Shown here one piece after another: positions 1-64,000 of a stretch of DNA of 64,000 bases. How positions within the stretch are numbered: position 1 is the first letter of the stretch; each line of letters opens with the position of its first letter. The notes below the pieces were generated by a model. The model searched no databases. It was not told where the DNA came from and saw only the letters and a list, made by a program, of their open reading frames with translations. This stretch comes from an uncultured Thiobacillus sp. GTDB lineage: Bacteria; Pseudomonadota; Gammaproteobacteria; Burkholderiales; Thiobacillaceae. The stretch is from contig CAZUVC010000009.1 of the NCBI GenBank assembly GCA_964623745.1, forward strand, positions 10,221-74,220. Direction: 5' to 3'. The position numbers were made by a program, and so were the translations under genes.

Positions 1-1083
1 CGTGCTGGTGGAACCCAGCGGGGAGGTCGATACAGTGCTCGAAGATTCCTTGAATGCTTGCCCGATGCCTGAGCCAATCCCCGCGAGGAAGGCATTCGCC
101 AGCGCCTGACCCTGCTTGGAAACCAGTCTTCCGCGCATCCCGGCCTTGCCATCCTCACCGGCTACATAACCTTTAAGCGATACGTCGACCGCCCCGCCTT
201 TCTGGTCGATGCACGACAGACGATCCGTCCTGATATAAGCACGCTCAGAAGATATGTCGCCGTAGCCATTGGCCGTGACCACGCAATCCTTCATGTCGGC
301 CATGTAGCGATTGGGCAACTGGGCTGGATCGAGCACCCGCATCAGAATTGGATGTGGATTGTTTTGTGCCTGTCCACCCGTCGGCGCATCCAGACCCGCC
401 AGTAACACCACGCGCATGAACGTCCCGGCAGGAAGATAGTTCTCAGCCGATGTCTTCTCTTCCTTGGATGGGGCGGACGACATGCCGGCGGCTTGTGGCT
501 GCGCCTGCTGTACGGCAGGCGCAGCCACCGTCGAATCGGAAACTTCGAGCGTGAACGCGCGCTTCACCACGGGCTGCATCGGCGCATTCGGATCCATGCC
601 AGGCTGTGACAACTGTCCAGGCCTTCCAGGAGGCGGTGGGGGAGGGGGCGGCAATGCCGCCGACCCCATGGGTTGCAGCGGGCGTAAATTGCCGCCGGGC
701 TGAATTACCACTGCCGGGGGAGGCATCGGCACTTCGTTGATTCCCGCTCCGGCGGTGCCTTGCATGGCTCCGCCACTCCTTTGCGGGCTATTCACCATGT
801 TCTGCTTGATCGCAGCAATTTCCTTGTTCAGCGCCTCGATCTTTGATGCTTCGTTCGCCCGCCAAACATCCTTGTCGTTCAGTTGCTGTCCCGGAACAGC
901 CAGGTTGAGGCTGACCTGTTCCGGCTTGTCCACGGGAGCCAAATCGGTTTTATTACTCCCGGAGTCGGCGAACCATGCCGCAGCCAAGGCCACCCCGACA
1001 ATCACGGCGCCGACGCCGCCCGCCATCATGAGTTGCTTCTTGCGGGCAGGCGAAGCCTTGAGGGTGGGTATGATTTTCGCCAT
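1..1083 (-). CDS. traB: F-type T4SS TraB/VirB10-like protein (partial, runs off window)
   Basis: ATG at 1083 overlaps the traK stop; N-terminal TM, Pro-rich linker, then YLPAGTFMRVVLLAGLDAPTGG typical of TraB; follows traK. Confidence 0.85.
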   Translation of the reverse strand, partial: MAKIIPTLKASPARKKQLMMAGGVGAVIVGVALAAAWFADSGSNKTDLAPVDKPEQVSLNLAVPGQQLNDKDVWRANEASKIEALNKEIAAIKQNMVNSPQRSGGAMQGTAGAGINEVPMPPPAVVIQPGGNLRPLQPMGSAALPPPPPPPPGRPGQLSQPGMDPNAPMQPVVKRAFTLEVSDSTVAAPAVQQAQPQAAGMSSAPSKEEKTSAENYLPAGTFMRVVLLAGLDAPTGGQAQNNPHPILMRVLDPAQLPNRYMADMKDCVVTANGYGDISSERAYIRTDRLSCIDQKGGAVDVSLKGYVAGEDGKAGMRGRLVSKQGQALANAFLAGIGSGIGQAFKESSSTVSTSPLGSTST

Positions 1084-1808
1084 TACCGCACCCCCTCGTT
1101 CCGTTTCACCACAAAGACCTGGGTGCTGCGACCCGGCTCAACGGTCAAGTCGCGAACCGACACAGCCAGCACGCCTTTTTTGTAGAATTCCTGTTCGGCG
1201 ACCCGAACCGGGGCGTCGCTGATATTGAACAGGCGATACTGTTCACCCACCAGTGAATGTCCGGTTAGAACATGCTCCAGCGCAAAACGGGAGCCTTTCC
1301 AGAGGTGGATTTCCTCCCAGGTTTTCTTCACCTCCAGACCCTCCGGCAAACCTTCACCCGCCAATGCCTGAATCATTTTCTTGATCGCCTGCTGGTAACT
1401 ACTGGCACGTTCTATCTCGCCAGGCTTGGCTGCAACGGAAGCAGGGACAGCCATTTCCTTGATCACGATGGTTTCCCCTGGAATATCCTGGGGCTGCAAC
1501 ACCAGCGTGTAGGTTTTCCCGCTTTGACTGAACACAAACACTCCGAACGGATCCTTGGCCAATGGCTGAATCAGAGCCTGCCCGGTGGTGGCGTCCGCGC
1601 TGCCAGTGAGCAGTCCGTCGTCGGCGGACTTGACCAGGCGAACCCGGCCTCCCTCGATCGAGATGCGGTTCAAGTCTCTGAGACTCACCTTGACGAATAA
1701 GGTCTTGCCCTCGACGCCTTCCACTACCTGCAGAGCGTGTGAGGACGAAGCGGCAAATAAGCAAAAAAGGCTAAGGAGCAGTGATTTCTTCAAACGGTCG
1801 GGCAGCAT
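1083..1808 (-). CDS. traK: F-type conjugal transfer protein TraK
   Basis: Signal peptide, LNRISIEGGR motif, position between traE and traB. Confidence 0.85.
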   Translation of the reverse strand: MLPDRLKKSLLLSLFCLFAASSSHALQVVEGVEGKTLFVKVSLRDLNRISIEGGRVRLVKSADDGLLTGSADATTGQALIQPLAKDPFGVFVFSQSGKTYTLVLQPQDIPGETIVIKEMAVPASVAAKPGEIERASSYQQAIKKMIQALAGEGLPEGLEVKKTWEEIHLWKGSRFALEHVLTGHSLVGEQYRLFNISDAPVRVAEQEFYKKGVLAVSVRDLTVEPGRSTQVFVVKRNEGVR

Positions 1809-2361
1809 TCTTACCTTCTCTCATACCGGTCAGCAGCACACGGCCGCCGCGTTGGCCAAACTCAAATACGTAGGTTTTGTTCACCTGTGATGTTCTGCTG
1901 TCCCCCAGATAGGTGTTGAGCACACCCTGAACAGCGATGCGTTGCTTTGCCTCGTCCGGCATGACCATCGCGATCGCCATAAAAGTGCTGGCGTTATCCG
2001 CCTTGATCTTTTGGGCATAAGCGCCGGCGTCGATTTCCAGCTTCCCGTAGAAGCGGGGGTCGATATAGGACTTGAGTGTGCGGTGATTAAAGTCCACGTT
2101 CTGTGGCGTCACATCGAAGTAGAGTTGGGCCAGAAACACGCCCATCTCGATCAGATATTCTTTGGAAACCTTGTCATCCTCGACCCAAAATGTTGTGTGG
2201 ATCGTCGGTGGAACCAGTGTTTCGCGATGTGTGTCGCCTCGCGTCAGGAAGGCGATCAACATCAGGAGCAATGCGATCTGCGACAGGGCGAACATCATCA
2301 CAGCCCATCTGCGCACACCGAGAGTGACGGCCACTTGGCCGCTCAGTTTGTCGATTCTCAT
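1771..2361 (-). CDS. traE: F-type conjugal transfer protein TraE
   Basis: Start MRIDKL at 2361 (TAATG overlap with traL); TM then LVPP..FWV...VSKEYL and VTPQNVD motifs. Confidence 0.85.
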   Translation of the reverse strand: MRIDKLSGQVAVTLGVRRWAVMMFALSQIALLLMLIAFLTRGDTHRETLVPPTIHTTFWVEDDKVSKEYLIEMGVFLAQLYFDVTPQNVDFNHRTLKSYIDPRFYGKLEIDAGAYAQKIKADNASTFMAIAMVMPDEAKQRIAVQGVLNTYLGDSRTSQVNKTYVFEFGQRGGRVLLTGMREGKNAARPFEEITAP

Positions 2362-2651
2362 TAACCAATGAACTCTCGTATGCTCGAAGGCGGTGTTGCC
2401 TTCATTCCAAGGTTGACGGGTAGATGCCAATACAGCAGGTGCATGCCATAAGCTCTGTGCTGGCCGAATTTGGCTTTGCGGTAAAGCCAGGCCATCACTA
2501 ACCCGAACCCCGTGAAGCTCACGAGCCAGCCTGTAATGAGGCCAAATACAAAGAAGGACATGAACAACATGGCCACGTCGAAATCCCACCACATGAACTT
2601 GGGAGGGTCGTCCAGGCGGGTCGGGATCGTTGGCGAATCTTGATTGGCCAT
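2361..2651 (-). CDS. traL: Conjugal transfer protein TraL
   Basis: IPTRLDDPPKFMWW and HLLYWHLP motifs, 96 aa. Confidence 0.9.
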   Translation of the reverse strand: MANQDSPTIPTRLDDPPKFMWWDFDVAMLFMSFFVFGLITGWLVSFTGFGLVMAWLYRKAKFGQHRAYGMHLLYWHLPVNLGMKATPPSSIREFIG

Positions 2652-2676
2652 GCTGTTCAGTCCGGTGATGCTTCGC

Positions 2677-2994
2677 TTAAATCACAGCGGCGAACATGCC
2701 GTTGATGATCGTCGGGCCAAGGCCGAACACGATGGCGAAGACGATGCCCACCAGCGCCGGCATGGCGGTAGACTTAGCGAAGCCAATGAGTGCGCCTACA
2801 ACGAACGCGGCGATCGCCAGCGCTTTGCCCAGATAGCCTTCGGCCCAACCTACCAGCATGTCGAACAGGGCTTGGAATTCTGTACCGGTCACACCACCGC
2901 CGGCGGTGGTGGCCCATGCCGAGCTGACCATCAGAGCGGAGAGAAGCCCCCCGACAACGACTTGTTTTTTGCTGAACATTTTCATGAAATTCAT
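2677..2994 (-). CDS. traA: Conjugative pilin TraA
   Basis: Start MNFMKM after AAGGAG RBS; signal peptide plus two hydrophobic helices, WAEGYLGKALAI; directly upstream of traL. Confidence 0.8.
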   Translation of the reverse strand: MNFMKMFSKKQVVVGGLLSALMVSSAWATTAGGGVTGTEFQALFDMLVGWAEGYLGKALAIAAFVVGALIGFAKSTAMPALVGIVFAIVFGLGPTIINGMFAAVI

Positions 2995-3031
2995 TTGATT
3001 CTCCTTGAGCGTGTGTATCGAAAGATTGGTT

Positions 3032-3277
3032 TCATGGTCCCGGTGTCTCAGCAGTCTCAAGGTCTCGCATCACGATGTGGCGCACCAAATCCAGCATGGC
3101 TTGCCTCGCTGTCCCATCGTTCAGACAGTATTCAATGGCGGCTGTGGCCAGTCGCCTTTCCAAGAACAGGTTTCTGTTGGGAAGGGCTCTCCCAAGCTCC
3201 TGCAGCTTGAGTTTGGTTTCCTCGCGCACAAGGACCGCCTTGTATCCCGGTTCGGTAGTGTTTTTTGTCATTCCCAA
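3032..3277 (-). CDS. Small hypothetical protein, possibly ribbon-helix-helix DNA-binding
   Basis: 81-aa ORF packed within the operon; KAVLVREETKLKL strand-helix pattern. Confidence 0.55.
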   Translation of the reverse strand: MGMTKNTTEPGYKAVLVREETKLKLQELGRALPNRNLFLERRLATAAIEYCLNDGTARQAMLDLVRHIVMRDLETAETPGP

Positions 3278-3280
3278 TCC

Positions 3281-3802
3281 CTATTCGTTAATGCTGATCA
3301 CCGCACGTCTTGCGCCAGGGTTCGTGCTGGGCGGATGCTCGATGCAGCATCGCGAATCGACTTTGATATTCCATACCGGGATTCCATTGGCGCGCATGAA
3401 ACCCGCGACCGCCATCCCGCGCTTGTACGCCAGAGTTTCGTTAAATCGCTTCTTGCCTATCTGATCTGTGCTGCCAACAACCAGAAGACGTCCCGCGTCA
3501 CGATGCAGTTTGAGAAAAGCATTGAGACTGGCTTTCTCGGCATGGCTGAGCCGGGCCGAGGCCAACGCAAAACGAACTGAAGTAGAGGAATGAACGGTGA
3601 GCGGCTTAGCAGCGCTATCCGATACCCTCGCTGGCATGGGAACGGCTACAGGCAGGTCAAACACCTTCGCCGTCCTTACAGGGCAATCGCCTTGATGACA
3701 CATGACATAAGCGCTAATGGAATCGGACTGCGTCACTTGCCAGTTGGCAGCCATCGACGAACCTGCCCAGACCATGGCAAGCAACGTGAACATGCGTTTC
3801 AC
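3281..3802 (-). CDS. OmpA-family peptidoglycan-binding protein (positional analogue of GGI yag)
   Basis: Signal peptide; VRFALASARL, GSTDQIG..FNETLAYKRG and RRAVI OmpA C-terminal motifs. Confidence 0.8.
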   Translation of the reverse strand: MKRMFTLLAMVWAGSSMAANWQVTQSDSISAYVMCHQGDCPVRTAKVFDLPVAVPMPARVSDSAAKPLTVHSSTSVRFALASARLSHAEKASLNAFLKLHRDAGRLLVVGSTDQIGKKRFNETLAYKRGMAVAGFMRANGIPVWNIKVDSRCCIEHPPSTNPGARRAVISINE

Positions 3803-4263
3803 GAGGATTTCCCCATTGCCCGGTAGACTTTCCAGGCATAGCTATTTCGTGCGCGGCGGCACGCATCACCTTTGAGTCGCGTGCATGCCGCGTTGTACGC
3901 ACCGACCGCTTCCCACGAAGCGCCATACCGAGTGAAGTTGTTCGCCAGCACCCAGGCCCCCAGCTTGACGCTGGTACAGGGATCGTAGAGGTGGGTCTCG
4001 GTGTATCCGAGCGACTTGATAGGGTTTCTCCGCAGCCACCGGGTATTAATCTGCATCAGCCCAATGTCTTGAGACTGTGTACTAGCTGTGTGAGTGCTGT
4101 TAACCGCATGCGGTCTCATATTCGACTCAACTTTGGCCACTGCCTTCAGCAATAGTGGAGAGACCCCATACATCTCCCCCGCCTCATCAAAACAGAAGGC
4201 GTGGGCTTGGGTATAAAAAAGGGCCGTCAAGAGGACAACCCAAGGGGAGGAGAGGGAAACCAT
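3799..4263 (-). CDS. Lytic transglycosylase (SLT; LtgX/VirB1-like)
   Basis: AVAKVES, DIGLMQIN and AVGAYNA SLT motifs; likely start MVSLSS at 4263. Confidence 0.9.
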   Translation of the reverse strand: MVSLSSPWVVLLTALFYTQAHAFCFDEAGEMYGVSPLLLKAVAKVESNMRPHAVNSTHTASTQSQDIGLMQINTRWLRRNPIKSLGYTETHLYDPCTSVKLGAWVLANNFTRYGASWEAVGAYNAACTRLKGDACRRARNSYAWKVYRAMGKSS

Positions 4264-4270
4264 GGGGCGA

Positions 4271-4338
4271 ATGCTATTGATGCGCTCATCCCGCTTCCAG
4301 CGGAAATCAAAAGAATGTTTTTTTGATTGATTGCTGAA
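4271..4338 (-). promoter_or_regulatory. Putative tra promoter: box TTCAGCAATCAATCAAAAA (4338-4320) plus -10-like TAGCAT (4276-4271)
   Basis: Identical box with identical 43-nt spacing to TAGCAT at 25731-25798. Confidence 0.6.
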
Positions 4339-5010
4339 ATTAAAATCAGAAATGGATAAAATTATTGGTTGCCAAAAAAAAAGAAAGCCCAAGAAGGGCC
4401 AAGGGACTTACCCGAAAGGGCTTGTTCGCTTGAATAGACGCGAACACAAAGGAATAAGGGGGGCTGAAGGGGAAATGCTTACTGGTTAAGGTCTATAAAT
4501 GGCTGGACAAAGAGCGCCCACCAGTTTGCGTCCTAGCGGAAATCACCAAAAGCTTTTGAGAGTAAAGGCTCAGACTTGGCCTGAAAAACATTGAAAGTAC
4601 AGGTCGCCTCTGTCAGATAAAAACCGGTCAGGTACTGCCATTGGCGGTGTGGGAAAAATGCGTTACTGGGCGTCCGGAGCAGGTCAGTAAAATCGGCGTG
4701 GTCTTCTGCTCCTCGGCCTAAGCGGCCTTTCACGCTTTATGCCCTACAGATCATCGCGAATGTCCGCTTCCTACGGACTCGAACTGGTGCTCCCCCTATC
4801 CTAAGCAGATTTATTGAAAGCAGGCCATCAACAAACAGCTCTTTTAGGTTGGTAAGCTGCCTCTGCCAGCAACAGATGGTCATTGATATCGTTTTGGGTG
4901 AACAGTGTTCGGAGCGGCCGTACGCAAGTTTCCATAATTCACTTGCTGAATGCCCTTATAAAACAGCTAAAGTGCGGAAAATTATTCACGCAAATGGCGC
5001 TTTTCACGAC

Positions 5011-6009
5011 TTAAAATTTGACCGACACGCTGAAAGCGCCAAAATTGTCACCGTTTTCCTGGGCCTGGAACTCGCGCGAACGAAGTACATGGGTGTAACT
5101 AAAGCGTATATCTGACCAGTCCAGGACAAAGCCGAACTGCAGGTCACCAACCAGCGGCTCCTTATCAACGCTGCGGCTATCGCGGAAGGTGTTGCCGTCG
5201 AGAAAGATGTTGTGCGCAACCGCCCGTCCCTCGATGCCTGCAAACAGGTACCAGCCGAAATCGGACACCAGAGCGAAGTCCGCTGAGCCCGGTAGGCCGG
5301 GCTGGATACGTGGCGGCCCGTAGTCGCTGGGCAGTTGCTCGCCGTAGCGCAGCGTGACGCCTGCATTGGCGTAGGTGAACACGTTGCCGAGTGCGGCCCC
5401 TACGTGGGGGGTGAAATCCAGTTGGTTTCCCAGGAAAGTCGTGATCGCGAATCTCCGCCAACTGCGCTGGTAGGCCAGGTTGATGCCCAACTCATCGCCG
5501 AGTTGGGTGTCCCAGCCTTGTGGCTCATCTGCGCCCACGACATCGTGGATGAATTTCTGGGTTTGCTCGGCTAGCGAGGACGGCCCGACGATGCCCAAAC
5601 TGACCCCGAACTGATCAAGCTGCTTGCCTAACTCCACGCCCAAGCCAATTGAACCGTATAGCCAGCCGGCATAGGGACGCTCATCCAGGGGTGGGTTGGC
5701 GACGGTGATATCGCTCGGCACGAACATGCTCTGGCCGAAGGCATAGCCATGGCGAATCTCGCCCTGCTCGGGGAACCACGGCACGAGGCGGGCCAGTTTG
5801 ATGGCCCATTCGGGTGTGGAGGTATCCGATTTGGGTACCCAGACCAACCTCACACCGTTCGTATAGTGCCGGTCATTGCCATAGAAAAAGTCATTTTCCA
5901 GGACGAAGCTCAACGTCCCATGTTTCCCTGGTTCAATTGCCGAGGCCGTGAGCGGGCAGGTGATCCCGATTGCAAGACGTAGCAACGTCGATCCGGCTAT
6001 TTTGTTCAT
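5011..6009 (-). CDS. LpxR-family (DUF2219) outer-membrane beta-barrel, putative lipid A deacylase
   Basis: Signal peptide, ENDFF..DRHYTNG and RPYAGWLY motifs, terminal Phe. Confidence 0.8.
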   Translation of the reverse strand: MNKIAGSTLLRLAIGITCPLTASAIEPGKHGTLSFVLENDFFYGNDRHYTNGVRLVWVPKSDTSTPEWAIKLARLVPWFPEQGEIRHGYAFGQSMFVPSDITVANPPLDERPYAGWLYGSIGLGVELGKQLDQFGVSLGIVGPSSLAEQTQKFIHDVVGADEPQGWDTQLGDELGINLAYQRSWRRFAITTFLGNQLDFTPHVGAALGNVFTYANAGVTLRYGEQLPSDYGPPRIQPGLPGSADFALVSDFGWYLFAGIEGRAVAHNIFLDGNTFRDSRSVDKEPLVGDLQFGFVLDWSDIRFSYTHVLRSREFQAQENGDNFGAFSVSVKF

Positions 6010-7130
6010 GCCATGGTTGCCAGGGTTTTGCGGAAGCGTGCCAGGGACAGGGTGAACAGGCTGGCTCCGATCACGGCCAGGCTGATGAATTGAGGCCAGA
6101 CAATGTCAAGGCCCGCGCCGCGATACAGGATTCCTTGCGCCAGCGTTACGAAATGGGTGTTGGGCGCGGCCTGCATGATGAACTGGACGGCGTCAGGCAT
6201 GCTTTCGCGCGGCGTCATGCCCCCCGACAGGACCTGCAGCGGCAGCAGGACCATCAACAGCAGCAGCCCGAACTGCGGCATCGTGCGGGCGAGGGTGGCG
6301 AGGAAAATACCCATGGACGTGGTCGCGAACAGGTGCAGGGTCGCACCCGCGAAAAACAGCGCGACTGAGCCTTCGATGGGGACTGCAAGCAGGCCGCGGA
6401 CAATGAACGTCAACGAGAACCACGATGCCGCGAGCACGACTAGGGCCATGGCCAAAACCTTGCTGCTCATGATCTCGAAAGGCGTCACGGGCATCACCAG
6501 CAGATGTTCCACCGTCCCATGCTCGCGTTCTCGGATAAGGGCGGCACCGGTGAGCACGATGGACAGCATGGTGATGGCGCTGATGATTTCCATAACGGAT
6601 CCGAACCAGGCCTGATTCAACTCGGGGTTGAAACGCGCCCGCAAGACCAGATCGACTGCGGGCACCGATTCCGCACGATACCCCCTGAGGAAATCGTTTA
6701 CCTCGCCCGAGACGATGGCCTGGATATAGCTGCTGCCGGTAAAGCTCTGGCTCATCCGGGTGGCGTCGACATTGAGCTGCAGCACGGGACTATGCCCCGC
6801 GAGGAGGTCGCGCTGGAAGCCGGACGGGATATGCAGGGCGAAAGTGTCGAGTCCGGCATCCATCCGTGCATCCATCTCGGCTGGCGTGATCAGGACCGGC
6901 GGCAGGAAGTAGGGCGGATAGATGACGTCGATGATACGCGTGGACAGCGAGGAGCGGTCCTCGTCGACGATGGAGATGGGCGCTTTGTGTAGCGTTTCCG
7001 GCATCGCCGTGGCGGCGGTGTAGATCGAAAACGTGAACGCGTAAACGATCAATACAAGCATGATGGGGTCGCGCACGAGGCTGCGCAGTTCCTTGATGCC
7101 AAGATGGAGGATGTTGCGTGCGGATCGCAT
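6006..7130 (-). CDS. yhhJ: ABC-2 transporter permease (YhhJ-like)
   Basis: GIKELRSLVRDP and REREHGTVEHLLVMP motifs; follows rbbA-like gene. Confidence 0.85.
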   Translation of the reverse strand: MRSARNILHLGIKELRSLVRDPIMLVLIVYAFTFSIYTAATAMPETLHKAPISIVDEDRSSLSTRIIDVIYPPYFLPPVLITPAEMDARMDAGLDTFALHIPSGFQRDLLAGHSPVLQLNVDATRMSQSFTGSSYIQAIVSGEVNDFLRGYRAESVPAVDLVLRARFNPELNQAWFGSVMEIISAITMLSIVLTGAALIREREHGTVEHLLVMPVTPFEIMSSKVLAMALVVLAASWFSLTFIVRGLLAVPIEGSVALFFAGATLHLFATTSMGIFLATLARTMPQFGLLLLMVLLPLQVLSGGMTPRESMPDAVQFIMQAAPNTHFVTLAQGILYRGAGLDIVWPQFISLAVIGASLFTLSLARFRKTLATMA

Positions 7131-7132
7131 GC

Positions 7133-9922
7133 TTATCGCTCCTGCTTCCTGAGCAGGGCCGCGCCGAGGCTGATGAGGACGGGAACGGCGATCAACAGGG
7201 GAATAAAGGAATCCCGGAGATCCATGAACCCGAGCCCTTTCGAGAACGTGCCGCGCGCAATCGTCACGAAATGGGTGGTCGGATAGATCTGCCCGATCAA
7301 GGCGCCCACACCCTCCAGGGAAGAGACGGGATCAATCAGCCCGGAGAACTGCACGGCCGGCAGAATGGTTAGCAGAGCGGTGCCGAACAGGGCGGCGACC
7401 TGGCTGCGCACGAAGGCCGACATCAGCAGCCCGAAGGCGGTGGCCGCAATCACGTAGAGGAAGGCTGCGCCGGCCAGGGTCATGAAACTTCCCTTCAGCG
7501 GCACGCCGAACAGGGAGGTGGCCAGTGCGGTGAGCAGCAGGAAATTGATCATGGCAAGCGCGATGTAGGGAATCTGCTTACCAAGTAGAAACTCCAGCCG
7601 GGTGACCGGGGTCACGTAGAGATTGACGATGGAGCCGAGTTCCTTCTCCCGCACTACCGATAGTGCGCTCAGGATTGCAGGGATCAGCATCAGCAATAGC
7701 GGGATCACCGCCGGTACCATGGCCGGCAGGCTGGATACGTCAGGGTTGTAGCGAAAGCGCGTTTCGATGCTGAATTGCCCGGCTGTCGCCGCTGCCCCAT
7801 ACGCCTCGCGCGCCTGGGTGGTGAGCCAGTGCTGGTGCATGCCCTGGACATAGCCGCGCACTGTCTCGGCGCGCATGGGCATGGCGCCATCGATCCAGGC
7901 GCCGATTTGCACCGGTGTGCCGCGCGCGATGTCGCGCGCGAAACCGGGAGGGATCTCGACGGCCAGACTGATTTCGCCAGTGCGCATGCGCTGATCCAGT
8001 TCATCATGATCGCGGATCGGCGGGTGCTCGATAAAGTAGCGGGAACCGGAAAGATTCAGCGCGTAGTCCCGGCTCAGGTTGGTCTGGTCTCGGTCGAGCA
8101 CGGCAAACGCGAGGTCTTTCACGTCCATGCTGATGCCGTATCCCAGCACTAACATGAGGATGACGCTGCCCAGCGCGGCCAGCGTGAGACGAATGGGGTC
8201 GCGGCGCAGCTCGAGTGACTCGCGCCGGGTGTAACTGAGCAGGCGGTACAGGCTGAAACTCTCACGACCGGCGGGGAAGGCTGCTGCGGTGTAACTGGCT
8301 TGCCCTAGAGTGGGCTGAAGTGCGTCTGTAGCGCGTGCAGGAGACACGGATTCGTTCTTCGCGACGGCATCCTCCAGATAGCTGATGAACGCCTCTTCGA
8401 GGTTGTGTGCTCCGCGCTTCTCGATAATCGCTGCCGGCGTATCGCTCACCAGCACTTGGCCGGCGTGCATCAGCGAGATATGGTCGCAACGCTCGGCCTC
8501 GTTCATGAAGTGGGTTGATATGAAAATGGTGACGTTATCCTTGCGCGCAAGGTCGATCAGGATGCGCCAGAAGCCGTCGCGCGCCACCGGATCGACGCCA
8601 GAAGTCGGCTCGTCCAGGATCAGCATCTCCGGTCTGTGGATCATGGCGACCGCGAGCGACAGGCGCTGACGCTCACCCAAGGGCAAGGCTGCCGGCAGAT
8701 CGCCCATAATTTCGGCGAGCCCGAAGTGCTCACCCATCTCCCGCACCCGCGGCTCGATATGTTCCGGCGGGATGCCAAACAGCCGCGCGTGCAGCACCAG
8801 GTTCTGCCGCACTGTGAGTTCGCCGTAAAGCGAGAAGGACTGGGTCATGTAGCCCACGCGGCGGCGCGTGTCGATGTCGTGCGGATTCAGCGGGTGGCCG
8901 AACAGCCACGCCTGTCCTTCGCTTGCGGGCAGCAGCCCGGTGAGCATCTTCATGGTGGTGGTTTTACCGCAGCCATTGGAGCCGAGGAAGCCGAAGATAT
9001 CGCCTCGGCGGATGCGGAAATTGACGTGATCGACCGCCATGAAGGTGCCGAAGCGCATGGTGAGATTGCGCGCCTCGATGGCCACCTCGGTTTCTTCGCC
9101 CGCAGCGCGGGGCTGGATTACCACGGGCCGGTAGCCTTCGCGCTGCACCGCGGGAAGCAGTCTGATGAAAGCCTCTTCCAGCGTACGGGTTTCAGTGCTC
9201 GTCAGTAGTTCCTGCGGCGTGCTGGTGGCGAGTACCCGGCCGTCGTTCATGGCGATCAGCCAGTCGAAGCGCGCAGCCTCTTCCATGTAGGCAGTGGCGA
9301 CTAGCACGCTCATGCCGGGCCGCTCTGCGCGGACACGTTCGACCAACTCCCAGAACTGCCGCCGCGACAGCGGATCGACGCCGGTGGTGGGCTCATCTAG
9401 GATCAGCAGGTCGGGGTCGTGGATTAGTGCGCAACAGAGGCCGAGCTTCTGCTTCATGCCGCCGGACAGCTTGCCGGCGGGGCGGTCCGCGAAAGGGGCG
9501 AGTCCGGTGGCGTTCAGCAGCTCATTGATACGCCGCTCGCGCTCGCGGCGGCCGTGTCCAAAAAGCCTCCCGAAGAAGTCCACGTTCTCGAATACTGAAA
9601 GCGTCGGATACAGATTCTTGCCGAGGCCCTGCGGCATGTAGGCGATGCGCGGGCACACCGTGCGGCGGTGTTGCGCATCGGCCATGTCGCCGCCCAGCAC
9701 CTCGACCCGTCCCGTCTGGATCGCCCGCGCGCCGGCGATGAGCGAAAACAGGCTCGATTTGCCGACGCCATCCGGCCCGATGACGCCGATCATGCAACCT
9801 CCCGGCAACTTGAGGCTAATGGCGTCCAGCACGCGCTCCTTGCCGTAGCGCAGACCAAGTCCACTGATGCGAACCACGGCCGCAACGTCTGGCGAGGGGG
9901 CGACGCCGTCGCGTTCGCTCAT
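7133..9922 (-). CDS. rbbA: RbbA/YhiH-like dual ABC ATPase-permease fusion
   Basis: Two Walker A motifs ([16 protein letters not shown]), LSGGM, DEPT, C-terminal permease. Confidence 0.9.
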
Positions 9923-10992
9923 TGCGGTAGCTTCACTTGGAGACGATCGGGCCAGGCGGCATTGGGATCACTTCGCACGTAAGCGACGCCGGGAAGGCCG
10001 GTTTTCACCTTGAGGATGTGCTTTTTGAGCAGGTCGGACGGGAGCTGCGCGCGCACGCGGAACATCAGTTTTTCACGCTCGCTCGCCGTCTCCACCGTTT
10101 TGGGCGTGAATTGCGCGACGTCGGCGACGAAAGACACATTCGCCGGAATCACGTACTGGGGAGCGGCATCAAGCACGATACGCACCTCGGTGCCGATTGC
10201 CATCTGCCCCACCACGGCAGTCGGCAGGAAGAATGTCATGTACACGTCGCTCAGATCCACCAGATTCAGCACGCGTCCGCCGCTGGATATCACTTCGCCG
10301 GGTCGGGCTATGATGACTTGCACCCGGCCATCGCGCGGCGACTTCAGCGTCGCGTCGTCGATGTCGGCCTGAATGCGTTCGATGTTGGCCTGCGCGGCCA
10401 CGGCAGTTGATTGCGCGCCGGTGACTTGGGAACGCGCGCTGACGATTGCCGACTCCGCGGCAGCGACTTGCGCACGCGCAGCGGCAACAGTCGCCTGGGC
10501 GCTTGCTACCCGAGCCCGCTCGTCGTCCACTGCCTGGGGAGATATGAAGTTCTTCTCGGCAAGCGCCATTGAACGCGCCAGATGCGATCGGGCGGCCTTG
10601 AGTTCCACTTCACGCTGCGCCACCACGGCCTGCGCCATCGCCTTGTCGCTTTCGCGCTGCGCAATCTGGCTGCCCGCCGTGACCACCGCACTGTTGGCCT
10701 GCTGCAGTTGCGCCTCCGCCTGCCGGTGCTGGGCTTCGAGTACATCGGTGTCCATCAGTGCCACGACCTGTCCTGCGCTGACGAATTCGCCTTCACGCAC
10801 GCGTATTTCTTTCACCCGGCCGGCGGCCCGGCTTGCGACGTCGATCTCGACGGCCTCGATGCGGCCATTGCCGCTGACCAGCCCGGTTTCGGTTTCCTTG
10901 AGTCCATAGTGCTGCCAGGCGAAAAATGCCACCACACCGGCGACCAGCACGGCCACCGTTCGGATTAACCATCTCTTTTGCTGTGGGGTCAT
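9919..10992 (-). CDS. yhiI: HlyD-family membrane fusion protein (YhiI-like)
   Basis: SGNGRIEA and [10 protein letters not shown] motifs, coiled coil. Confidence 0.85.
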
Positions 10993-11091
10993 CGTTGTCT
11001 TTACCTTGCGTGGTGTTGTTCGATAAATTCTGGGCCGGTTAATTGCATATAGCCACAGTGGCGAGTGGTTGTTGCTTTCGCTCGTCTGCGC

Positions 11092-11706
11092 TCACGTTTG
11101 CGTGAGGAGGTCGCTGACCATGCGCCGGAACACCCTCACCACGACATCCCGGTCAATGTCGGGATTGCGGATGGCGCGAATACGCAACCCCTCGAACATG
11201 GCCGAAATGGCCTCCACCATACCAGCGAGCGCGGCCGCGTTGTCCTCATGGCCGGCTGCCAGCCGCGTAGCGTGGATGGTTTCGGCGAGGCTGTCCCGAC
11301 ACTGTTTGTCGGCCGCGCGCACGATCCCGGCGATATGCGGATTGCGTGCGGCTTCGGCGACGATTTCAAGTTGTAGTCCAGCCGTGCTCGGGTCGAGATT
11401 GTCCCGTACCCCCTCGACAGCGCGCTCGATCATGGCCGCCTTGACGTCGCTTGCCGCGCGCAGTTCGGCGGTCAGCGTCAGCAGTCGTTCCAGGTCCTGG
11501 GCGACGATGTCGGCAATGATCGCCTCCTTATTCTCGAAGTAGTGATAGATGTGGCCGGTGCTCATGCCGGCCGCTTTCGATATCTGCGCAATGCTGGTGC
11601 CGTGAAAACCGTGTAGGCGGAAACAGTCCGCTGCAGCTGAGCGGATTTGCGTGCGTCGCACATCGGCTCGCGACGCTTCGGTTGGTTGGTAGGGGGAGGC
11701 GGGCAT
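11092..11706 (-). CDS. TetR/AcrR-family regulator
   Basis: GFHGTSIAQISKAAGMSTGHIYHYF HTH. Confidence 0.92.
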   Translation of the reverse strand: MPASPYQPTEASRADVRRTQIRSAAADCFRLHGFHGTSIAQISKAAGMSTGHIYHYFENKEAIIADIVAQDLERLLTLTAELRAASDVKAAMIERAVEGVRDNLDPSTAGLQLEIVAEAARNPHIAGIVRAADKQCRDSLAETIHATRLAAGHEDNAAALAGMVEAISAMFEGLRIRAIRNPDIDRDVVVRVFRRMVSDLLTQT

Positions 11707-11781
11707 GCTTTATCTCCAAAAGAGGGAGGTGCAGAAGTGCGAGAAGGGTAATTCGAATCTTGCGTTTTTTTGAATACTAAT

Positions 11782-11821
11782 ATAGATTGAACGTTCATTC
11801 TAGTTTGAATGTTCAATCTAT
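11782..11821. promoter_or_regulatory. Tandem palindromic operators, probable TetR binding site
   Basis: TAGATTGAACGTTCATTCTA (11783-11802) and TAGTTTGAATGTTCAATCTA (11801-11820) between divergent tetR and acrA. Confidence 0.7.
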
Positions 11822-11886
11822 GCCGTGCAAACCCTTCATCAGGACGCCTGTCAATGCAGGCAGCACACATTCACGAAAGGCTATCC

Positions 11887-13080
11887 ATGCAGACCCCGCG
11901 CATCCTGCAACTCCTACCTTTAGGCTTGGCATTGGCAAGCACCCTGTTGCTCAACGCCTGTAGCGGCGAGCAACAGAATGCTCCCGCTGGCGGCATGCCG
12001 GGCGCGCCTGCAGTTACGGTGATGACGGTGCAGCCTGAGCCAGTACCGATAACCGCCGAACTGCCTGGCCGTACCACACCTTACCTGATGGCTGAATTGC
12101 GGCCGCAGGTGAGCGGCATCGTCAAGGAGCGAATGTTCAAGGAGGGCAGCGATGTCAGGGCTGGCCAGGTGCTATACAGGATCGATCCGGCGATCTATCA
12201 GGCGGCCTATGACAGTACACGCGCGAGTCTGGCGCGGGCAGATGCCAATCTGGAAGTCGCGCGGCAGAAGGCCGTTCGCTACGCTGATCTGGTCAAGATC
12301 GAGGCAGTGAGCGCGCAGACCAACGAAGAAGCACAGGCCGCGCAGAAGCAGGCACAGGCCGATGTCGGCACGGCGAAGGCGGCACTCGACAAGGCGCGCG
12401 TCGATCTCGACTTTACCCGCGTCACCTCACCGATTGCAGGACGCATCGGCCGCTCGACTGTGACGGCGGGGGCGCTGGTCACCGCGAACCAGCAAGCAGC
12501 GCTCGCCACCGTGCAGCAACTCGACCCGATCTATGTTGACGTGACGCAATCCAGCGCCAAGTTGTTGAGCCTGAAACGCGATCTCGAATCCGGCAAGTTG
12601 CAGCGCGCAGCAGGTAATACGGTGCCGGTGCAACTGGTACTGGAAGACGGCAGCCTATACGGCGCCGAAGGCCGGCTGGCGTTCTCGGAAGTGACGGTCG
12701 ATCAGGCCACCGGTAGCGTGACGCTGCGCGCGGTGTTTCCCAATCCGAAGGGTGACCTATTGCCCGGCATGTATGTTCGCGCACGCTTGACGCAGGGCGT
12801 GAATCGCGCTGCCATGCTGGTGCCGCACGCGGCGGTCAGCCGCACGCCGAGCGGCGAAGCGCAGGTGATGATGGTGAACAGCGAGAGCAAGGTCGAGCCG
12901 CGCAGCGTCAAGGCAGAGCAATCAATCGGCGACAAATGGGTCGTAACCGAAGGCCTCGCCGCCGGCGATCGCGTCATTGTTGAAGGCCTGCAAAAGGTGA
13001 AACCGGGTGCGCCGGTGCAGGCACAAGAGGCCGGTTCTGTGCCAGACCCCGCGCCTCCTGCAATTACTGTGGCGAAGTGA
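11887..13080 (+). CDS. acrA: RND periplasmic adaptor (AcrA/MexA-like lipoprotein)
   Basis: Lipobox LLNAC; ELPGRT, SPIAGRIG and QLDPIYVD motifs. Confidence 0.9.
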   Translation: MQTPRILQLLPLGLALASTLLLNACSGEQQNAPAGGMPGAPAVTVMTVQPEPVPITAELPGRTTPYLMAELRPQVSGIVKERMFKEGSDVRAGQVLYRIDPAIYQAAYDSTRASLARADANLEVARQKAVRYADLVKIEAVSAQTNEEAQAAQKQAQADVGTAKAALDKARVDLDFTRVTSPIAGRIGRSTVTAGALVTANQQAALATVQQLDPIYVDVTQSSAKLLSLKRDLESGKLQRAAGNTVPVQLVLEDGSLYGAEGRLAFSEVTVDQATGSVTLRAVFPNPKGDLLPGMYVRARLTQGVNRAAMLVPHAAVSRTPSGEAQVMMVNSESKVEPRSVKAEQSIGDKWVVTEGLAAGDRVIVEGLQKVKPGAPVQAQEAGSVPDPAPPAITVAK

Positions 13081-13091
13081 GGTAACAGACC

Positions 13092-16000
13092 ATGGCCCGC
13101 TTTTTCATCGACCGTCCCATCTTCGCGTGGGTCATCGCCATCGTCATCATGCTCGCGGGTGGACTGTCCATCCTGGCGCTGCCGGTGTCGCAGTATCCGG
13201 CCATCGCGCCGCCCACCATCGCCATCAACGCCACCTATCCCGGCGCCTCGGCGAAGACGGTGGAGGACTCCGTCACGCAGGTCATCGAACAGAAGCTGAC
13301 CGGACTCGACAACTTGCTCTACATGAATTCGTCGTCCGACTCCTACGGCAAAGTCACGGTGACGCTGACCTTCGATGCCGGCACTGACCCCGACATTGCG
13401 CAGGTGCAGACGCAGAACAAGCTGCAGCTCGCGCTGCCACTGCTGCCGCTGGCGGTGCAGCAGCAGGGCGTGCAGGTGGTGAAATCGACGCGCAACTTCC
13501 TGATGGTACTTGGCTTCGTGTCCAAGGATGGCAGCCTGAGCCGGGTCGACCTGTCCGACTTCCTCAACTCGACAGTGCAGGAACCGCTGTCGCGCGTGAC
13601 CGGCGTCGGCGAGGTGCAGGTGTTCGGCGCCCAGTACGCCATGCGCATCTGGATCGACCCGGCGAAACTGAACAGTTTCAGGCTCACCCCAGCCGACGTG
13701 CAGGCCGCAATCCGGGCGCAAAATAACCAGGTGTCGGCCGGCCAACTCGGCGGCACGCCGGCGGTGGCGGGGCAGGGTTTCACTGCATCGATCACCGCGC
13801 AGAGCCGGTTGCAGACCGTCGGGGAGTTCGAGCAGATCCTGTTGCGCAGCTCGGCGCAGGGTGGAGAAGTACGCCTAAAGGATGTCGCCCGCGTCGAAAT
13901 CGGCGCCGAGAACTATGGCATCGTCGGGCGCTTCAACGGCCAGCCCGCCGCAGGTATCGGCATCAAACTCGCCGCCGGGGCCAATGCGCTCGATACGGCG
14001 GATGCGGTACGCGCCAAGGTCGAGCAGATGAAGGCGTATTTCCCCGCTGGGATCGAGGTCGTGGTGCCTTACGACACCACGCCTTTCGTCAAGATATCCA
14101 TCATGGGCGTGGTGGAGACCCTGATCGAGGCGATCATCCTGGTGTTCCTAGTGATGTATCTGTTTCTGCAGAATTTCCGTGCCACCCTCATTCCCACCAT
14201 CGCCGTGCCGGTGGTGCTGCTCGGCACCTTCGGCGTGATGGCTGCGTTCGGCTTCTCGATCAATACGTTGACCATGTTCGGACTTGTGCTGGCCATCGGC
14301 CTCTTGGTGGACGATGCCATCGTGGTGGTTGAAAACGTTGAACGCGTGATGAGTGAGGAAGGACTGTCACCGAAGGAAGCGACCAAGAAATCGATGCGCC
14401 AGATCACCGGCGCACTGGTCGGCATCGGCCTGGTGCTGTCGGCGGTGTTCGTGCCGATGGCCTTCTTCGGCGGTTCCACCGGCGTCATCTATCGCCAGTT
14501 CTCGATCACCATTGTCGCGGCGATGGCGCTGTCGGTACTGGTTGCGATCATTTTCACGCCGGCGCTGTGTGCGACCATGCTGAAGCCTGTGCAAAAGGGC
14601 CACGGCCACGGTGAAGGCGGCTGGCTTTCCGGCTTCTTCAGTTGGTTTAACCGCATGTTCGAGCGCAATACGCAGCGCTATGAATCGGCAGTGGGCAATA
14701 TCCTGCGACGCAGCCTGCGCTTCCTGGTGATCTACGCCGCTATCATCGTCGTACTGGCGCTACTGTTCGTTCGTCTGCCAACTTCTTTTCTCCCGGAAGA
14801 AGACCAGGGCGTGATGTTCACCCAGATCATGCTGCCGGCCGGGGCGACCCAGGAGCGTACCGTCGAGGTGCTGAAAAAAGTCGAGCACCACTTCCTCGAA
14901 AACGAGAAAGACAGCGTGAAATCGATCTTTACCGCGGCCGGTTTCAGCTTCGGCGGTAGCGGCCAGAACATGGGGCTCGGCTTCGTCGGCATGAAGGACT
15001 GGGATGAGCGCCATGAGCCGGGACAGGACGTGAAATCAGTTGCCGGACGCGCGATGGCCGCGTTCTCGCAGATCCGCGAAGCGATGGTGTTTGCCTTCGT
15101 GCCGCCGGCGGTGCTCGAACTCGGCACATCGAGCGGTTTCAATGTGCAACTGCAGGATCGCGCCGGCCTCGGCCACGATGCGCTGATCAGCGCGCGCAAC
15201 CAGTTTCTCGGTCTCGCGTCGCAGGACAAGCGCCTGGTCGGCGTGCGTCCCAACGGCCAGGACGACGTCGCCGAGTACCAGCTCGACATCGATCATGCCA
15301 AGGCGGGCGCGCTCGGCGTCTCGGTGGCAGATATCAACGACACGCTCGCCACCGCTTGGGGCGGCACCTATGTCAACGACTTCATCGATCGCGGCCGCAT
15401 CAAGAAAGTGTATGTGCAGGCCGACGCCGATGCGCGCATGAAGCCGGAAGATCTGTCCAAGTGGTACGTGCGCAACCAGCAGGGCGAGATGGTGCCCTTG
15501 TCGGCGTTCGCCACCGCGCACTGGGCCTACGGCTCGCCGCGGCTGGAGCGCTTCAACGGCCAGTCGTCGGTCGAGCTGCAAGGCCAAGCCGCGCCCGGGC
15601 TGTCGTCGGGCGACGCGATGGCGGCGGTCGAGGAGATCATCGCCAAGCTGCCGCCAGGCATTGGCTACGAATGGAGCGGCACCTCCTACGAGGAGCGCCG
15701 CAGCGGCACCCAGGCGCCGGGGCTGTACGCGCTGTCGCTGCTGGTGGTGTTCCTCTGCCTGGCAGCGTTGTACGAAAGCTGGTCGGTGCCGTTCGCCGTC
15801 ATGCTGGTGGTGCCGCTCGGCGTGCTCGGTGCGGTGGTTGCGGCAACCGGGCGCGGCCTGTCGAATGACGTGTATTTCCAGGTTGGCCTGCTGGCTACCA
15901 TCGGCCTTTCGTCGAAGAACGCGATTCTGATCGTGGAATTCGCCAAGGCGCAGATGGAGCAGGAGGGTAAGGACCTAATCAGTGCCACGCTTAATGCAGT

Positions 16001-16256
16001 GCGTATGCGGCTGCGTCCGATCTTGATGACCTCGCTCGCCTTCGGTCTCGGTGTGCTGCCGCTGGCGATCGCCACCGGCGCCGGCTCGGGCAGTCAGAAC
16101 GCGATCGGCACTGGCGTGCTCGGCGGTACCCTCGCTGGCACCTTGCTCGGCCTTTTCTTCATCCCGCTGTTCTACGTGGTGATCATGCGTCTGTTCAAGA
16201 GCAAACCACAGGCGGCAGAAACAGCCTCTGCAGCAGCCCAACTGGAGTTCAAGTGA
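13092..16256 (+). CDS. acrB: HAE1 RND efflux pump (AcrB/MexB-like)
   Basis: [32 protein letters not shown] and [12 protein letters not shown] motifs. Confidence 0.95.
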
Positions 16257-17653
16257 TGAGTCCGTTACGCACCCTGACCGTCGCTATTGCCGCCACCCTG
16301 GCGAGCGCCTGCACGATGATCCCGGAATACCAGCGGCCCGCGGCGCCGGTGCCGGCGAGTTTTCCGAATGCGCCCCAGGTAGCTTCGGCGACACCAGCCG
16401 ATGCCATCGCCTGGCGTGACTATTTTGTCAATGCGCAACTGCGCCAAGTGATCGCGCTGGCGCTCGCCAACAACCGCGACCTGCGCGTAGCTGCACTCAA
16501 CATCGAGCAGGCGCGCGCGCAGTACCGCATCCAGCGTGCTGACTTGTTTCCATCTGTCGGCGCGATCGGCGAACAAACCGCACAGCGCCTGCCTGGCGAA
16601 CTGACCAGCAGCGGTGAGGCTGGGATCAGTCGCCAGTACAACGCCACGATCGGTTTCTCCTCTTACGAGCTGGATTTCTTTGGCCGCATCCGCAGCCTTA
16701 ACGCAGCAGCGCTGGAGCAATATCTCGGCACCGAGGAGGCGCGCCGCAGCGCCCAGATAAGCCTGGTGGCCGAAGTTGCCGGCACCTGGCTGACGCTCGC
16801 GTTTGACAACGAACGCCTGGCGCTGGCTCGCAGCACCTACGAGACACGGCAGAAATCCCACGATCTGATCCGACGCAGCTTCGAAGCAGGTGTGGTCTCG
16901 GCGCTCGACCTGAACCAGTCGCAGCAGTTGCTGCAAAGCGCTCGTGCCGACGTTGCGCGTTACAACAGCTTCGCCGCTCAGGACGAAAATGCGCTCGCAC
17001 TCGTTGTCGGCGCCCCGGTGCCGGCCGACCTGCTGCCAGCCACGCTCACCGACACGGTTAGCGCTGTGGCCGAATTGCCAACTGGTGTGCCTTCCGACGT
17101 GCTCACCCAGCGCCCCGATATTCTGCAGGCCGAACGCGCACTGCGTGCTGCCAATGCCAGCATCGGCGCCGCACGCGCAGCTTTCTTCCCGAGCATTACG
17201 CTGACCGCCGCCGCCGGCACCGCCAGCAGCACCATGGATGGCCTTTTCAGCGGCGGATCTGGAGCCTGGAGCTTCACCCCTCAGATCCGCATTCCTGTTT
17301 TCGAGGCGGGTCGCCTGCAGGCGAGCCTGGACGTAGCCGAGGTGCAGCGCGACATCAACGTGGCGCAGTACGAGAAGGCTATCCAGAGCGCCTTCCGTGA
17401 GGTGGCCGATGCGTTGGCTGACCGTGCCTCGCTCGCCGAGCGGCTTGACGCCCGGCGCCAGCAGGTTGAGGCCACGCAGGCAGCTTTCCACCTGTCGGAT
17501 GCGCGTTATAAGGGCGGGGCGGACAGCTATCTAGGCTTGCTCGACGCCCAGCGCTCGCGCTACCTTGCCGAGCAGGAGCTGATCATCGTACGGCTGGCCG
17601 ACGCCGCCAACCGCGTGACGCTGTACAAAGTGCTCGGCGGTGGTTGGCGATGA
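16253..17653 (+). CDS. oprM: Outer-membrane efflux lipoprotein (OprM/NodT family)
   Basis: Lipobox [19 protein letters not shown] and LYKVLGGGW motifs. Confidence 0.9.
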
Positions 17654-17999
17654 TAAAGGCGGTGCCCGAATAACGCACACGCGCAGCCCTTTGGTTTTGC
17701 TGTGGGCGCGGTGCGATGGTGCAAGCGGTGATCGTCCGTTTAAGGCTGGCGTTCTCCATCAACCCGTCTGCAATGAGTCGAAAATGACGATTCGGCATCT
17801 TCAGAAGCAGACGTTCCTGAATGACCGGTTGTGGAAAGTGGGGACAGGCTGCTTCGGCCGACGACCCGCCTGTCTGAGAGAGCCTCCCTCCGTCGCTTCT
17901 ATGGTCAAAGCGGTCGCACGAAGTGAAGCCACGGAACGCAGGGTGGGGCAACCCCCTGGTTACAGTGTTGGCAGGCAGGGGTTTTTTGCTGCAAGGTCA

Positions 18000-18038
18000 A
18001 TGTTATAAGAAATTATATGTTATATTTTTCTATAACAT
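18000..18038. promoter_or_regulatory. Palindromic operator upstream of the WYL gene
   Basis: ATGTTATA-N6-TATAACAT (18017-18038) plus an extra ATGTTATA half-site at 18000. Confidence 0.6.
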
Positions 18039-18050
18039 ACGGAAAAGCAC

Positions 18051-18911
18051 ATGGACCAACGGAACGACAGCCCGCAACAACGCCTTACCCTTCTGGAGCT
18101 TTTGCTGGTTTGGGAAGGGCGCATTTACCGTTCGCGGGTATGCGAGCTGTTTGGGATTGGTTTGCCACGGGCCAGCCAATGGATCAAGGAAATCCGCGAC
18201 CTGAACCCAACCTGGATGCAATGGGACAGCAAGTCCAGGAGCTACTTCGCTACGTCAGATTTCTACAAGCGGTACACCAAGGCCTCTCAGGCAGACATTT
18301 CCGAATCGCTTTCCCGTTACCTGTCCATGGTCGGGCTTCCCTATGCGTCGGCCATGGAAGATGGCAGTTCGGTGGCCTGGTCGGCGACGCCAAGCATCAC
18401 CGCCCCGGCACCCAAGACATTCGCCAGCCTCGGAAATTCGATCAGACAGGCAAAAGCCGTCGAAATCGAATACATGTCGATGAGCGAACCGGCTCCGCAT
18501 CGCCGCACGATCTATCCGCACAGCCTGGTTCTCGCCGGCCGCAGGTGGCATGTGCGCGCCTACAGCGAGGCCCATCAGGAATTCCGGGATTACGCACTGG
18601 GGCGGATCCTCGAAGTGAAGCCTTTGGCGCGTCTCGCGGATCGCACCCGATTCGATGACCCCGACTGGAACACCAAGGTCAAGGTTCGCCTGGTCGCCCA
18701 CCCTGAACTCTCTCCTGCGCAGGCCAGAGTGATCCAGGCCGAATACTTCAATGGGACCGCGAGCCGCGTGGAAACCTGCCGCGCGGCTCTGGTCCCCTAT
18801 TTCATTCTGGACATACACGCCGCGATGGACACAAAGATCCAGCACGCGCCCGAGTATCTGATCGCCGTTGAAAACGCACGGGAGGTGTCCAAGTGGCTTT
18901 TCAACCGCTAG
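18051..18911 (+). CDS. WYL-domain transcription regulator (CapW/BrxR-like)
   Basis: N-terminal HTH (WEGRIYRSRVCELFGI); WYL motif IEYMSMS..RTIYPHSL..RWHVRAY..FRDYALGRI. Confidence 0.88.
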   Translation: MDQRNDSPQQRLTLLELLLVWEGRIYRSRVCELFGIGLPRASQWIKEIRDLNPTWMQWDSKSRSYFATSDFYKRYTKASQADISESLSRYLSMVGLPYASAMEDGSSVAWSATPSITAPAPKTFASLGNSIRQAKAVEIEYMSMSEPAPHRRTIYPHSLVLAGRRWHVRAYSEAHQEFRDYALGRILEVKPLARLADRTRFDDPDWNTKVKVRLVAHPELSPAQARVIQAEYFNGTASRVETCRAALVPYFILDIHAAMDTKIQHAPEYLIAVENAREVSKWLFNR

Positions 18912-20368
18912 GTGCTGGCGGCGCTGCCGCCTCCCTTCTGTTCACGCGGCTACCGGAGCGGCTGTTTGCGCCGCTCGCCTCGCCCAATAAGCAGACCTAC
19001 TGGGGCATCCTGTGCGCGCTCTACGACAGGCGCTTCGGCCCGGATGCCCCCTTGCCGCCCAGCCACGGATTCACGACGCGAGACATCACCCAGGACATCG
19101 AGGCCGAACTCGTCATCCACGATTCCTGGATAGACGAGGATGGCGCCACGCCCGAAACGCCGCTCAACATCCGCGCCATCACCATCTTCAACCGGCTGCA
19201 TGATTGCGGGTGGCTGCGGCTGGACCGCCATGGCGTCGACAAGCGGGTTTCCATGACCCCCACGGTCAACCAGTTCCTGGGGCAGCTCATCAATTTCGCG
19301 GAGACCGGACCGATCTACGTTGCGGGCAAGATTCGCTCCATCGAAGCCAACCTGAAGCTGGTGATGGAAGGGGCCGGCGGCGACTCGCTTTCCGAGGCGG
19401 CCGACCAGGCGCGACACCTGCTCGAACACATCCGTAATACCGGCACGAACGTCCGCGACCTGATGAGCTCGCTCGGGGCGGAAGAAACCACCGCCCAGTA
19501 CGTTCGCGGGTTCTTCAGCGGCTTCATCGAGCAGGTGTTCATCGGGGACTACAAGGAACTCAGGACACGCGAGCACCCCCTGTCGCGGCGCCCGCAAATC
19601 CTCCACTGGGCCGACGAACTTCATGGTTCCGAGCAGAATCGCGAGCGCCTGATCACCTGGTACGAAACCCGGCGCTTCCAGGGCGACCGCGCCCGCGCCG
19701 AGCGCATGTTCGAGCGCGACGTGCAGAAATTGCGCGACATCCAGCGGATCGACGACTACCTGGAGCGGCTGGATGACGAGATCCGCCGGGCAAACCGCCG
19801 GGCGCTGGCCTATCTGGATTACCGGCTGCGCTCCCTGCGTCCCATCGATGAGGTCGTCGATGCGGCGATCGTCCGGGTCATGGACAGTAAAACGGACGTT
19901 CACGACAGCCCGTTCCCGCCGGGCGACATGGTCAGCCCCGCCAATCTCGCCGAACCACGCCGACAGGAGGCACGGGAGAAGGCCACGCAACTAAGGGAGA
20001 CCATCCCGACCGAAGAAGACATCGCACGGGCAAAACTCCGGGCGCTCGCACGCAATGTTCGGATGGTGAACGCCCCCAAACTCGTCGAGTTCGTGTCGCG
20101 TCAGCTTTCAGGCCGCCCTGTCGTCGCCAGCGAAGAACTCCAGATCAGCAGCGTCGCGGATGTGCGTGCCTATCAGACCTTGCTGGTGCTCGGTGCCGCC
20201 ATGGATAGCGGATCGCCTGATTTGCAGCGGGAGGCCTTAGCCATGATGCGCGGCTTCCGGGTACGTCGCACCGGCGACAAGGAAGCAGAAAACAAGTGGA
20301 TCACTGGCGTTCCATTCCGGATCGAGAGAGCGAAAAAACCGGCAGCTACAAAAGGAGAGGCGACATGA
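18893..20368 (+). CDS. jetA: Wadjet JetA-like subunit
   Basis: GTG start after GGAGGT; LF..LASPNK N-terminus; first gene of a four-gene SMC-Toprim operon. Confidence 0.75.
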   Translation: MAFQPLGAGGAAASLLFTRLPERLFAPLASPNKQTYWGILCALYDRRFGPDAPLPPSHGFTTRDITQDIEAELVIHDSWIDEDGATPETPLNIRAITIFNRLHDCGWLRLDRHGVDKRVSMTPTVNQFLGQLINFAETGPIYVAGKIRSIEANLKLVMEGAGGDSLSEAADQARHLLEHIRNTGTNVRDLMSSLGAEETTAQYVRGFFSGFIEQVFIGDYKELRTREHPLSRRPQILHWADELHGSEQNRERLITWYETRRFQGDRARAERMFERDVQKLRDIQRIDDYLERLDDEIRRANRRALAYLDYRLRSLRPIDEVVDAAIVRVMDSKTDVHDSPFPPGDMVSPANLAEPRRQEAREKATQLRETIPTEEDIARAKLRALARNVRMVNAPKLVEFVSRQLSGRPVVASEELQISSVADVRAYQTLLVLGAAMDSGSPDLQREALAMMRGFRVRRTGDKEAENKWITGVPFRIERAKKPAATKGEAT

Positions 20369-21045
20369 GCCAGTATTGGGAAAACATCGCTGCGAAAACC
20401 GACAGGCAATATGTGGCCGAGGAGTTCGAGTCGACCGCCAGCCGTCTGCTTGCAGAACAGGTTCTGTACTACGCGGACCGGCACAGCCGCATGTCCTACG
20501 GCATGATCGAGCGGTTCGAGCGCGAATTCAAGCACGTCCTCTCCCAGGTCGGCGTCGGCCTGACCGTGAACCGGCAGCTCCGCTATGCGTGCGCGATTCC
20601 GGACAACGGCAGGGCGGGCACGGCCAATACCGCACAAACGCTGCTCGCCCTTGTGCTCCGGAAGATCTACGACGAACAGGCCCGGACCGGGCAGCTGAAC
20701 GATGACGGCGAAGTGATCTGCGATGCGGTCGAGCTGGAGGAAAAGTATCGCCTCTCCACGACGGGCAAGCGCGAGCTGCCTGGACGCGGCGAACTGGACG
20801 GTCTGGTGCGGACGCTTCGGCGCTGGGGCATCGTGCGCAAGGTGGATGAACATGAGTTTCCCGACGCGGTTGCCGGTGACATTCAGCCCTACGTGCTGGC
20901 CATACGTCCCGCGATCGTGGATCTGCTGGGCGAGACCGCGATTACCCGACTGGCCCAATTTACACAGTCCTACGAACCCGCAGGGGAGTCTAACGAGGAC
21001 GGCGACGGTCAAGGTCCGGAGCAGCCAGAGGAAGAAGAAGCATGA
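20365..21045 (+). CDS. jetB: Wadjet JetB-like subunit (DUF4194-like)
   Basis: ATGA overlap with jetA; TLLALVLRKIYDE and IRPAI motifs. Confidence 0.78.
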   Translation: MSQYWENIAAKTDRQYVAEEFESTASRLLAEQVLYYADRHSRMSYGMIERFEREFKHVLSQVGVGLTVNRQLRYACAIPDNGRAGTANTAQTLLALVLRKIYDEQARTGQLNDDGEVICDAVELEEKYRLSTTGKRELPGRGELDGLVRTLRRWGIVRKVDEHEFPDAVAGDIQPYVLAIRPAIVDLLGETAITRLAQFTQSYEPAGESNEDGDGQGPEQPEEEEA

Positions 21046-24000
21046 AATATCTGGAAAGTATCAACCTGGTGCAGTTCTTTCTGTATGAACGAGAGCATGT
21101 CCGCATTGCCGAGATCACTGGGCTGTTCGGGGCAAATGGCAGCGGAAAGAGCTCGTTCCTCGATGCCGTCCAGATCGCCATGTTTGGCGCAAACAGCCGG
21201 CTCATGGCGCTGAACGCCCAGGCTGACGAGAACAAGACGACACGGTCGATTCGGAGCTATTGCCTCGGCCAATACGGCGGTATGCCCGATGACCGGGTGC
21301 GGCCGAACTCGAACACCTATATCACCCTCGTCTGGCGCGACTCGGAAACCAACAAGCCCGTCTCCATGGGAGTGTGCATCTATGCCTCCAAGGACCGCGA
21401 GCAACACGATGTGCTGGGCCGCTATCTCCTCCCGGACGTCGAGTTGACGCTGGGGGATCACCTTGAGACGGTCGACGGCAAGGAAAAGCCGCGGGAATGG
21501 GCCGCCTTCAAGCAGCAGTTGCTGCAGCGATCCAAAGTTTCCGGCGAGGAATGCGTGTTCCAGGAGGCCGATCGCTACATTCGCGCTTGCCTGCTCGAAT
21601 TGCGCGGATCGGGTGGTGCGCCGTCGTACGAGGCATTTATCCGCGCGTTCCGTTTCGCGCTGCGGATGCGCTTCGACAAGACCGTGGACGAGATCGTCCG
21701 CAACGACGTGCTCGAGTCCCGGCCGACGAACATCAAGAAGTTCAAGGAGGTCACCGAGTCCTTCCGGCGCCTGGCCGAGATGGTGGCCGATGTCGAGCAG
21801 AAGATCGTCGACGGCACCGCGGTCCACGACACCTTCGACAATGCTGCCAAGGCCTCCAGAAAAGCCGTCACCTGGAAGGCGCTGGGCCTGGACGCGGCGC
21901 GCGAGCACGCCAACCAGGTGCACGAGCAATGCGAGGGCCGCCAGCAGGAAGCCCAAGTGGCGTTTGATTCTGCTAACAGGGAATTCCGTAGCTTGAAGGA
22001 CGATCAGGAAACTGCAGCCAAAAAAGCGGCCCAATACCGCAAGCTTCGCGAACAGCATGGCGCTCATGCCGATTACGCCGGTCTGGAAGGCCAGATCAGA
22101 GGGCATCATGATCGGGCCGAACGCAATACCAGGGGCATGTTTGACCAGCTTTCCCAGTTCCGTGGGTTCCTGAAGAAGGCTGCGGACGCCGGTGTGCTGG
22201 ATGAGGAGGTCATGCGCTCATTGAGCGCCGAATCGCAAAAACTGGCGGCCTTGCTAGAACGCTTTGAACAGGCTGAATGGACTGAAATCGAAGCGCACCT
22301 GGGCACTGCCGTTCAGGCGGCTCAAAAAGCCATGCAGGCACTGAACGACATCGATGGCACGCTGTACCAGCAGTTGGGCTCCGCCAAAGCCGATTTCAAG
22401 CTCGCCACAGAATCACTCGAACGGGTCAAGCAGGGGAAGATGCCGCTCAGCCCCAACGTCGAAACCCTGATGCGCGAGCTGCGGGATGAAGGCTTTAACC
22501 CGGTGGCGGTGTGCGACGTCGTCCGAATCACGAAGAAGGAATGGCAGCCTGCAATCGAGGCCTACCTGGCAAACAACCTGCAGGCGCTGCTTGTACCGGA
22601 ACACGAAGAGCGGCGGGCATTCGAGGTCTATCGTGGCCTGCCGGAAAAGCGTGCCGCCTACGGCGCCAAGATCGTCATGGAGAGCCGGCAGCAGGTCGGC
22701 CGGCGCCCTGAAGACGGCACCGTCGCCGAACTGATCGAAGGCACCGACCCGGCGGCCGTGGCCTACCTGCGCGGGCTCTTCGGGGACATGGTGTGCGCCA
22801 CGACCACCGCACAGGCCATGGAGCGTGGCAAGCGCACCCTGACGCAGGACGGCATGCTGGTCGGCAAAGGCACCATCGAACGCCTGAAGCTCGTCGTGGA
22901 AGGCGACCTTCGCATCAGGCGCGACGGCGGCGGGCAGCACCTTGAAGCGGCCAAAGCGCGGCTCGCTGCCTGCACGAAGGCGGTGTCGGATCTAACGGCC
23001 CAGAAACAGAGGATCGACGCGCTGGCCACGGTGCTGCGCCGCATCCCGCAGGAAGACCAGGCCCGAGGGTACCTGAGGGGCTTCTGGGACGAAGCGGAAT
23101 CCGCCAAAGTCGATGCAACCGCACTCCAGAGCAAGCTGCAGGGTGCCGCCGACAAGGAATACGTGGAACTCGGCGAACAGGAAAAAGCGTGGTCGGAGAA
23201 GGCCAGAGAACTGAGTGAGTCCGTCACTGCCGCGAGCGGCAATCGCGGCATTGCCGAAAATGCATTGATCGAGCGCCAAAAGGACGTTGCCACAGCCTCT
23301 GCCAAGCTTACGATTGCCCGCGAGGCCGCCGAGGAAGCACGCAAGGATCCGGAGTACGACGCCGATTACGCGTCGCCCCATTGGGACGTCGTTCTGGAGA
23401 AGTACGGCGAGAATTACGAGGACATGGCGGCCTACTGCAAAACGAAAGAAGCTGATGCCCTTCGCGACGTGACACGCGAAGTCAGCAAGGGCAGCAATCT
23501 GCTGGGCGAATTCCTGTCCAAATACCGGGAGCAAGCCGGCGAGCAAGTGCTGGAAGACTGGCGCAAGGGACAGGCCTGGATAGCCGACATCCTCAAGCGT
23601 CTGCGGGACACCGAACTGCTCGACTACAAGGCGCAGATGGAGAACGCCTACAAGGTTTCGCAGGAGACGTTCAGGAACGACGTTGCCTTGGCGCTGAGCC
23701 AGAATATCGAGGCGCTGGACGTGACCATGAACCAGCTGAACCGGGTATTGAAGGAGTGCCCGGCGTTCACCAACGGCGAGCGCTATCAGTTCAAGCGGGT
23801 CATCCGCCCCCACTTCAAGCAACTGCTTGAATTCGTTAAGAACATCGCATCATTCGGCCCGCAAGAAGACTTGCTCGGCGGGGCCGGCGAGATCCCCGCC
23901 CAGTTTAAGGAGCTGCTGGAAGACAAGATTGCGCCGGGGGCCGGAAGCATCAAAAGCCCGCTGGACGACTACCGGGAGTTCTACGAATTCGACGTCGAGA

Positions 24001-24488
24001 TTATTCGGGATGACCCGCTGACGGCCAAACCCAAGGTCGTTGGCCAACTGAGCAAGCGCCTGGGGCCGGGATCCGGCGGCGAGCACCGCGCACCGCTGTA
24101 CGTGATCGCCGGCGCCGCGCTGGCATCGGCCTATCGCCTCGACCGCGGCAACCGCGATGGCATCAGGCTGATCCTGCTGGACGAAGCCTTCAACAAGATG
24201 GATCCGACAAACATCACCGCCACCATGCGCTATCTGCAGGATCTGGGACTGCAGGTGCTCATGGCCAGCCCTGGCGAGAACCTCGGCGTGCTCACTGCCT
24301 ACCTGCACCGCTACTACGACATCGCGAAAGACCCTGTGCGCAATGTGATCCTCATTAACGGCCACGATGTCACGGAAGAAACGCGGGAAATGTTCATGTC
24401 GGACGACCTGGACACATACCCCGAACTCATCGAGCAGGAGGTCAATCGCATGCGTGGGACGGGAACGACTGCCGCCCAGCCGGTGTAG
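21042..24488 (+). CDS. jetC: Wadjet JetC SMC-like ATPase
   Basis: Walker A GANGSGKS, long coiled coils, SGGE signature, Walker B LILLDEAF. Confidence 0.88.
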   Translation: MKYLESINLVQFFLYEREHVRIAEITGLFGANGSGKSSFLDAVQIAMFGANSRLMALNAQADENKTTRSIRSYCLGQYGGMPDDRVRPNSNTYITLVWRDSETNKPVSMGVCIYASKDREQHDVLGRYLLPDVELTLGDHLETVDGKEKPREWAAFKQQLLQRSKVSGEECVFQEADRYIRACLLELRGSGGAPSYEAFIRAFRFALRMRFDKTVDEIVRNDVLESRPTNIKKFKEVTESFRRLAEMVADVEQKIVDGTAVHDTFDNAAKASRKAVTWKALGLDAAREHANQVHEQCEGRQQEAQVAFDSANREFRSLKDDQETAAKKAAQYRKLREQHGAHADYAGLEGQIRGHHDRAERNTRGMFDQLSQFRGFLKKAADAGVLDEEVMRSLSAESQKLAALLERFEQAEWTEIEAHLGTAVQAAQKAMQALNDIDGTLYQQLGSAKADFKLATESLERVKQGKMPLSPNVETLMRELRDEGFNPVAVCDVVRITKKEWQPAIEAYLANNLQALLVPEHEERRAFEVYRGLPEKRAAYGAKIVMESRQQVGRRPEDGTVAELIEGTDPAAVAYLRGLFGDMVCATTTAQAMERGKRTLTQDGMLVGKGTIERLKLVVEGDLRIRRDGGGQHLEAAKARLAACTKAVSDLTAQKQRIDALATVLRRIPQEDQARGYLRGFWDEAESAKVDATALQSKLQGAADKEYVELGEQEKAWSEKARELSESVTAASGNRGIAENALIERQKDVATASAKLTIAREAAEEARKDPEYDADYASPHWDVVLEKYGENYEDMAAYCKTKEADALRDVTREVSKGSNLLGEFLSKYREQAGEQVLEDWRKGQAWIADILKRLRDTELLDYKAQMENAYKVSQETFRNDVALALSQNIEALDVTMNQLNRVLKECPAFTNGERYQFKRVIRPHFKQLLEFVKNIASFGPQEDLLGGAGEIPAQFKELLEDKIAPGAGSIKSPLDDYREFYEFDVEIIRDDPLTAKPKVVGQLSKRLGPGSGGEHRAPLYVIAGAALASAYRLDRGNRDGIRLILLDEAFNKMDPTNITATMRYLQDLGLQVLMASPGENLGVLTAYLHRYYDIAKDPVRNVILINGHDVTEETREMFMSDDLDTYPELIEQEVNRMRGTGTTAAQPV

Positions 24489-24495
24489 TCGTCAC

Positions 24496-25692
24496 ATGGA
24501 CACGAAGGCCCGCAACGCCCTTACGAAGCTGCTGGAAGCCGGAAATCGGGCGACAGCGGGTGTCCGCTCGACGCGGCCGGCGCTGACCCGGTCGCAACTG
24601 GCCGACTACCAGGCCACGCGCTCGCTGGCCGACAAGGAGGCATTCGAGGCGGCGATGAAGGCGGCTAGAGCCGAAGGCGCCGTGGCTCTCACTTGGGAAA
24701 AAGGCTTTGGCGAGGAAGGATTCATCCAGCGCGTCGAATTGCTCGACCTCGATGCGCTGGCGAAACTGCTTGGCGTGGAGACCGCCGCGATCCGCCTTGA
24801 AAAGGCGGCCGCGCAATTCGCCCCTCTGCTGCCGGATTTTCCGGTTCTGAACGACGTGTTGGCTCGCTGGGCCAGCCTGAAGAAGGTCCGTACCTTTGGC
24901 CCGGAGGACTCCCAGGACTGGATCGATGCTGCCCGCATCATCCGTTTCATGACCGCCGCCCGTGAAAACAGAACGGTTGACGAGCCGATCCGCGAAGTCA
25001 GCGCGCGATTGTTCAAGGACAGCAAGCGCATCGAAAAGCTAGCAGCGCCTGTCGATATCCTGCTGACGGGTGATGTGGATGCCGAGATCCGCGAGTCTGC
25101 CGATGTATGGCAGGAAATCGGGGTATTCCGTGAAGAGCAGCCGGTCCGAATGGCCGGGAAAATCGTGGTGGCGCGCACACGAGTAACGGAGTGCTTGGAT
25201 GCGCCATACAGCGCATTTTCCGCATCATCTGTAACCGGGCTGGCCGGCATCCCGAAAATGGTGATGACCATAGAAAACCAGACCACTTTCCATAGCGAGG
25301 CAAAACGCCGCCATGATGAGGAGGTCTTGCTCATTTATACCGCCGGGATGCCCACCCCAGCATGGCGAGCCATGTATGTTCGGCTGCTTGGCTGCTTGCC
25401 GCCAGGTGTGCCCGTCTATCACTGGGGCGATATTGACGAAGGAGGGTTCAGGATTGCCTCCATATTGGCTCAGGATGCCAGATCAGCTGGGCATACCATT
25501 CAACCGTGGATGATGCATCCAGACGACGTTCCAGAGGACCGACGCGTTAAAGCCAGACCGCACACACTAGAACGAATCCGGCGTTTTGCGAGTGCCGCAG
25601 GCTGGGGAACGCTGGGTGAGGAAATTGCAAAAGCAGGCTTTACTGCCGAACAGGAAGGACTACCCATCGTTGGGCTAGAGCAGCCCCAGTAG
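24496..25692 (+). CDS. jetD: Wadjet JetD Toprim nuclease (DUF2220-like)
   Basis: IENQTTF and HWGDIDEGG Toprim motifs, EQE C-terminal motif; start MDTKAR. Confidence 0.85.
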   Translation: MDTKARNALTKLLEAGNRATAGVRSTRPALTRSQLADYQATRSLADKEAFEAAMKAARAEGAVALTWEKGFGEEGFIQRVELLDLDALAKLLGVETAAIRLEKAAAQFAPLLPDFPVLNDVLARWASLKKVRTFGPEDSQDWIDAARIIRFMTAARENRTVDEPIREVSARLFKDSKRIEKLAAPVDILLTGDVDAEIRESADVWQEIGVFREEQPVRMAGKIVVARTRVTECLDAPYSAFSASSVTGLAGIPKMVMTIENQTTFHSEAKRRHDEEVLLIYTAGMPTPAWRAMYVRLLGCLPPGVPVYHWGDIDEGGFRIASILAQDARSAGHTIQPWMMHPDDVPEDRRVKARPHTLERIRRFASAAGWGTLGEEIAKAGFTAEQEGLPIVGLEQPQ

Positions 25693-25730
25693 CTGGGCCA
25701 CAAAAACGCGTATCACAAAACACAAAACAC

Positions 25731-25798
25731 TTCAGCAATCAATCAAAAATACTTTGTTTGAATTAACTGCTGCATAGCCAAGGCCGAGTCCATAGCAT
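25731..25798 (+). promoter_or_regulatory. Putative relaxase-operon promoter: TTCAGCAATCAATCAAAAA plus -10-like TAGCAT
   Basis: Mirror copy of the 4271-4338 element with the same spacing. Confidence 0.6.
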
Positions 25799-25817
25799 CA
25801 CGGGCATTTCACTACTC

Positions 25818-26267
25818 GTGCAAAGAGTGCCCGTGTCTTCCATAGAAGAACCCAACAATCAGGATCATCCTGTCACGCTCTTCGCACACATTGCGGCACG
25901 ATTCGAACAAATCGAACTGTCCCACTGGACGGTCGTTGTGTTTGCATGGCTTGCCCGTTATGACGGGATCGATCGATGCTATTTTGAAGACGAAGAGGAG
26001 TCTCCAGCCCATGAGGTGCTTCATTGCATCTCCGAACTGGAGCATGGGACTACAGACGACGAAGTAGCCCACGCGCTATCTCATCTTGAGTTCCTTACTT
26101 GGCGTGTCCGCCACCCCGAAACCGCGGAGCGCTGGGATCCGCTCTCACTTTCCCTCAGTGATTTCATCGGCGGGGACTTATCGCCCAATTGCTGGAAATG
26201 GGAAGGGACTTTCCCGTCTTCATCCGTAATTGCCTCATGGCTCATCGAACAGCTCCCACACCGCTGA
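25818..26267 (+). CDS. Hypothetical protein (positional analogue of GGI yaf)
   Basis: 149-aa ORF whose stop overlaps the relaxase ATG (TGATG). Confidence 0.65.
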   Translation: MQRVPVSSIEEPNNQDHPVTLFAHIAARFEQIELSHWTVVVFAWLARYDGIDRCYFEDEEESPAHEVLHCISELEHGTTDDEVAHALSHLEFLTWRVRHPETAERWDPLSLSLSDFIGGDLSPNCWKWEGTFPSSSVIASWLIEQLPHR

Positions 26268-28339
26268 TGTCCGGTGATTGGCTGCTCATTACCGCTGGAG
26301 CCTTGGGAGTAGGCGGCGTATGGGTCGTTTGGCGTATTGCCCGCCACACCGACCACGCGGTGTCCGACCATTCAACGCCATCCGGTAGCGATTCAAGGGC
26401 AGCCAACCATATTAAGGTTCTACCTGGCAAAGCCGTCCTGGATCAACTCAACCTTCAAGCCCTGGTCGACGGATGTCGTGACCGCATGGGCTTCGACTAC
26501 ACCCTGTTCCACCAAGACTGCATGCCCGTCATCGAGCGGGCTGCGGAATGGACTCAACTGCTACCAGCCTCGGAATCGCACCATCACGCGCAGCCCGGTG
26601 GCCTCATGACCCATATGATGGAGTCGGCAGCACACGCGCTACGCTTCCGGCAGGGCTATCTGCTTCCGGTCGGAGCAGCCCCCGAGGAAATCCCGGCTCG
26701 CAAGCACCGCTGGACTTACGCGGTGTTCCTTGCCGCGCTACTGCATGACATTGGAAGGCCTATGGCCGATATCAACGTCCAAGTTCTCCGATCGAGAAAA
26801 CCTTGTGGCAAGTGGCAGCCTCTTGCTGGCTCGATGCTGGATCAGGGGTTGACGCATTACACGTTGAATTTCGAGATCACATGGGATTACGACCTGCACA
26901 AGAAACTGCCTATCGTGCTGTTCCAGCGGCTTGTCCCTTCCCATGTTCTCGCTTGGCTTGCCGATGACGTACAGCTCATGGGCGATTTGACGAGCTACCT
27001 TTCGGGGGATGATCAAGACAAGGGGGTGCTGCGAGAAATCGTCACACGCGCCGACTCCGAGTCAGTCAAGAACAACTTGATGCAGGGACCGCGCACCCGC
27101 TTTGCTTCCGCCCGGTCGGTGCCACTAATCGAACGCCTGATGCAAGCCTTGCGCCTGATGCTGGAAGAAGGGCGACTGGGCCTGAATAGGGCGGGCTCCC
27201 ATGGCTGGGTTTACGATGGAAAAATCTGGTTCGTGTCCAAGCGGCTGGCTGACGAGGTACGCCAGTTCCTGACTGAACGCGAAAGCGGGGAGGGCATACC
27301 TGGCAAGGATAAGAACGATCGCCTTTTCGATACCTGGCAAGAGTACGGTGCCTTGATCGCCACCAGTGAGAACCGTGCTGTGTGGCAGGTCATGGTCAGT
27401 CTCGATGAAGGGTGGGAACAAAAGTTGACCGTGCTGTGCTTCTCGCTCGACAAACTGTTCCAGTCCCCTGTGCTTTACCCGGAAACCATGAGAGGAAAGA
27501 TCATTGCCGGAAAACAGGATGCCTCATACATCCAACCGCTCGATTCGGAATCCGAGCTAACTATTGGTTCCATGAGTGATTCTGGCGTTGAGCCAGCCAC
27601 TAACCCATTAGAGGATCCGGCCAACCAGCTGTCGCTCGTCATACCGAAGCCAGATCCTACCCCCTCGCCGAACTCCGAAGAACAGCCGAAGCGAGCCAGC
27701 ACGGCTCTCCCTCCCATTCGCCCGCCGGCACAGCCCAGAGCGGCCGCTCTATCTGAACCAGGGGGCGCGGCTGAGGACGCAGGCTTTCTCGATGAAGATG
27801 ACACCGCGATCAAACATTCACCGAAACCCAAGCCCCCTGCTGCTGCAGCATTGAAGCCGGTTGCACCGGCAGGGCAGACAGCGGCCAGGCCCAAGCCTGG
27901 CTCGAAAAAGAAGGAACCCTCTGGTGCAGCCATGCGGTTCATGCGCTGGGTTCAGGAAGGCCTCTCGGAAGGCAGCATGCCGTACAACCGCGCGGACGCC
28001 ATGATTCACTTTGTTGACGAAGGAATGATGCTGGTTTCCCCAGTGATCTTTCGCAAGTTCGCCGAACTGTTCGGGGAGGAGGGCGATGGCACGCCATCGG
28101 ATCGAGCGGGAAGCAAGCTGGGGACCGGCATCCAGCGCCAGGTTACCAATGCTGGCTGGAATCTGGTTACCGGAGAGAAGAAGAGCAACATCCAGCGTTA
28201 CATGGTGATCGGCGCCGATGGCGAGGGCAAGAAACTGATCTCTGGCGTGGTCATACTGGATCCTGTTCGATTCGTGAATCCACTTCCGCCGAATAATCCC
28301 TGCATTGTCAGGTTCGACAAACCCATCGAACACGTCTGA
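26267..28339 (+). CDS. traI: MobH-family HD relaxase (TraI_2)
   Basis: LPASESHHHAQPGGL and LLHDIG motifs, N-terminal hydrophobic segment, Pro-rich linker, C-terminal domain. Confidence 0.92.
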   Translation: MSGDWLLITAGALGVGGVWVVWRIARHTDHAVSDHSTPSGSDSRAANHIKVLPGKAVLDQLNLQALVDGCRDRMGFDYTLFHQDCMPVIERAAEWTQLLPASESHHHAQPGGLMTHMMESAAHALRFRQGYLLPVGAAPEEIPARKHRWTYAVFLAALLHDIGRPMADINVQVLRSRKPCGKWQPLAGSMLDQGLTHYTLNFEITWDYDLHKKLPIVLFQRLVPSHVLAWLADDVQLMGDLTSYLSGDDQDKGVLREIVTRADSESVKNNLMQGPRTRFASARSVPLIERLMQALRLMLEEGRLGLNRAGSHGWVYDGKIWFVSKRLADEVRQFLTERESGEGIPGKDKNDRLFDTWQEYGALIATSENRAVWQVMVSLDEGWEQKLTVLCFSLDKLFQSPVLYPETMRGKIIAGKQDASYIQPLDSESELTIGSMSDSGVEPATNPLEDPANQLSLVIPKPDPTPSPNSEEQPKRASTALPPIRPPAQPRAAALSEPGGAAEDAGFLDEDDTAIKHSPKPKPPAAAALKPVAPAGQTAARPKPGSKKKEPSGAAMRFMRWVQEGLSEGSMPYNRADAMIHFVDEGMMLVSPVIFRKFAELFGEEGDGTPSDRAGSKLGTGIQRQVTNAGWNLVTGEKKSNIQRYMVIGADGEGKKLISGVVILDPVRFVNPLPPNNPCIVRFDKPIEHV

Positions 28340-28340
28340 C

Positions 28341-30401
28341 ATGAGCTATCCCATCGAAAATCTGTTCAGGCCCGCGGTCGAATACGTGCCGGCCTTTGCC
28401 TCGTTGACCGGTGCCATTCTCCTGATGAGCGCTCACGAGTGGTTTTTCCTGCCAAAGGAGCTGATCGTGACAGCCGCTGCCGGCATGGTCCTGCATGCCG
28501 GCGTGCGACTGAACCAGGGTGTTCGGGTATCCCGATTTCAGCGTAACCTTACCCGGCTGCCTAAGTACGTCATTCCTACCAGCGAAATTCCCGTCTCGAA
28601 AAACCGCCTTTTCCTCGGTCTTGGGTTCAAGTGGGATCAGCGCCATACCCAGCGCCTGGCGCTGGCGCGTGATCCCAAAAACCGTCGTTACATCACTCAA
28701 TCCGGCCTGTATACCTGGGCGCGTCGCTTCGAATTCCGCCACGAAGGGCGCGGCGGCGCCTCGGGCTGGATGGCGCGACAGACCAGGAAGGAAGCCTGGT
28801 GGAATCCGGTTACGCCATTGCCGCCTGTCGGGGGCGATCCGATCATTCACGGCCTGGAGCCGGACGAAACGGAAATCAGCATGGATCTGGTCGAGCGGCC
28901 CGGTCACATGGTCGTGCTGGGCACCACACGGGTCGGCAAATCACGCCTCGCCGAGGTGCTCATCACGCAGGACATTCGGCGAGGCGACGTGGTGATCGTA
29001 TTCGACCCCAAGGGCGATGCCGGTCTGATGACCCGCTGCTACATCGAGGCGGCCATGGCCGGGCGCGAGTTCTTCATGTTTCACTTGGGCTACCCCGACC
29101 AGTCTGCACGTTACAACCCGATTGGAAATTTTGCCCGAACCACTGAGGTCAGCACCCGTATTGCTGGGCAACTTCCGGGCGAAGGACAGTCTGCCGCGTT
29201 CAAGGAATTTGTCTGGCGCTTCGTGAACGTGATCGCGCGCGCGCGCACCACCCTCGGCTACCGTCCGGATTACCGCATGATTTATGAGGATGCGGTCAAT
29301 ATCGACGCCTTGGCGCTGGAATACTTGCGCTTCTGGCTTGACCGGGAACAGCCCGGCTGGAATGAAGCGGTTGATGCCATTGAGATGGATAAAACCCAGA
29401 TTCAGCAGGCAATGAAATCTGGACGGACGATGGATGCCATGAAAATCCTTCTGTTCGTCCGCGAGAATAATCTGCATGACCCGATAGCTGACGGCCTGGC
29501 TTCCATCCTGTCGAACGACCGCAGCTATTTCGAGAAACTGGTGTCCAGTCTCTATCCCTTGCTGGAAAAACTTACCACCGGAAAAACCGCGCAGATACTG
29601 TCTCCGCAGTACGACGATCCGACTGATCCAAGGCCGATCTTCGACTGGATGAGCGTCATCGAACGCGGCGCGGTGGTCTACGTCGGGCTCGATTCGCTCT
29701 CTGATTACGAAGTAGCTGGCGCAGTGGGCAACGCCATGTTCGCCGACCTGACCTCGATCGCCGGCCAGACCTACAAGTTCGAGCAGGGCTACGGGCTGTC
29801 CACGGCCATCCCCAAGCGGAAACTGTCCATCCATGCAGACGAGTTCAACGAGCTGATCGGCGACGAATTCATCCCGCTGCTGAACAAGGCCGGCGGTGCG
29901 GGATTCCAAGTAGCGGTCTATACACAGACTTGGGCCGACGTGGAGGCCCGCATTGGTAACAAGGCGAAGGCATCCCAGATTGGTGGCAACCTTAATACCC
30001 TGATCATGCTAAGGGTCAAGAACAAGGAAACCGCCGAAATTCTCACCGACCAGCTCCCGGATGTGCAGCTGGTCACCTCGATTCAGGCCAGTGCTGCCAC
30101 GGACAGTTCAGATGATCGTGAGGTGTTGTCTTTCACCACACGGAACGAAGATCGGATCAGCACCCAGGAAGCCCCCATGTTGTCGCCTGCTGATCTGGTG
30201 CAGTTGCCCAAGGGTCAGGCTTTTGCGCTTATCGAAGGCGGCCAGCTCTACAAAATCAGACTCCCTCTGTTCGACCCCAACGAAGCGCACCCCATTCTTG
30301 CATCGTTGGAAGACATTGCCGCGAGCATGCGGCAGAAATACGACACGCACGGCACCGAGACGGAAAATCTGGTCGTTGAAGGGAAGGGCAGTGGCTTCTA
30401 G
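28341..30401 (+). CDS. traD: Type IV coupling protein TraD
   Basis: ENLFRP N-terminus, Walker A GTTRVGKS, FDPKGD and HADEFNE motifs. Confidence 0.92.
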   Translation: MSYPIENLFRPAVEYVPAFASLTGAILLMSAHEWFFLPKELIVTAAAGMVLHAGVRLNQGVRVSRFQRNLTRLPKYVIPTSEIPVSKNRLFLGLGFKWDQRHTQRLALARDPKNRRYITQSGLYTWARRFEFRHEGRGGASGWMARQTRKEAWWNPVTPLPPVGGDPIIHGLEPDETEISMDLVERPGHMVVLGTTRVGKSRLAEVLITQDIRRGDVVIVFDPKGDAGLMTRCYIEAAMAGREFFMFHLGYPDQSARYNPIGNFARTTEVSTRIAGQLPGEGQSAAFKEFVWRFVNVIARARTTLGYRPDYRMIYEDAVNIDALALEYLRFWLDREQPGWNEAVDAIEMDKTQIQQAMKSGRTMDAMKILLFVRENNLHDPIADGLASILSNDRSYFEKLVSSLYPLLEKLTTGKTAQILSPQYDDPTDPRPIFDWMSVIERGAVVYVGLDSLSDYEVAGAVGNAMFADLTSIAGQTYKFEQGYGLSTAIPKRKLSIHADEFNELIGDEFIPLLNKAGGAGFQVAVYTQTWADVEARIGNKAKASQIGGNLNTLIMLRVKNKETAEILTDQLPDVQLVTSIQASAATDSSDDREVLSFTTRNEDRISTQEAPMLSPADLVQLPKGQAFALIEGGQLYKIRLPLFDPNEAHPILASLEDIAASMRQKYDTHGTETENLVVEGKGSGF

Positions 30402-31116
30402 GAATTCCGGTCTCTATGACAGCAATGTGGCTGTCGCTTTTCTGTGGCCATTGAAATGGCTTATTGGGACGCTCATGCTATATGTCATGCTTGGGCTCAT
30501 CGCCCTCACCGCGGCTTTCCTGTTTGCCAAATATCAATGGCTGGATCCTGTGCAAGCTGCCGACGCTTTGTTCCAGTCGGAAACCGCACGCGTCAAAGAG
30601 CTTGTACGGCCAGGAAGCCACGCCGCCGGCCTTTCCACACTTACCGAGCAGACCCAACAGTGGACTTACTGGCTTTTTTTCAAGGCGACATCACTCCATG
30701 AAGCCACCTATGCCTATTTCTCTGGATATCAGGTCAACGAGGTTGACCGGCTGTACCTCAGCCAGTTCGTTGCGCGCAATGCGCGGGAAATCTATCTGGC
30801 TATGAACGTGATTCAGGTGTACGGGATCAGAATTGGCTTCGTGATGGCTGCGATCCCTTTGTTTTTCCTGTTGTATGTCCTGGCTGGCGTAGACGGCCTG
30901 ACCGAGCGTTATATCCGCCGCGCGTGCGCAGGACGCGAATCGGCGGATCTGCATAAAATTGGGCGCCTCGCGAAGCTGATGTTTTTTGCATCCGGGGTCA
31001 CGTTGTATCTTTGCCTACCGGTCGAAATGAGTCCGTTCTGGATCATTGCGCCGCTGGCGCTGGTTTTTACCGTGGCCACACGGATTCAGTGGCAGTTTTA
31101 CAAGAAGTATTTTTAG
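30391..31116 (+). CDS. DUF4400-like ICE membrane protein
   Basis: DGL..RYIRRACAGRESA and QFYKKYF motifs; follows traD. Confidence 0.8.
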   Translation: MASRNSGLYDSNVAVAFLWPLKWLIGTLMLYVMLGLIALTAAFLFAKYQWLDPVQAADALFQSETARVKELVRPGSHAAGLSTLTEQTQQWTYWLFFKATSLHEATYAYFSGYQVNEVDRLYLSQFVARNAREIYLAMNVIQVYGIRIGFVMAAIPLFFLLYVLAGVDGLTERYIRRACAGRESADLHKIGRLAKLMFFASGVTLYLCLPVEMSPFWIIAPLALVFTVATRIQWQFYKKYF

Positions 31117-31214
31117 GTGAAAACCAGCCCCCAAACCCGCAACCTGTGCGAGATGGGTTTGGGTGGCGCCAGATGGGCGCTTACCATTTATTCCATTACA
31201 GGTATAATGCATGT

Positions 31215-31592
31215 ATGGCAACACAAGAAAAACCGCTCATCTGGGTCGGAGGATGCAAAAAAGACTTGATGGGCCTTCCTGCCGATGTGCGGAAATTCTT
31301 CGGTCACGCCCTTGACTTCGCGCAGCGCGGCGATCAGCACGACGCGGCGAAGGTGATGAAGGGATTCGGCGGGGCCGGCGTCCTGGAAGTGGTCGAAAAC
31401 GATATCGGCGGCACGTACCGCGCTGTCTATACCGTCAAGTTCGAGGAGGCCGTGTTCGTCCTGCATTGCTTTCAGAAGAAGAGCAAGAGCGGGATCGCCA
31501 CACCGAAAGAGGACATGGACATCATCCGCACCAGGCTGAAGGTTGCCGAGGTGCTTGCAAAGGAGCTACGAAATGGCAAAACGAATCATTGA
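31215..31592 (+). CDS. RelE/HigB (Gp49-like) type II toxin
   Basis: GTYRAVYTVKFEEAVFVLHCFQKKS; TATAAT at 31203 just upstream. Confidence 0.88.
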   Translation: MATQEKPLIWVGGCKKDLMGLPADVRKFFGHALDFAQRGDQHDAAKVMKGFGGAGVLEVVENDIGGTYRAVYTVKFEEAVFVLHCFQKKSKSGIATPKEDMDIIRTRLKVAEVLAKELRNGKTNH

Positions 31593-31908
31593 TGGCATTG
31601 AGGTCGAAATGGGCTCGGGGAATGTCTTTGCCGATCTCGGTCTGCCCGACGCCGACAAACTCAAAATCAAATCCGGTTTGGTAATCGAGATCACCAAAGC
31701 CGTGCGCAAACTCGGGCTCACTCAAGATGAGGCGGCTCGCCGCATGGGCATCACACAGCCGAAGGTGTCCGGCATGCTGCGCGGCGACTTCTCCAACTTG
31801 TCCGAACGCAAGTTGATGGACTGCTTAAATCGCTTGGGCTACGACATCGAAATCAAGGTGAAGCCTGCCGCTGAACCTCTTGGACATTTGGTGCTTGCTG
31901 TCGCTTGA
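31573..31908 (+). CDS. XRE/HigA-type antitoxin
   Basis: SGNVFADLGL, LTQDEAARRMGITQPKVS HTH. Confidence 0.88.
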   Translation: MAKRIIDGIEVEMGSGNVFADLGLPDADKLKIKSGLVIEITKAVRKLGLTQDEAARRMGITQPKVSGMLRGDFSNLSERKLMDCLNRLGYDIEIKVKPAAEPLGHLVLAVA

Positions 31909-32104
31909 CCGCTGTACTGGCGATCTCCAGTAAAGCCTGTGGTGCTTGCAGAACGATTTGATTTCGAGTTCGTATGTACGCTGAGATATTGACAAATTGA
32001 AAGAATTTAGGTTTGATGGAGGCCTAGTAGGGTCAGGGATGTGGCCAGACGAGTCTACTTGAGCAGCGCGAACGCCCCTTTGGGGCTTTATCAAGACCCG
32101 ATAA

Positions 32105-32132
32105 TATACACATAATGTATATTATGTTAAAT
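32105..32132 (+). other. dif: XerCD dif recombination site
   Basis: TATACACATAA-TGTATA-TTATGTTAAAT; spacer and XerD arm identical to E. coli dif, XerC arm divergent; KOPS converge here. Confidence 0.9.
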
Positions 32133-32325
32133 AGTAAAAACAGGTGGCCCTAGAACCTTTCGCAGTCGCCCTGACGAAATCCGAGCAACCCCTCCCCCCA
32201 AAAAAATCAGGTCTACCCAGCCGATCTCGAAGAGCGTGCCACGTAATTTCCCCGGGCACGTGATCGGCATCCACACCTGTGGCAGACAATGTGATCTGCG
32301 GTGCCGATCACAAGGCCTGCGCGGG

Positions 32326-33420
32326 TTAAGCAGTAATTTCCTTTGCGCTCAGCTGGTAAACGAAAGTGGCTGCCTCGAGGCTGTCGAGCCGCCCCGCCGC
32401 GTTTTCGCCTTGCGGATACATAAGGAAGGGAATCGGTGCGCCGCTGGAACCCGGCAGCCTGAGGTCGTGGGCGAAGTTGTAGGCCAGCCAGTTCATCTCC
32501 CAGGCACCGAAAAGCTTCTTTCGCGCAGCAACCACCACCTCGTCCTGCAGCGTGAGGCCGGGTTTCTCCTCCAGCACGACTTTGCGCACGTCGGCCGGAT
32601 CCACCGGAACCCAGCCGAAGCCGGCCAGCCAGACCTCGGCGCGGCAATGCTGTGCCTTGCTGATGTCGCCGCTTTTGCCCAGGCTCTTGTAGCCAAAACG
32701 TGAATCGGCAACACGCACGCCATAGACGTCGCGCGCCGCCAGACCGACGGCACGTGCCAACCCAACATACAGTGCGTTGAGGTCGGCGCACTTGCCACTG
32801 AGATCGCCGGTTTCGAGCATGAAGCGGATATCGCCCAGGCCGCAGCCGCGGGTTTTGGGATTGCGCTGCGTGTTGTCAACGATCCACTCGTAGATCGCCC
32901 TTGCCTTGTCGAGATCGGATTTCGCGCCCCGGGTGATTTCCAGCGCGGATTTCCTGACGATGCCGTCCGTGGGCAGCATCTCGGTGGCCTGGGTGTAGAG
33001 CGTGCGCGTGGCCTTGTCGAGCGGCGCGACCTTGCCGGGATGGCTCAGGTCGATGGCACGGTCGCGCGTGGCGAAGCGGCTCACGACTTCAAGCGCGGGC
33101 GTGGGTTCGCCCGCGTTCCAGCGAGCGGCAAGCATGCGGGCGCCATAGACCGGGTCGCGATATTCCTGCACGCTGGCGGCGTTGCCCTGCCACAGATTGC
33201 CCATCGGCCTGATCCAGACGGCATCCTCCACCGAAGGCAGAGGCAGCCAGACCTGCGTCGCGCCATCGGCGACGGGCTCGACACGGGTGGTGACCTCGAA
33301 CACCCGCCAGCCGTGGGCAGGCTTGGGGTCAAAGCTCACGTCAGCAGCGACGGCGAAGCGGCCGAGGCCGAGGCCTGCAGCGGTCAGTGCGGTTGTTCTG
33401 ATAAAAGTACGACGGTCCAT
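32326..33420 (-). CDS. Tat-exported transglutaminase-like protein
   Basis: DRRTFI Tat motif; GKCADL, QHCRAE and VDPAD Cys-His-Asp triad. Confidence 0.85.
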   Translation of the reverse strand: MDRRTFIRTTALTAAGLGLGRFAVAADVSFDPKPAHGWRVFEVTTRVEPVADGATQVWLPLPSVEDAVWIRPMGNLWQGNAASVQEYRDPVYGARMLAARWNAGEPTPALEVVSRFATRDRAIDLSHPGKVAPLDKATRTLYTQATEMLPTDGIVRKSALEITRGAKSDLDKARAIYEWIVDNTQRNPKTRGCGLGDIRFMLETGDLSGKCADLNALYVGLARAVGLAARDVYGVRVADSRFGYKSLGKSGDISKAQHCRAEVWLAGFGWVPVDPADVRKVVLEEKPGLTLQDEVVVAARKKLFGAWEMNWLAYNFAHDLRLPGSSGAPIPFLMYPQGENAAGRLDSLEAATFVYQLSAKEITA

Positions 33421-33681
33421 CTGGGGCATCCTCCATTTCAATTTCCCGCCGCGGTGCGGAAGCCACCGCGGCATACATGCCTCGAAAGAGGCGGCGCTAC
33501 GCGCCCAGTCGACTCAGGGCCGAAAGCTGGGCAGCAAATTCGTTTTCAGCGAGACAGCAGATCGACGAGCAAAGCGCCATTCCCGGCGCGGCGGATGACA
33601 GGAGCGCTGAATGCCACTGAATGGCCTCAGTTTAATAAGCATTCAGCGTTAGAAAAGGAAAAGGTTTTTCCTTGCAAATCT

Positions 33682-36600
33682 TTAATAGCCCCGTCCCGCT
33701 TGAGTGTCCTGGCGACGCTCGGAGAGATCTTTTCCCAGCCACAGCGCATACACCACCGGAATCAGGAACAGCGACAGGAAGGCGGCGGTCAGCATGCCGC
33801 CGACCAGCGGCGCGGCGATGGGCTTCATCACGTCGGCCCCGGTGCCCTGGCTAAACAGGATCGGCAACAGGCCGCCGACGATGACGGAGACGGTCATGAT
33901 CTTGGGACGGATCCGCAGCAGCGCGCCTTCGACGATGGCTTCATGCAGCGCAGCGCGGTCGGTCAGGCGGCCGGACGCGCGGAATTGCGCGATCGCGTTG
34001 TCCAGGTACAGCAGCATGACGACGCCGAATTCAGCCGCCACGCCGGCCAGCGCAATGAAGCCGACCGCGACCGCCACCGACAGCGGATAGCCCAGCGCGT
34101 AAACCAGCCAGAACCCGCCCACCAGCGCCAGCGGCAGGCAGGCCATCACCAGCGCCACCTTGCCGGCGTGGCGGAAGTGCAGATACAGCAGCAACAGCAC
34201 CAAGGCGAGGGTCAGCGGCACCACACACTGCAGGCGCTGTTTTGCGTTCTGCAGGTGCACGTACTGGCCGGTCCACTCGATTGCGTAGCCCGGCGGCAGG
34301 TGAACCGCCCTGTCCACCGCCGCCCGCGCCGCGTTGACATAGCCGCCGAGGTCGCCGTGCGCGATGTCGACGTAGACATAGCCCGCCAGCCGGCCGTTTT
34401 CACTCTTGATCTCGGCCGGGCCGTCGGCGATGCGCAGCTGCGCAATCTCGCCCAGCGGCACCTGGCGGCCGGATGAGGTGACCACCCGGCTCGCCGCCAG
34501 CGCGTCAAGCGAATCCCGGTAGGCGCGCGGATAACGCAGGTTGATCGGAAAGCGTTCGCGGCCGTCGATCACCACGCCGATGTTTTCGCCGCCGATCGCG
34601 GTCTGCACCAGGTCCTGCACGTCCGCCACGCTGATGCCGTGGCGCGCCGCGCGCACGCGGTCGATCTCGATGTCGATGTAGCGCCCGCTGACCAGGCGTT
34701 CGGCAAATACCGTGCGGGTGCCCGGCAGCTCGCGCAGCACTGCCTCGATCGCCTGCGCCACGCCGACGATGCCGTCGAGATCGGGGCCGCCGATGCGCAC
34801 GCCGACGGCGGTGCGCACCCCGGTCGACAGCATGTCGATGCGGGTGCGGATCGGATAGCCCCAGGCATTGGTGAGGCCGGGCAGCTTGACGGCCTGGTCC
34901 AGCCGTTGGATGAAGTCCTCAACATTGCCGCCGTCCGGCCACTGGTCGCGCGGCTTCAGCAGGATGGTGGTTTCCAGCATCGACAGCGGCGCCGGATCGG
35001 TGGCGGTGTCGGCGCGCCCGGCCTTGCCGAACACGCGCTCCACTTCGGGCATGTCGCGGATCAGCCGGTCGGTCACCTGCAGGATGTTGGCGGCCTCGTC
35101 GATCGACACGCCCGGCAGCGTGGTCGGCATGTACAGCAGGTCGCCCTCGAACAGCGGCGGCATGAACTCGCTGCCGCTGCGGCTTGCCGGCCACGCCATG
35201 CTGGCGAGCGCGAGCACCGCGATCAGCAGCGTGGTGCGGGGCCGCCGCAGCGCCGCCAGCAGCAGCGGCCGGTAGCCGTTCTGTAGCCAACGGTTGACCG
35301 GGTTGCGGGTTTCCGCCGCGATGCGGCCGCGGATCAGATAACCCATCAGCACCGGCGTGAGCGTCACCGCCAGCGCTGCGCTGGCGGCCATCGCGTAGGT
35401 CTTGGTGTAGGCCAGCGGCGCAAACAGCTTGCCCTCCTGCCCGGTGAGCGTGAGCACCGGCAGGAAGGACACGGTGATGACCAGCAAGGAAAAAAACAGC
35501 GCCGGCCCGACTTCCACCGCACTGGCGCGCGCCACGTCCCAGCGGTCGGGATTGTCGCCGGCACGCTCGAGATGCTTGTGCATGTTCTCGATCATCACGA
35601 TGGCGGCGTCGACCATGGCGCCGATGGCGATCGCGATGCCGCCCAGCGACATGATGTTGGCGGTGACCCCCTGCCCCTTCATCACGATGAAGGCCGCCAG
35701 GATGCCAAGCGGCAGCGTCACCACTGCAACTAATGAGGAGCGCAGGTGAAACAGGAAAATCAGGCAGACGAAGGCGACCACCAGCGATTCCTCCACCAGC
35801 TTGCCGCCCAGCGTCTTGATCGCGCGCCCGATCAGGCCGGATCGGTCGTAGGTCACCACCAGCTCCACCCCCGGCGGCAGGCCCGGCTTCAGCGCATCGA
35901 GCCGCTGCTTGACCCGCTCGATGGTGTCGAGCGCATTCTCGCCGTGACGCATGATCACGATGCCGCCGGTCACCTCGCCTTCGCCGTCGAGGTCGGTGAC
36001 GCCGCGGCGCGCCTCGGGACCGGTCTGGATCTGCGCCACGTCGCCCAGGCGCACCGGCACGCCGCGAACGTCACTGCCGAGCGGGATCGTTGCAAAGTCC
36101 TGCAGCGACGTCAGGTAACCGCGGGTGCGCACCATGTATTCTGCGCGGCCCATTTCCACCACGGCGCCGCCCCCCTCGCCGTTGCCGGCGCGCACCGCCG
36201 CGCGCACCTGCTCCAGACTGAGGCCGTAGTGCGCCAGCCGGTTGGGGTCGACCTCGATCTGGAACTGCCGCACCGGGCCGCCCACGCTCGCCACCTCGGC
36301 CACGCCCGGCACGCTTTGCAGTTCCACCTTCAGATAGAAATCCTGCACCGCGCGCAACCGGTCCGGGTCGTAGCGGTTGGCGCGGTCGACCAGCGCGTAC
36401 TGGAACACCCAGCCGACCCCGGACGCATCCGGCCCCAGCGTCGGCCGCACGCCCGCCGGCAGCTGCATCTGCGCCTGGGCGAGGGATTCCTGCACCCGGC
36501 TGCGCGCCCAGTAGGGATCGGTGCCGTCCTCGAACAGCACGTAGATGAAGGATTCGCCGAACATCGAGAAGCCGCGCACCACGGTGGATTTCGGCACCGA

Positions 36601-36822
36601 CAGCAAGGCGCGGGTCAGCGGATAGCCGATCTGGTCCTCCACCGTCTGCGGCGACTGCCCCGGATACGGCGTCTTGACGATGACCTGCACATCGGACAGA
36701 TCGGGTATCGCGTCGAGCGCGATGGTGCGCGCGCTCAGCACGCCCCAGATCGCGAGCAGCAGGCTGGCCAGCAACACCAGCCCACGGTTGCGCAACGACC
36801 ATTCGATCAGGCGGGCGACCAT
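33682..36822 (-). CDS. cusA: CusA/SilA-family heavy-metal RND pump
   Basis: LDAIPDLSDVQVIV, AIGAMVDAAIVMIEN and EFMPPL.EGDLLYMP motifs. Confidence 0.9.
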   Translation of the reverse strand: MVARLIEWSLRNRGLVLLASLLLAIWGVLSARTIALDAIPDLSDVQVIVKTPYPGQSPQTVEDQIGYPLTRALLSVPKSTVVRGFSMFGESFIYVLFEDGTDPYWARSRVQESLAQAQMQLPAGVRPTLGPDASGVGWVFQYALVDRANRYDPDRLRAVQDFYLKVELQSVPGVAEVASVGGPVRQFQIEVDPNRLAHYGLSLEQVRAAVRAGNGEGGGAVVEMGRAEYMVRTRGYLTSLQDFATIPLGSDVRGVPVRLGDVAQIQTGPEARRGVTDLDGEGEVTGGIVIMRHGENALDTIERVKQRLDALKPGLPPGVELVVTYDRSGLIGRAIKTLGGKLVEESLVVAFVCLIFLFHLRSSLVAVVTLPLGILAAFIVMKGQGVTANIMSLGGIAIAIGAMVDAAIVMIENMHKHLERAGDNPDRWDVARASAVEVGPALFFSLLVITVSFLPVLTLTGQEGKLFAPLAYTKTYAMAASAALAVTLTPVLMGYLIRGRIAAETRNPVNRWLQNGYRPLLLAALRRPRTTLLIAVLALASMAWPASRSGSEFMPPLFEGDLLYMPTTLPGVSIDEAANILQVTDRLIRDMPEVERVFGKAGRADTATDPAPLSMLETTILLKPRDQWPDGGNVEDFIQRLDQAVKLPGLTNAWGYPIRTRIDMLSTGVRTAVGVRIGGPDLDGIVGVAQAIEAVLRELPGTRTVFAERLVSGRYIDIEIDRVRAARHGISVADVQDLVQTAIGGENIGVVIDGRERFPINLRYPRAYRDSLDALAASRVVTSSGRQVPLGEIAQLRIADGPAEIKSENGRLAGYVYVDIAHGDLGGYVNAARAAVDRAVHLPPGYAIEWTGQYVHLQNAKQRLQCVVPLTLALVLLLLYLHFRHAGKVALVMACLPLALVGGFWLVYALGYPLSVAVAVGFIALAGVAAEFGVVMLLYLDNAIAQFRASGRLTDRAALHEAIVEGALLRIRPKIMTVSVIVGGLLPILFSQGTGADVMKPIAAPLVGGMLTAAFLSLFLIPVVYALWLGKDLSERRQDTQAGRGY

Positions 36823-36828
36823 CGCGGA

Positions 36829-38172
36829 TCAGGGTGCGGGTTTCGGCGTGACGCGCATGCGCTGCGCGGTGTCGGCCAGCGATGCGGCGGCGTCGAGCAG
36901 GAACTGGCCGTTGACCGCCACCTGGTCGCCCGCCTCGAGGCCGTCGCGGATCGCGATGCGTTCGGCGGTCTCGATGCCGGTCGTCACTTCCACCGGCATG
37001 AAATGCCCCTTGTCCAGCGCACGCATCACGAAGTCGCCGCGCCCGCTGCGCATCACTGCGCTTTTTGGCACCGACAGTACGTCGCGCGGGGTGGAATGCA
37101 GCGTCACCGCCACATATTCGCCGATGCTGCGGCTGCGCCCCGGCGGCAGCGGCAGCCGCACTCGCAGCGAACGGGTGGCTTCGTCCAGCAGCGGATGCAG
37201 GCCCTTGAGCGGAATGCGCGCCGTCTCGCCGTCGGCAAAGCGCAGGCTGACCGCATCGCCCTCCTCCACCCACGCCAGCTGGTCGGGATAGAGCGCGATC
37301 TCGACCCACAGCTGCGCCGGATCGACGCATTGCAGCACCTCGGTCATCGCGTTCACGCTCATGCCCGCGCGCGCCAGCACCTGTTGCACCACGCAGGCCT
37401 GGCGCGCGCGCACCGGCACCGGATTCAACGCCTGTCCGCTGCGGGCGAGCTGCGCCAGCAGCGCATCGTCGAAGCCGAATTGGCGCAGGCGCAGGCCGAG
37501 CCGCTCGCGGTCGCGCCGCATCGGCTGCAGGATCGAATCGAGCTGCTCCTCGCTCTGGCGCGTGCCGAGCTCGGCCTGCGCCACCGCGTCCGGCCCCTGC
37601 GCGCGCGCCAGGATCTCGCGGTTCTGAGCGCGCCGCTCCTCCGCCATTTTCATTGCGGGCAGCGCGCGCCGCAGGATGTCGATGTATTCGTATTGCAGCC
37701 CCAGGGCCTCCTGCGAATCGACCTCGAACAGCAGCTGGCCGCGCGCGATGCGCTGGCCGGGGCGGCTCACGTGCAAGCGGGTCAGGATGCCGTCGACATG
37801 GGCGGTCAGGCGCAGCACCGCGCTTTCGTCCGCCACCAGCGTGCCGTAGGCCGGCATGTCGTGGGTCAGTGGCGTCTGCTCGGCCGCCGCCAGGCGCACC
37901 CCGAGCTTGTGCTGGGTGGCGGTGTCCACATGGATCTGGCGCGCGCCGTCGCCGCCCGCCTCCTTCAGCGCCACCAGGTCCATGCCGCAGATCGGGCAGC
38001 TACCCGGATGGTTCTGCACGATGTGCGCGTGCATCGGGCACACATAGGCCGCCTGCGCCGGCGAGGCCAGCGCATCGAGCGGTGCCGGCGACAGCGCCGG
38101 GCGGGCGCCCAGCCAGTAGCCGCCCACCCCCGCCGCCACAACCACCGCCACCACCAGGAGCGTTTTCTTCAT
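36829..38172 (-). CDS. cusB: CusB-like adaptor with heavy-metal-binding domain
   Basis: YVCPMH..CPICGMDL; GQFLLDA C-terminus; ATG 38172 after GGAG. Confidence 0.82.
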   Translation of the reverse strand: MKKTLLVVAVVVAAGVGGYWLGARPALSPAPLDALASPAQAAYVCPMHAHIVQNHPGSCPICGMDLVALKEAGGDGARQIHVDTATQHKLGVRLAAAEQTPLTHDMPAYGTLVADESAVLRLTAHVDGILTRLHVSRPGQRIARGQLLFEVDSQEALGLQYEYIDILRRALPAMKMAEERRAQNREILARAQGPDAVAQAELGTRQSEEQLDSILQPMRRDRERLGLRLRQFGFDDALLAQLARSGQALNPVPVRARQACVVQQVLARAGMSVNAMTEVLQCVDPAQLWVEIALYPDQLAWVEEGDAVSLRFADGETARIPLKGLHPLLDEATRSLRVRLPLPPGRSRSIGEYVAVTLHSTPRDVLSVPKSAVMRSGRGDFVMRALDKGHFMPVEVTTGIETAERIAIRDGLEAGDQVAVNGQFLLDAAASLADTAQRMRVTPKPAP

Positions 38173-38218
38173 TGTGCGCACTCCGAACCAGGTCAGTTAA
38201 AAAGCACATCGCGCCGAC

Positions 38219-38240
38219 AAAAAAGGGGAGATCGCTCCCC
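38219..38240 (-). terminator. Rho-independent terminator after the MCO pair
   Basis: Minus strand GGGGAG-CGAT-CTCCCC followed by T6. Confidence 0.65.
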
Positions 38241-38298
38241 CCTCACCCATGAGTCCGCCCTGCCGGTCTCCGCCGGCATGACGCTGGCCGGAGCCGGA

Positions 38299-39333
38299 TC
38301 AGGTCACGTTGATGCGCGTGCGCGCCGTGCCCATCACCGCCCCGGTGACCCAATGCAGAAACTGGATCGTCACGGTCCAGGTGCCGCGGCTGGTCGGCTT
38401 GACGATGCAGTCGTAGCGCTCGGCCGAATGCGCTTCGATCGAACCGGTTTTCCACACCGCCGGCAGCGGCCGCGCGTCGGACGCCACGACGTCGACGGTC
38501 AGGCCGCCGAAATCGATTTTCTGCGGGTGGAAGCCGGCGCAGATGTAGCGCACCAGCAGTGTTTGCCCGAGCGTCATGTTCACCGCCACCGCCGGGTTGG
38601 TCAGCGCCGAATTCTTGCCGTCCACCCCGGTGATGATGAAGTACTTGGGGTTGAGGTTGTTCAGGCCGACGTCGCCACCGCAGGTGCCGGCCGCCCAGTC
38701 GAGATTGTGCCAGGCGGGATCGATCTCGTCCGCGGCCCAGATCGCCTCGACGTCATAGATCGGGCCGCTGTAGAACGCACGCCGGGTGCCGGGCGCGTCG
38801 CCGGGCGTCGGTTTGGGGTCGACGATGAGGCCGCCGTACATGCCCATTTCCGCGTGCAGCGGCGTATTGGTATGGCAGTGGTAAAAATAGGTGCCCGCGT
38901 GCTTGGGACGCCACTGGTAGGTGTAGGTGCCGCCGATCACGTCCCAGGAAAAGTGGCCGACACCATCGTTTTCTTCGGAAGGCTCGATGCCGTGATGGTG
39001 GATCGTGTGGGCCCACATCATGTTGACGTTCAGTTCGGTGTGGACGATCTGGCCTTCGGTCACGCGGATCGCCGGCGACGGGAAGGAGCCGCCCCCCATC
39101 TGGTCCATCTGGCCCTGCCCCGCATCCAGATCGGTAAAGCCCCAAATCGCGACCGAGTTGCCGTCGTCGAAGGTCATGCGGCCGTTCATGTAGATGCCGC
39201 GGCGGAATTTGACATTGGGCGTCACGCGACCCGGGGTCGCGGGCGATCCCGGGTAGATGTAGCAGGCATTGCCCATGCCACCGCCACCGCCACCACCGCC
39301 ACCCATACTGCTGCTGGTTTTCCTCTTGGACAT
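38299..39333 (-). CDS. Multicopper-oxidase-like protein A (T1 site and domain-1 ligands only, no evident signal peptide)
   Basis: HTIHHHG and YHCHTNTPLHAEMGM in domain 1; domain 2 lacks HxH motifs. Confidence 0.88.
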   Translation of the reverse strand: MSKRKTSSSMGGGGGGGGGMGNACYIYPGSPATPGRVTPNVKFRRGIYMNGRMTFDDGNSVAIWGFTDLDAGQGQMDQMGGGSFPSPAIRVTEGQIVHTELNVNMMWAHTIHHHGIEPSEENDGVGHFSWDVIGGTYTYQWRPKHAGTYFYHCHTNTPLHAEMGMYGGLIVDPKPTPGDAPGTRRAFYSGPIYDVEAIWAADEIDPAWHNLDWAAGTCGGDVGLNNLNPKYFIITGVDGKNSALTNPAVAVNMTLGQTLLVRYICAGFHPQKIDFGGLTVDVVASDARPLPAVWKTGSIEAHSAERYDCIVKPTSRGTWTVTIQFLHWVTGAVMGTARTRINVT

Positions 39334-39349
39334 ATCGCTCTCCTCGTTC

Positions 39350-40369
39350 TTATCTGAATACGATTTCAGTCATGGCACCGAACTGGTACAGCCCGCCGCC
39401 GGCGGTCTGCGACATCTCGTCGTGCAGGTGCATGGGGAAATGTCCCGTGGTAACCGGCGGATACGCATCGGGCGGCGCTTCGAAGGGGAAGATCGCGTCG
39501 ACCTTGCCGAGCTGGTTGCGCACGTGGATCGTGTCCTTTTTCCAGATGTGCGGACGCACCGTGCCACGGTCGGTGAGCCACTCCATGTGGTTGGCATGGA
39601 CGTGCATCGAATGCGCGCACATGCCGGCATTGAGCATGCGCACCAGGGTGCGGTCACCCAGATAGCCGGACAGCTGCGAGCGCGGATCGTACAGCGCGTC
39701 GCGCGCCGGGTCGGCATGGCCGGGCGCGCCCGGCGGCAGCGAGGTGAGGCCGTTGATGGTGAAATAGCGCGGGGTGAACTTGCTGGGGATCGAGGTGCCC
39801 TGCTGCACCGCCCTGTGCAAGGCCGGGTCGATGTCGTTGAACACCCAGAACACCTGCTTCCTGAACGTTGGGCTACCGGCGTACAACTGGTCGGACTTGC
39901 CGGCCGGCATGATTGCCAGCCCGCCGTGCAGGCCAAGGAAGCGGTTGTAGCTGGTCTTGTTGTCGTAGAAGAGATACGAGCCCGCCTTGCCGGTGGGGAT
40001 GGTGTAGTTGATAGTCCTGCTGTTGCCGGGGGTGAGGTCGCCGGTGCTGGCCAGCGGCGCATCGCCCGTCTTCAGCCCGCCGATCACCAGGTTGTGCGTC
40101 GTCGCCAGCAGGTTGACCACGGTGATCTGCAGCGTGTCGCCTTCCTGGCAGATGATCGACGTGGCCGGCACGGTCAGGCTGCCGGACGATTCGCTGTAGC
40201 CCTTGAAATACACCGACACGCCGTCGGGCATGCTGCGCGAGCCGTCGGTGATGTAGAAGGTCTTGCTGATCGTGGCCGCTTCCGCGCGCGGAGACCACGA
40301 CAGCGACCCCACGGTGAAGACACTGGCGAGCCCCGCCGTGCCGGCCTTGAGAAAACTTCTGCGTTCCAT
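39350..40369 (-). CDS. Multicopper-oxidase-like protein B (Tat signal, domain-2 ligands only)
   Basis: ERRSFLK Tat motif; HSMHVH and MHLHDEM in domain 2; domain 1 degenerate. Confidence 0.85.
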   Translation of the reverse strand: MERRSFLKAGTAGLASVFTVGSLSWSPRAEAATISKTFYITDGSRSMPDGVSVYFKGYSESSGSLTVPATSIICQEGDTLQITVVNLLATTHNLVIGGLKTGDAPLASTGDLTPGNSRTINYTIPTGKAGSYLFYDNKTSYNRFLGLHGGLAIMPAGKSDQLYAGSPTFRKQVFWVFNDIDPALHRAVQQGTSIPSKFTPRYFTINGLTSLPPGAPGHADPARDALYDPRSQLSGYLGDRTLVRMLNAGMCAHSMHVHANHMEWLTDRGTVRPHIWKKDTIHVRNQLGKVDAIFPFEAPPDAYPPVTTGHFPMHLHDEMSQTAGGGLYQFGAMTEIVFR

Positions 40370-41108
40370 GCCATCTCCTCGTATTGTCTGTGCCAGGCAC
40401 AGTTATTGAAATGCGTGGCCGGGGTCCGGAGGCAGTCGCCCCTGGCGCCGGAAGTGCTGCGCCGGGACATCCCGGCGGTGCGTCAGACAGACGTGAGACA
40501 GCCGCCCGGCACGATGCCGAGCAGCCAAAAGGGGGCAATGAGAGTGTGTTCACCGCGACGCGAAACTGCGTGCGGTGCGGGTACAGCGGGCGCTGCGCTG
40601 TGCTGCTTCTCCATCCTTGCGGCCGTCTCCGTATTAATTGTTTTTATTATGTTTATTCCATTTTTATGACAGGGATTATTGACCCCGCATTACTTTTGCC
40701 CAATGGTTCTTTCGGACCCTGGGAGGCGGACAGATGGACCGGGATAGCAGACGAACTCAAGGCCAGCGCGGGCCATCGCGGATTCGAACTAACGGCGCAG
40801 GTGGGACGCATCCCGGTGCGGAGCGCGCCGGTGCCGGGGCCTCCAGGGAAGCCGAGACCTCAAGAACGCGCTGTATCTGCCGAAATCAAGCTTATGGATG
40901 ACCGTTCTAAAAGGAAAACAATATGAACCCTTCCTGTCCCATCCGGATGTCTCGACCCTGCCCGTTGTTGCCTCCGTTCGCCTGAGGGCATCAGCTGAGG
41001 CGCATGCGCGATGTCGACTTCACCGCCCTGTACGAATACATGCCACCAGCCAGGTCCTGGCAAGGCCGTGCGCCATGACGTACGGCAGCAACAGGCACGG
41101 CATCCAAC

Positions 41109-43079
41109 ATGACTGCTGACGCACCCACGAAAAGACAGGCCTACATTGAGCCTGTGATCCGCACGATTGCAGGCGGATTCGTCTTCGCGTGCGGCGCATT
41201 GATCTATCTCATACCGCAATGGTCGTTGCTTTGGGTTTCCATCCTGCTGTTCGTGGGATTCAACCTGTTTCAATCGGGCTTGACCACATTCTGCATGATG
41301 GAAAAACTGCTGAAGAAAATGCATTTCCGCAGTGAACTGGATGAAATCCGCAACCTGAGCAAAGCCAACGCGGAGGCGGAGGCCCGCGCCGCGTTCTACG
41401 ACACGCTGGGCCTGCTGAACGAAGTGGTGATCGAACTGGCGCCGAACGGCACCTTGGTGTTCCTGTCGGATCACTGGCTCAAGCTGCTGGGCAGCGAATG
41501 CCACAGCAATGCGCGTTTTCTGGGTCGGCCGTTCGTGGCCTTCATCAACAATCACGACCACCGTGCGATAGAAGACCTGCTAAAGGTCTTGCTGAATGGC
41601 GAGCGCGACACGATGAGCATGCGGTTCCGCATGCAGCGCGACGATCATCAGGAACACTGGGTCGAGGGAAAATTTGCCCTGTACTGGAAGCAGGGCCAGG
41701 TGCAGGGGGTGCGCGGGGTGCTGCGCGACGTAACGGAAACGCACGTGCAGGAAAAGCGCATCAGCCACATGGCCACGCACGACGCGCTGACCGGCTTGCC
41801 CAACCGGATCTATCTCGACGACCGCATCGACGAGGAAATCAGCCGTTCGGCCGCCACCGGGTCGAAGTTCGCCCTTCTGTTCATTGATCTCGACAACTTC
41901 AAGCAGATCAACGACCTGCACGGCCACAAGTCAGGTGACCAGCTCTTGAAGGAGGTCGGCAGCGTCCTCCGTTCGAGCCTGCGTTCGACCGACGTCCTGG
42001 CGCGCTGGGGCGGCGACGAATTCGTCATGCTGCTTCCTTTCACCGAGGATGCCGACGTCCCGCGCAAGGTGGCCGGCGAATTGATGCACAAGCTGCGACT
42101 GAGCCTCGAAACGAAATATCGCGATACCTTCGTCACGCTCAGCGTCGGCATCGCGGTCTACCCGGAGGATGCGGATACCGGCGAGGCCTTGCTGGTGCAG
42201 GCGGACAAGGCCTTGTTCTACGCAAAGTCACAGGGCCGGAACAACATCCAGCTGTTCGCCGACCTGCAGACCAACGCCGCCGGCTACGAAGACGTGGACA
42301 TGACGTCCCGTTTCGTCGCCGCGGTCAAGCAAGGCCAGCTCCAGGTGTATTACCAGCCGGTGATGGACGCCGCCGACCACGGCAGCATCGTCGGCGTGGA
42401 GGCCCTGGCCCGCTGGCATGACGAGAAATACGGATGGGTCAGCCCGGCCACCTTCATTCCGCTGGCCGAGAACCTCGGTCTGATCAACGAGGTCGGGCGT
42501 CAGGTGCTCGATCACGCGCTGACTCATTTCAGCCAATGCAGCGGCCGCTGCGCGGACCTGAAGCTAGCAGTGAACATTTCGACGCGCCAGCTGATGTCCA
42601 CCGACTTCTATCCCTTGCTGACGGCCATGGTGGAACGCTATGGGCTGAAACCCGGGCAGATCAAACTGGAAATCACCGAGAGCATCGCGCTGCAAGGTAT
42701 CGAGCAGGCCCGCGGCTACCTGAAAAAACTTTCGGATGCGGGCTTTACGCTCTCACTCGACGATTTTGGCACCGGATTTTCATCGCTGTCGCACGTGCAC
42801 GAATTGCCGTTCGACGAGATCAAGATCGATATTTCCTTCGTGCGCCGCATCAAAACGCCAGAAGGCAGAATCCTGGTCAAGACCATCGTCGACATGGGGC
42901 ACGCGATGCAACTGGTGCTGGTTGCGGAAGGCGTCGAGGACGGCGAAACGGCCGCGATTCTTCTGGAAATGGGCGTGGAAATGCTGCAGGGCTACTATTT
43001 CAGCCATCCGATGTCGAAGGATCGTTGTGCCGACTTCATTACGGGGCTGCAGTCGACCCCACTGGCTGCCGTGTCCTGA
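41109..43079 (+). CDS. DUF2892(YgaP-like TM)-PAS-GGDEF-EAL c-di-GMP enzyme
   Basis: FVGFNLFQSG.T.FC N-terminus, PAS, GGDEF, EAL and DDFGTG motifs. Confidence 0.9.
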   Translation: MTADAPTKRQAYIEPVIRTIAGGFVFACGALIYLIPQWSLLWVSILLFVGFNLFQSGLTTFCMMEKLLKKMHFRSELDEIRNLSKANAEAEARAAFYDTLGLLNEVVIELAPNGTLVFLSDHWLKLLGSECHSNARFLGRPFVAFINNHDHRAIEDLLKVLLNGERDTMSMRFRMQRDDHQEHWVEGKFALYWKQGQVQGVRGVLRDVTETHVQEKRISHMATHDALTGLPNRIYLDDRIDEEISRSAATGSKFALLFIDLDNFKQINDLHGHKSGDQLLKEVGSVLRSSLRSTDVLARWGGDEFVMLLPFTEDADVPRKVAGELMHKLRLSLETKYRDTFVTLSVGIAVYPEDADTGEALLVQADKALFYAKSQGRNNIQLFADLQTNAAGYEDVDMTSRFVAAVKQGQLQVYYQPVMDAADHGSIVGVEALARWHDEKYGWVSPATFIPLAENLGLINEVGRQVLDHALTHFSQCSGRCADLKLAVNISTRQLMSTDFYPLLTAMVERYGLKPGQIKLEITESIALQGIEQARGYLKKLSDAGFTLSLDDFGTGFSSLSHVHELPFDEIKIDISFVRRIKTPEGRILVKTIVDMGHAMQLVLVAEGVEDGETAAILLEMGVEMLQGYYFSHPMSKDRCADFITGLQSTPLAAVS

Positions 43080-43106
43080 TTGTCAGGCGGCAGCGCGCCC
43101 ACTGGC

Positions 43107-44101
<995 letters not shown>

Positions 44102-44126
44102 TCAATGTGAATGTTTGGGAGATTGT

Positions 44127-44232
44127 ATGAACACCATCATCCTGTGCACCGCCATCGAACACAAGGCAACCCTGTGGACACAGGATATCGACCTCATCGA
44201 CACAATGGCGTGAAGTGCCAAACCAAACCGGC
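44127..44232 (+). pseudogene. Frameshifted C-terminal fragment of a PIN/VapC toxin
   Basis: Reads TIILCTAIEHKATLWTQDIDL, then after a frameshift NGVKCQTK, resembling VapC C-termini (IILATA..ATLWTQD.DF..GV). Confidence 0.5.
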
Positions 44233-44243
44233 CTGGCTCGGTC

Positions 44244-45224
44244 TCATCGATCCAACGGGCTGGTTACACCTCGCCCGCCTTTATTCAGCACATGCGTATA
44301 AATCATCGTCGTCGCCACATCCTTGTGGCCCAGCAGTTCCTGCACCGTGCGGATATCGTACCCACTCGTCAGCAGGTGCGTGGCAAAAGAATGACGAAGT
44401 GTATGCGGCGTTGCCGGTTTGATGATCCCCGCATCGCGCACCGCCTGGCGAATGGCGCGCTGGATCGCCTGATCCTGCATGTGATGCCGGCGAACGACAC
44501 CGGAACGCGGATCGACCGACCGGTTCTTTGATGGAAAAACGTACTGCCAGCCCCACTCACGCCCGGCACTCGGATACTTTCGATCCAGCGCATAGGGCAG
44601 ATACACCTCGCCATACCCTTCGGCCACATCCTGTTCATGCAACGCACGCACCTGTTTCAAATGCGCCCTGAGCGGCTCCACCAGCATGGCTGGCAGCATC
44701 GTCACCCTGTCCTTGAAGCCCTTGCCTTCCCGCACCAGGATTTCGCCCCGCGAAAATTCCAGATCTTTTACCCTGAGCCGCAGCGCTTCCATGATTCGCA
44801 GCCCCGACCCATATAGCAAACCCGCAACGAGCCAATGCGTGCCTTTCAGCCGCGACAACACCGTTTGCGTCTCCTCCTGAGTAAGCACCACCGGAAGACG
44901 TTTGGGCGTCTTGGCCCGCTCCACGTCATCGAGCCATGGCATATCACGCTCAAGCACCTCGCGATACAAGAACAACAGCGCTGACTTGGCTTGGTTCTGA
45001 GTTGACGCGGCTACCCTGCCCTTCACCGCGAGATGCGTCAGGAACGCCTCCACCTCGCGAGCACCCATTTCGGAAGGGTGCCGCTTGTCAAAATGCAACA
45101 CGAAGCGTTTAATCCAGTCCACGTAAGCCTGCTCGGTACGGATGCTGTAGTGTTTAAGGCGAATCTTACCGCGTACCTGGTCCAGCAAGCGTGGCGACTG
45201 GATTAATGACGCATTCCCGTTCAT
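44244..45224 (-). CDS. intI: Integron integrase
   Basis: [19 protein letters not shown] and IYTH catalytic motifs; IntI-specific insert [16 protein letters not shown]. Confidence 0.97.
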
Positions 45225-45289
45225 GTTAGGACGCCCTAAAAATTGATAACGAATTGTTTTTTAGCACATTTTCTTAAAAGCGAATCTCG

Positions 45290-45313
45290 AATGACGGTTT
45301 ATAAAGCGTCATT
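45290..45313. promoter_or_regulatory. 24-bp near-perfect palindrome between intI and the attI crossover
   Basis: AATGACGGTTTATAAAGCGTCATT. Confidence 0.45.
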
Positions 45314-45337
45314 TAGGATGGCTACTTAACGTTAGAG
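45314..45337 (+). other. attI: attI site (crossover G/TTAGAG at 45331)
   Basis: GTTAGAGCC is complementary to GGCTCTAAC at the end of cassette 1; left limit of attI uncertain. Confidence 0.75.
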
Positions 45338-45346
45338 CCCACCCTC

Positions 45347-45778
45347 ATGTTGCAGAACTTCAAGCACATGCCGCTAATCCTCAAGCTCCTGACGGCTCAC
45401 GGCTTGATGTGTTTAATGTTGTTGGTCTTCTCAGTTATCCCGAACGGTTCAATGTCAATTGACGGAAAAGAAGTCACTTACGCTCAATGGTGGAGTAGTG
45501 GCGCTGGTGTATTTGCTTCTGCGGTTGGGTTAGCTCTGCCGTTTTCCGCTTGGCTCATTCTTCAAAAGTCCACACTCGCACGTCCTGTCTATCTATCGTC
45601 GCTCGTTCTCACCCTGGTTTTACCGTATCTCATTTTCTGGGAAAACTATGGCTCAGCCATTGCTGGTGCGGTGTTAGTCATGCTTGTTGCCGGCTATTTG
45701 TATAGGAAGAAATCCGTGGTCGCATACTTTGGCTCTAACCCATCATTCAAGCGGGACGCGCTAAAGCGCGCCCCTTAA
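45347..45778 (+). CDS. Cassette 1: membrane protein (ORF runs into attC)
   Basis: About 4 hydrophobic segments. Confidence 0.75.
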   Translation: MLQNFKHMPLILKLLTAHGLMCLMLLVFSVIPNGSMSIDGKEVTYAQWWSSGAGVFASAVGLALPFSAWLILQKSTLARPVYLSSLVLTLVLPYLIFWENYGSAIAGAVLVMLVAGYLYRKKSVVAYFGSNPSFKRDALKRAP

Positions 45779-45792
45779 TTCAAACGTTAGGG
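45733..45792 (+). repeat. attC: attC 1 (60 bp)
   Basis: CTCTAAC...GTTAGGG with internal palindrome. Confidence 0.9.
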
Positions 45793-45805
45793 ATATACAC
45801 ACCGA

Positions 45806-46078
45806 ATGACCCCACGTTTAACTTTCATGAATGCCTCGGACATCATTCGGGATGGGCTGGGTGTCGAAATCGTAGACGAAAACCATCAAACCGTTGCCGA
45901 GGTTTTTCGCCGCGACGCAGATCAAACAGTTGTCGTGAACACCTTTGGAAATGATGTTCCGCTTGATGCATTGGAAGAACTGCTTTCCTATGCGCGTAGT
46001 TACCTTGAGCCATTTGAAAATGGCAGTCCCCTCAATGAGGCCACAAATTTCGGCCTATTCGAAGCGAAGTCCAAATAG
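45806..46078 (+). CDS. Cassette 2: acidic hypothetical protein
   Basis: Sole ORF filling the cassette. Confidence 0.7.
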   Translation: MTPRLTFMNASDIIRDGLGVEIVDENHQTVAEVFRRDADQTVVVNTFGNDVPLDALEELLSYARSYLEPFENGSPLNEATNFGLFEAKSK

Positions 46079-46100
46079 GACGCTCTAAATATGAACCCAT

Positions 46101-46178
46101 CCCTAACCCGGCGCTCAACCGCGCTCCCTTCGGTCGCTGGACGGCGCTAAAGCGCCGCCGGTTAGCTCTACGTTAGGG
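46101..46178 (+). repeat. attC: attC 2 (78 bp)
   Basis: CCCTAAC...GTTAGGG. Confidence 0.9.
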
Positions 46179-46190
46179 TGCACGATCGCT

Positions 46191-46469
46191 ATGCCGATAC
46201 CTAAAGACAAACACGGTCGCACTGTAGTTGTGGGTTCGCGAGTCAGGGTTCTTGAGCTATCCCCCTCATTCTTGGAATCGTTGCCAAAAGAAGAAATTGA
46301 AGATGTGCTCTCAATGATTGGAGAGGTGTTTGAAGTGTACGAAATAGATGAGTACGGCTCTCCTTGGATTGAGAAAGGCTGGCATTTTCCAGAAGACGGT
46401 AAGTACAGCAGTCATTCCATAGCGCTCGATTCAAACGAAATGGAGTTGGTCGATGACAAAGCACTCTAA
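46191..46469 (+). CDS. Cassette 3: hypothetical protein, possible SH3/KOW-like barrel
   Basis: VGSRVRV pattern; stop lies in the attC R'' site. Confidence 0.7.
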   Translation: MPIPKDKHGRTVVVGSRVRVLELSPSFLESLPKEEIEDVLSMIGEVFEVYEIDEYGSPWIEKGWHFPEDGKYSSHSIALDSNEMELVDDKAL

Positions 46470-46541
46470 CCCGGCGCTCAACCTCGCTCCCTTCGGTCGC
46501 TGGACGCCGCTAAAGCGGCGCCGGTTAGCTCTACGTTATGC
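46464..46541 (+). repeat. attC: attC 3 (78 bp)
   Basis: CTCTAAC...GTTATGC. Confidence 0.9.
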
Positions 46542-46963
46542 ATCTAATGACTGAGCAGCGATTTCAAATAGCATCGCTAGTCGCGCCATGCACACCAGCC
46601 CTATTTGTATTCATTGGTTACCAGACACAAAGCTTTCATTGGAATTTTCTAATTGTGGGTTTTGCATTGCTTACCGGCTATTTGGGGTTTTTCATAGTTG
46701 GTTATCCTCTAATTTATCTGCTTCGTCGGACAGGCTTTCTGAGTCTTCCTGTGCTAATGCTGTCCGGCCCGGTATTAGGTGTTCTTGTTTTCTATTTTTT
46801 CTTACTATTCCTAGGTTTCCTTCTGGGGTCATCTGCGTCTTTTGAGTTATCCGCCATTCTTTGGGGCGCAGCGCTTGGCTTGTGTGTAGCACTTTCTTTT
46901 GGGCTAATCGCAGGCATAACATGGCGTTCAAGCGGGACGCCGCAAAAGCGCGGCGCCCCTTAA
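46538..46963 (+). CDS. Cassette 4: membrane protein (ORF runs into attC)
   Basis: About 4 hydrophobic segments. Confidence 0.7.
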   Translation: MHLMTEQRFQIASLVAPCTPALFVFIGYQTQSFHWNFLIVGFALLTGYLGFFIVGYPLIYLLRRTGFLSLPVLMLSGPVLGVLVFYFFLLFLGFLLGSSASFELSAILWGAALGLCVALSFGLIAGITWRSSGTPQKRGAP

Positions 46964-46976
46964 CTTTACGTTATGC
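46914..46976 (+). repeat. attC: attC 4 (63 bp)
   Basis: GCATAAC...GTTATGC. Confidence 0.9.
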
Positions 46977-47392
46977 CTAGTATGGAATTGAGCAATTTCG
47001 CGCTAGACGAGGATCTGATAGCTATAGAGGTCGGGGGTCTCTATCTGGACCTACACAACAATTTTGACTTCACCGGATACTCAAAAGAGGGGACTACCGT
47101 TGAACTCAAATGGAAGGTGACAACAGGTGATTGGGTTCCGGCTGAGATTCCCACTGAGCTAATGCTTAAATTTGAAGGTGTGTCATATCTGGAAGCAAGA
47201 GGGAATCTTGCTGACGCCACGCAATTAAATGAAATGGGTTTTTTCGAAAATTCGACCCAAGGCAATGTTGAATATAATGGAACTAATAAACCGTCAGAGG
47301 GTAGGAGTTTATTGTTGTTCCGGTTTATCGATGGCGGGGAGCTCGCTATCTCGGGAGTGAAAGCAACATGCGTAGTTACAAAAAAAGCATAA
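46973..47392 (+). CDS. Cassette 5: hypothetical protein
   Basis: Sole ORF; stop lies in R''. Confidence 0.7.
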   Translation: MPSMELSNFALDEDLIAIEVGGLYLDLHNNFDFTGYSKEGTTVELKWKVTTGDWVPAEIPTELMLKFEGVSYLEARGNLADATQLNEMGFFENSTQGNVEYNGTNKPSEGRSLLLFRFIDGGELAISGVKATCVVTKKA

Positions 47393-47446
47393 CCCTGCGC
47401 TCAAGCGGGACGCGCCTTCGGCGCGCCCCTTAGCTCCACGTTAGCC
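47387..47446 (+). repeat. attC: attC 5 (60 bp)
   Basis: GCATAAC...GTTAGCC. Confidence 0.9.
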
Positions 47447-47449
47447 ATC

Positions 47450-47893
47450 ATGAGCATTGATCCTGATTACGCCGCGGTAGCGGTTATTGCGACGGTCTTT
47501 TTTGTGGCCTTACTCTCGCCGATCATCGCTGCCAGTTACCTCTCAATGTTCAGGGGGCGCGGCGTTCCAGGTAGGTGGCTGTTTATGTTCTTCGGCCCAG
47601 CAATCGCCTATGCAATCTTGCTGGTTGCTACCGTCGCCTTTTTTCTTCCCTTCTACCTAATCGGTGTCTTTCTCGTCCCGGCCCTCCGCGATCTTGGGCA
47701 CAACCTGCCATTTTGGGTGCCATTGCTGGATTGGGTTATCAATTACGACTACCTCATCATTAGCACTTTGCTTGTCGCACTGACGGTTTGGCTGGTGCGC
47801 TATGTGTGGCCACGTTGGCCCGGTGTTCTCGCCGCCATGGCTAACCCTACGGTCAAGCGGGACGCGCCGCAAGCGGCGCGCCCCTTACCTTAA
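47450..47893 (+). CDS. Cassette 6: membrane protein (ORF runs into attC)
   Basis: 3-4 hydrophobic segments. Confidence 0.7.
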   Translation: MSIDPDYAAVAVIATVFFVALLSPIIAASYLSMFRGRGVPGRWLFMFFGPAIAYAILLVATVAFFLPFYLIGVFLVPALRDLGHNLPFWVPLLDWVINYDYLIISTLLVALTVWLVRYVWPRWPGVLAAMANPTVKRDAPQAARPLP

Positions 47894-47902
47894 ACGTTAG
47901 GC
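47839..47902 (+). repeat. attC: attC 6 (64 bp)
   Basis: GGCTAAC...GTTAGGC. Confidence 0.9.
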
Positions 47903-47909
47903 CTTGATC

Positions 47910-48482
47910 ATGAATCACAGCCGGCTCCGAGAACTTCAGCGAGGTGAATTTCGCGATCCCGCTCGCTTTCTTGTCGCGCTTCGTGCGCTTGAGCCAAAGG
48001 TCGCCAGTTCATCCCTGGGCGCACGCGTCAAACAGCTTCGGACAAATAACTTAAGGGAATGGCGCGAAGCGAGAGAGGCTGCACTGTTCTGTTATGGCAT
48101 GGCGCAAAGAATTGGACAGCCTATCTATCTGAGTCGCAGAGAATCACAAGACTATGACTTTGTAGCCTCTTGGGTCGTGGGCGACGAGCAACACTTCGCG
48201 CCCGTCCAGTTGAAAGAAGTCGTTCCCGAATCCCTCAACGCAAACTCAAGCTTAGAAAAGGTTATACAGTCCCTCACGAAGTACGCCGACTCAGAAGACC
48301 TAACGGTTGCGATACACCTGAACCGACAAGTGCACTTTGATCCGAAGACTTTAGCCATTCCACAATTGCGCATCGCTGCACTATGGGTCTTCGCCTCGAT
48401 CTGCCCTGACCAATCCGAGTGGGGCCTGTGGGGAAATTTTCTTGAGCAGCCGGAGGGAACTCGTTTTGCATATCCGGCCTAA
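47910..48482 (+). CDS. Cassette 7: hypothetical protein, possible PD-(D/E)xK-like nuclease fold
   Basis: EAREAALF...DYDFV...VQLKE pattern. Confidence 0.65.
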   Translation: MNHSRLRELQRGEFRDPARFLVALRALEPKVASSSLGARVKQLRTNNLREWREAREAALFCYGMAQRIGQPIYLSRRESQDYDFVASWVVGDEQHFAPVQLKEVVPESLNANSSLEKVIQSLTKYADSEDLTVAIHLNRQVHFDPKTLAIPQLRIAALWVFASICPDQSEWGLWGNFLEQPEGTRFAYPA

Positions 48483-48557
48483 CATGGCGGTCGAGAGGGA
48501 CGCTTGCAAGCGGTGCTGCGCACCGCTCGCAACCGCCCCTCACCTTCAACGTTATGC
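48477..48557 (+). repeat. attC: attC 7 (81 bp, divergent type)
   Basis: GCCTAAC...GTTATGC. Confidence 0.85.
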
Positions 48558-49165
48558 ATAAAGTTACATTACTGATCAAGGCGTGTTTGCTAATTGCCAG
48601 CGCAATGTCGTTGGTTGCCTGTAGTACGGGTATGTTTTTGAGGCCATCCGCAGAATCCGGCATATTAGTGAAGGAAAACGCAGCCTGTCCGGGCCCCGCT
48701 CGCGTCATTCAATTTACGCCTGACAATATAAATTGGGTTCATCTCCGTATATATGCTGTCCCTATTAATGCTGTCCCTACGAATCGGCCAAAACTGCAAA
48801 CCCAGCTAGTCATAGCGGTAGAAACGCAGGTTGGCCTAGGGTTGCCTAGGTCTGAATGGAAGGGCGACGAGTTCAAACGCAGGAGCAAACACAAGTTTGA
48901 ACTCCGTGCTGAAAATCCCGAAATCACTCTTGTTTACCCTGATGGTCGTGAGCGCGTTTTCTCAGTTTCTTTACTAAAAGGCGTTCATTTCCTCGAGTCT
49001 GAAACTATCTTGTTGACAAGGGAGGATGTGTACCTTGGCGATACTCTGCTTGACGGATTTATTATTCGATTGCCTGCTGTTTATATCGACGGCGAGAAAA
49101 TAAATATTCCGCCTATTAAATTTACGCCTGACAAAGAACACTACGTACCGGTTCTAAATTGCTAA
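48554..49165 (+). CDS. Cassette 8: predicted lipoprotein
   Basis: Lipobox LVAC. Confidence 0.72.
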   Translation: MHKVTLLIKACLLIASAMSLVACSTGMFLRPSAESGILVKENAACPGPARVIQFTPDNINWVHLRIYAVPINAVPTNRPKLQTQLVIAVETQVGLGLPRSEWKGDEFKRRSKHKFELRAENPEITLVYPDGRERVFSVSLLKGVHFLESETILLTREDVYLGDTLLDGFIIRLPAVYIDGEKINIPPIKFTPDKEHYVPVLNC

Positions 49166-49166
49166 T

Positions 49167-49244
49167 GCATAACATGGCGCTCAACCTCGCTCCCTTCGGT
49201 CGCTGGACGGCGCTGAAGCGCCGCCGGTTAGCTCTACGTTAGGT
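49167..49244 (+). repeat. attC: attC 8 (78 bp)
   Basis: GCATAAC...GTTAGGT. Confidence 0.9.
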
Positions 49245-49248
49245 TGTT

Positions 49249-49509
49249 ATGGGGATAGATGAACTAATTGCCCTTGCGCACGAAAAGCGATTCGCCGGAA
49301 ACGTCGTCGAAGCAGAAAAACTCTATCTCGAAGCAGCAAACAAAGGTAGTGGGCATGCTGCCCATGAACTTGGTGTTTTGTACATTACGGGTGGTGAAGG
49401 CTTAGAGCCTAGCTTTGAAAAAAGCCAATACTGGCTTCAAAAATCCTTAGAGTCTGGTTTTGAGGCAGCGATTGCGAGTGACCCAGAATGGTTCAAGAAA
49501 ACAACCTAA
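49249..49509 (+). CDS. Cassette 9: Sel1-like repeat protein
   Basis: AANKGSGHAAHELGVLY..G.G...WLQKS..SG. Confidence 0.78.
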   Translation: MGIDELIALAHEKRFAGNVVEAEKLYLEAANKGSGHAAHELGVLYITGGEGLEPSFEKSQYWLQKSLESGFEAAIASDPEWFKKTT

Positions 49510-49585
49510 CATTGCGTTCAAGTTCGCTCCCTTCGGTCGCTGGGACGCGCCGCAAGCGGCGCGCCCCTTAACTTAAACGTTAGGC
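49504..49585 (+). repeat. attC: attC 9 (82 bp)
   Basis: ACCTAAC...GTTAGGC. Confidence 0.9.
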
Positions 49586-49591
49586 ATTTCG

Positions 49592-49915
49592 ATGAGAAAA
49601 CTTGTCCTCATCTTGGCTCTTCTTGTTGCCGGAGTCATTGGCATGTGGGTGGTTGATGTTTATAAAGACAAGCATTACGACGTTGCCGTAACTCAAACTA
49701 CACCCTTATATAACTCTGAAACCGATGCCGCATACGCCAATTCTCTAAATAAGCCCAAACCCACTCCCATCAGACATCTATTACCAGGCGAGAAGGTTGT
49801 GGTGAAAAGAACAACCTATGGCAAAGCCTATTGGGCTTTAAAAATAGAGACAGTTGATGGCACTGTGGGATGGGTAGCCGCCGGGCAAAAAGGTATAGAA
49901 ATTGTTAACCCGTAA
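49592..49915 (+). CDS. Cassette 10: exported bacterial SH3-like protein
   Basis: N-terminal TM/signal; LLPGEKVVV..LKIET.DGTVGWV. Confidence 0.7.
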   Translation: MRKLVLILALLVAGVIGMWVVDVYKDKHYDVAVTQTTPLYNSETDAAYANSLNKPKPTPIRHLLPGEKVVVKRTTYGKAYWALKIETVDGTVGWVAAGQKGIEIVNP

Positions 49916-49921
49916 CCAGAT

Positions 49922-49982
49922 GCCTAACCCTGCATTCGATCCGACCGCCGCAAGCGGCGTCGGCTCAATTTGAACGTTAGCC
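49922..49982 (+). repeat. attC: attC 10 (61 bp)
   Basis: GCCTAAC...GTTAGCC. Confidence 0.88.
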
Positions 49983-49991
49983 ATAAAAGAC

Positions 49992-50306
49992 ATGAGCACA
50001 CGACCGTACGCTGAACGGTATTCGAAACTGCGCTTTTCACTCATAGCGTTCTGTGGTGTTTTCTGTGTTTTTGTTTTCTACTCGCCTGGCAGTTCAGCCT
50101 CCAAGGCTGGGGTCATGGTCTTGTGGGTCACTGCTTGGCTCGCTTTCAATATCCAAGTGGCCCTTGTTGTCCGCTCAATTCGCGGTTCAGTTATTCTCTG
50201 GCTATTGTCATCACTTCCAGCCACATTACTTGTCCCGCCGTTTGCACTCATCCCATTTTTTCTCGCTCGTAAAAAGCTCCATGGAGGCTACGTTCCGCAT
50301 GGCTAA
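49992..50306 (+). CDS. Cassette 11: small membrane protein
   Basis: 3 hydrophobic segments; stop lies in R''. Confidence 0.68.
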   Translation: MSTRPYAERYSKLRFSLIAFCGVFCVFVFYSPGSSASKAGVMVLWVTAWLAFNIQVALVVRSIRGSVILWLLSSLPATLLVPPFALIPFFLARKKLHGGYVPHG

Positions 50307-50378
50307 CCCGGCGCTCAACCTCGCTCCCTTCGGTCGCTGGACGGCGCTAAAGCGCCGCCGGTTAGCCCTACGTTAGGC
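50301..50378 (+). repeat. attC: attC 11 (78 bp)
   Basis: GGCTAAC...GTTAGGC. Confidence 0.9.
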
Positions 50379-50383
50379 TGCCC

Positions 50384-50803
50384 ATGATGCCGCGTCGGAT
50401 CCTACAAGCGTACCTAGGCATACTCATTGCGCACTTCGTTGCTGCTACTGTCACCGTCTTGCTAGGGTTGGATCACCCGGTCTCGTCCCTTCTCGCATGG
50501 CTTGGGTGGGTTCTTGTGGTGGCAGCGGGAGTGGCCGTCGCTGTTGGCAAGCTGTCGCTCCCGACGGCAGCCCTTCTTTCCCTACCGTTTTCCGCAATCT
50601 GGTTCGGCTATGGCCTGCTCATGTTTGCCTTTGGCTGGGGCAGCGTCTCTCCGACGTGGTCATCGGAGGAGACGTCTCGCATGTTTCAAGGGTTCCTAGC
50701 GGCAAGTGCATTCTTTGCAATTATTGGTGCGGCTCTTGCCGTTAGTGGGGCTATCGGCGCTCGTCTCTTCATGCGGTATCGGAGGTCTGGGGATGCAGCC
50801 TAA
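50384..50803 (+). CDS. Cassette 12: membrane protein
   Basis: 4 hydrophobic segments; stop lies in R''. Confidence 0.7.
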   Translation: MMPRRILQAYLGILIAHFVAATVTVLLGLDHPVSSLLAWLGWVLVVAAGVAVAVGKLSLPTAALLSLPFSAIWFGYGLLMFAFGWGSVSPTWSSEETSRMFQGFLAASAFFAIIGAALAVSGAIGARLFMRYRRSGDAA

Positions 50804-50878
50804 CCCCTCGATCAAGGCGCTCCCTCCGGTCGCTGAGACGCGCCGCAAGCGGCGCGCCCCTTACCTTAAACGTTAGGC
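50798..50878 (+). repeat. attC: attC 12 (81 bp)
   Basis: GCCTAAC...GTTAGGC. Confidence 0.9.
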
Positions 50879-50890
50879 TGCACAACATCT

Positions 50891-51115
50891 ATGAGTATCA
50901 GCCTGAAAATATTGCTAGCCGCAGTCTTCCTGGTTGTCGGACTTTCCGTCTTCTGGATTGCAGAAAAGCAAAGTAAGGTTGGGTTTTCAGAACTAGAGGC
51001 GTGCCATAAGCAATGTGCCGTAGAAAAGAAAACCGGGCAGCTAGTGCCCTTCTCATCTACCCAAATCACAAAGCGTGGTGATTTCACTGGCCCGTTGAAA
51101 TGCCAATGCATTTAA
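50891..51115 (+). CDS. Cassette 13: small membrane-anchored protein with 4 Cys
   Basis: N-terminal TM, CHKQC...CQC. Confidence 0.65.
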   Translation: MSISLKILLAAVFLVVGLSVFWIAEKQSKVGFSELEACHKQCAVEKKTGQLVPFSSTQITKRGDFTGPLKCQCI

Positions 51116-51122
51116 TGCCATC

Positions 51123-51200
51123 GCCTAACCCGGCGCTCAACCTCGCTCCCTTCGGTCGCTGGACGGCGCTAAAGCGCCGCCGGTTAGCTCTACGTTAGGC
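51123..51200 (+). repeat. attC: attC 13 (78 bp)
   Basis: GCCTAAC...GTTAGGC. Confidence 0.9.
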
Positions 51201-51563
51201 ATGAGAACAACCATTGTCCGCGTCGTTGCGCTGCTCATCGCGGTCTTTTCTGCTTATGCGGCATATAGGTCAAACGACCCGCGGCTTCTGCTGGGGACTC
51301 TATTCTTTGGAGTGATGGTTGTCCTTAGCATACGGAATGCTGGCGCTGCCGATAGCCCGTACATATTGTTCGCCTTCTCTTGTGTATTCTTCTTCTATTC
51401 GTTCACCGGCCTCGCCGACGGGGAATACAACTGGCGTCGCCATTCTGTTGCCGCTGCGCAGAACCCCCAATTCTTCTGGTCAATATTTGCCGCTACATTT
51501 CTGTTCGGAGTCGTACTGCTTGGTTTTGGGTATGCTCAAATTAAACGGCGGAAACATGCCTAA
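51201..51563 (+). CDS. Cassette 14: membrane protein
   Basis: 4 hydrophobic segments; stop lies in R''. Confidence 0.7.
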   Translation: MRTTIVRVVALLIAVFSAYAAYRSNDPRLLLGTLFFGVMVVLSIRNAGAADSPYILFAFSCVFFFYSFTGLADGEYNWRRHSVAAAQNPQFFWSIFAATFLFGVVLLGFGYAQIKRRKHA

Positions 51564-51638
51564 CCCGTCGGTCAAGGCGCTCCCTGCGGTCGCTGGGACG
51601 CGCCGCAAGCGGCGCGCCCCTTACCTTGAACGTTAGGC
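51558..51638 (+). repeat. attC: attC 14 (81 bp)
   Basis: GCCTAAC...GTTAGGC. Confidence 0.9.
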
Positions 51639-51644
51639 GCACCA

Positions 51645-51899
51645 GTGCATCCTGCAGAAATTAAAGTCAACAATGCCATCTCTGAGTGCCGTGATTTACT
51701 CACGGATGCTGAATATTTCGAGGCTTTTGAATATAGCGATCGACACGGTGAGTATGGTCTTGCGATCGAGACACTGGCAGACATCCTGATTGAAAAGGGA
51801 ACCACTCCGAATCGAGATCAATTCAACGCCATCGCTGAGGCGTTTCGGTTCATGAACCTTGATCCCCGTGGTCGTCTCGAGCACCTCGAAGGCAGGTGA
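51645..51899 (+). CDS. Cassette 15: MafI-like immunity protein
   Basis: EY..RHGEYGLAIETLADILIE pattern, 84 aa, helical. Confidence 0.6.
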   Translation: MHPAEIKVNNAISECRDLLTDAEYFEAFEYSDRHGEYGLAIETLADILIEKGTTPNRDQFNAIAEAFRFMNLDPRGRLEHLEGR

Positions 51900-51908
51900 A
51901 ATGCATGC

Positions 51909-51968
51909 GCCTAACCCATCATTCAAGCGGGACGCGCTAAAGCGCGCCCCTTAATTCAAACGTTAGGT
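51909..51968 (+). repeat. attC: attC 15 (60 bp, interior identical to attC 1)
   Basis: GCCTAAC...GTTAGGT. Confidence 0.9.
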
Positions 51969-51976
51969 TTTAGTCC

Positions 51977-52324
51977 ATGGCCCCGTGGGGAGAGTTAGCA
52001 TTACGAACCTTAATCAGCATGGTGGGCATAACCGTGGCCACATTCGCTTTTGTGCGGGGTGCAGAGTGGCTACGCCAAAAATTTCGCGGAAGACTCAAAG
52101 ATGTTATTCACACGACATACGTCGTCATAGTTGCATCCTGCTTGGTCTTAGCCCCGACCATGTACTTGATTACAGCGGCACAAGGAATGGTTCTGGGCGA
52201 TGATGGCCTCTTATTTCTGGGGATAACAGGAGTGGCATGGTTGCTCACAATGGCGCTTATGCTGTTTGTCAATTTTTCTCTAGTCAAGAAATCCTCAATC
52301 CTGAAAAGCAATGATGGAACCTAA
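51977..52324 (+). CDS. Cassette 16: membrane protein
   Basis: 3 hydrophobic segments; stop lies in R''. Confidence 0.68.
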   Translation: MAPWGELALRTLISMVGITVATFAFVRGAEWLRQKFRGRLKDVIHTTYVVIVASCLVLAPTMYLITAAQGMVLGDDGLLFLGITGVAWLLTMALMLFVNFSLVKKSSILKSNDGT

Positions 52325-52399
52325 CAACGCCATCCACTCGGACGCGCAAGAGCTACGCTGCGCTCTGCACTTGCGCGCCGGTGATGGCGAACGTTAGCC
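52319..52399 (+). repeat. attC: attC 16 (81 bp, divergent type)
   Basis: ACCTAAC...GTTAGCC. Confidence 0.85.
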
Positions 52400-52408
52400 C
52401 TCATTGTC

Positions 52409-52582
52409 ATGAAACCACTCGTAATCCCACCAGCAGCTCAACGCGACGACAACTCAATCCAAATGCTGAGCGCATGGATTGCAGAGAATGGCCTGCACTG
52501 TTCGCTGAATATTGGAATGTGGGATGCTCAGGGTTTGAATGAGGCAAAATCTTGGGGCATTCTGCTCGCAGACGTTGTTTGA
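52409..52582 (+). pseudogene. Cassette 17: truncated DUF5076-like gene with no attC
   Basis: MKPLVIPPAA..MLSAWIAENGLHCSLNIGMW..WGILLADVV stop; 57 aa, followed directly by AAC/GTTGGGC. Confidence 0.6.
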
Positions 52583-52613
52583 CACATAACGTTGGGCGCT
52601 TCATGCCGCTATC

Positions 52614-53270
52614 GTGAACCGCAACAATATGAACCCTGCCCGAATCCAATCGCGCCCTGAGGAAGTTGCCAATAGCCTCAGCCATGGTCTTGGACTGGTC
52701 GCCGCGCTGGTTGGTGTTCCGGTCTTGCTCGTCCATGCAGCGCAGCGCAGCGATGCCCTACTCATTGCCGGCACCGCGGTCTTCTGCGCCACGATCTTGC
52801 TGGTGTACTTCGCATCGACTGTCTATCACGCGCTTCCAAGCGGCAAGGCAAAGCGTGTCTTTCGCGTTCTGGATCACGCCTCCATCTATCTGCTCATCGC
52901 AGGCACGTACACGCCGTTCACACTCGGTGTGCTTCGTGGGGCATGGGGTTGGGCCCTGTTTGCGATTATTTGGCTCGTGGCCACTGTTGGAGTGGTGCTC
53001 AAGGCATGGGGCGGCATGGTTCACCCTGTCATCTCCACGGGTCTGTACCTGGTCATGGGGTGGGTCATCGTCATCGCGGCCGACCCGATGCTCGCCAAGG
53101 TGCCGACAGCGGGCCTGCTTTGGCTGCTGGCGGGGGGGCTGTTCTATACCCTGGGTGTCGCCTTCTACGCCACGGACTCCAGGCTGCGGTACGGGCATCT
53201 GATCTGGCACTTCTTCGTGCTTGGCGGCACTGTCTGCCACTACTTTGCAGTGCTGTGGTATGCGGCCTAA
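52614..53270 (+). CDS. Hemolysin III / PAQR family membrane protein (TrhA/YqfA-like)
   Basis: EEVANSLSHG, STVYH, LDHASIYLLIAGTYTPF and HLIWHFFV motifs. Confidence 0.92.
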   Translation: MNRNNMNPARIQSRPEEVANSLSHGLGLVAALVGVPVLLVHAAQRSDALLIAGTAVFCATILLVYFASTVYHALPSGKAKRVFRVLDHASIYLLIAGTYTPFTLGVLRGAWGWALFAIIWLVATVGVVLKAWGGMVHPVISTGLYLVMGWVIVIAADPMLAKVPTAGLLWLLAGGLFYTLGVAFYATDSRLRYGHLIWHFFVLGGTVCHYFAVLWYAA

Positions 53271-53437
53271 AGAAACGCTGAATAAGCCGTCACCCCGGCG
53301 GTGCGCGGTTGTTACGGCTTTGACTGTCTTACAACCGCGGTCTGCCCCTTGCGGGTGAAAGCCTGGGCCCAGATGCTTGATTCAACTGGATACCAGCTTC
53401 CGCCGGAATGACGAATGTGGACTTGTTCTGGGTTTCC
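53271..53437. mobile_element. 167-bp IS5-type MITE containing REP-like palindromes
   Basis: 16-bp imperfect TIRs (AGAAACGCTGAATAAG / GGAAACCCAGAACAAG) flanked by CTAA direct repeats at 53267 and 53438. Confidence 0.65.
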
Positions 53438-53494
53438 CTAAGCCACGTTGTTCATTCGGGATTTTGTGCGAGACTTCATGTTCATTGCAACAAT

Positions 53495-53573
53495 GCCTAA
53501 CCCGTCGGGCCAGGAACTCCCCCGGTCGCCGGGGCGCGCCTCGGGCGACGCGTCCCTCAACGCAAACGTAGCC
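53495..53573 (+). repeat. attC: Degenerate attC (R' reads GTAGCC)
   Basis: Colinear with attC 12/14 but mutated and missing one T of GTT. Confidence 0.7.
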
Positions 53574-53582
53574 GCTCATCCT

Positions 53583-53867
53583 TTGCTTACAGTCGACAAA
53601 CTGAGAATCTACGAGCAGTTCGATGGCGACATCGATGGTTGGGCACGCGCTTCTCGCACTCAAACGCCCCCTGTCATGACGGACGAAGACTGGTATCTCA
53701 TCGGTGAGCTGCTCATGGGGCTCGCCACAGTCAAGACCGGGGTGGCATCACCGTCGTATGCCCAGCAGGTAGAACAGCGGCTACTCGCGAGTACGAGCGA
53801 CCAGGCTACCCGCAGCATTCTGCATGCACTCGCCACACGCCGAGCGGTCAGTTGCAGCGGGCAATAA
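53583..53867 (+). CDS. Relict cassette ORF, hypothetical protein
   Basis: TTG start just after the degenerate attC; LTVDKLRIYEQFDGDIDGWAR. Confidence 0.55.
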   Translation: MLTVDKLRIYEQFDGDIDGWARASRTQTPPVMTDEDWYLIGELLMGLATVKTGVASPSYAQQVEQRLLASTSDQATRSILHALATRRAVSCSGQ

Positions 53868-54099
53868 CCTCCCCTAAATAGTTGTCACCTCCACCTAACC
53901 GGTTGGAAGTGCAACATGGCCAAACCCCGGCCCCGGAAAGAACAAGCGCTGCAGCGCCCGCTGGCAAGGCTGACTCCGCTTGCGGCATCTGCTATGTTTG
54001 CCTGATGGCGGGGATTATGGGACCTTTAGGCACTGGACCGCACGGCATCCGGCCCGCACGGCAGACTGGGATGATCATCAGCTGACACGCGATATAGAC

Positions 54100-55110
54100 A
54101 TGGACCCTTTTCTAGACAAACTGGTAGCGGCCGTATCGGACAGCGAAGACCTGGAAAGCCTGGTGCGCCCGCTGCTGGGGCTGCTGGAGTCGGTCACCGG
54201 GCTTGAGTCGACTTACCTGACGACGATTGACCTCGAGCGCAATGTCCAGCGCATTGTATTTTCGCGCAATACGCAATCGCTGAAAATTCCCGAGGGGCTG
54301 GAGGTGCCGTGGGGCGACACGCTGTGCAAGCGCGCGCTCGACGAGGGGCGGCCTTTTGTGGACGATGTGGCGGGCTGCTGGGGCGATTCGGACGCGGCGC
54401 GCGTGCTGGGGATCACCACGTATCTGAGCGAGCCGGTGCATGTGGCGGCGGGTGAGCTGTACGGCACGCTGTGCGGTGCCAGCGGTGCGCGGATCCAGGT
54501 TACAGACGACACGCGCCGGCTGCTACAGATGTTTTCACAGCTGATCGCGCGCCAGCTGGAACGCGACCGCCTGCTTGCCCAGCTGAAGAATGAGAACCGC
54601 GAATACAGCCGGTATGCGCTGTCCGACCCGCTGACGGGGATTCCCAACCGGCGCGCGCTGATGAACGAGCTCACGCGGGCGCTGGCCAATGCGGGACGCG
54701 CGGACACGGCGGTTCATGTGGCCTTTGTCGATCTGGACGGATTCAAGGCGATCAACGACCAGCATGGCCACGATGCGGGCGACCGTTTTCTGATTGCGAT
54801 TGCCCGGGCGCTGGTGGGCGGCATGCGCGATGGCGATTTTGTTGCGCGTTATGGCGGTGACGAGTTTGTCGTGTTCGGACCAGCCACGTCCGACTCCCAC
54901 GATGCGAGCCGCGCGGCGATACGCGAACGGCTGCAACGCCTGACCACCGGGCGCTTTTCCATCGGCCTGCATACGCTCGACTATACGGGCGCCAGTGTCG
55001 GCGTGGTGACTTCGGGCGCCAGCGAGCGCGATGGCGAGGCACTCCTGTCGCGGGCGGACTCGGCCATGTACGAGGCCAAGAAGGCCCGGCGCGCACGGGC
55101 GACGCCATGA
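54100..55110 (+). CDS. GAF-GGDEF diguanylate cyclase (YeaP/DgcP-like)
   Basis: TGLESTYLT, VPWGDTLCKRAL and GGDEF motifs. Confidence 0.9.
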   Translation: MDPFLDKLVAAVSDSEDLESLVRPLLGLLESVTGLESTYLTTIDLERNVQRIVFSRNTQSLKIPEGLEVPWGDTLCKRALDEGRPFVDDVAGCWGDSDAARVLGITTYLSEPVHVAAGELYGTLCGASGARIQVTDDTRRLLQMFSQLIARQLERDRLLAQLKNENREYSRYALSDPLTGIPNRRALMNELTRALANAGRADTAVHVAFVDLDGFKAINDQHGHDAGDRFLIAIARALVGGMRDGDFVARYGGDEFVVFGPATSDSHDASRAAIRERLQRLTTGRFSIGLHTLDYTGASVGVVTSGASERDGEALLSRADSAMYEAKKARRARATP

Positions 55111-55216
55111 CACAGCCGGCATCCTTCCCGCTGCGCGAAGTGTGGTCGCCAGATGCAAGCTGGCAGGCATTCATCGACCAGGCCTTGCAGACCCCGCTCT
55201 CAACGATCGAATAGCG

Positions 55217-55882
55217 TCAGCGGCGCCCGCGCATCACGGCGCCCGCAACGGCCAGCAATGCCGCCAGCGGCAACAGCGCAAAGTCGGGCGCGTTCATTGC
55301 CCACAGCGTGGTGCCGCTGATCAGACACCACAACAGCGGAATCGGAAACAGCATCCACAGCGCACGCGCGCCGGCGAGCAGCAGCGCGCCGAGCGTGACG
55401 AGCACGGTGGGATCGGGCGCCATGCCAACGATTTCGGCATGGGCCCAGTTTCGGCCCAGTAGCGGCGCCAGCAACGGAAACCCCAGCACGCCAAACAGCA
55501 CCAGCACCAGACCGATACGCGCCGTCCACGACGTCGCCGGCGCCGGCGTAAAACGGTTGCGCACCGCGCCCAGCCATATCAGCAGCACGGCCTGGGCGAT
55601 GAAAGCCCAGGCAAAGAAATCGGCCGCGAGGTGGATGCTGGCGTAGCGTTGTGCGTGGTACGCCCACGCCACCCACAGCCAGCCTGCGGCCAGGATCAGC
55701 GCCACGATGCGCCCTGCCCCGGCCCCGCCGCGCCGCCACAGCACCGGCAGCGCTACGCCGAGCGCGAGTGCCAGCAGCGGCAGCGGCCACCACGCCAGGT
55801 TATGAAGTTCGAACAGCCGGTAATACGTCTGCGGCGAAAACAGCAGCAGGTCGCGCGGGCTGTAGGTCCACCATTCCGACAT
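55217..55882 (-). CDS. Membrane protein (DUF6064-like)
   Basis: MSEWWTY..DLLLFSP.TYYRLF and APDPT motifs; TGATG overlap with upstream gene. Confidence 0.7.
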   Translation of the reverse strand: MSEWWTYSPRDLLLFSPQTYYRLFELHNLAWWPLPLLALALGVALPVLWRRGGAGAGRIVALILAAGWLWVAWAYHAQRYASIHLAADFFAWAFIAQAVLLIWLGAVRNRFTPAPATSWTARIGLVLVLFGVLGFPLLAPLLGRNWAHAEIVGMAPDPTVLVTLGALLLAGARALWMLFPIPLLWCLISGTTLWAMNAPDFALLPLAALLAVAGAVMRGRR

Positions 55883-56823
55883 CAGCGGCCGGCGTAAAAG
55901 GCGGCCATGCGCGAGCGCATGGCCGCGTCCGGCAGGCGCCCGGTGGCGGTGCCCATGTTCTCGCGCACATGGTCGACCCGGGTGGTGGCCGGAATCGCGC
56001 AGGTGACGGCCGGATGCGAAATGACGAACTTGAGCGCGAACTGCGCCCAGCTGGTGCAGTCGATTTCGGCCGCCCACGACGGCAGCCGGCGGCGCGCCAG
56101 CCGTTCCAGCAGATTGCCCTGCTGGAACGGCCGGTTGACGATGATGGCGATGTCGCGCTCCAGCGCAAGCGGCAGCAGGCGCTGCTCGGCTTCGCGGTCA
56201 TGCAGGTTGTAGGTGAGCTGGACGAAATCGATCGGCTGGCTGGACATGATCTGCTCCAGCTCGCGGTGGCGGCGCCCGTGCGAGGTGGTAATGCCCACGT
56301 AGCGCAACTGGCCAGCCGCCTTCATCGCGAACAGGGTCGGCAGGTGCATCTGCCACGACAGAAGGTTGTGCACCTGCATCAGGTCGAAGCGCGGTATGCC
56401 CCACAGCCGGCGCGACGCGTCCATCTGCATGCGGCCCTCGTCCTCGCCGGCAATCCAGACCTTGTCGGCGGCAAACAGGTTGGCCGGCCGGCCGATCTTT
56501 TTGAGGGCGTAGCCGATGACGTCCTGCGCCGAGCCATACATCGGGGAGCTGTCGATCAGGCGGCCGCCGGCCTCGAAGAAGGCACGCATCACGTCGGCGC
56601 TGGCGTCGCGCGCGACGGGGTCGTTGCCGACGTTGAAGGTGATCCAGCTGCCGAGCCCCACCAGCGGAAGCGCTTCGCGGCCCGAAGGGATGATGCGAGT
56701 GGCGGGCTGGGCCTGCGGCGATTGCGCCAGGGCCGATTGCGTCAGGGCCGGGCCCAGCAGCGGCGCGACTGCCAGGGCGCCCAGCAGTCTGCGACGCGTG
56801 TCATTCGGGGTTTTGCTCATCAC
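55882..56823 (-). CDS. Aldo/keto reductase with Tat-like leader
   Basis: TRRRLL; VGLGSW, IDSSPMYG and DLMQVHNL motifs. Confidence 0.88.
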   Translation of the reverse strand: MMSKTPNDTRRRLLGALAVAPLLGPALTQSALAQSPQAQPATRIIPSGREALPLVGLGSWITFNVGNDPVARDASADVMRAFFEAGGRLIDSSPMYGSAQDVIGYALKKIGRPANLFAADKVWIAGEDEGRMQMDASRRLWGIPRFDLMQVHNLLSWQMHLPTLFAMKAAGQLRYVGITTSHGRRHRELEQIMSSQPIDFVQLTYNLHDREAEQRLLPLALERDIAIIVNRPFQQGNLLERLARRRLPSWAAEIDCTSWAQFALKFVISHPAVTCAIPATTRVDHVRENMGTATGRLPDAAMRSRMAAFYAGR

Positions 56824-57097
56824 AGGGTCTCCGGCTTATTCCCGTGTCAGGGCTTATCAAGGCTGGCCTATATCGGGAATGATAAAGCGAATAGTGGACA
56901 GGACGCGCTCATCTCCTGCAAACCGGCCGCAACAGCCAGACTGGCGGCATTCGTGGGAATTATGCACGTTTGTACTACCTAAAAAGGTAAAAAAGGATTA
57001 ATCTGCGATTCGTTTCATCCTGGCAGCGTATCCCGAACCGTTTCGGACCCGCCAGGCTTACGGTTCAGCACAAAAAACAATCCTAGAGGAGATTCAA

Positions 57098-57670
57098 ATG
57101 CGCACTCTGCGTTTCGCCGCCCTGGCCTCGGCACTGGCCCTATCCATGCCTGCGTCTGCCGGTTTCTTTGACTTCACCCTGGCGCCCTATCTGGGTGCGA
57201 GCGTGGGCCAGGCCACCTCAGACATCAGCTGCCCCGCCGCGACCAGCTGCGACGACTCGGATATGGCCTGGAAGATCTTTGGCGGGCTTGAAGTCAACGA
57301 ATACATCTCGATGGAATTTGGCTACGTCGACACGGGCGAAGTCGAATACACGGGTGCGCAGACGGGGACACGGGAAGTCGACGGCGTCACCATGCGCCTG
57401 CTCGGAACCTATGCACTCAGCCCCAATTTTTCCCTGCTCGCTTCGGGTGGCATGAACTTCCTGCAAGCCGACGTCAAAGGGACCGTGGCAGCTGAAGACA
57501 CCGACATTGCATGGTCTCTTGGCCTGGGCGCCCAGTACAACTTCTCCAAGTCGGTGGGGCTCCGCGTGGAATGGGAGCGCTTTTTCGAAGTGGGAAGCTC
57601 GGACTTCAATGGCGGAACCGGCGAAGCGGACATCGACCTGATCTCGGCCGGCGTGGTCTTCAAGTTCTGA
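57098..57670 (+). CDS. OmpA-like outer-membrane beta-barrel
   Basis: Signal peptide, alternating beta strands, terminal FKF. Confidence 0.85.
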   Translation: MRTLRFAALASALALSMPASAGFFDFTLAPYLGASVGQATSDISCPAATSCDDSDMAWKIFGGLEVNEYISMEFGYVDTGEVEYTGAQTGTREVDGVTMRLLGTYALSPNFSLLASGGMNFLQADVKGTVAAEDTDIAWSLGLGAQYNFSKSVGLRVEWERFFEVGSSDFNGGTGEADIDLISAGVVFKF

Positions 57671-57694
57671 TAGCTGGACCCGACGTTTCGGCAT

Positions 57695-57720
57695 AAAAAG
57701 GGGGCGCAAGCCCCCTTTTT
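57695..57720. terminator. Bidirectional rho-independent terminator
   Basis: AAAAAGGGGGC-GCAA-GCCCCCTTTTT between convergent genes. Confidence 0.85.
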
Positions 57721-57746
57721 ATTGCCTAGCATCCCGTGCCCGGCTC

Positions 57747-57941
57747 TCAACTCATTTCGTCGATCCACGCCATCTGGATCGCTTCGAGAATCTTTTCGCC
57801 GGAATGCTCGGGGTCGTCGTCAAAGTCCGGCAGCTCCATCACCCAGCCTCGCAGATCGGTGAAGCGGATGGTGCGCGGGTCGATCTCGGGGTGTGCTTCG
57901 GCGAGTTCGATCGCGATATCGAGGGAATCCGTCCACTTCAT
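57747..57941 (-). CDS. iscX: Fe-S assembly protein IscX
   Basis: MKWTDS.DIAIEL..RFTDL..EKILEAIQMAW. Confidence 0.93.
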   Translation of the reverse strand: MKWTDSLDIAIELAEAHPEIDPRTIRFTDLRGWVMELPDFDDDPEHSGEKILEAIQMAWIDEMS

Positions 57942-57942
57942 T

Positions 57943-58281
57943 TCAATGACCTTCCTTGACCATGTTGATGGTGTATTTTGGGATTTCGATCACCAGGTCG
58001 CTGCTGGCGACGCGCGCCTGGCACGATAGCCGCGACTGCGGTTCCAGTCCCCAGGCCTTGTCGAGCAGATCGTCCTCGTCTTCGGTCGACTCGGCCAGCG
58101 AATTGAAGCCTTCGCGCACGATGACGTGGCAGGTGGTGCAGGCGCAGGATTTTTCGCAGGCGTGTTCGATTTCGACCCCATTGGCGAGCAGGGTGTCGCA
58201 GATGGTCTCGCCCGGCTTGGCTTCGATGACGGTGCCTTCGGGACAGAGTTCGACGTGGGGCAATACGATGAGTTGGGGCAT
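57943..58281 (-). CDS. fdx: ISC 2Fe-2S ferredoxin
   Basis: EHACEKSCACTTCH and SRLSCQ motifs. Confidence 0.95.
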   Translation of the reverse strand: MPQLIVLPHVELCPEGTVIEAKPGETICDTLLANGVEIEHACEKSCACTTCHVIVREGFNSLAESTEDEDDLLDKAWGLEPQSRLSCQARVASSDLVIEIPKYTINMVKEGH

Positions 58282-58282
58282 A

Positions 58283-59071
58283 TCAGGCGGCTTGGGTTTG
58301 TTGGCTTGGCAGGGCGGCGAGCACGCCGTCCCAGAATTGTAACCGGGCGTCGACTGCGGCGGCGGCCGCAGCTTCGGCTTCGCGCCATTTGGCGGCGTCG
58401 TCGCCGCACAGCGCGGCGAGCAGGCGCAGCGACAGCGGCGCATGAAAATCCTCGTCCAGGTGGACGTGGCGGTTGAGGTAGTAGTGGAAGCTGGGCGCCT
58501 GCGCCTCGGTCACCGCCATGCGCGACAGGAACGCGCGGAACATCGACGGGATGACGTGCTCGCGGCCTAGCGCCAGCGCGGCGGCGACGGTGTGCGGCTT
58601 GCCGCTGGCCAGAAAATCGAAGGTGGTGCGGGTGAACGCGGCCGACGGCGCCGGTGCCCTGCCCGACGCCAGCACGGTGTCGATGCCCTGCTCCGCCACC
58701 TGCTGCACGAAGTGCGCCGGCGTGTCGGCATCGGCGCCGATTTCGCGCATGGCGGCCAGATACAGCATGAAGTGGCTGGTATGCCCTTCCTGCCCCGGCA
58801 GCGCGACGTCGGTTTCCTCTTCCAGCACCAGCTCGTTGATGAAGCGCTGCACCGAGGCGTCGCCCTGCGGCGTCCACGGCCAGCGCGCCGGCGCGACCTC
58901 GTGCTGCAGATACTTGATCAGCGACATGAAGTCCCACACCGAATAGACGTGGTGCTGCATGAACACGCGCAGGTCGTCCAGCGTCCGTACCGCGGCATAG
59001 ATCGGGTGCGCTTCGAGCCGAGCCCGCAGGGATTCGATGAAGGTGTCGTTCAGCATCGGGGAGTCAGACAT
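58283..59071 (-). CDS. DUF3050-like protein (heme-oxygenase-like fold)
   Basis: FMQHHVYSVWDFMSL, INELVLEEETD, SHF..YL.AM and YYLNRHVHLDEDFH motifs. Confidence 0.8.
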   Translation of the reverse strand: MSDSPMLNDTFIESLRARLEAHPIYAAVRTLDDLRVFMQHHVYSVWDFMSLIKYLQHEVAPARWPWTPQGDASVQRFINELVLEEETDVALPGQEGHTSHFMLYLAAMREIGADADTPAHFVQQVAEQGIDTVLASGRAPAPSAAFTRTTFDFLASGKPHTVAAALALGREHVIPSMFRAFLSRMAVTEAQAPSFHYYLNRHVHLDEDFHAPLSLRLLAALCGDDAAKWREAEAAAAAAVDARLQFWDGVLAALPSQQTQAA

Positions 59072-60933
59072 CAGCCAAAGGTTTCCAGCTTTTGCCCAGC
59101 CATCGCGCGGCGCACGTTCTGGTCCATGCGGCGCTGGGCGAACTCGGTGGTCACCGCATTCAGTGCCTCGATGCCGCGCTTGATCGCCTGGTGGTCCGTG
59201 CCTGCCATCCGTGTTTCAAGATCGGCGATGCCGGCTTCGATTGCCGCGGTTTCGGCTTCGTCGAGCAGCGCGGCGTCTTCTGCCAACGCCGCACGGGTGG
59301 CAGCGATCAGGCCCTGCGCGTCGACGATCTGCTCGTTCAGCGCGCGCGCGTACATGTCGTCCTTGGCGTGGGTGAAGGCGTCCTTCAGCATGCGGGTGAT
59401 CTCGTCGTCACCCAGTCCGTACGACGGCTTGACCTGCACGCTGGCTTCGACGCCACTGCTCTGCTCGCGCGCCGCCACCGACAACAGGCCGTCGGCATCG
59501 ACCTGGAAGGTGACGCGAATGCGCGCCGCCCCCGCCACCATCGGCGGGATGCCGCGCAGCTCGAAGCGCGCCAGCGAACGGCAGTCGGATGCCAGCTCGC
59601 GCTCGCCCTGCAGCACGTGCACGCTCATCGCGGTCTGGCCGTCCTTGAAGGTGGTGAATTCCTGCGCGCGCGCAGTGGGGATCGTGGTGTTGCGCGGGAT
59701 GACCTTCTCGGTCAGCCCGCCCATGGTTTCGAGGCCGAGCGACAGCGGGATCACGTCGAGCAGCAGCCAGTCGTCGCCGACGCGGTTGCCGGCCAGCACG
59801 TCGGCCTGCATGGCGGCGCCGAGCGCGACCACCTTGTCGGGGTCGAGATTGGTCAGCGGCGTCTGCTTGAAGAAATCGGCGACCGCATGGCGGATGCACG
59901 GCATCCGGGTGGAACCGCCGACCATCACCACGCCCTTCACTTCATCGGCGGACAGTCCGGCGTCACGCAACGCCTTGCGCGTGGGTGCCAGCGTCTTGCT
60001 GACGAGGCTCGCCGTCATGCTGTTGAATTCGGTTTGGGTCAGCGTGGCGTCCATCATTTCGCCGGTCGACAGCACGGCGGTGACGCGCACGTCGGTGTGC
60101 TCGGTCAGCGCTTCCTTGGCGTCGCGCGCCTTCGTCAGCAACAGCCGCATGTCGCCTGCCGACAGCGGCTGGAAGCGACCCTGTTCGACGATCCAGCAGA
60201 ACACGCGCTGGTCGAAGTCGTCGCCGCCGAGCGCCGAGTCGCCGTTGGTGGCGAGCACTTCGAACACGCCCTTCGACAGCCTGAGGATGGAGATGTCAAA
60301 GGTGCCGCCGCCGAGGTCGTACACCGCGTAGACGCCTTCGGACGCGTTGTCGAGGCCGTAGGCGATCGCTGCGGCGGTCGGTTCGTTCAGCAGGCGCAGC
60401 ACGTTGAGGCCAGCCAACTGCGCGGCATCCTTGGTGGCCTGGCGCTGGGCATCGTCGAAGTAGGCGGGCACGGTAATCACCGCGCCGACGAGTTCGCCGC
60501 CGAGCGCGGTTTCGGCGCGCTGGCGCAGGGTTTTCAGAATTTCGGCCGACACCTCGACCGGGCTTTTGATGCCGGCCGCGGTTTTGAGCTGCACCATGCC
60601 CGGCGCATCGACGAAGCGATACGGCAGGCTGGCGATGTCGTCGATGTCGGCAATGCCGCGCCCCATGAAGCGCTTCACCGAAGCGATGGCATTGTGCGGA
60701 TCGCTGTTTTGCGCGGCCTTCGCGGCATACCCCACCTCGATCTCGCCGCTGGCACAGTAGCGCACCACAGACGGCAGCAGCGAATGACCCGCTTCGTCGT
60801 CCAGCACCACGGCGAGGCCGGAGCGCACCGTCGACACCAGCGAATTGGTCGTGCCCAGGTCGATTCCCACCGCCAGCCGATGCTGGTGCGGAGCGGTGGA
60901 CATGCCCGGTTCGGCAATCTGCAGCAAAGCCAT
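59071..60933 (-). CDS. hscA: Fe-S chaperone HscA
   Basis: [19 protein letters not shown] Hsp70 motifs. Confidence 0.95.
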
Positions 60934-60934
60934 C

Positions 60935-61462
60935 TTAGCCTTCCAGTTCTTCGTAAACATCGCCGACTTCGGCGATGAGCTTGTCCATGAAACGCAGCTG
61001 GCGCACCGCCTCGCAGGCCGCCGCATAATCATGCGCAGTGTCGATCAGATCGGCCAGCTGCGCCTCGATCCGGCGGTGCGCGCTGCGCAGGTCGTCGGTC
61101 AGCGCATCCAGCGCTGCCGTGCTGTTGCCGGCGCGCGCCTCGTCGATGGCTTCACGCCATTCCATCTGCTGCATCAGAAAGGCCGGCGCCATTTTGGTGT
61201 TGCTGGCATCGAACGCGTCGATGCCCTGCAGCTTCAGCAAATACACCCCGCGGCTCACCGGATGCTTCAGCGTCTGGTAGGCCTCGTTCGCCTGGGTTGC
61301 CCACTGCATTGCCACCCGCTGTTCGGCATCCGGCTGTGCAGCAAAGCGGTCCGGGTGCACCGTGTTCTGCATGTCGCGGTAGGCGGCATCGAGTTTGTCA
61401 CGGTTCAGCGCATACGCTTGCGGCAGGCCGAACAGCTCGAAGTGGGTTTGGGTGAAATCCAT
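60935..61462 (-). CDS. hscB: Co-chaperone HscB
   Basis: J-domain [13 protein letters not shown]. Confidence 0.95.
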
Positions 61463-61466
61463 TGAT

Positions 61467-61585
61467 AGGGGTCAGGGGTAGGGGTCAGGATTCAGGGGGC
61501 TTTGTCGCTACGCGTTTTTTTAAACGGCGCGGCCAAAGGCCGCACAAAAAACCCTGTCCCCTGACCCCTGAATCCCGACCCCTGA
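61467..61585. repeat. Inverted pair of heptamer tandem-repeat arms
   Basis: AGGGGTC/AGGATTC units at 61467-61499 versus CCCTGAC/CCCTGAA units at 61552-61585. Confidence 0.75.
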
Positions 61586-61587
61586 GA

Positions 61588-61911
61588 TTAAACGTTAAAC
61601 GACTCGCCGCAGCCGCACTCGTTCTTCACGTTCGGGTTGTTGAACTTGAAGCCTTCGTTCAGCCCCTCGCGGGCGTAGTCGAGTTCGGTGCCGTCGATGT
61701 AGGTGAGGCTCTTCGGATCGACGAAAACGGTCACGCCATGGCTGGTGAAGACCTCGTCGCCTTCGGGCACGTCATCGGCGAATTCCAGCTTGTAGGCCAT
61801 ACCGGAGCAGCCGGTGGTGCGCACGCCGAGACGGATGCCGACACCCTTGCCGCGTTTGGCGAGGTAGTTGGTCACGTGTTGCGCTGCGCGCTCGGACAGG
61901 GTCACCGCCAT
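61588..61911 (-). CDS. iscA: Fe-S assembly protein IscA
   Basis: TGCSGMAY and ECGCGESF motifs. Confidence 0.95.
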
Positions 61912-61914
61912 GGC

Positions 61915-62301
61915 TTACTCCAGACCTTTTTTCTGCTTGTAGTCGGCAACCGCGGCCTTGATCGCGTCTTCGGCGAGGATCGAGCAGTGGATCTTCACCG
62001 GCGGCAACGCCAGTTCTTCGGCAATCGCCGTGTTCTTGATCTCCATCGCCTGGTCGAGCGTCTTGCCCTTGACCCATTCGGTCACCAGCGAAGACGAGGC
62101 AATTGCCGAACCGCAGCCGTAGGTCTTGAACTTGGCGTCCTCGATGCGGCCGTCGGCGCCGACCTTGATCTGCAGCTTCATCACGTCGCCGCAGGCAGGC
62201 GCGCCGACCATGCCGGTGCCAACGCCGTCGTCGTCCTTGGTGAAGGAACCCACGTTGCGGGGGTTTTCGTAGTGGTCGAGTACTTTATCGCTGTAGGACA
62301 T
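61915..62301 (-). CDS. iscU: Fe-S scaffold IscU
   Basis: PACGDVM and LPPVKIHCS motifs. Confidence 0.96.
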   Translation of the reverse strand: MSYSDKVLDHYENPRNVGSFTKDDDGVGTGMVGAPACGDVMKLQIKVGADGRIEDAKFKTYGCGSAIASSSLVTEWVKGKTLDQAMEIKNTAIAEELALPPVKIHCSILAEDAIKAAVADYKQKKGLE

Positions 62302-62323
62302 GGTGTTCTCCTTTACTTCAAAA

Positions 62324-63532
62324 TCAATGGGCAGCCCACTGCACGGAATTCAGATCGACGCCTTCCTTGAACATTTCCCACAGCGGGGAAAGCTCGCGCA
62401 ACTTGCCGATTTTTTCGTGCAGCAATTTAATCGCGTAATCGACTTCTTCCTCGGTGGTGAAGCGGCCGATCGAGAAGCGGATCGAGCTGTGCGCCAGTTC
62501 GTCGCTGCGGCCCAGTGCGCGCAGCACGTAGGACGGTTCCAGACTGGCCGAGGTGCAGGCCGAGCCTGAAGACACCGCCAGATCCTTGATCGCCATGATC
62601 AGCGACTCGCCTTCGACGAAGTTGAAGCTGACGTTGAGGTTGTGCGGCACGCGCTGCTCCATGTCGCCGTTGAGGTGCACTTCTTCGATATCTTTCAGAC
62701 CGTTGTAGAGGCGGTCGCGCAGCATGCGGATGCGCTCGTTCTCGGTGGCCATTTCCTCGCGGGCGATGCGGAAGGCTTCGCCCATGCCGACGATCTGGTG
62801 GGTGGCCAGCGTGCCCGAACGCATGCCGCGCTCGTGGCCGCCGCCATGCATCTGCGCTTCCAGGCGGATGCGCGGCTTGCGGCGCACATACAGCGCGCCG
62901 ACGCCCTTGGGACCGTAGGTCTTGTGTGCCGAAAAAGACATCAAATCCACCGGCAAGGTCTTCAGGTCGATCGGCATCTTGCCGGTGGCCTGCGCCGCGT
63001 CGACGTGGAAGATCACGCCTTTCTCGCGGCAGATTTTTCCGATGGCGTCGATGTCCTGGATCACGCCGATTTCATTGTTGACCGCCATCACCGAGACCAG
63101 CACGGTGTCGGGACGGATCGCGGCGCGCAGCACGTCGAGATCGAGCAGGCCGTTTTCCTTGACGTTCAGGTAGGTCGCCTCGAAGCCCTGGCGCTCCATC
63201 TCGCGCACGGTGTCGAGCACGGCCTTGTGCTCGGTGCGCACGGTGATGATGTGCTTGCCCTTGGTGCCGGAATAGAAATGGCCTGCGCCCTTGATGGCGA
63301 GGTTGTTCGATTCGGTGGCACCGGAGGTGAAGACGATTTCCTTGGGGTCGGCACCGACCAACGCGGCGACCTCGGCACGCGCGTCCTCGACCGCCTTGTC
63401 GGCCGTCCAGCCGTAGGGGTGCGAGCGCGACGCCGGGTTGCCGAATTCCTCGGTCAGGAAGGGAATCATCTTGGCGGCAACGCGCGGATCGACCGGGGTG
63501 GTGGCGGAATAATCAAAATACAGAGTCTTCAT
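62324..63532 (-). CDS. iscS: Cysteine desulfurase IscS
   Basis: [17 protein letters not shown] and SSGSACTS motifs. Confidence 0.96.
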
Positions 63533-63554
63533 CGTTTTGCCCTAATTGAATCGT

Positions 63555-64000
63555 TCAAGCGGCCAGCGTGACCTTGGCGGCACGGCGGTCCTGCAACACC
63601 TTGTCCTTGCACTCGTCCTGCTTGGCCACCAGCGTCGCCAGCGTGACATTGTCCAGATAATCGTAGATATGGGCGTTGAGCCCCGTCCACAAGTCGTGCG
63701 TCAGGCAGCGGTGCTCGTCGAGGCAGTTTTCCTTGCCGCCGCACTGGGTCGCATCAATGGGTTCGTCGACCGCACGGATGATGTCGGCCACGCTGACTTC
63801 GGCAAGCGGCCGCGCCAGATAATAGCCGCCGCCGGGGCCACGTACGCTCTCGACCAGCGCATGGCGGCGCAGGCGGCTGAACAGCTGCTCCAGATACGAC
63901 AGGGAAATGTCCTGACGCTCGCTGATGCCGGCCAGTGTCACCGGACTCTTGCCGCCGCGCAGGGCCAGATCCAGCATGGCAGTGACGGCGAAACGGCCTT
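63555..64000 (-). CDS. iscR: Fe-S regulator IscR (start just outside window)
   Basis: GRFAVTAMLDLAL; C..C..C.TH cluster ligands. Confidence 0.93.
   Translation of the reverse strand, partial: GRFAVTAMLDLALRGGKSPVTLAGISERQDISLSYLEQLFSRLRRHALVESVRGPGGGYYLARPLAEVSVADIIRAVDEPIDATQCGGKENCLDEHRCLTHDLWTGLNAHIYDYLDNVTLATLVAKQDECKDKVLQDRRAAKVTLAA

Follow-up and report, generated by a model that had tools for sequence, protein, structure and literature searches.

At the point where a large conjugative island meets the chromosomal dif site of an uncultured Thiobacillus, one question arises: which recombinase brings such an element into dif, and which could take it out again? The window analysed here is a stretch of 64,000 nucleotides from contig C9. 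Its positions 1–32132 form the right end of a GGI-clade element with a MOBH relaxase and an F-type T4SS, terminating at the dif site at 32105–32132. Position 1 is a mere window edge: the element continues leftward on C9 to the contig start, in or just past traN, and its far end sits on contig C45.

Gene content at the right end

The sequence-only reading had listed the genes from dif inward, and profile and family matches agree with that order from the toxin–antitoxin (TA) pair through TraB (Table 1). It had also stated that no integrase adjoins the dif boundary, and the nearest tyrosine recombinase is indeed an integron integrase 12 kb outside (44244–45224; TIGR02249, 501 bits). Neither this gene nor an Arm-DNA-binding domain fused to GGDEF/EAL on C45 qualifies as the element's integrase, because both lie outside the att sites.

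Table 1. Features of the element's right end in the window, from attR inward.
Feature	Coordinates	Strand	Evidence or composition
attR	32105..32132	+	element-derived XerC arm (TATACACATAA), centre TGTATA, host XerD arm (TTATGTTAAAT)
Conserved non-coding element end adjoining attR	31986..32104	.	77–89% alignment to G005 and G035
Gp49/DUF891 toxin and HTH_37 antitoxin	31011..31908	+	antitoxin 31543–31908, toxin ORF 31011–31592
yaa orthologue, DUF4400	30061..31116	+	PF14348; GGI Yaa match E 1.6e-7 vs G106 orthologue
TraD coupling protein	28305..30401	+	TIGR03754, 852 bits, over cut-off; 56% to GGI TraD
MOBH relaxase TraI	26189..28339	+	NF041494, 326 bits (cut-off 200); TraI_2, TraI_2_C
Small 149-aa ORF, yaf position	25818..26267	+	position and size as yaf
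WYL regulator and Wadjet type I jetABCD	18051..25692	+	PADLOC JetA1, JetB1, JetC1, JetD1
RND efflux system (MFP, AcrB-family permease, OMF)	11809..17653	+	family matches
TetR, HlyD, RbbA-type ABC ATPase/permease, ABC permease, LpxR-family protein	5011..11706	-	
Candidate oriT	4394..4481	.	inverted repeat and conserved motif upstream of ltgX
ltgX, lytic transglycosylase	3799..4392	-	SLT; G106 orthologue 51% to GGI LtgX
OmpA-domain lipoprotein, yag position	3281..3802	-	PF00691
tra block from TraA leftward via TraL, TraE, TraK to TraB	1..3060	-	TraA 2677–3060, NF041281

The TA pair is optional. The att site lies approximately 850 bp from traD without it and approximately 1700 bp with it, and both genomes aligned to the conserved element end lack the pair. 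The true start of the DUF4400/yaa gene is probably near the traD stop. The ORF at the yaf position resembles GGI Yaf weakly (24% identity in the alignment; hhalign probability 2.3%, E 0.02), and an 81-aa ORF (3032–3277) between the OmpA-domain gene and traA has no family match. Family searches for TraG and TraH found no match in this genome, because the middle of the element is missing from the assembly, in the gap between C45 and C9. The assembly contains none of traF, traH and traG, and all three are present in contigs of sequencing runs X1–X4.

Approximately 21 kb of cargo lies between the yaf-position ORF and ltgX, and comparison with sister elements bears out the proposal that this gap is a cargo hotspot. 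The Wadjet block is also found in G026, G081, G011 and G077, and the block at 5011–11706 occurs elsewhere within the G106 element at 81–87% identity. The repeat region that may function as oriT stayed on the ltgX side of the cargo, matches the uninterrupted gap of G121 at 83% and aligns with the GGI region upstream of ltgX. In the GGI, PMC6736028 places oriT between yaf and ltgX.

Hybrid att sites and the empty site

Within the window, attR is the sole match to dif at ≤3 mismatches (0 in 100 shuffles), and its XerD arm is the only exact one in the whole genome. It is likely the working dif. The element-side sequence next to attR is the same in seven congeners, with differing right flanks. A second dif with a canonical XerC arm and a degenerate XerD arm had been predicted, and exactly this form is found on C45, followed by parA, parB, acaB and topB; it confirms the suggested hybrid nature of the att sites. 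The G105 genome provides an empty site, in which the C45 flank, one canonical dif and window positions 40858–41900 follow each other, so that both chromosomal flanks are joined. Since the two ends are on separate contigs in this genome, the direct-repeat orientation is taken from G105. Empty sites read ACTTCGCATAA TGTATA TTATGTTAAAT, the same sequence that PMC2731167 lists as the dif of Thiobacillus denitrificans. Both junctions and the empty sites establish integration at the chromosomal dif, as the sequence-only reading had claimed.

Four sisters carry both dif-like sites on one contig (173.5, 166.0, 118.7 and 81.1 kb), and the two sites stand in direct repeat on single contigs of G106, G081, G077 and G121. 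Of 21 close TraD loci with sufficient flanking sequence, 19 have a dif-like site no more than 2 kb away, and two dif-core matches occur in 27 of 112 Thiobacillus genomes. A named cultured strain, Thiobacillus denitrificans DSM 12475 (L101), carries traD plus an att site. A ParA search of 401 genomes of the order matched 11; of the 12 loci from genomes other than this one, two have a dif-like site next to parA, too few to generalise.

The XerD arm of the element shows 7–8 changes in 11 bp, position 5 included, vs four outer changes in the GGI. None of the Thiobacillus sites read has G at position 5; the base there is C or A. Meanwhile, GGGNAGGG, which we take to be a KOPS-type motif, converges on attR. 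Motifs of this type are directed to the yaa end in all five environmental elements (p 0.0001–0.012); the GGI counts, 0 and 2, carry no information.

Element-borne xerC* and xerD*

Intact xerC-like (xerC*) and xerD-like (xerD*) genes are located in the interior of all four completely assembled sisters; two further genomes have both genes on the attR contig. In this strain, xerC* is seen only in contigs of runs that are possibly its source, and xerD* is known from sisters. Thus, the earlier proposal that the element exploits host XerCD stands as to the Xer-type site at dif, but not as to reliance on the host alone; the strict IMEX definition, 'encodes no recombinase', does not describe the four complete sisters, nor this strain if the xerC* of the run contigs is its own. 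xerC* scores above the XerC profile cut-off and xerD* just below that of XerD, and each forms a separate clade in a quick tree (SH-aLRT 100). Both are under purifying selection (pN/pS 0.06–0.26, leaving out one xerC* pair, G099, which is out of frame). Best plasmid matches of XerD* reach merely 41–47%.

All six catalytic residues are present in 44 of 46 XerD*-like proteins, the other two being fragments, and E183/E184, the FtsK contact, is kept in 46 of 46. R220, on the other hand, is kept in 0 of 44, whereas 12 of 12 host-like proteins have it. A contact between this residue and the position-5 G of the XerD arm is modelled in PMC9226527; R220/Q221 are gone from XerD*, as is that G from the element's XerD arm. 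The GGI keeps position-5 G and has no Xer gene. A Methylophilaceae element also keeps this G, and its xerD copy retains TRQ and a host-type helix.

On this basis, we propose, with a probability of roughly 60%, that the element integrates and excises via its own retuned XerD*, together with XerC* or host XerC, while host XerC and XerD act on the host arms. On the free circle, yaa and parA would flank a single site altered in both arms. XerD*, with R220/Q221 replaced, would bind the altered XerD arm, for which host XerD would have little affinity; after a crossover within TGTATA, the parA end would be left with a crippled site and the yaa end with a usable dif. Because the KOPS-type motifs point to the yaa end, FtsK would move past the crippled site, resolving dimers instead at the dif in the window, and the element would remain stable until its own recombinases are expressed. 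Host FtsK–XerCD is likely unable to excise it. For transfer, TraI would nick oriT beside ltgX and the F-type T4SS would deliver the element by conjugation.

Several observations count against this proposal. For this strain, xerD* is known only through sisters, and neither one metagenome scan nor four runs gave a junction of the element with itself. In contrast to usual integrase genes, the two are separated from the att sites, and from one another, by tens of kb, and neither is found in 12 of the 27 genomes with two dif-core matches, which are drafts with several sites at contig ends. Despite a degenerate XerC arm, the Methylophilaceae element carries a copy of xerD only. Covariation between helix and arm is loose at a fine scale: G098 combines an LNTSTLR helix with the common arm, and G077 an ISTGTLR helix with another arm. 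The classes that covary represent three related lineages and do not count as independent trials, and XerC* retains its arginine despite changes in the inner XerC arm. TLC-phi, moreover, shows that host XerD, when helped by an activator, can recombine an arm that is highly degenerate (PMC6744903).

The strongest alternative, in line with the sequence-only reading, is a classical IMEX, in which host XerC and XerD integrate the element with FtsK or another activator and xerC*/xerD* serve another role, such as circle dimer resolution, action at internal dif-like palindromes or backup of host dimer resolution. The absence of any Xer gene from a GGI with the same backbone at dif would fit it, as would the FtsK-contact glutamate retained in XerD*, the host-type helix of the Methylophilaceae copy and the internal palindromes with a GGCCGA centre in G106 and G081. 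However, the window contains no such palindrome, and a search for DUF3653/XafT activators, covering the DUF3653 family, found none in five of five genomes. FtsK-driven integration is described in PMC9226527 as restricted to near-canonical arms, with position 5 crucial, which is at odds with the heavily changed arm here, whereas the helix change of XerD* matches the arm change. We therefore regard a classical IMEX as unlikely, while ranking it above the remaining alternatives.

A domesticated island, GGI-like in serving mainly DNA secretion or defence cargo after losing self-transmission, appears improbable. It would agree with the missing traF, traH and traG of this assembly and with the GGI, whose transfer has not been observed according to PMC10272882 and PMC6736028. 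It would also agree with the searches for an excised circle. Of five matches in one metagenome scan, none reaches the left arm of the element itself: in four, the right end is joined to a second element with 73% identity, and in the fifth to other upstream sequence. The contigs of four runs, which drop rare forms, held no circle junction, and they did show other flanks and a TA-less variant. But traF, traH and traG exist in the run contigs, traA and trbI are full length, and the ORF after traG in G106 has no AtlA family match, unlike in the GGI. Near-identical backbones occur in many host species with unrelated flanks; run X4 has the same element end, with three differences in 1.6 kb, on another flank, and tandem elements are observed at dif. 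That dif adjacency is incidental, the element being a plasmid, a misassembly or the product of a dedicated integrase with a tRNA site at its far end, deserves almost no credence. The two separate contigs could suggest it, as could more distant TraD relatives that have P4-type integrases downstream or lie on plasmids. Yet chromosomal genes flank both ends, no tRNA was found at the C45 or C9 ends, and the best plasmid TraD reaches just 53%. The sisters closed between two dif-like sites on single contigs and the empty site of G105 already refute it. None of the contrary outcomes named beforehand (no second site, an integrase with a tRNA att site at the far end, a plasmid) appeared.

Extending the retuned-XerD* proposal, we tentatively suggest, at somewhat less than even odds, a class of dif-integrating conjugative elements that do more than hijack host XerCD and use no foreign integrase: they would have captured host xerC/xerD and retuned the XerD helix and their own site, which would give them a private key to dif that FtsK–XerCD cannot turn. 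xerD would have been captured at least twice (Thiobacillus, Methylophilaceae), and the GGI may be descended from such elements and have lost its key. If true, this loss would explain the elusive integration and near-immobility of the GGI.

Relation to the GGI and other systems

Entry of the GGI into dif is described as long elusive in PMC6744903. The Thiobacillus family offers apparently mobile relatives in harmless sulfur oxidisers, and with both junctions and candidate recombinases available, this entry becomes testable. The family may also supply natural XerD variants with changed DNA specificity, and it is a vehicle carrying defence systems (Wadjet, Gabija, Shedu, SIR2-HerA) and efflux pumps among Thiobacillus.

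The proposed kinship with the GGI is upheld by a backbone colinear with that of N. gonorrhoeae and by the suggested TraD tree (quick IQ-TREE of 42 rows with no SXT/IncC row, SH-aLRT support without bootstrap), in which the element groups with the GGI (SH-aLRT 96) and PFGI-1/ICEclc-class TraDs fall outside. The yaf-traI-traD-yaa segment is divergent from ltgX-yag-traA...traG as in the GGI, with traF, traH and traG taken from sisters and run contigs. At the far end on C45, a parA-parB-ssb-topB DNA-processing module has its orthologues in GGI order, so that parA-parB-acaB-ssb-topB-DUF3577-DUF3275-SNF2, traG...traA-ltgX and then divergent traI-traD-yaa are colinear; dif sites at both ends and an oriT-like repeat before ltgX are also shared. 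Unlike the GGI (58.7 kb), the Thiobacillus elements measure 81–173 kb and carry large cargo, in the yaf-ltgX gap among other places, and their own xerC*/xerD*. Both arms of their site are altered, its orientation with respect to yaa and parA is reversed, and the crippled site lies at the parA end rather than, as in the GGI, at the yaa end. They also differ in showing signs of recent spread between species, as suggested by backbones 95–96% identical between hosts whose xerC region is only 72–80% identical.

GGI-like T4SSs of other proteobacteria share the MPF-F apparatus and MOBH TraI, TraD and Yaa in GGI order (PMC4207684). According to that 2014 survey, the parA-exp1 region was restricted to Neisseriaceae and no specific insertion site was seen elsewhere, whereas the Thiobacillus elements combine the parA module with insertion at dif in hosts other than Neisseria. 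With TLC-phi type IMEX, the Thiobacillus elements share a double-stranded att site, a strongly degenerate XerD arm, a dif-identical centre and tandem arrays (described in PMC6744903 and PMC9226527), but they lack DUF3653/XafT, are conjugative and measure about 100 kb or more; they appear to bring a recombinase of changed specificity rather than an activator of host XerD. With the PFGI-1/ICEclc class they have in common the module of MOBH relaxase (TIGR03760), ParB (TIGR03764) and PFL_4669/AcaB (TIGR03761), and they differ from it in an F-type rather than G-type mating apparatus and in having neither a P4-type integrase nor a tRNA target.

The ends of the element and its empty site

The window (C9:10221-74220) belongs to a draft genome of 2.97 Mb in 71 contigs, and the nearest TraD relatives of the window mostly carry the label Thiobacillus. 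Annotation recovered the genes and gene order of the sequence-only reading, and likewise found no integrase beside the dif boundary. The dif-like site there (attR), TATACACATAA TGTATA TTATGTTAAAT, is the sole match within the window, with 0 in 100 shuffles. A tyrosine recombinase further on was tried as the element's integrase and rejected, being an integron integrase outside the element.

Scanning the genome revealed one further dif core, on contig C45, ACTTCGCATAA TGTATA TTAGCAAGTCC, which has the form predicted earlier for a second dif. Past this core lie parA, parB, DUF2857, an AcaB/PFL_4669 gene, topB and an S49 peptidase, where the contig ends. Leftward of the window, its own contig (C9) runs from dsbC through traN to the contig end; traG and traH were not found in this assembly. 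A 22.9-kb contig links traN, traF, traH, traG and the xerC-like gene xerC*; it comes from sequencing run X1, which shows zero differences from the window and may be its source.

The chromosomal flank of C45 has a counterpart in G105 (87%), where it leads to a single canonical dif and, after ~330 bp, to window 40858-41900 (92%). This arrangement orients C45 and C9 relative to each other and shows the empty site, whose sequence is identical to the T. denitrificans dif in PMC2731167. The block directly beyond attR is missing at the equivalent place in G105 and partly matches the interior of the G081 element at 69%, and is thus a separate variable block.

Coordinates of features in the window and in compared genomes and loci
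Feature	Location	Observation
attR	window 32105-32132	dif-like site
Variable block	window 32133-40857	transglutaminase-like gene, CusA/CusB-type RND, copper-oxidase genes
Tyrosine recombinase	window 44244-45224	rejected candidate
Chromosomal integron	window 44244-53900	12 kb from dif; intI (TIGR02249) divergent from a low-GC series of short ORFs, none with a Pfam family
Wadjet anti-plasmid system	window 18051-25692	complete, with WYL regulator, on an element expected to circularise; block 99% identical in G026, at a different site in G077
parB	L001:11156-11166	broken by run of N (assembly scaffold gap); intact in G106 orthologue
Fusion ORF, 1099 aa	L002:11513-14812	integrase Arm DNA-binding domain with PAS/GAF/GGDEF/EAL; 11 kb beyond left att site
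Metagenome contig start	L258:1-33	exactly at tandem-type att junction; coverage 556 by contig name
dif-like sites immediately ahead of parA homologues	L316:1352, L313:2396	another family, another genus
Defence cargo of G106 interior	L077-L082, L175-L176	dense: two Gabija-like pairs, SIR2-HerA, Shedu, type III restriction-modification set, second Wadjet-like operon, several TA pairs
dif-like palindromes, GGCCGA centre	G106:C1:2174373, G081:C18:260746	at cargo borders
Methylophilaceae element	G136:C4:330794 and 443739	113 kb; ~60 bp past XerD arm repeated at both ends; parA-end site with degenerate XerC arm; xerD copy only, no xerC copy
Tyrosine recombinase, divergent	L159:12811-13900	Neisseria sp. 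GGI relative; between yaa and dif-like site
Xer-like ORF	L174:17938-18900	another GGI relative; 6 kb beyond traD; no dif-like site in locus

Distribution and cargo in Thiobacillus

Complete elements bounded by two sites measure 173.5 kb (G106), 166.0 kb (G081), 118.7 kb (G077) and 81.1 kb (G121). The element-side sequence up to dif is common to 7/19 congener loci, which diverge beyond it, and the left-end arm is present in 22/100 genomes (window genome counted) with unrelated outer flanks. In G081, a second element, 73% identical, directly adjoins the first at a site with both arms altered. The sites ahead of parA homologues in L316 and L313 hint at a wider spread.

The yaf-ltgX gap, proposed earlier as a cargo hotspot, behaves as one: its length runs from <1 kb (G121, Methylophilaceae element, gonococcal genetic island [GGI]) through ~5 kb (G005), 14 kb (G077), 19 kb (G106) and 21 kb (window) to 27 kb (G081), with differing contents. 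In the window, the gap contains an ABC/RND efflux block together with WYL-Wadjet; in G106, Shedu and Gabija occupy it and the efflux block is located elsewhere. Upstream of ltgX lies an inverted repeat whose conservation extends as far as the GGI, where oriT is in that region, so cargo insertion appears to spare the candidate oriT. GGCCGA-centred palindromes were not found in the window.

Element-borne Xer genes and their possible role

In G106, where annotation took in 128 of 177 called ORFs, xerC* is located beyond traG and scores 341.5 bits against a cut-off of 335.15; the xerD-like xerD* follows the SNF2 helicase gene and, at 317.4 bits, stays below its cut-off of 329.6. Their products are 64% and 50% identical to XerC and XerD of the window genome, respectively. 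Each gene forms its own well-supported clade, and crude counting over 12 pairs gave pN/pS of 0.06-0.26. Among 112 genomes, xerC* (at least 74%) occurs in 17 and xerD* in 18; both are also found in G098 and G074, on the contig that carries attR. Two exact dif-core matches occur in 27/112 genomes. Both genes are present in 13 of these 27 two-site genomes, one in 2 and neither in 12, including the window genome; for its strain, only xerC* was seen, on the X1 contig. A DUF3701 tyrosine recombinase adjoins xerD* in several elements.

XerD* retains R-K-H-R-H-Y and E183/E184, the latter being XerC and FtsK contacts in PMC5052618. In its recognition helix, M-T-R-Q is replaced by I-S-T-G, L-N-T-S/G or M-R-V-E. 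Two papers model contacts of the replaced residues: R220 with G at XerD-arm position 5, a critical position (PMC9226527), and Q221 with dif position 24 (PMC2731167). Position 5 is C or A, not G, in all Thiobacillus element arms read; arm types are TTAGC, TTACC and TTAGA, with TT(T/C)CA in G121, whose XerD* has M-R-V-E.

The best reading, to which we give a probability of about 0.6, is that this conjugative element would recombine its own arms through XerD*, paired with XerC* or host XerC. Several observations oppose a neat retuning account: helix and arm pair loosely at fine scale; XerC* has no comparable recognition change; the Methylophilaceae element carries no xerC copy although its XerC arm is degenerate; and the classes compared are related lineages. 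The sequence-only reading had placed the element at dif via host Xer; integration at dif stands, but sole reliance on host XerCD is not supported, with xerC* and xerD* in 4/4 complete sisters. We regard it as rather unlikely that host XerCD alone perform integration and the element's genes serve another job.

An immobile island seems improbable. No circle junction was found in the metagenome matches and run contigs searched. The backbones of the G106, G081 and G077 elements are 95-96% identical to that of the window, whereas the xerC regions of the window genome and G106 are only 72-80% identical, which points to recent transfer of the backbone between hosts. Incidental dif adjacency is hardly credible. 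Among 28 loci with TraD at least 87%, 7 had too short a flank, and in the remaining 21 a dif-like site lies <=2 kb from traD in 19, a canonical dif 7.1 kb on in 1, and 1 was missed by the scan. A dif-integrated element of the GGI clade, common to the preferred reading, the host-XerCD account and the immobile island, is almost certain.

The motif GGGNAGGG, which we take to be KOPS, is oriented toward dif 4:1 in the left flank, 10:2 in the assembled element and 1:14 in the right flank, and points to the yaa (window) end in 5/5 environmental elements. By analogy with what PMC5357621 and PMC9226527 describe for the GGI, FtsK would strip the crippled parA-end site and be active at the dif in the window.

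Relation to the GGI and other dif-integrating elements

Orthologues of the parA-side module and of the entire transfer region occur in the N. gonorrhoeae GGI (58.7 kb), and their order is almost unchanged; the labels ybi, ycb, ybe and yea are presumed assignments from GGI position. In a quick TraD tree (42 rows picked from 83, L121 labelled from G121), window TraD clusters with Methylophilaceae, Hydromonas and Neisseria rows (SH-aLRT 96). Together with the colinear backbone, this supports the proposed GGI-family membership. A dif-like site lies by yaa in 14/15 rows of this clade; outside it, one row (L132) has such a site and other integrases lie downstream at eight loci.

Full-text literature searches, with limited coverage of subscription papers, turned up neither a GGI-like element at dif in any genus other than Neisseria nor a dif-integrating element that carries an XerC/XerD pair of its own. 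PMC4207684 reports the parA region in Neisseriaceae only, and other GGI-like systems without a specific insertion site. A June 2026 preprint (10.64898/2026.06.12.731946) still describes three IMEX classes, which use host Xer; the activators are XafT and XafV.

Unlike the Thiobacillus elements, the GGI keeps the position-5 G and has no Xer gene, and the Methylophilaceae element keeps this G with a separately captured xerD, TRQ intact. The two XerC arms of the GGI are canonical, and its XerD arm with 4 outer changes faces yaa, whereas the Thiobacillus element has changes in both arms and its degenerate XerD arm lies on the parA side.

Follow-up and report, generated by a model that had tools for sequence, protein, structure and literature searches.

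Paired palindromes around an oriT-like site of a Thiobacillus island are probable BisDC-type operators of two divergent transfer operons

SetCD of SXT/R391 and AcaCD of IncC are relatives of FlhDC that follow a master-activator logic, and the present locus is likened to them in this logic rather than in a comparison of boxes. The FlhDC box itself is a 42-44 bp palindrome (PMC9962212). Closest to the sites described here is the BisDC regulon of ICEclc in Pseudomonas (PMC12409273, PMC9286271, PMC7423338). As we read the ICEclc supplement, the pattern xAnnnT stands exactly 20 nt past the BisC motif in 5 of 11 sites, and PtraI carries TATATC at that place. The gonococcal genetic island (GGI) provides the closest gene order (yaa-traD-traI-yaf / oriT / ltgX-yag-traA-traLEKB), which returns at our locus together with a MOBH relaxase, a hairpin oriT amid divergent operons, dif-like ends and parA-parB at the far end (accessible sections of PMC4207684 and PMC6736028); the same sections describe neither palindromic operators nor BisC for the GGI. 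The literature searched, outside which most subscription papers fall, included no paper on such an operator in GGI-like or Thiobacillus islands and no description of a transfer switch for GGI-like F-type islands, BisDC having been studied on ICEclc. GGI intergenic regulation is reportedly the subject of studies by Ramsey in 2015 and Callaghan in 2021, in which a site of this kind may be described.

The window, that is, the whole 64,000-nt stretch analysed, comes from an uncultured Thiobacillus sp. and holds one part of a GGI-like island, with divergent operons on either side of an oriT-like site, a MOBH relaxase and dif integration. The flanking genes are those named in the initial annotation, with SLT-traLEK to the left and MobH-TraD to the right. 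Leftwards run slt, a 154-aa lytic transglycosylase and ltgX counterpart (3799..4263, - strand, ATG at 4263), a 173-aa OmpA-domain protein (3281..3802, -) corresponding to yag in the accessible part of PMC4207684, and x1 (3032..3271, -), a conserved 79-aa protein of no family with three predicted helices, possibly a ribbon-helix-helix fold. These are followed by traA, traL, traE, traK and the start of a likely traB (1..3030, -), an F-type tra operon that runs on to the left of the window. Rightwards, a 144-aa ORF (25833..26267, +; start at 25818 in the ORF finder) precedes the MobH relaxase (26264..28339, +; NF041494, E 1.8e-97, over the cut-off), which is followed by the coupling protein gene traD and a DUF4400 gene, the yaa counterpart at 30397-31116 (together 28305..31116, +). 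The family search with the 144-aa ORF was empty and its atlas scores were below 0.8; it was assigned as the yaf counterpart by position only. The oriT-like site (4409..4447, +) has a conserved ACC(C/G)AAAGGG core and a hairpin (4423-4429/4440-4446), and its identity is inferred from position and from GGI oriT anatomy as given in the accessible part of PMC6736028.

A dif-like site (32105..32132, +) marks the right end of the island, and its counterpart half-site is found immediately ahead of parA on a second contig, C45, presumably the opposite end of the same island. In a relative with a complete chromosome (G436), a single pair of dif-like sites spaced 173 kb apart encloses both the transfer module and the regulator module. 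Linkage of the DUF2857 gene discussed below to the transfer element is seen in G436, and also in G437, and is inferred for the window's own genome. Similarly, traF/H/G are present in G436 and G437 and were not found in the window's own draft assembly. In one further locus (L048), the relaxase operon is joined head-to-tail to parA-bisD-bisC across a 270-nt junction.

Upstream of the two operons stand the two identical copies of a 19-mer noted earlier (4338-4320 on the - strand and 25731-25749 on the +), both of which were found exact on re-scanning. Allowing up to 3 mismatches, they are the only matches in the window (chance 0.01; none of 100 shuffles gave two), and a scan of the 2.97-Mb genome at up to 4 mismatches gave 9 matches, among which these two are the only exact copies and the next best has 3 mismatches. 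A chance origin of the pair was rejected on these counts and shuffles. Single 14-nt matches occur in other genomes, and the five examined (L194, L195, L214, L215, L216) lie in or near host genes without a dyad. At both sites the 19-mer makes up just one arm, the strong one, of an imperfect palindrome of about 44 bp. The predicted left operator (4295..4338, centre 4316.5) combines a strong arm at 4320-4338 with a weak arm at 4295-4313; the predicted right operator (25731..25774, centre 25752.5) combines arms at 25731-25749 (strong) and 25756-25774 (weak). The arms pair at 10 of 18 positions on the left and 12 of 18 on the right, a weak inverted repeat giving a dyad of about 42-44 bp, and one relative (L056) has a perfect 45-bp palindrome at the place of the left operator. 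The stretch between box and TAGCAT had been described as largely different between the two sites and lacking a clear -35. It is not featureless, as it holds the weaker inverted copy of the box, which covers the -35 position at both sites.

The hexamers complete this geometry. ATAGCAT and TAGCAT do follow the 19-mer after 42 and 43 nt, respectively, in both copies, as reported; what had escaped notice, along with the palindrome, is that hexamers lie on both sides of each site and that the sites flank oriT. Each palindrome centre has a -10-like hexamer 40 nt away in both directions, TAGCAT outward and TAAAAT or TG-n-TACGCG inward. The outward pair comprises the predicted slt-tra promoter (4271..4276, -), with the slt ATG 7 nt further on, and the predicted relaxase-operon promoter (25793..25798, +). 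Inward, 20 nt beyond the strong arm in both cases, TAAAAT (4357..4362, +) is directed across oriT, and an extended -10-like TG-n-TACGCG (25707..25715, -; hexamer 25712-25707) departs from the consensus in having no final T. TG occupies the extended -10 position in 14 of 16 inward arms; most outward promoters have neither TG nor a -35. Of 15 slt loci, 12 have an ATG 6-7 nt past the -10, and the slt mRNA is predicted to be leaderless. Of 21 RNA runs, four were examined, all as contigs, from which starts, strand and level cannot be read; one covered traA deeply and showed a lesser increase at oriT, which was not counted as evidence.

The box had been called an unfamiliar motif; in fact it is already published as the BisC site of ICEclc. 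The last 12 nt of the strong arm are contiguous and identical with the ChIP-mapped ICEclc site P81655 (12 of the 15-nt motif), and the box variant of two relatives (L047/L059) has 11 nt in common with site P73676. The boxes carry the ending TTG(A/T)TTGCTG of the 15-nt BisC motif, and two of the 6 matches to the 11-nt BisC consensus in 2.97 Mb are these boxes. Spacing from motif to hexamer in the window is 20 nt for three of the four arms and 21 for one. With a profile built from 7 ICEclc-type traI promoters, the four arms, each at its predicted position, rank within the best 0.015%, 0.015%, 0.24% and 0.29% of the 11-mers in the window; the comparison is partly circular because the register of the profile was set by the consensus pattern.

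A candidate activator is encoded on C45, where the gene order is parA-parB-DUF2857-rep-inrR-ssb-topB and the DUF2857 (BisC family) gene scores over the cut-off in a profile search (E 4.8e-18). Of 55 genomes selected for the relaxase of this island, 47 gave a DUF2857 match (36 over the cut-off), against none of 14 controls. In a genus sample of 60, DUF2857 is present in 7 of the 11 genomes with a close relaxase, and one full-length copy of this kind occurs among the 48 without the relaxase; four close-relaxase genomes, all draft assemblies (84-100% complete), have neither DUF2857 nor ParB. High-probability PDB matches of the AF2 model (pLDDT 95) are confined to FlhD (at best 0.92) and FlhC (0.72), with every Foldseek E-value above 0.4, and in a sequence search designed repeat proteins scored equal to FlhD. 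The island BisC is only 18% identical to the ICEclc-type protein (profile probability 90.7); lineages with different palindromes have BisC copies closer to the island's (24-29%). BisD of ICEclc is ParB-like, with CTP motifs and an additional activation domain. The island ParB has a TIGR03764 match below the cut-off, the motifs GGNTR and ENxxR and, at its C-terminus, a further conserved domain, for which no alignment to the ICEclc-type domain was obtained (probability <3). Tandem repeats of 56-59 bp with palindromes lie upstream of inrR, in sequence unlike the published bisS, the loading palindromes that ICEclc has near inrR/ssb, and no box is seen upstream of the leading-region repeats of G436 and G437.

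Judged from sequence, the palindromes are probably BisDC-type activator sites flanking the oriT-like site, through which the island's own BisC-family (DUF2857) protein would switch on both operons. This reading is favoured because of the box match to the ICEclc motif, the hexamer spacing, the co-occurrence of DUF2857, its FlhD/FlhC-like model and the linkage in G436. It is weakened because BisC is only distantly related, the ParB domain is not alignable, the strong arm is distal and further boxes are lacking: when C45 and the retrieved portions of the G436, G437 and G439 islands were scanned, as the initial annotation proposed for the rest of the island and its homologues, no other site turned up. 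In the proposed mechanism, a dimer of the DUF2857 activator would bind each 44-bp palindrome and turn on the slt-tra and relaxase-traD operons together. The strong distal arm would anchor the dimer, the weak proximal arm would stand in for the -35 element, and RNA polymerase would be recruited to TAGCAT. A ParB-like partner may load at the repeats near inrR and reach the boxes by sliding, like the BisD of ICEclc, and the same dyads may fire inward across oriT too. The earlier suggestion of activator-dependent promoters under one master regulator, by analogy with SetCD/AcaCD, fits the conservation of box and spacing among relatives, the position of the slt ATG and the modelled fold of the candidate activator.

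Other readings of the two sites have to be weighed against this one. The initial annotation offered, alternatively, that the 19-mers are inverted repeats bracketing the cargo, that is, ends of a transposon or invertible segment. They are indeed inverted and enclose 21 kb of cargo that differs among relatives: a hotspot separating oriT from the right box (4700..25696, its left edge placed only to about 4610-4730) with LpxR, ABC and RND efflux, TetR, WYL and Wadjet jetABCD-like genes. Yet the boxes are not transposon ends, because cargo-free relatives keep both, with 244-265 bp and an oriT-like hairpin between them, which already refutes this reading and leaves it a probability close to nil. The cargo edges are also set back inward from the boxes, by about 270-390 nt on the left and 30 nt on the right, the long ORFs that were scanned in the enclosed stretch matched no transposase or recombinase family, and the oriT-like site keeps to the slt side in one orientation in every listed locus showing oriT with a slt-side box.

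The remaining rivals keep the palindromes as protein-binding sites and change the binder. TraY and AcaB offer analogies for a small binder such as x1, the third gene of the slt operon, which might bind the palindromes either as an autoregulator of the ribbon-helix-helix type or to assist the relaxosome. It has an invariant N-terminal stretch in 47 aligned sequences and a free N-terminus in the three-helix model, its gene lies within the regulated operon, a local factor would suit a regulon limited to oriT, and a weak lead points to PF18064, a family of ParB C-terminal DNA-binding domains (12% of one cluster). We nevertheless consider this quite improbable: in L059, x1 is only 38% identical while both boxes are present and BisC is 73% identical, and in L164, L277, L278 and L279 x1 reaches 60% with a different palindrome, the aligned BisC copies of that lineage being about 28% identical. 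The match to the ICEclc motif is also left unexplained, and x1 has zero Pfam, NCBIfam or PDB matches. It is unlikely, too, that the palindromes are repressor or relaxosome sites (for a yaf-like protein, the relaxase, ParB or a host factor) over activator-independent promoters. The TG of the inward arms would suit promoters that can work without a -35, the box co-varies with relaxase identity, which tracks it as well as BisC identity does, and in the accessible parts of the GGI literature the yaf and ltgX promoters lie in the same interval (PMC6736028) and ParA and ParB interact with TraI (PMC8716806). However, most outward promoters have neither such a TG nor a -35, a MOBH relaxase cleaves single-stranded oriT, and Yaf-like identity is 29-39% in box-bearing L056, L057, L058 and L145 and 35-37% in L128 and L178, which have no box.

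Returning to BisDC-type control, a broader version can be sketched, which as a whole we regard as rather doubtful. Many GGI-like islands would share a single-chain FlhD/FlhC-like activator and two palindromes firing both ways (two outward promoters and two converging across oriT), with a lineage-private palindrome sequence at fixed geometry; in copies with Wadjet, the inward promoter would run antisense into jetD. Excision at dif would join the relaxase operon to parA-bisD-bisC, so the circle would close a positive feedback loop, which in ICEclc is built by the alpA promoter. If the BisDC-type reading is true, the BisC operator extends to an unrelated mating apparatus, and since efflux pumps and defence systems sit in the hotspot adjoining oriT, the island switch would govern their spread among Betaproteobacteria. 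The 250-bp interval would then be a compact test object, combining oriT with two operators and four predicted promoters, and the natural operator-activator pairs, which differ in sequence, would lend themselves to specificity mapping.

The class of regulation is not new. Compared with the GGI as described in the accessible sections of PMC4207684 and PMC6736028, the oriT interval is interrupted here by a variable cargo hotspot of 4-27 kb, and x1 is an addition; for non-Neisseria GGI-like systems PMC4207684 reports finding neither parA/parB nor a specific insertion site, whereas the lineage of the Thiobacillus window has both. With FlhDC it shares the master-activator logic, the length of the palindrome and a candidate activator that models as FlhD-like then FlhC-like, but the arm sequence is different and the two parts apparently lie in one chain. 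The likeness to ICEclc goes furthest: the half-site sequence, a dyad of about 42-44 bp with one weak arm, a -10-like hexamer spaced 20 nt away, a promoter directed across the CCAAAGGG oriT core to traI (its positional counterpart here being the inward TAAAAT) and a DUF2857 gene behind parA-parB, then inrR, ssb and topB, are the same. The mating genes, in contrast, are F-type rather than ICEclc-type, parA directly follows the dif-like end with no room for alpA or bisR, and BisC and the ParB C-terminal domain have diverged as described above. ICEclc has 11 sites, also upstream of the parA operon, against the two dyads found here, and its strong arm adjoins the promoter, whereas here the strong arm is distal to both operons and -10-like hexamers stand on both sides of the dyad.

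The initial annotation had described two exact copies of a 19-bp box with TAGCAT starting 43 nt past each, and both points are borne out, the copies lying at 4338-4320 (- strand) and 25731-25749 (+ strand). The window has no third match at up to three mismatches (chance, 0.01), and the 2.97-Mb genome holds no further exact copy and nine hits at up to four mismatches. Each box is the strong arm of an imperfect palindrome of about 44 bp (the paired inverted copy being the weak arm), with dyad centres at 4316.5 and 25752.5 and pairing at 10 and 12 of 18 positions; a relative's locus, L056, has a perfect 45-bp version. Exactly 40 nt from the dyad centre, each of the window's four arms bears a TA-hexamer, namely TAGCAT on both outward arms, towards the slt-tra and relaxase-traD operons, and TAAAAT and TACGCG on the inward ones. 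Across this box group, TA stands at offsets 40-43 in 23 of 24 arms (other windows: mean 4.8, maximum 10) and TAnnnT in 14 (mean 0.9, maximum 3), with centres chosen approximately by eye, then refined for symmetry, and poorly refined sites dropped from the tally. TAnnnT also occurs at these offsets in 12/38 arms of nine elements with different palindromes (mean 1.5, maximum 5), and the L178 lineage has its hexamer at offset 31. We read these hexamers as -10-like; the labels -10, extended -10, leaderless and dif follow the general consensus for such features. Inward arms carry the extended -10 TG in 14 of 16 cases; the hexamer's final T is missing from all eight right-inward arms, which makes the right-inward promoter the weakest call. 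The boxes are very probably promoter operators of some kind.

Conservation was counted at up to four mismatches in loci from two relaxase scans, many of them near duplicates and short-flank loci omitted: the box precedes the relaxase operon in 37/37 loci with relaxase identity of at least 90%, 14/16 at 64-90% and 0/91 below 64%, and slt in 3/3, 12/15 and 0/42, respectively. In 12 of the 15 slt loci, as in the window (ATG 4263), the ATG lies 6-7 nt after the -10 (the exceptions are L056, L057 and L119), a pattern typical of leaderless messages. On the other side, an 8-bp inverted repeat directly follows TAGCAT (25799-25835) and covers the likely start codon of a 144-aa ORF; L050 has a 7-bp version of different sequence. 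An apparent recombinant, L059, joins slt-traLEK genes of a distant lineage (29-52% identity) to the oriT, boxes and relaxase of the window's lineage.

The alternative that the boxes are inverted repeats bracketing cargo fails, as cargo-free relatives (L047, L052, L056, L057 and L059) carry both, 244-265 bp apart; the distance is 4.0-21.4 kb in L027, L107, L116, L120 and the window. Between the boxes lies a conserved ACC(C/G)AAAGGG core with a hairpin (window 4409-4447), on the slt side in the window and in the loci compared for position. We infer a putative oriT here because in the gonococcal genetic island (GGI) the nic site is reported 3 nt to the 5' side of an inverted repeat (PMC6736028), its oriT being placed between yaf and ltgX (PMC4207684; PMC6736028). 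Backbone homology stops at about 4610-4730 and restarts at 25697-25702, so cargo enters between oriT and the right box. Within this hotspot, occupied by Wadjet in many close relatives, jetD of a Wadjet-like cluster (interval examined, 24367-25715) ends at 25692, at the predicted start of the right-box inward promoter; transcription from there would enter jetD in antisense. The efflux block at 5010-17861 recurs elsewhere on the island of the complete chromosome G436 (L209-L210; 81-87% identity), adjoining a different Wadjet-like cluster.

The gene order is that of the GGI: slt, an OmpA-domain gene, x1 (a conserved 79-aa protein without family), traA, traL, traE and traK left of the first box, and the 144-aa ORF, MobH relaxase, traD and a DUF4400 gene right of the second. 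The nearest named relatives are for the most part Thiobacillus records. The backbone ends at what we take to be a dif-like site (32105-32132), and a complementary dif half-site lies directly upstream of parA on contig C45 of the same assembly. C45 would be the island's other end, since G436 carries both modules within 173 kb between the same two dif-like sites and the DUF2857 proteins are 98% identical. A fully palindromic dif-like attachment site in L048 (14822-14865) connects yaa, the DUF4400 gene's counterpart, to parA; the yaa stop precedes the parA start by about 270 nt on the same strand, and speculatively this junction would permit feedback following excision. One arm of such a site follows the island's right end in L031 (15690), L051 and L122, which suggests tandem islands at dif. 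A Gp49/RelE-like toxin and HTH antitoxin pair (31215-31908), which some relatives have and others lack, lies between yaa and dif. Outside the island are an integron integrase (44244-45224; TIGR02249, E 1e-150) and, beside it, a cassette-array-like run of short low-GC same-strand ORFs (45347-53900).

C45 encodes, in order, ParA, ParB, a DUF2857 protein (E 4.8e-18), a rep-like gene, an inrR-like PFL_4669 gene, ssb and topB. Its ParB has GGNTR/ENxxR motifs and, at the C-terminus, an additional domain common to GGI-like lineages (probability 93-99), which gave no alignment with the ICEclc-type domain (probability <3). BisC, which with BisD activates ICEclc, is described as a DUF2857, FlhC-like protein (PMC7423338). 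For the model of our DUF2857 protein (pLDDT 95), the PDB matches of high probability are FlhD and FlhC alone, with E-values all non-significant; the FlhDC box is reported as a palindrome of 42-44 bp (PMC9962212). DUF2857 was matched in 47 of 55 genomes selected for this relaxase (36 above cut-off), a count that includes some ICEclc-type copies or fragments and two duplicate handle pairs and omits four planned loci. In a genus sample of 60, it was found in 7 of 11 genomes with relaxase identity of at least 80% (one partial), and the 48 without a relaxase hit yielded one full copy of this kind, judged on score and length, one ICEclc-type copy and six with fragments only. Relaxase identity is as good a predictor of the box as BisC, and four draft genomes have the relaxase with DUF2857 and ParB not found. 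Scans for further boxes, as the initial annotation proposed, found none in C45 or in those portions of the G436, G437 and G439 islands that were retrieved. Near the inrR-like gene, 56-59 bp tandem repeats with short palindromes (three copies in C45, L223 7100-7272; 6-7 in L258, 15175-15646; nine in L263, 2331-2836) are candidate ParB/BisD loading sites. Repeated hairpin-rich leaders of 100-200 bp, presumably akin to single-strand promoters, precede small leading-region genes in L260, L259 and L208; the assembly that holds the window showed none.

We consider it fairly likely that a BisC dimer with a ParB-like partner is the binder and activator at the palindromes: on each palindrome the strong arm would hold the dimer in place, the weak arm would cover the -35 position, and dimer and partner together would switch on both operons. 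Against this stand the low identity to ICEclc-type BisC, the ParB domain that does not align, the lack of further boxes in the parts scanned, the four draft genomes and the equally good prediction by relaxase identity. Binding by x1 instead is weakened by L059, where x1 is only 38% identical yet the boxes are unchanged and BisC is 73% identical, and by the L164/L277-279 lineage, where x1 is 60% identical, the palindrome different and BisC about 28% identical. Lineages with BisC 24-29% identical to ours have other palindromes, so box likeness does not simply track BisC likeness. A less likely reading, for which the extended -10 motifs speak, is that the palindromes are repressor or relaxosome sites. 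TraY and AcaB offer analogies for x1, and SetCD and AcaCD for the proposed activator. In the GGI, ParA and ParB are reported to interact with TraI (PMC8716806).

The motif, unrecognised in the initial annotation, is already known from ICEclc, where a common motif is reported in 8/9 promoters (PMC9286271); the window's strong arm matches the last 12 nt of the BisC site P81655. BisC of the two lineages shares 18% identity. In our reading of the published supplement, xAnnnT lies 20 nt past the motif in 5/11 ICEclc sites, with five misfits, and PtraI has TATATC there, followed by a CCAAAGGG core; the hexamer labels are ours, the sections consulted not naming them -10 elements. Seven fetched ICEclc-type traI promoters share the PtraI layout, and their profile places the window's arms in the top 0.015-0.29% of the window's 11-mers, a partly circular comparison. 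This makes the left box's inward arm the positional counterpart of ICEclc PtraI.

Follow-up and report, generated by a model that had tools for sequence, protein, structure and literature searches.

The closest described relatives of the locus presented here are the type C two-domain multicopper oxidases, among them the blue copper oxidase of Nitrosomonas europaea (PDB 3G5W), a metagenomic laccase (2ZWN) and Nmar_1354 of Nitrosopumilus (9CCK). In type C enzymes, the type-1 copper site is located in domain 1, a single gene supplies both halves of the active site, and three copies of its product generate three sites, with the copper cluster built between chains. The cluster comprises eight histidines, four from each domain, as described in PMC3600357, and the four motifs of the multicopper oxidase family are those set out in PMC7036934. 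Nmar_1354 is called a heterotrimer in PMC11761707 only because an extra domain is missing from one of its copies, which are products of the same gene.

The window analysed here, a stretch of 64,000 nucleotides from an uncultured Thiobacillus sp., contains two adjacent genes, termed B and A, whose products divide such a ligand set between them. The features of the pair, in window coordinates, are as follows.

39350–40369, minus strand: gene B, 339 residues, two cupredoxin domains, Tat signal, cluster histidines in domain 2 only
40346–40366, minus strand: twin-arginine motif ERRSFLK of B, 17.8 bits against TIGR01409 (cut-off 16.7 bits)
40076–40096, minus strand: HNLVIGG in B domain 1 (residues 92–98), degenerate, both cluster histidines lost
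39962–39976, minus strand: YLFYD in B domain 1 (residues 132–136), degenerate, Asp in place of the type-1 Cys
39596–39613, minus strand: HSMHVH in B domain 2 (residues 253–258), predicted cluster ligands His256 and His258
39422–39433, minus strand: MHLH in B domain 2 (residues 313–316), predicted cluster ligands His314 and His316, followed by a conserved 17-residue loop
39334–39349, minus strand: the gap between B and A, 16 bases, with a GAGGAG ribosome site
38299–39333, minus strand: gene A, 344 residues, two cupredoxin domains, no signal peptide, ligands in domain 1 only
38989–39009, minus strand: HTIHHHG in A domain 1 (residues 109–115), predicted type-1 ligand His109 and cluster ligands His112 and His114
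38839–38883, minus strand: YHCHTNTPLHAEMGM in A domain 1 (residues 151–165), predicted cluster ligands His152 and His154 and type-1 ligands Cys153, His160 and Met165
38503–38529, minus strand: HPQKIDFGG in A domain 2 (residues 269–277), degenerate, positions variable
38359–38379, minus strand: WTVTIQF in A domain 2 (residues 319–325), degenerate, with a short hairpin in place of the long loop of B

A sequence-only reading of this DNA had placed both genes at 38299–40369 and quoted their motifs, and every motif is indeed found in the translations. The order on the minus strand is B then A, and the 16 bases that separate them compare with a median of 14 bases over 131 loci.

The ligand roles listed above were assigned from an alignment to 3G5W together with the four family motifs. 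The HTIHHHG and YHCHTNTPLHAEMGM segments of A match HTIHWHG and YHCHVNVNEHVTMRGM of 3G5W residue by residue, and the type C oxidases 3G5W and 2ZWN are the best matches of A in both sequence and fold. B is likewise a two-cupredoxin protein with 2ZWN and 3G5W among its best predicted fold matches, and the models of both proteins superimpose on these two structures over approximately 320–340 columns with TM-scores of 0.56–0.62. A and B are paralogues of each other (profile match 98.5%, 22% identity).

Protein searches returned 779 relatives of A and 633 of B, from which the best 120 of each were read. Ligands were counted in distinct relatives of at least 300 residues from the fetched loci, comprising 129 A proteins (at least 57% identity) and 141 B proteins (at least 48%), which are kin rather than independent observations. 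In A, His109, His113, His114, His152, Cys153 and His160 are present in all 129 relatives, His112 and His154 in 128, and Met165 in 127. In B, His256, His258 and His261 are present in all 141 relatives, and His314 and His316 in 140, the remaining one having a gap. The type-1 site is absent from B, with Asp at the position of the type-1 Cys in 141/141 relatives, and the first histidine of HNLVIGG is retained in 135/141. An H-C-H sequence occurs at B positions 314–316 in six of the 141 relatives and in several distant ones, where the downstream type-1 histidine is absent. The positions that have lost their histidines are variable, about as much as the domains that contain them. The exactly complementary copper ligands that the sequence-only reading had described are thus kept almost without exception in the 129 A and 141 B proteins. 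Among the 150 best cluster representatives found with a profile of A, domain 1 is complete in 114 whose domain-2 motif lacks H-x-H; the others comprise five that are intact in both domains, three that vary in domain 1, and 28 partial sequences. We infer from this conservation, in the relatives and in 114 of the 150 representatives, that the ligand split is old and maintained rather than a product of decay.

When read against the type C enzymes, A resembles them in the predicted location of its type-1 site (His, Cys, His and Met in domain 1 only), which B lacks, and the pair shares the same four motifs. However, the eight cluster histidines are not found on one chain: A provides four and B the other four, such that only the pair has the complete set. 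Since each chain has just four, a homotrimer of A or of B alone would contain no eight-histidine interface, and neither sequence could give the type C homotrimer with its three sites. Where type C uses one gene in three copies for three sites, here two genes of 22% identity would make one. The pair is not type C in the strict sense, but most likely works like one, with an active site shared between two gene products.

The side-by-side arrangement of the two genes recurs in nearly every genome checked. B lies directly upstream of A in 79 of 80 genome loci selected by A (the best 80 of 424), and the 80th locus begins at base 3 of its contig. In the 79 metagenome loci selected by B (from the best 80 of 319), A is downstream of B in 67, and the other 12 end 0–213 bases past B. 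These neighbour counts cover loci other than those of the 114 distant A-type cluster representatives. Two further samples, which were not selected for the pair and which include the window's own genome, give the same picture. Among 121 genomes of the host family, A occurs in nine, each time adjacent to B, and B occurs in 12; the three without A are two contig ends and one B that is broken at residue 112 in a genome that is 81% complete and has no A match (G060). Among 400 genomes of the class, all 24 that have B also have A, 22 of them adjacent and two across contig ends, and two of the pairs are frameshifted. In one class member (G759, 72% complete), A is partial, at a contig end, and B is absent, and three weak A matches are ordinary intact oxidases. 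Two B–A pairs are carried on Indioceanicola plasmids. The co-occurrence survey that the sequence-only reading had proposed therefore finds near-universal pairing (79/80 and 24/24), as opposed to the largely unpaired homologues that would have counted against its proposal.

In addition, the two proteins occur naturally as one chain. Seven B–A fusion proteins (WP_306633431.1 is one such fusion) were found, always in the order B then A, six of them among the 150 best cluster representatives, in which no six-domain form was seen. One fusion is encoded in isolate genomes, those of Pseudarthrobacter siccitolerans and Arthrobacter sp. W4I7, and a frameshifted relative lies on an Arthrobacter plasmid amid metal-resistance genes. 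A Tat motif is clear at the start of two fusions. The fusions have four domains, and all eight histidines fall on the inner domains 2 and 3. A quick tree intersperses the fused halves with split ones, so fusion or fission occurred more than once.

Given the halved ligand sets, the side-by-side genes and the fusions, A and B are likely one two-part enzyme. We regard it as very probable that a B–A complex forms with one active site, and probable that the two proteins are the complementary halves of a periplasmic, one-site multicopper oxidase of the two-domain type. The sequence-only reading had already proposed complementary halves, and the strict pairing, the conserved complementary ligands and the natural fusions lend this proposal support. 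The four histidines of B domain 2 and the four of A domain 1 would converge to form one three-copper, O2-reducing cluster, placed next to the one type-1 copper site, which A provides, and the ligand-free outer domains (B domain 1 and A domain 2) would serve as scaffold.

Several other copper proteins share parts of this design. The six-domain oxidases (ceruloplasmin, algal Fox1 and the bacterial MnxG-like proteins) keep one cluster and leave their other interfaces free of ligands, as would the B/A pair. The cluster of Fox1 and of bacterial six-domain oxidases lies between domains 2 and 3 (PMC3600357), the same place as the cluster histidines of the B–A fusions. However, the six-domain enzymes are single chains with type-1 sites in the even-numbered domains, whereas B/A has two chains (or four fused domains) and a type-1 site predicted in the first domain of A. 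CueO and CopA/PcoA resemble the proposed enzyme in having one type-1 site, one cluster, a ligand-free scaffold domain, Tat export, Met/Gly-rich segments and a link to copper efflux, but they are three-domain monomers whose type-1 site lies in the last domain, as opposed to two domains per chain in A and B, and the scores against their families fall far under the cut-offs (TIGR01480, 67 of 479 bits; CueO, 28 of 525). NirK has the two-cupredoxin fold, a type-1 site in domain 1 and an inter-chain catalytic site, and the model of B aligns with NirK with Z of approximately 19 and an rmsd of 3.4–3.7 Å over about 255 residues. NirK binds a single type-2 copper in a three-histidine site and uses a catalytic Asp, the position of which we take to be occupied by His112 in A. 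An identity with NirK was rejected on the TIGR02376 score of 34 of 296 bits, on the His for Asp in A, and on the retention of eight cluster histidines.

The sequence-only reading knew of no characterised enzyme with such an arrangement, and a full-text search of the openly available literature returned no description of a split, heteromeric or four-domain oxidase. An anammox preprint (10.64898/2026.07.28.741245) concerns an intact type B domain.

A twin-arginine signal on one subunit and a partner without any signal is the layout of a Tat hitchhiker, and this is the layout of the pair. The assignment of a Tat signal to B alone, made in the sequence-only reading, is borne out by the TIGR01409 match and by the relatives, with the motif in 140/141 B proteins and 0/129 A proteins. 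In the branch to which the window belongs, A is likely to be exported through Tat while bound to B. Hitchhiking by A, as proposed earlier, is thus backed for this branch but does not extend to the whole group: distant pairs have Sec-like signals on both A and B, and the A copies of one genome have lipoprotein-like signals of their own. We note that Cys24 and Cys218 of A are present in 129/129 close relatives. In the 33 distant A proteins scored out of 152 representatives (the rest fell outside the pattern filters of this count), 21 have both cysteines, all of them without a signal, ten have neither, and two have only the N-terminal one. Being present or absent together, the two cysteines fit a disulfide formed in an oxidising compartment, and hence co-export of A; they may instead form a metal site.

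The genes downstream of the pair bear on its substrate, and the features concerned are as follows.

38223–38244, minus strand: terminator-like hairpin and T run between A and cusB, by consensus match only
36829–38181, minus strand: CusB-like adaptor with a heavy-metal-binding domain, directly downstream of A in close relatives
33682–36822, minus strand: transporter of the CusA/CzcA family (RND), three Met motifs present

The CusA of the window scores above the CusA/CzcA cut-off, and no cusC-like gene is found next to it. At 72% identity or above, 35 of 36 loci have cusB directly downstream of the pair. Among the more distant loci with room to see it, cusB is in this position in 3/76, and cusA occurs anywhere in the fetched stretch in 13/76; cus genes flank two distant pairs. 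The cus link is limited to one branch.

Our best single guess, held tentatively, is that the main substrate of B–A is Cu(I) and that its function is periplasmic copper detoxification, on the basis of the cusB linkage in close relatives, the Met/Gly-rich segments, and a MerR-type operator in one clade. Met-rich segments close to the type-1 site of A would be where Cu(I) is oxidised, and the electrons would pass from the type-1 copper through the His-Cys-His segment to the cluster and to O2. The N-terminus of A is rich in Gly and Met, although the Met/Gly-rich segments of A are short, with medians of one and two Met. Such segments are linked to Cu(I) oxidation in cuprous oxidases, as reported in PMC3670849. 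Of 133 regions upstream of B, six contain the MerR-type operator, all in one clade; a general MerR-type score picks out 19/133 regions, compared with 3–12 in shuffles, and looks real in that one clade only. The upstream region of the window copy yielded no MerR- or CueR-type operator, and such sites are present elsewhere in the genome, where the MerR-type motif also precedes genes that we presume to be mercury-transport-like. Patterns for FNR, CusR, CueR and sigma-54 do not rise above shuffles in 131 upstream regions, and a loose CRP pattern gives 38 matches in these regions, compared with 12–16 in mononucleotide shuffles. In the best of four RNA-library runs (contigs), coverage is as even over intergenic DNA as over genes, which is what DNA itself would give. 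The hairpin between A and cusB counts against the copper reading, as do the confinement of the cus link to one branch, the lack of an operator at this copy and the shortness of the Met segments.

Nearly as likely, close behind copper detoxification, is a supply of copper to an oxidase of another substrate. The same heteromeric enzyme might act on Fe(II), Mn(II), a reduced sulfur or nitrogen compound, or an aromatic, a possibility that we hold slightly short of the copper one, and cusBA without cusC would then provide copper for maturation of the oxidase. The named hosts of the closest 80 of 424 genome loci (Thiobacillus, Sulfuriferula, Gallionellaceae, Thiogranum, Thiohalobacter and Sedimenticola) are largely what we take to be sulfur and iron oxidisers, which speaks for another substrate, as do the absence of cus from most distant loci and the occurrence of Crp/Fnr-family genes in 17/160 loci. 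In such bacteria, cusA-like genes adjoin thiocyanate dehydrogenase, another copper enzyme, for which PMC6504805 proposes a role of the cus-like genes in copper supply, and a related archaeal type oxidises hydroxylamine according to PMC11761707. However, no gene of a sulfur, iron or nitrogen pathway recurs beside the pair, the pair is patchy in the host family (9/121), the pair or fusion is also present in heterotrophs, and the Arthrobacter copy lies amid metal-resistance genes.

Whatever its substrate, a two-part oxidase could be built as an open unit or as a closed ring. We lean towards an open 1:1 four-domain unit over a closed trimer, on account of the 1:1 fusions, the lack of the domain-2 loop in A, and the lack of a third subunit. 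After the last motif, A is predicted to have a 6-residue turn and B a 17-residue loop. The loop of B is conserved (0.63 bits versus 1.10 for the domain), the corresponding stretch of A varies (1.21 versus 0.99 for the domain), and A of the three-gene systems described below keeps the loop. Judging by the trimer structures, this loop would pack onto the neighbouring chain. Searches with A, B and C-type queries found no further A- or B-like gene and no third, ligand-free subunit in the window genome, which is 99.99% complete; A and B are the sole matches in the single-contig chromosome of G523. Of five other genomes, four show no evident third subunit and one has a separate three-gene set.

Covariation between B and A (118 pairs, effective number 59) places 20 of the top 30 couplings between domain 2 of B and domain 1 of A, where 5.2 are expected, and one of the top 30 between the two ligand-free domains, where 6.3 are expected. 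Because re-pairing within clades retains 14–21 of the 30, this pattern is largely one of shared ancestry. Only the top pair, B335–A128 (0.55), lies above all eight shuffles (0.42–0.48).

The alternative assembly, a closed A2B or AB2 trimer like other two-domain oxidases, seems unlikely though not negligible. An A2B trimer would have two type-1 sites feeding one cluster, in the manner of ceruloplasmin. The characterised two-domain oxidases are trimers, as stated in PMC3192119, genome G760 has B, A1 and A2 in tandem, and the three-gene systems make a one-site ring feasible. The seven 1:1 fusions, the absence from A of the loop that B and the three-gene A retain, and the lack of special conservation on the ligand-free faces argue against a ring. 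The three-gene systems were met in a sample of 400 genomes of the phylum, in which two genomes have three tandem genes, one A-like, one B-like and one ligand-free. In a quick tree of 56 rows, two-gene A proteins and the A halves of fusions group together (support 97), and B proteins form another group (support 99). Neither group takes in the three-gene proteins, and the three-gene system thus appears to be a split of its own. By a narrow balance of probability, B and A make up an open four-domain, single-site oxidase, in split or fused form, which would stand as a class beside the two-, three- and six-domain enzymes, with a separate lineage having divided the same ancestor three ways.

A less probable interpretation still, to which we give little weight, is that each protein binds copper on its own or in loose association with the other, no cluster being shared; A, with its type-1 site, would then carry electrons or act as a chaperone, and B would store copper. 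Further conserved residues on each chain (His113, His127 and His209 of A; His92, Asp136, Tyr141 and His148 of B) are candidates to bind metal alone. However, precisely eight cluster histidines are retained, four per chain, the genes are strictly adjacent, and fusion has recurred in the order that unites both ligand faces. We reject decay of two duplicates of an ordinary two-domain oxidase, or pseudogenes, as practically excluded, for although A and B are paralogues and some copies are broken, the frames are intact, the ligands are invariant in hundreds of relatives at 48–99% identity, and A and B each form a deep clade.

In sum, the B/A architecture is real, conserved and apparently undescribed, with known chemistry. 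Multicopper oxidases are sorted into classes by how many domains they have and by motifs read on one chain, and under such a single-chain, four-motif classification A and B are annotated as ordinary or hypothetical proteins; either one expressed singly would, on the proposed division of ligands, give no activity. Cultured hosts are at hand in Thiobacillus denitrificans RG for the pair and Pseudarthrobacter siccitolerans for the fusion, and the pair would offer a natural single-site scaffold for mechanistic studies, which the homotrimeric small laccases do not permit. If the proposal is true, it adds a class of two-subunit (when fused, four-domain) oxidases that is widespread in sulfur- and iron-oxidising and other bacteria. 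The intact, two-gene, three-gene and fused forms could then be compared as a direct test of how asymmetric oxidases with one site came from homotrimers, and they would be living examples of the passage from a symmetric three-site trimer to an asymmetric, ceruloplasmin-like enzyme with one site, in which division of labour came before fusion.

The putative split multicopper oxidase genes A and B and the downstream cusAB transporter genes lie among the following features of the window:

26189–31116, integrative conjugative element genes (relaxase, coupling protein and DUF4400)
31115–31988, a Gp49/RelE-like and HTH gene pair
32326–33474, a Tat-signal transglutaminase-like protein, downstream of cusA
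39350–40369 (reverse strand), B, with the conserved set His92, Asp136, Tyr141 and His148
41109–43079, a divergent PAS-GGDEF-EAL protein that has a YgaP-like membrane domain at its N-terminus
44244–50306, an integron-type integrase, then an array of short same-strand genes

The conjugative element genes stop ~1 kb short of the block formed by the transglutaminase, cusAB and oxidase genes. In two public runs, contigs connect the two sides of the 874-base stretch 31115–31988 directly, so a related strain lacks this stretch with its Gp49/RelE-like and HTH pair. The short genes that follow the integrase are likely gene cassettes.

PAS-GGDEF-EAL-like signalling genes are often found upstream of B in close relatives. 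A MerR-type operator (TTGAC plus a dyad) is located ~100–145 bases upstream of B in six loci of one Gallionellaceae-like clade (L013, L014, L093, L095, L096 and L110); a similar operator precedes B in L102 and L018, that of L018 looking CueR-like.

In domain 1 of B, the four conserved residues occupy the old type-1 positions; the His/Asp/Tyr set may be a remnant kept for structure, or it may form a metal site of another kind.

Variant, broken and three-gene copies were found in other genomes:

L228:1501–3113 with L197 (genome G760, overlapping contig ends), B then two A genes
L174:8493–10840 (Arthrobacter plasmid), a frameshifted B-A fusion
L163:5893–6495 (G060), a broken B
L170:7998–12547 (G256), L171:8897–13636 (G420), and G522:C40, a three-gene split oxidase

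Each of the two A genes in G760 has a lipoprotein- or Tat-like signal of its own, and the plasmid-borne fusion is surrounded by arsenic and heavy-metal genes. In G060, where unrelated DNA interrupts B after residue 112, no A match was found in the genome. The three-gene oxidase comprises A-like, B-like and ligand-free subunits, the last with an Ig-like tail, and is preceded by a secreted protein of 1,800–2,000 amino acids and followed by a subtilase; it is apparently a split separate from the two-gene B/A pair.
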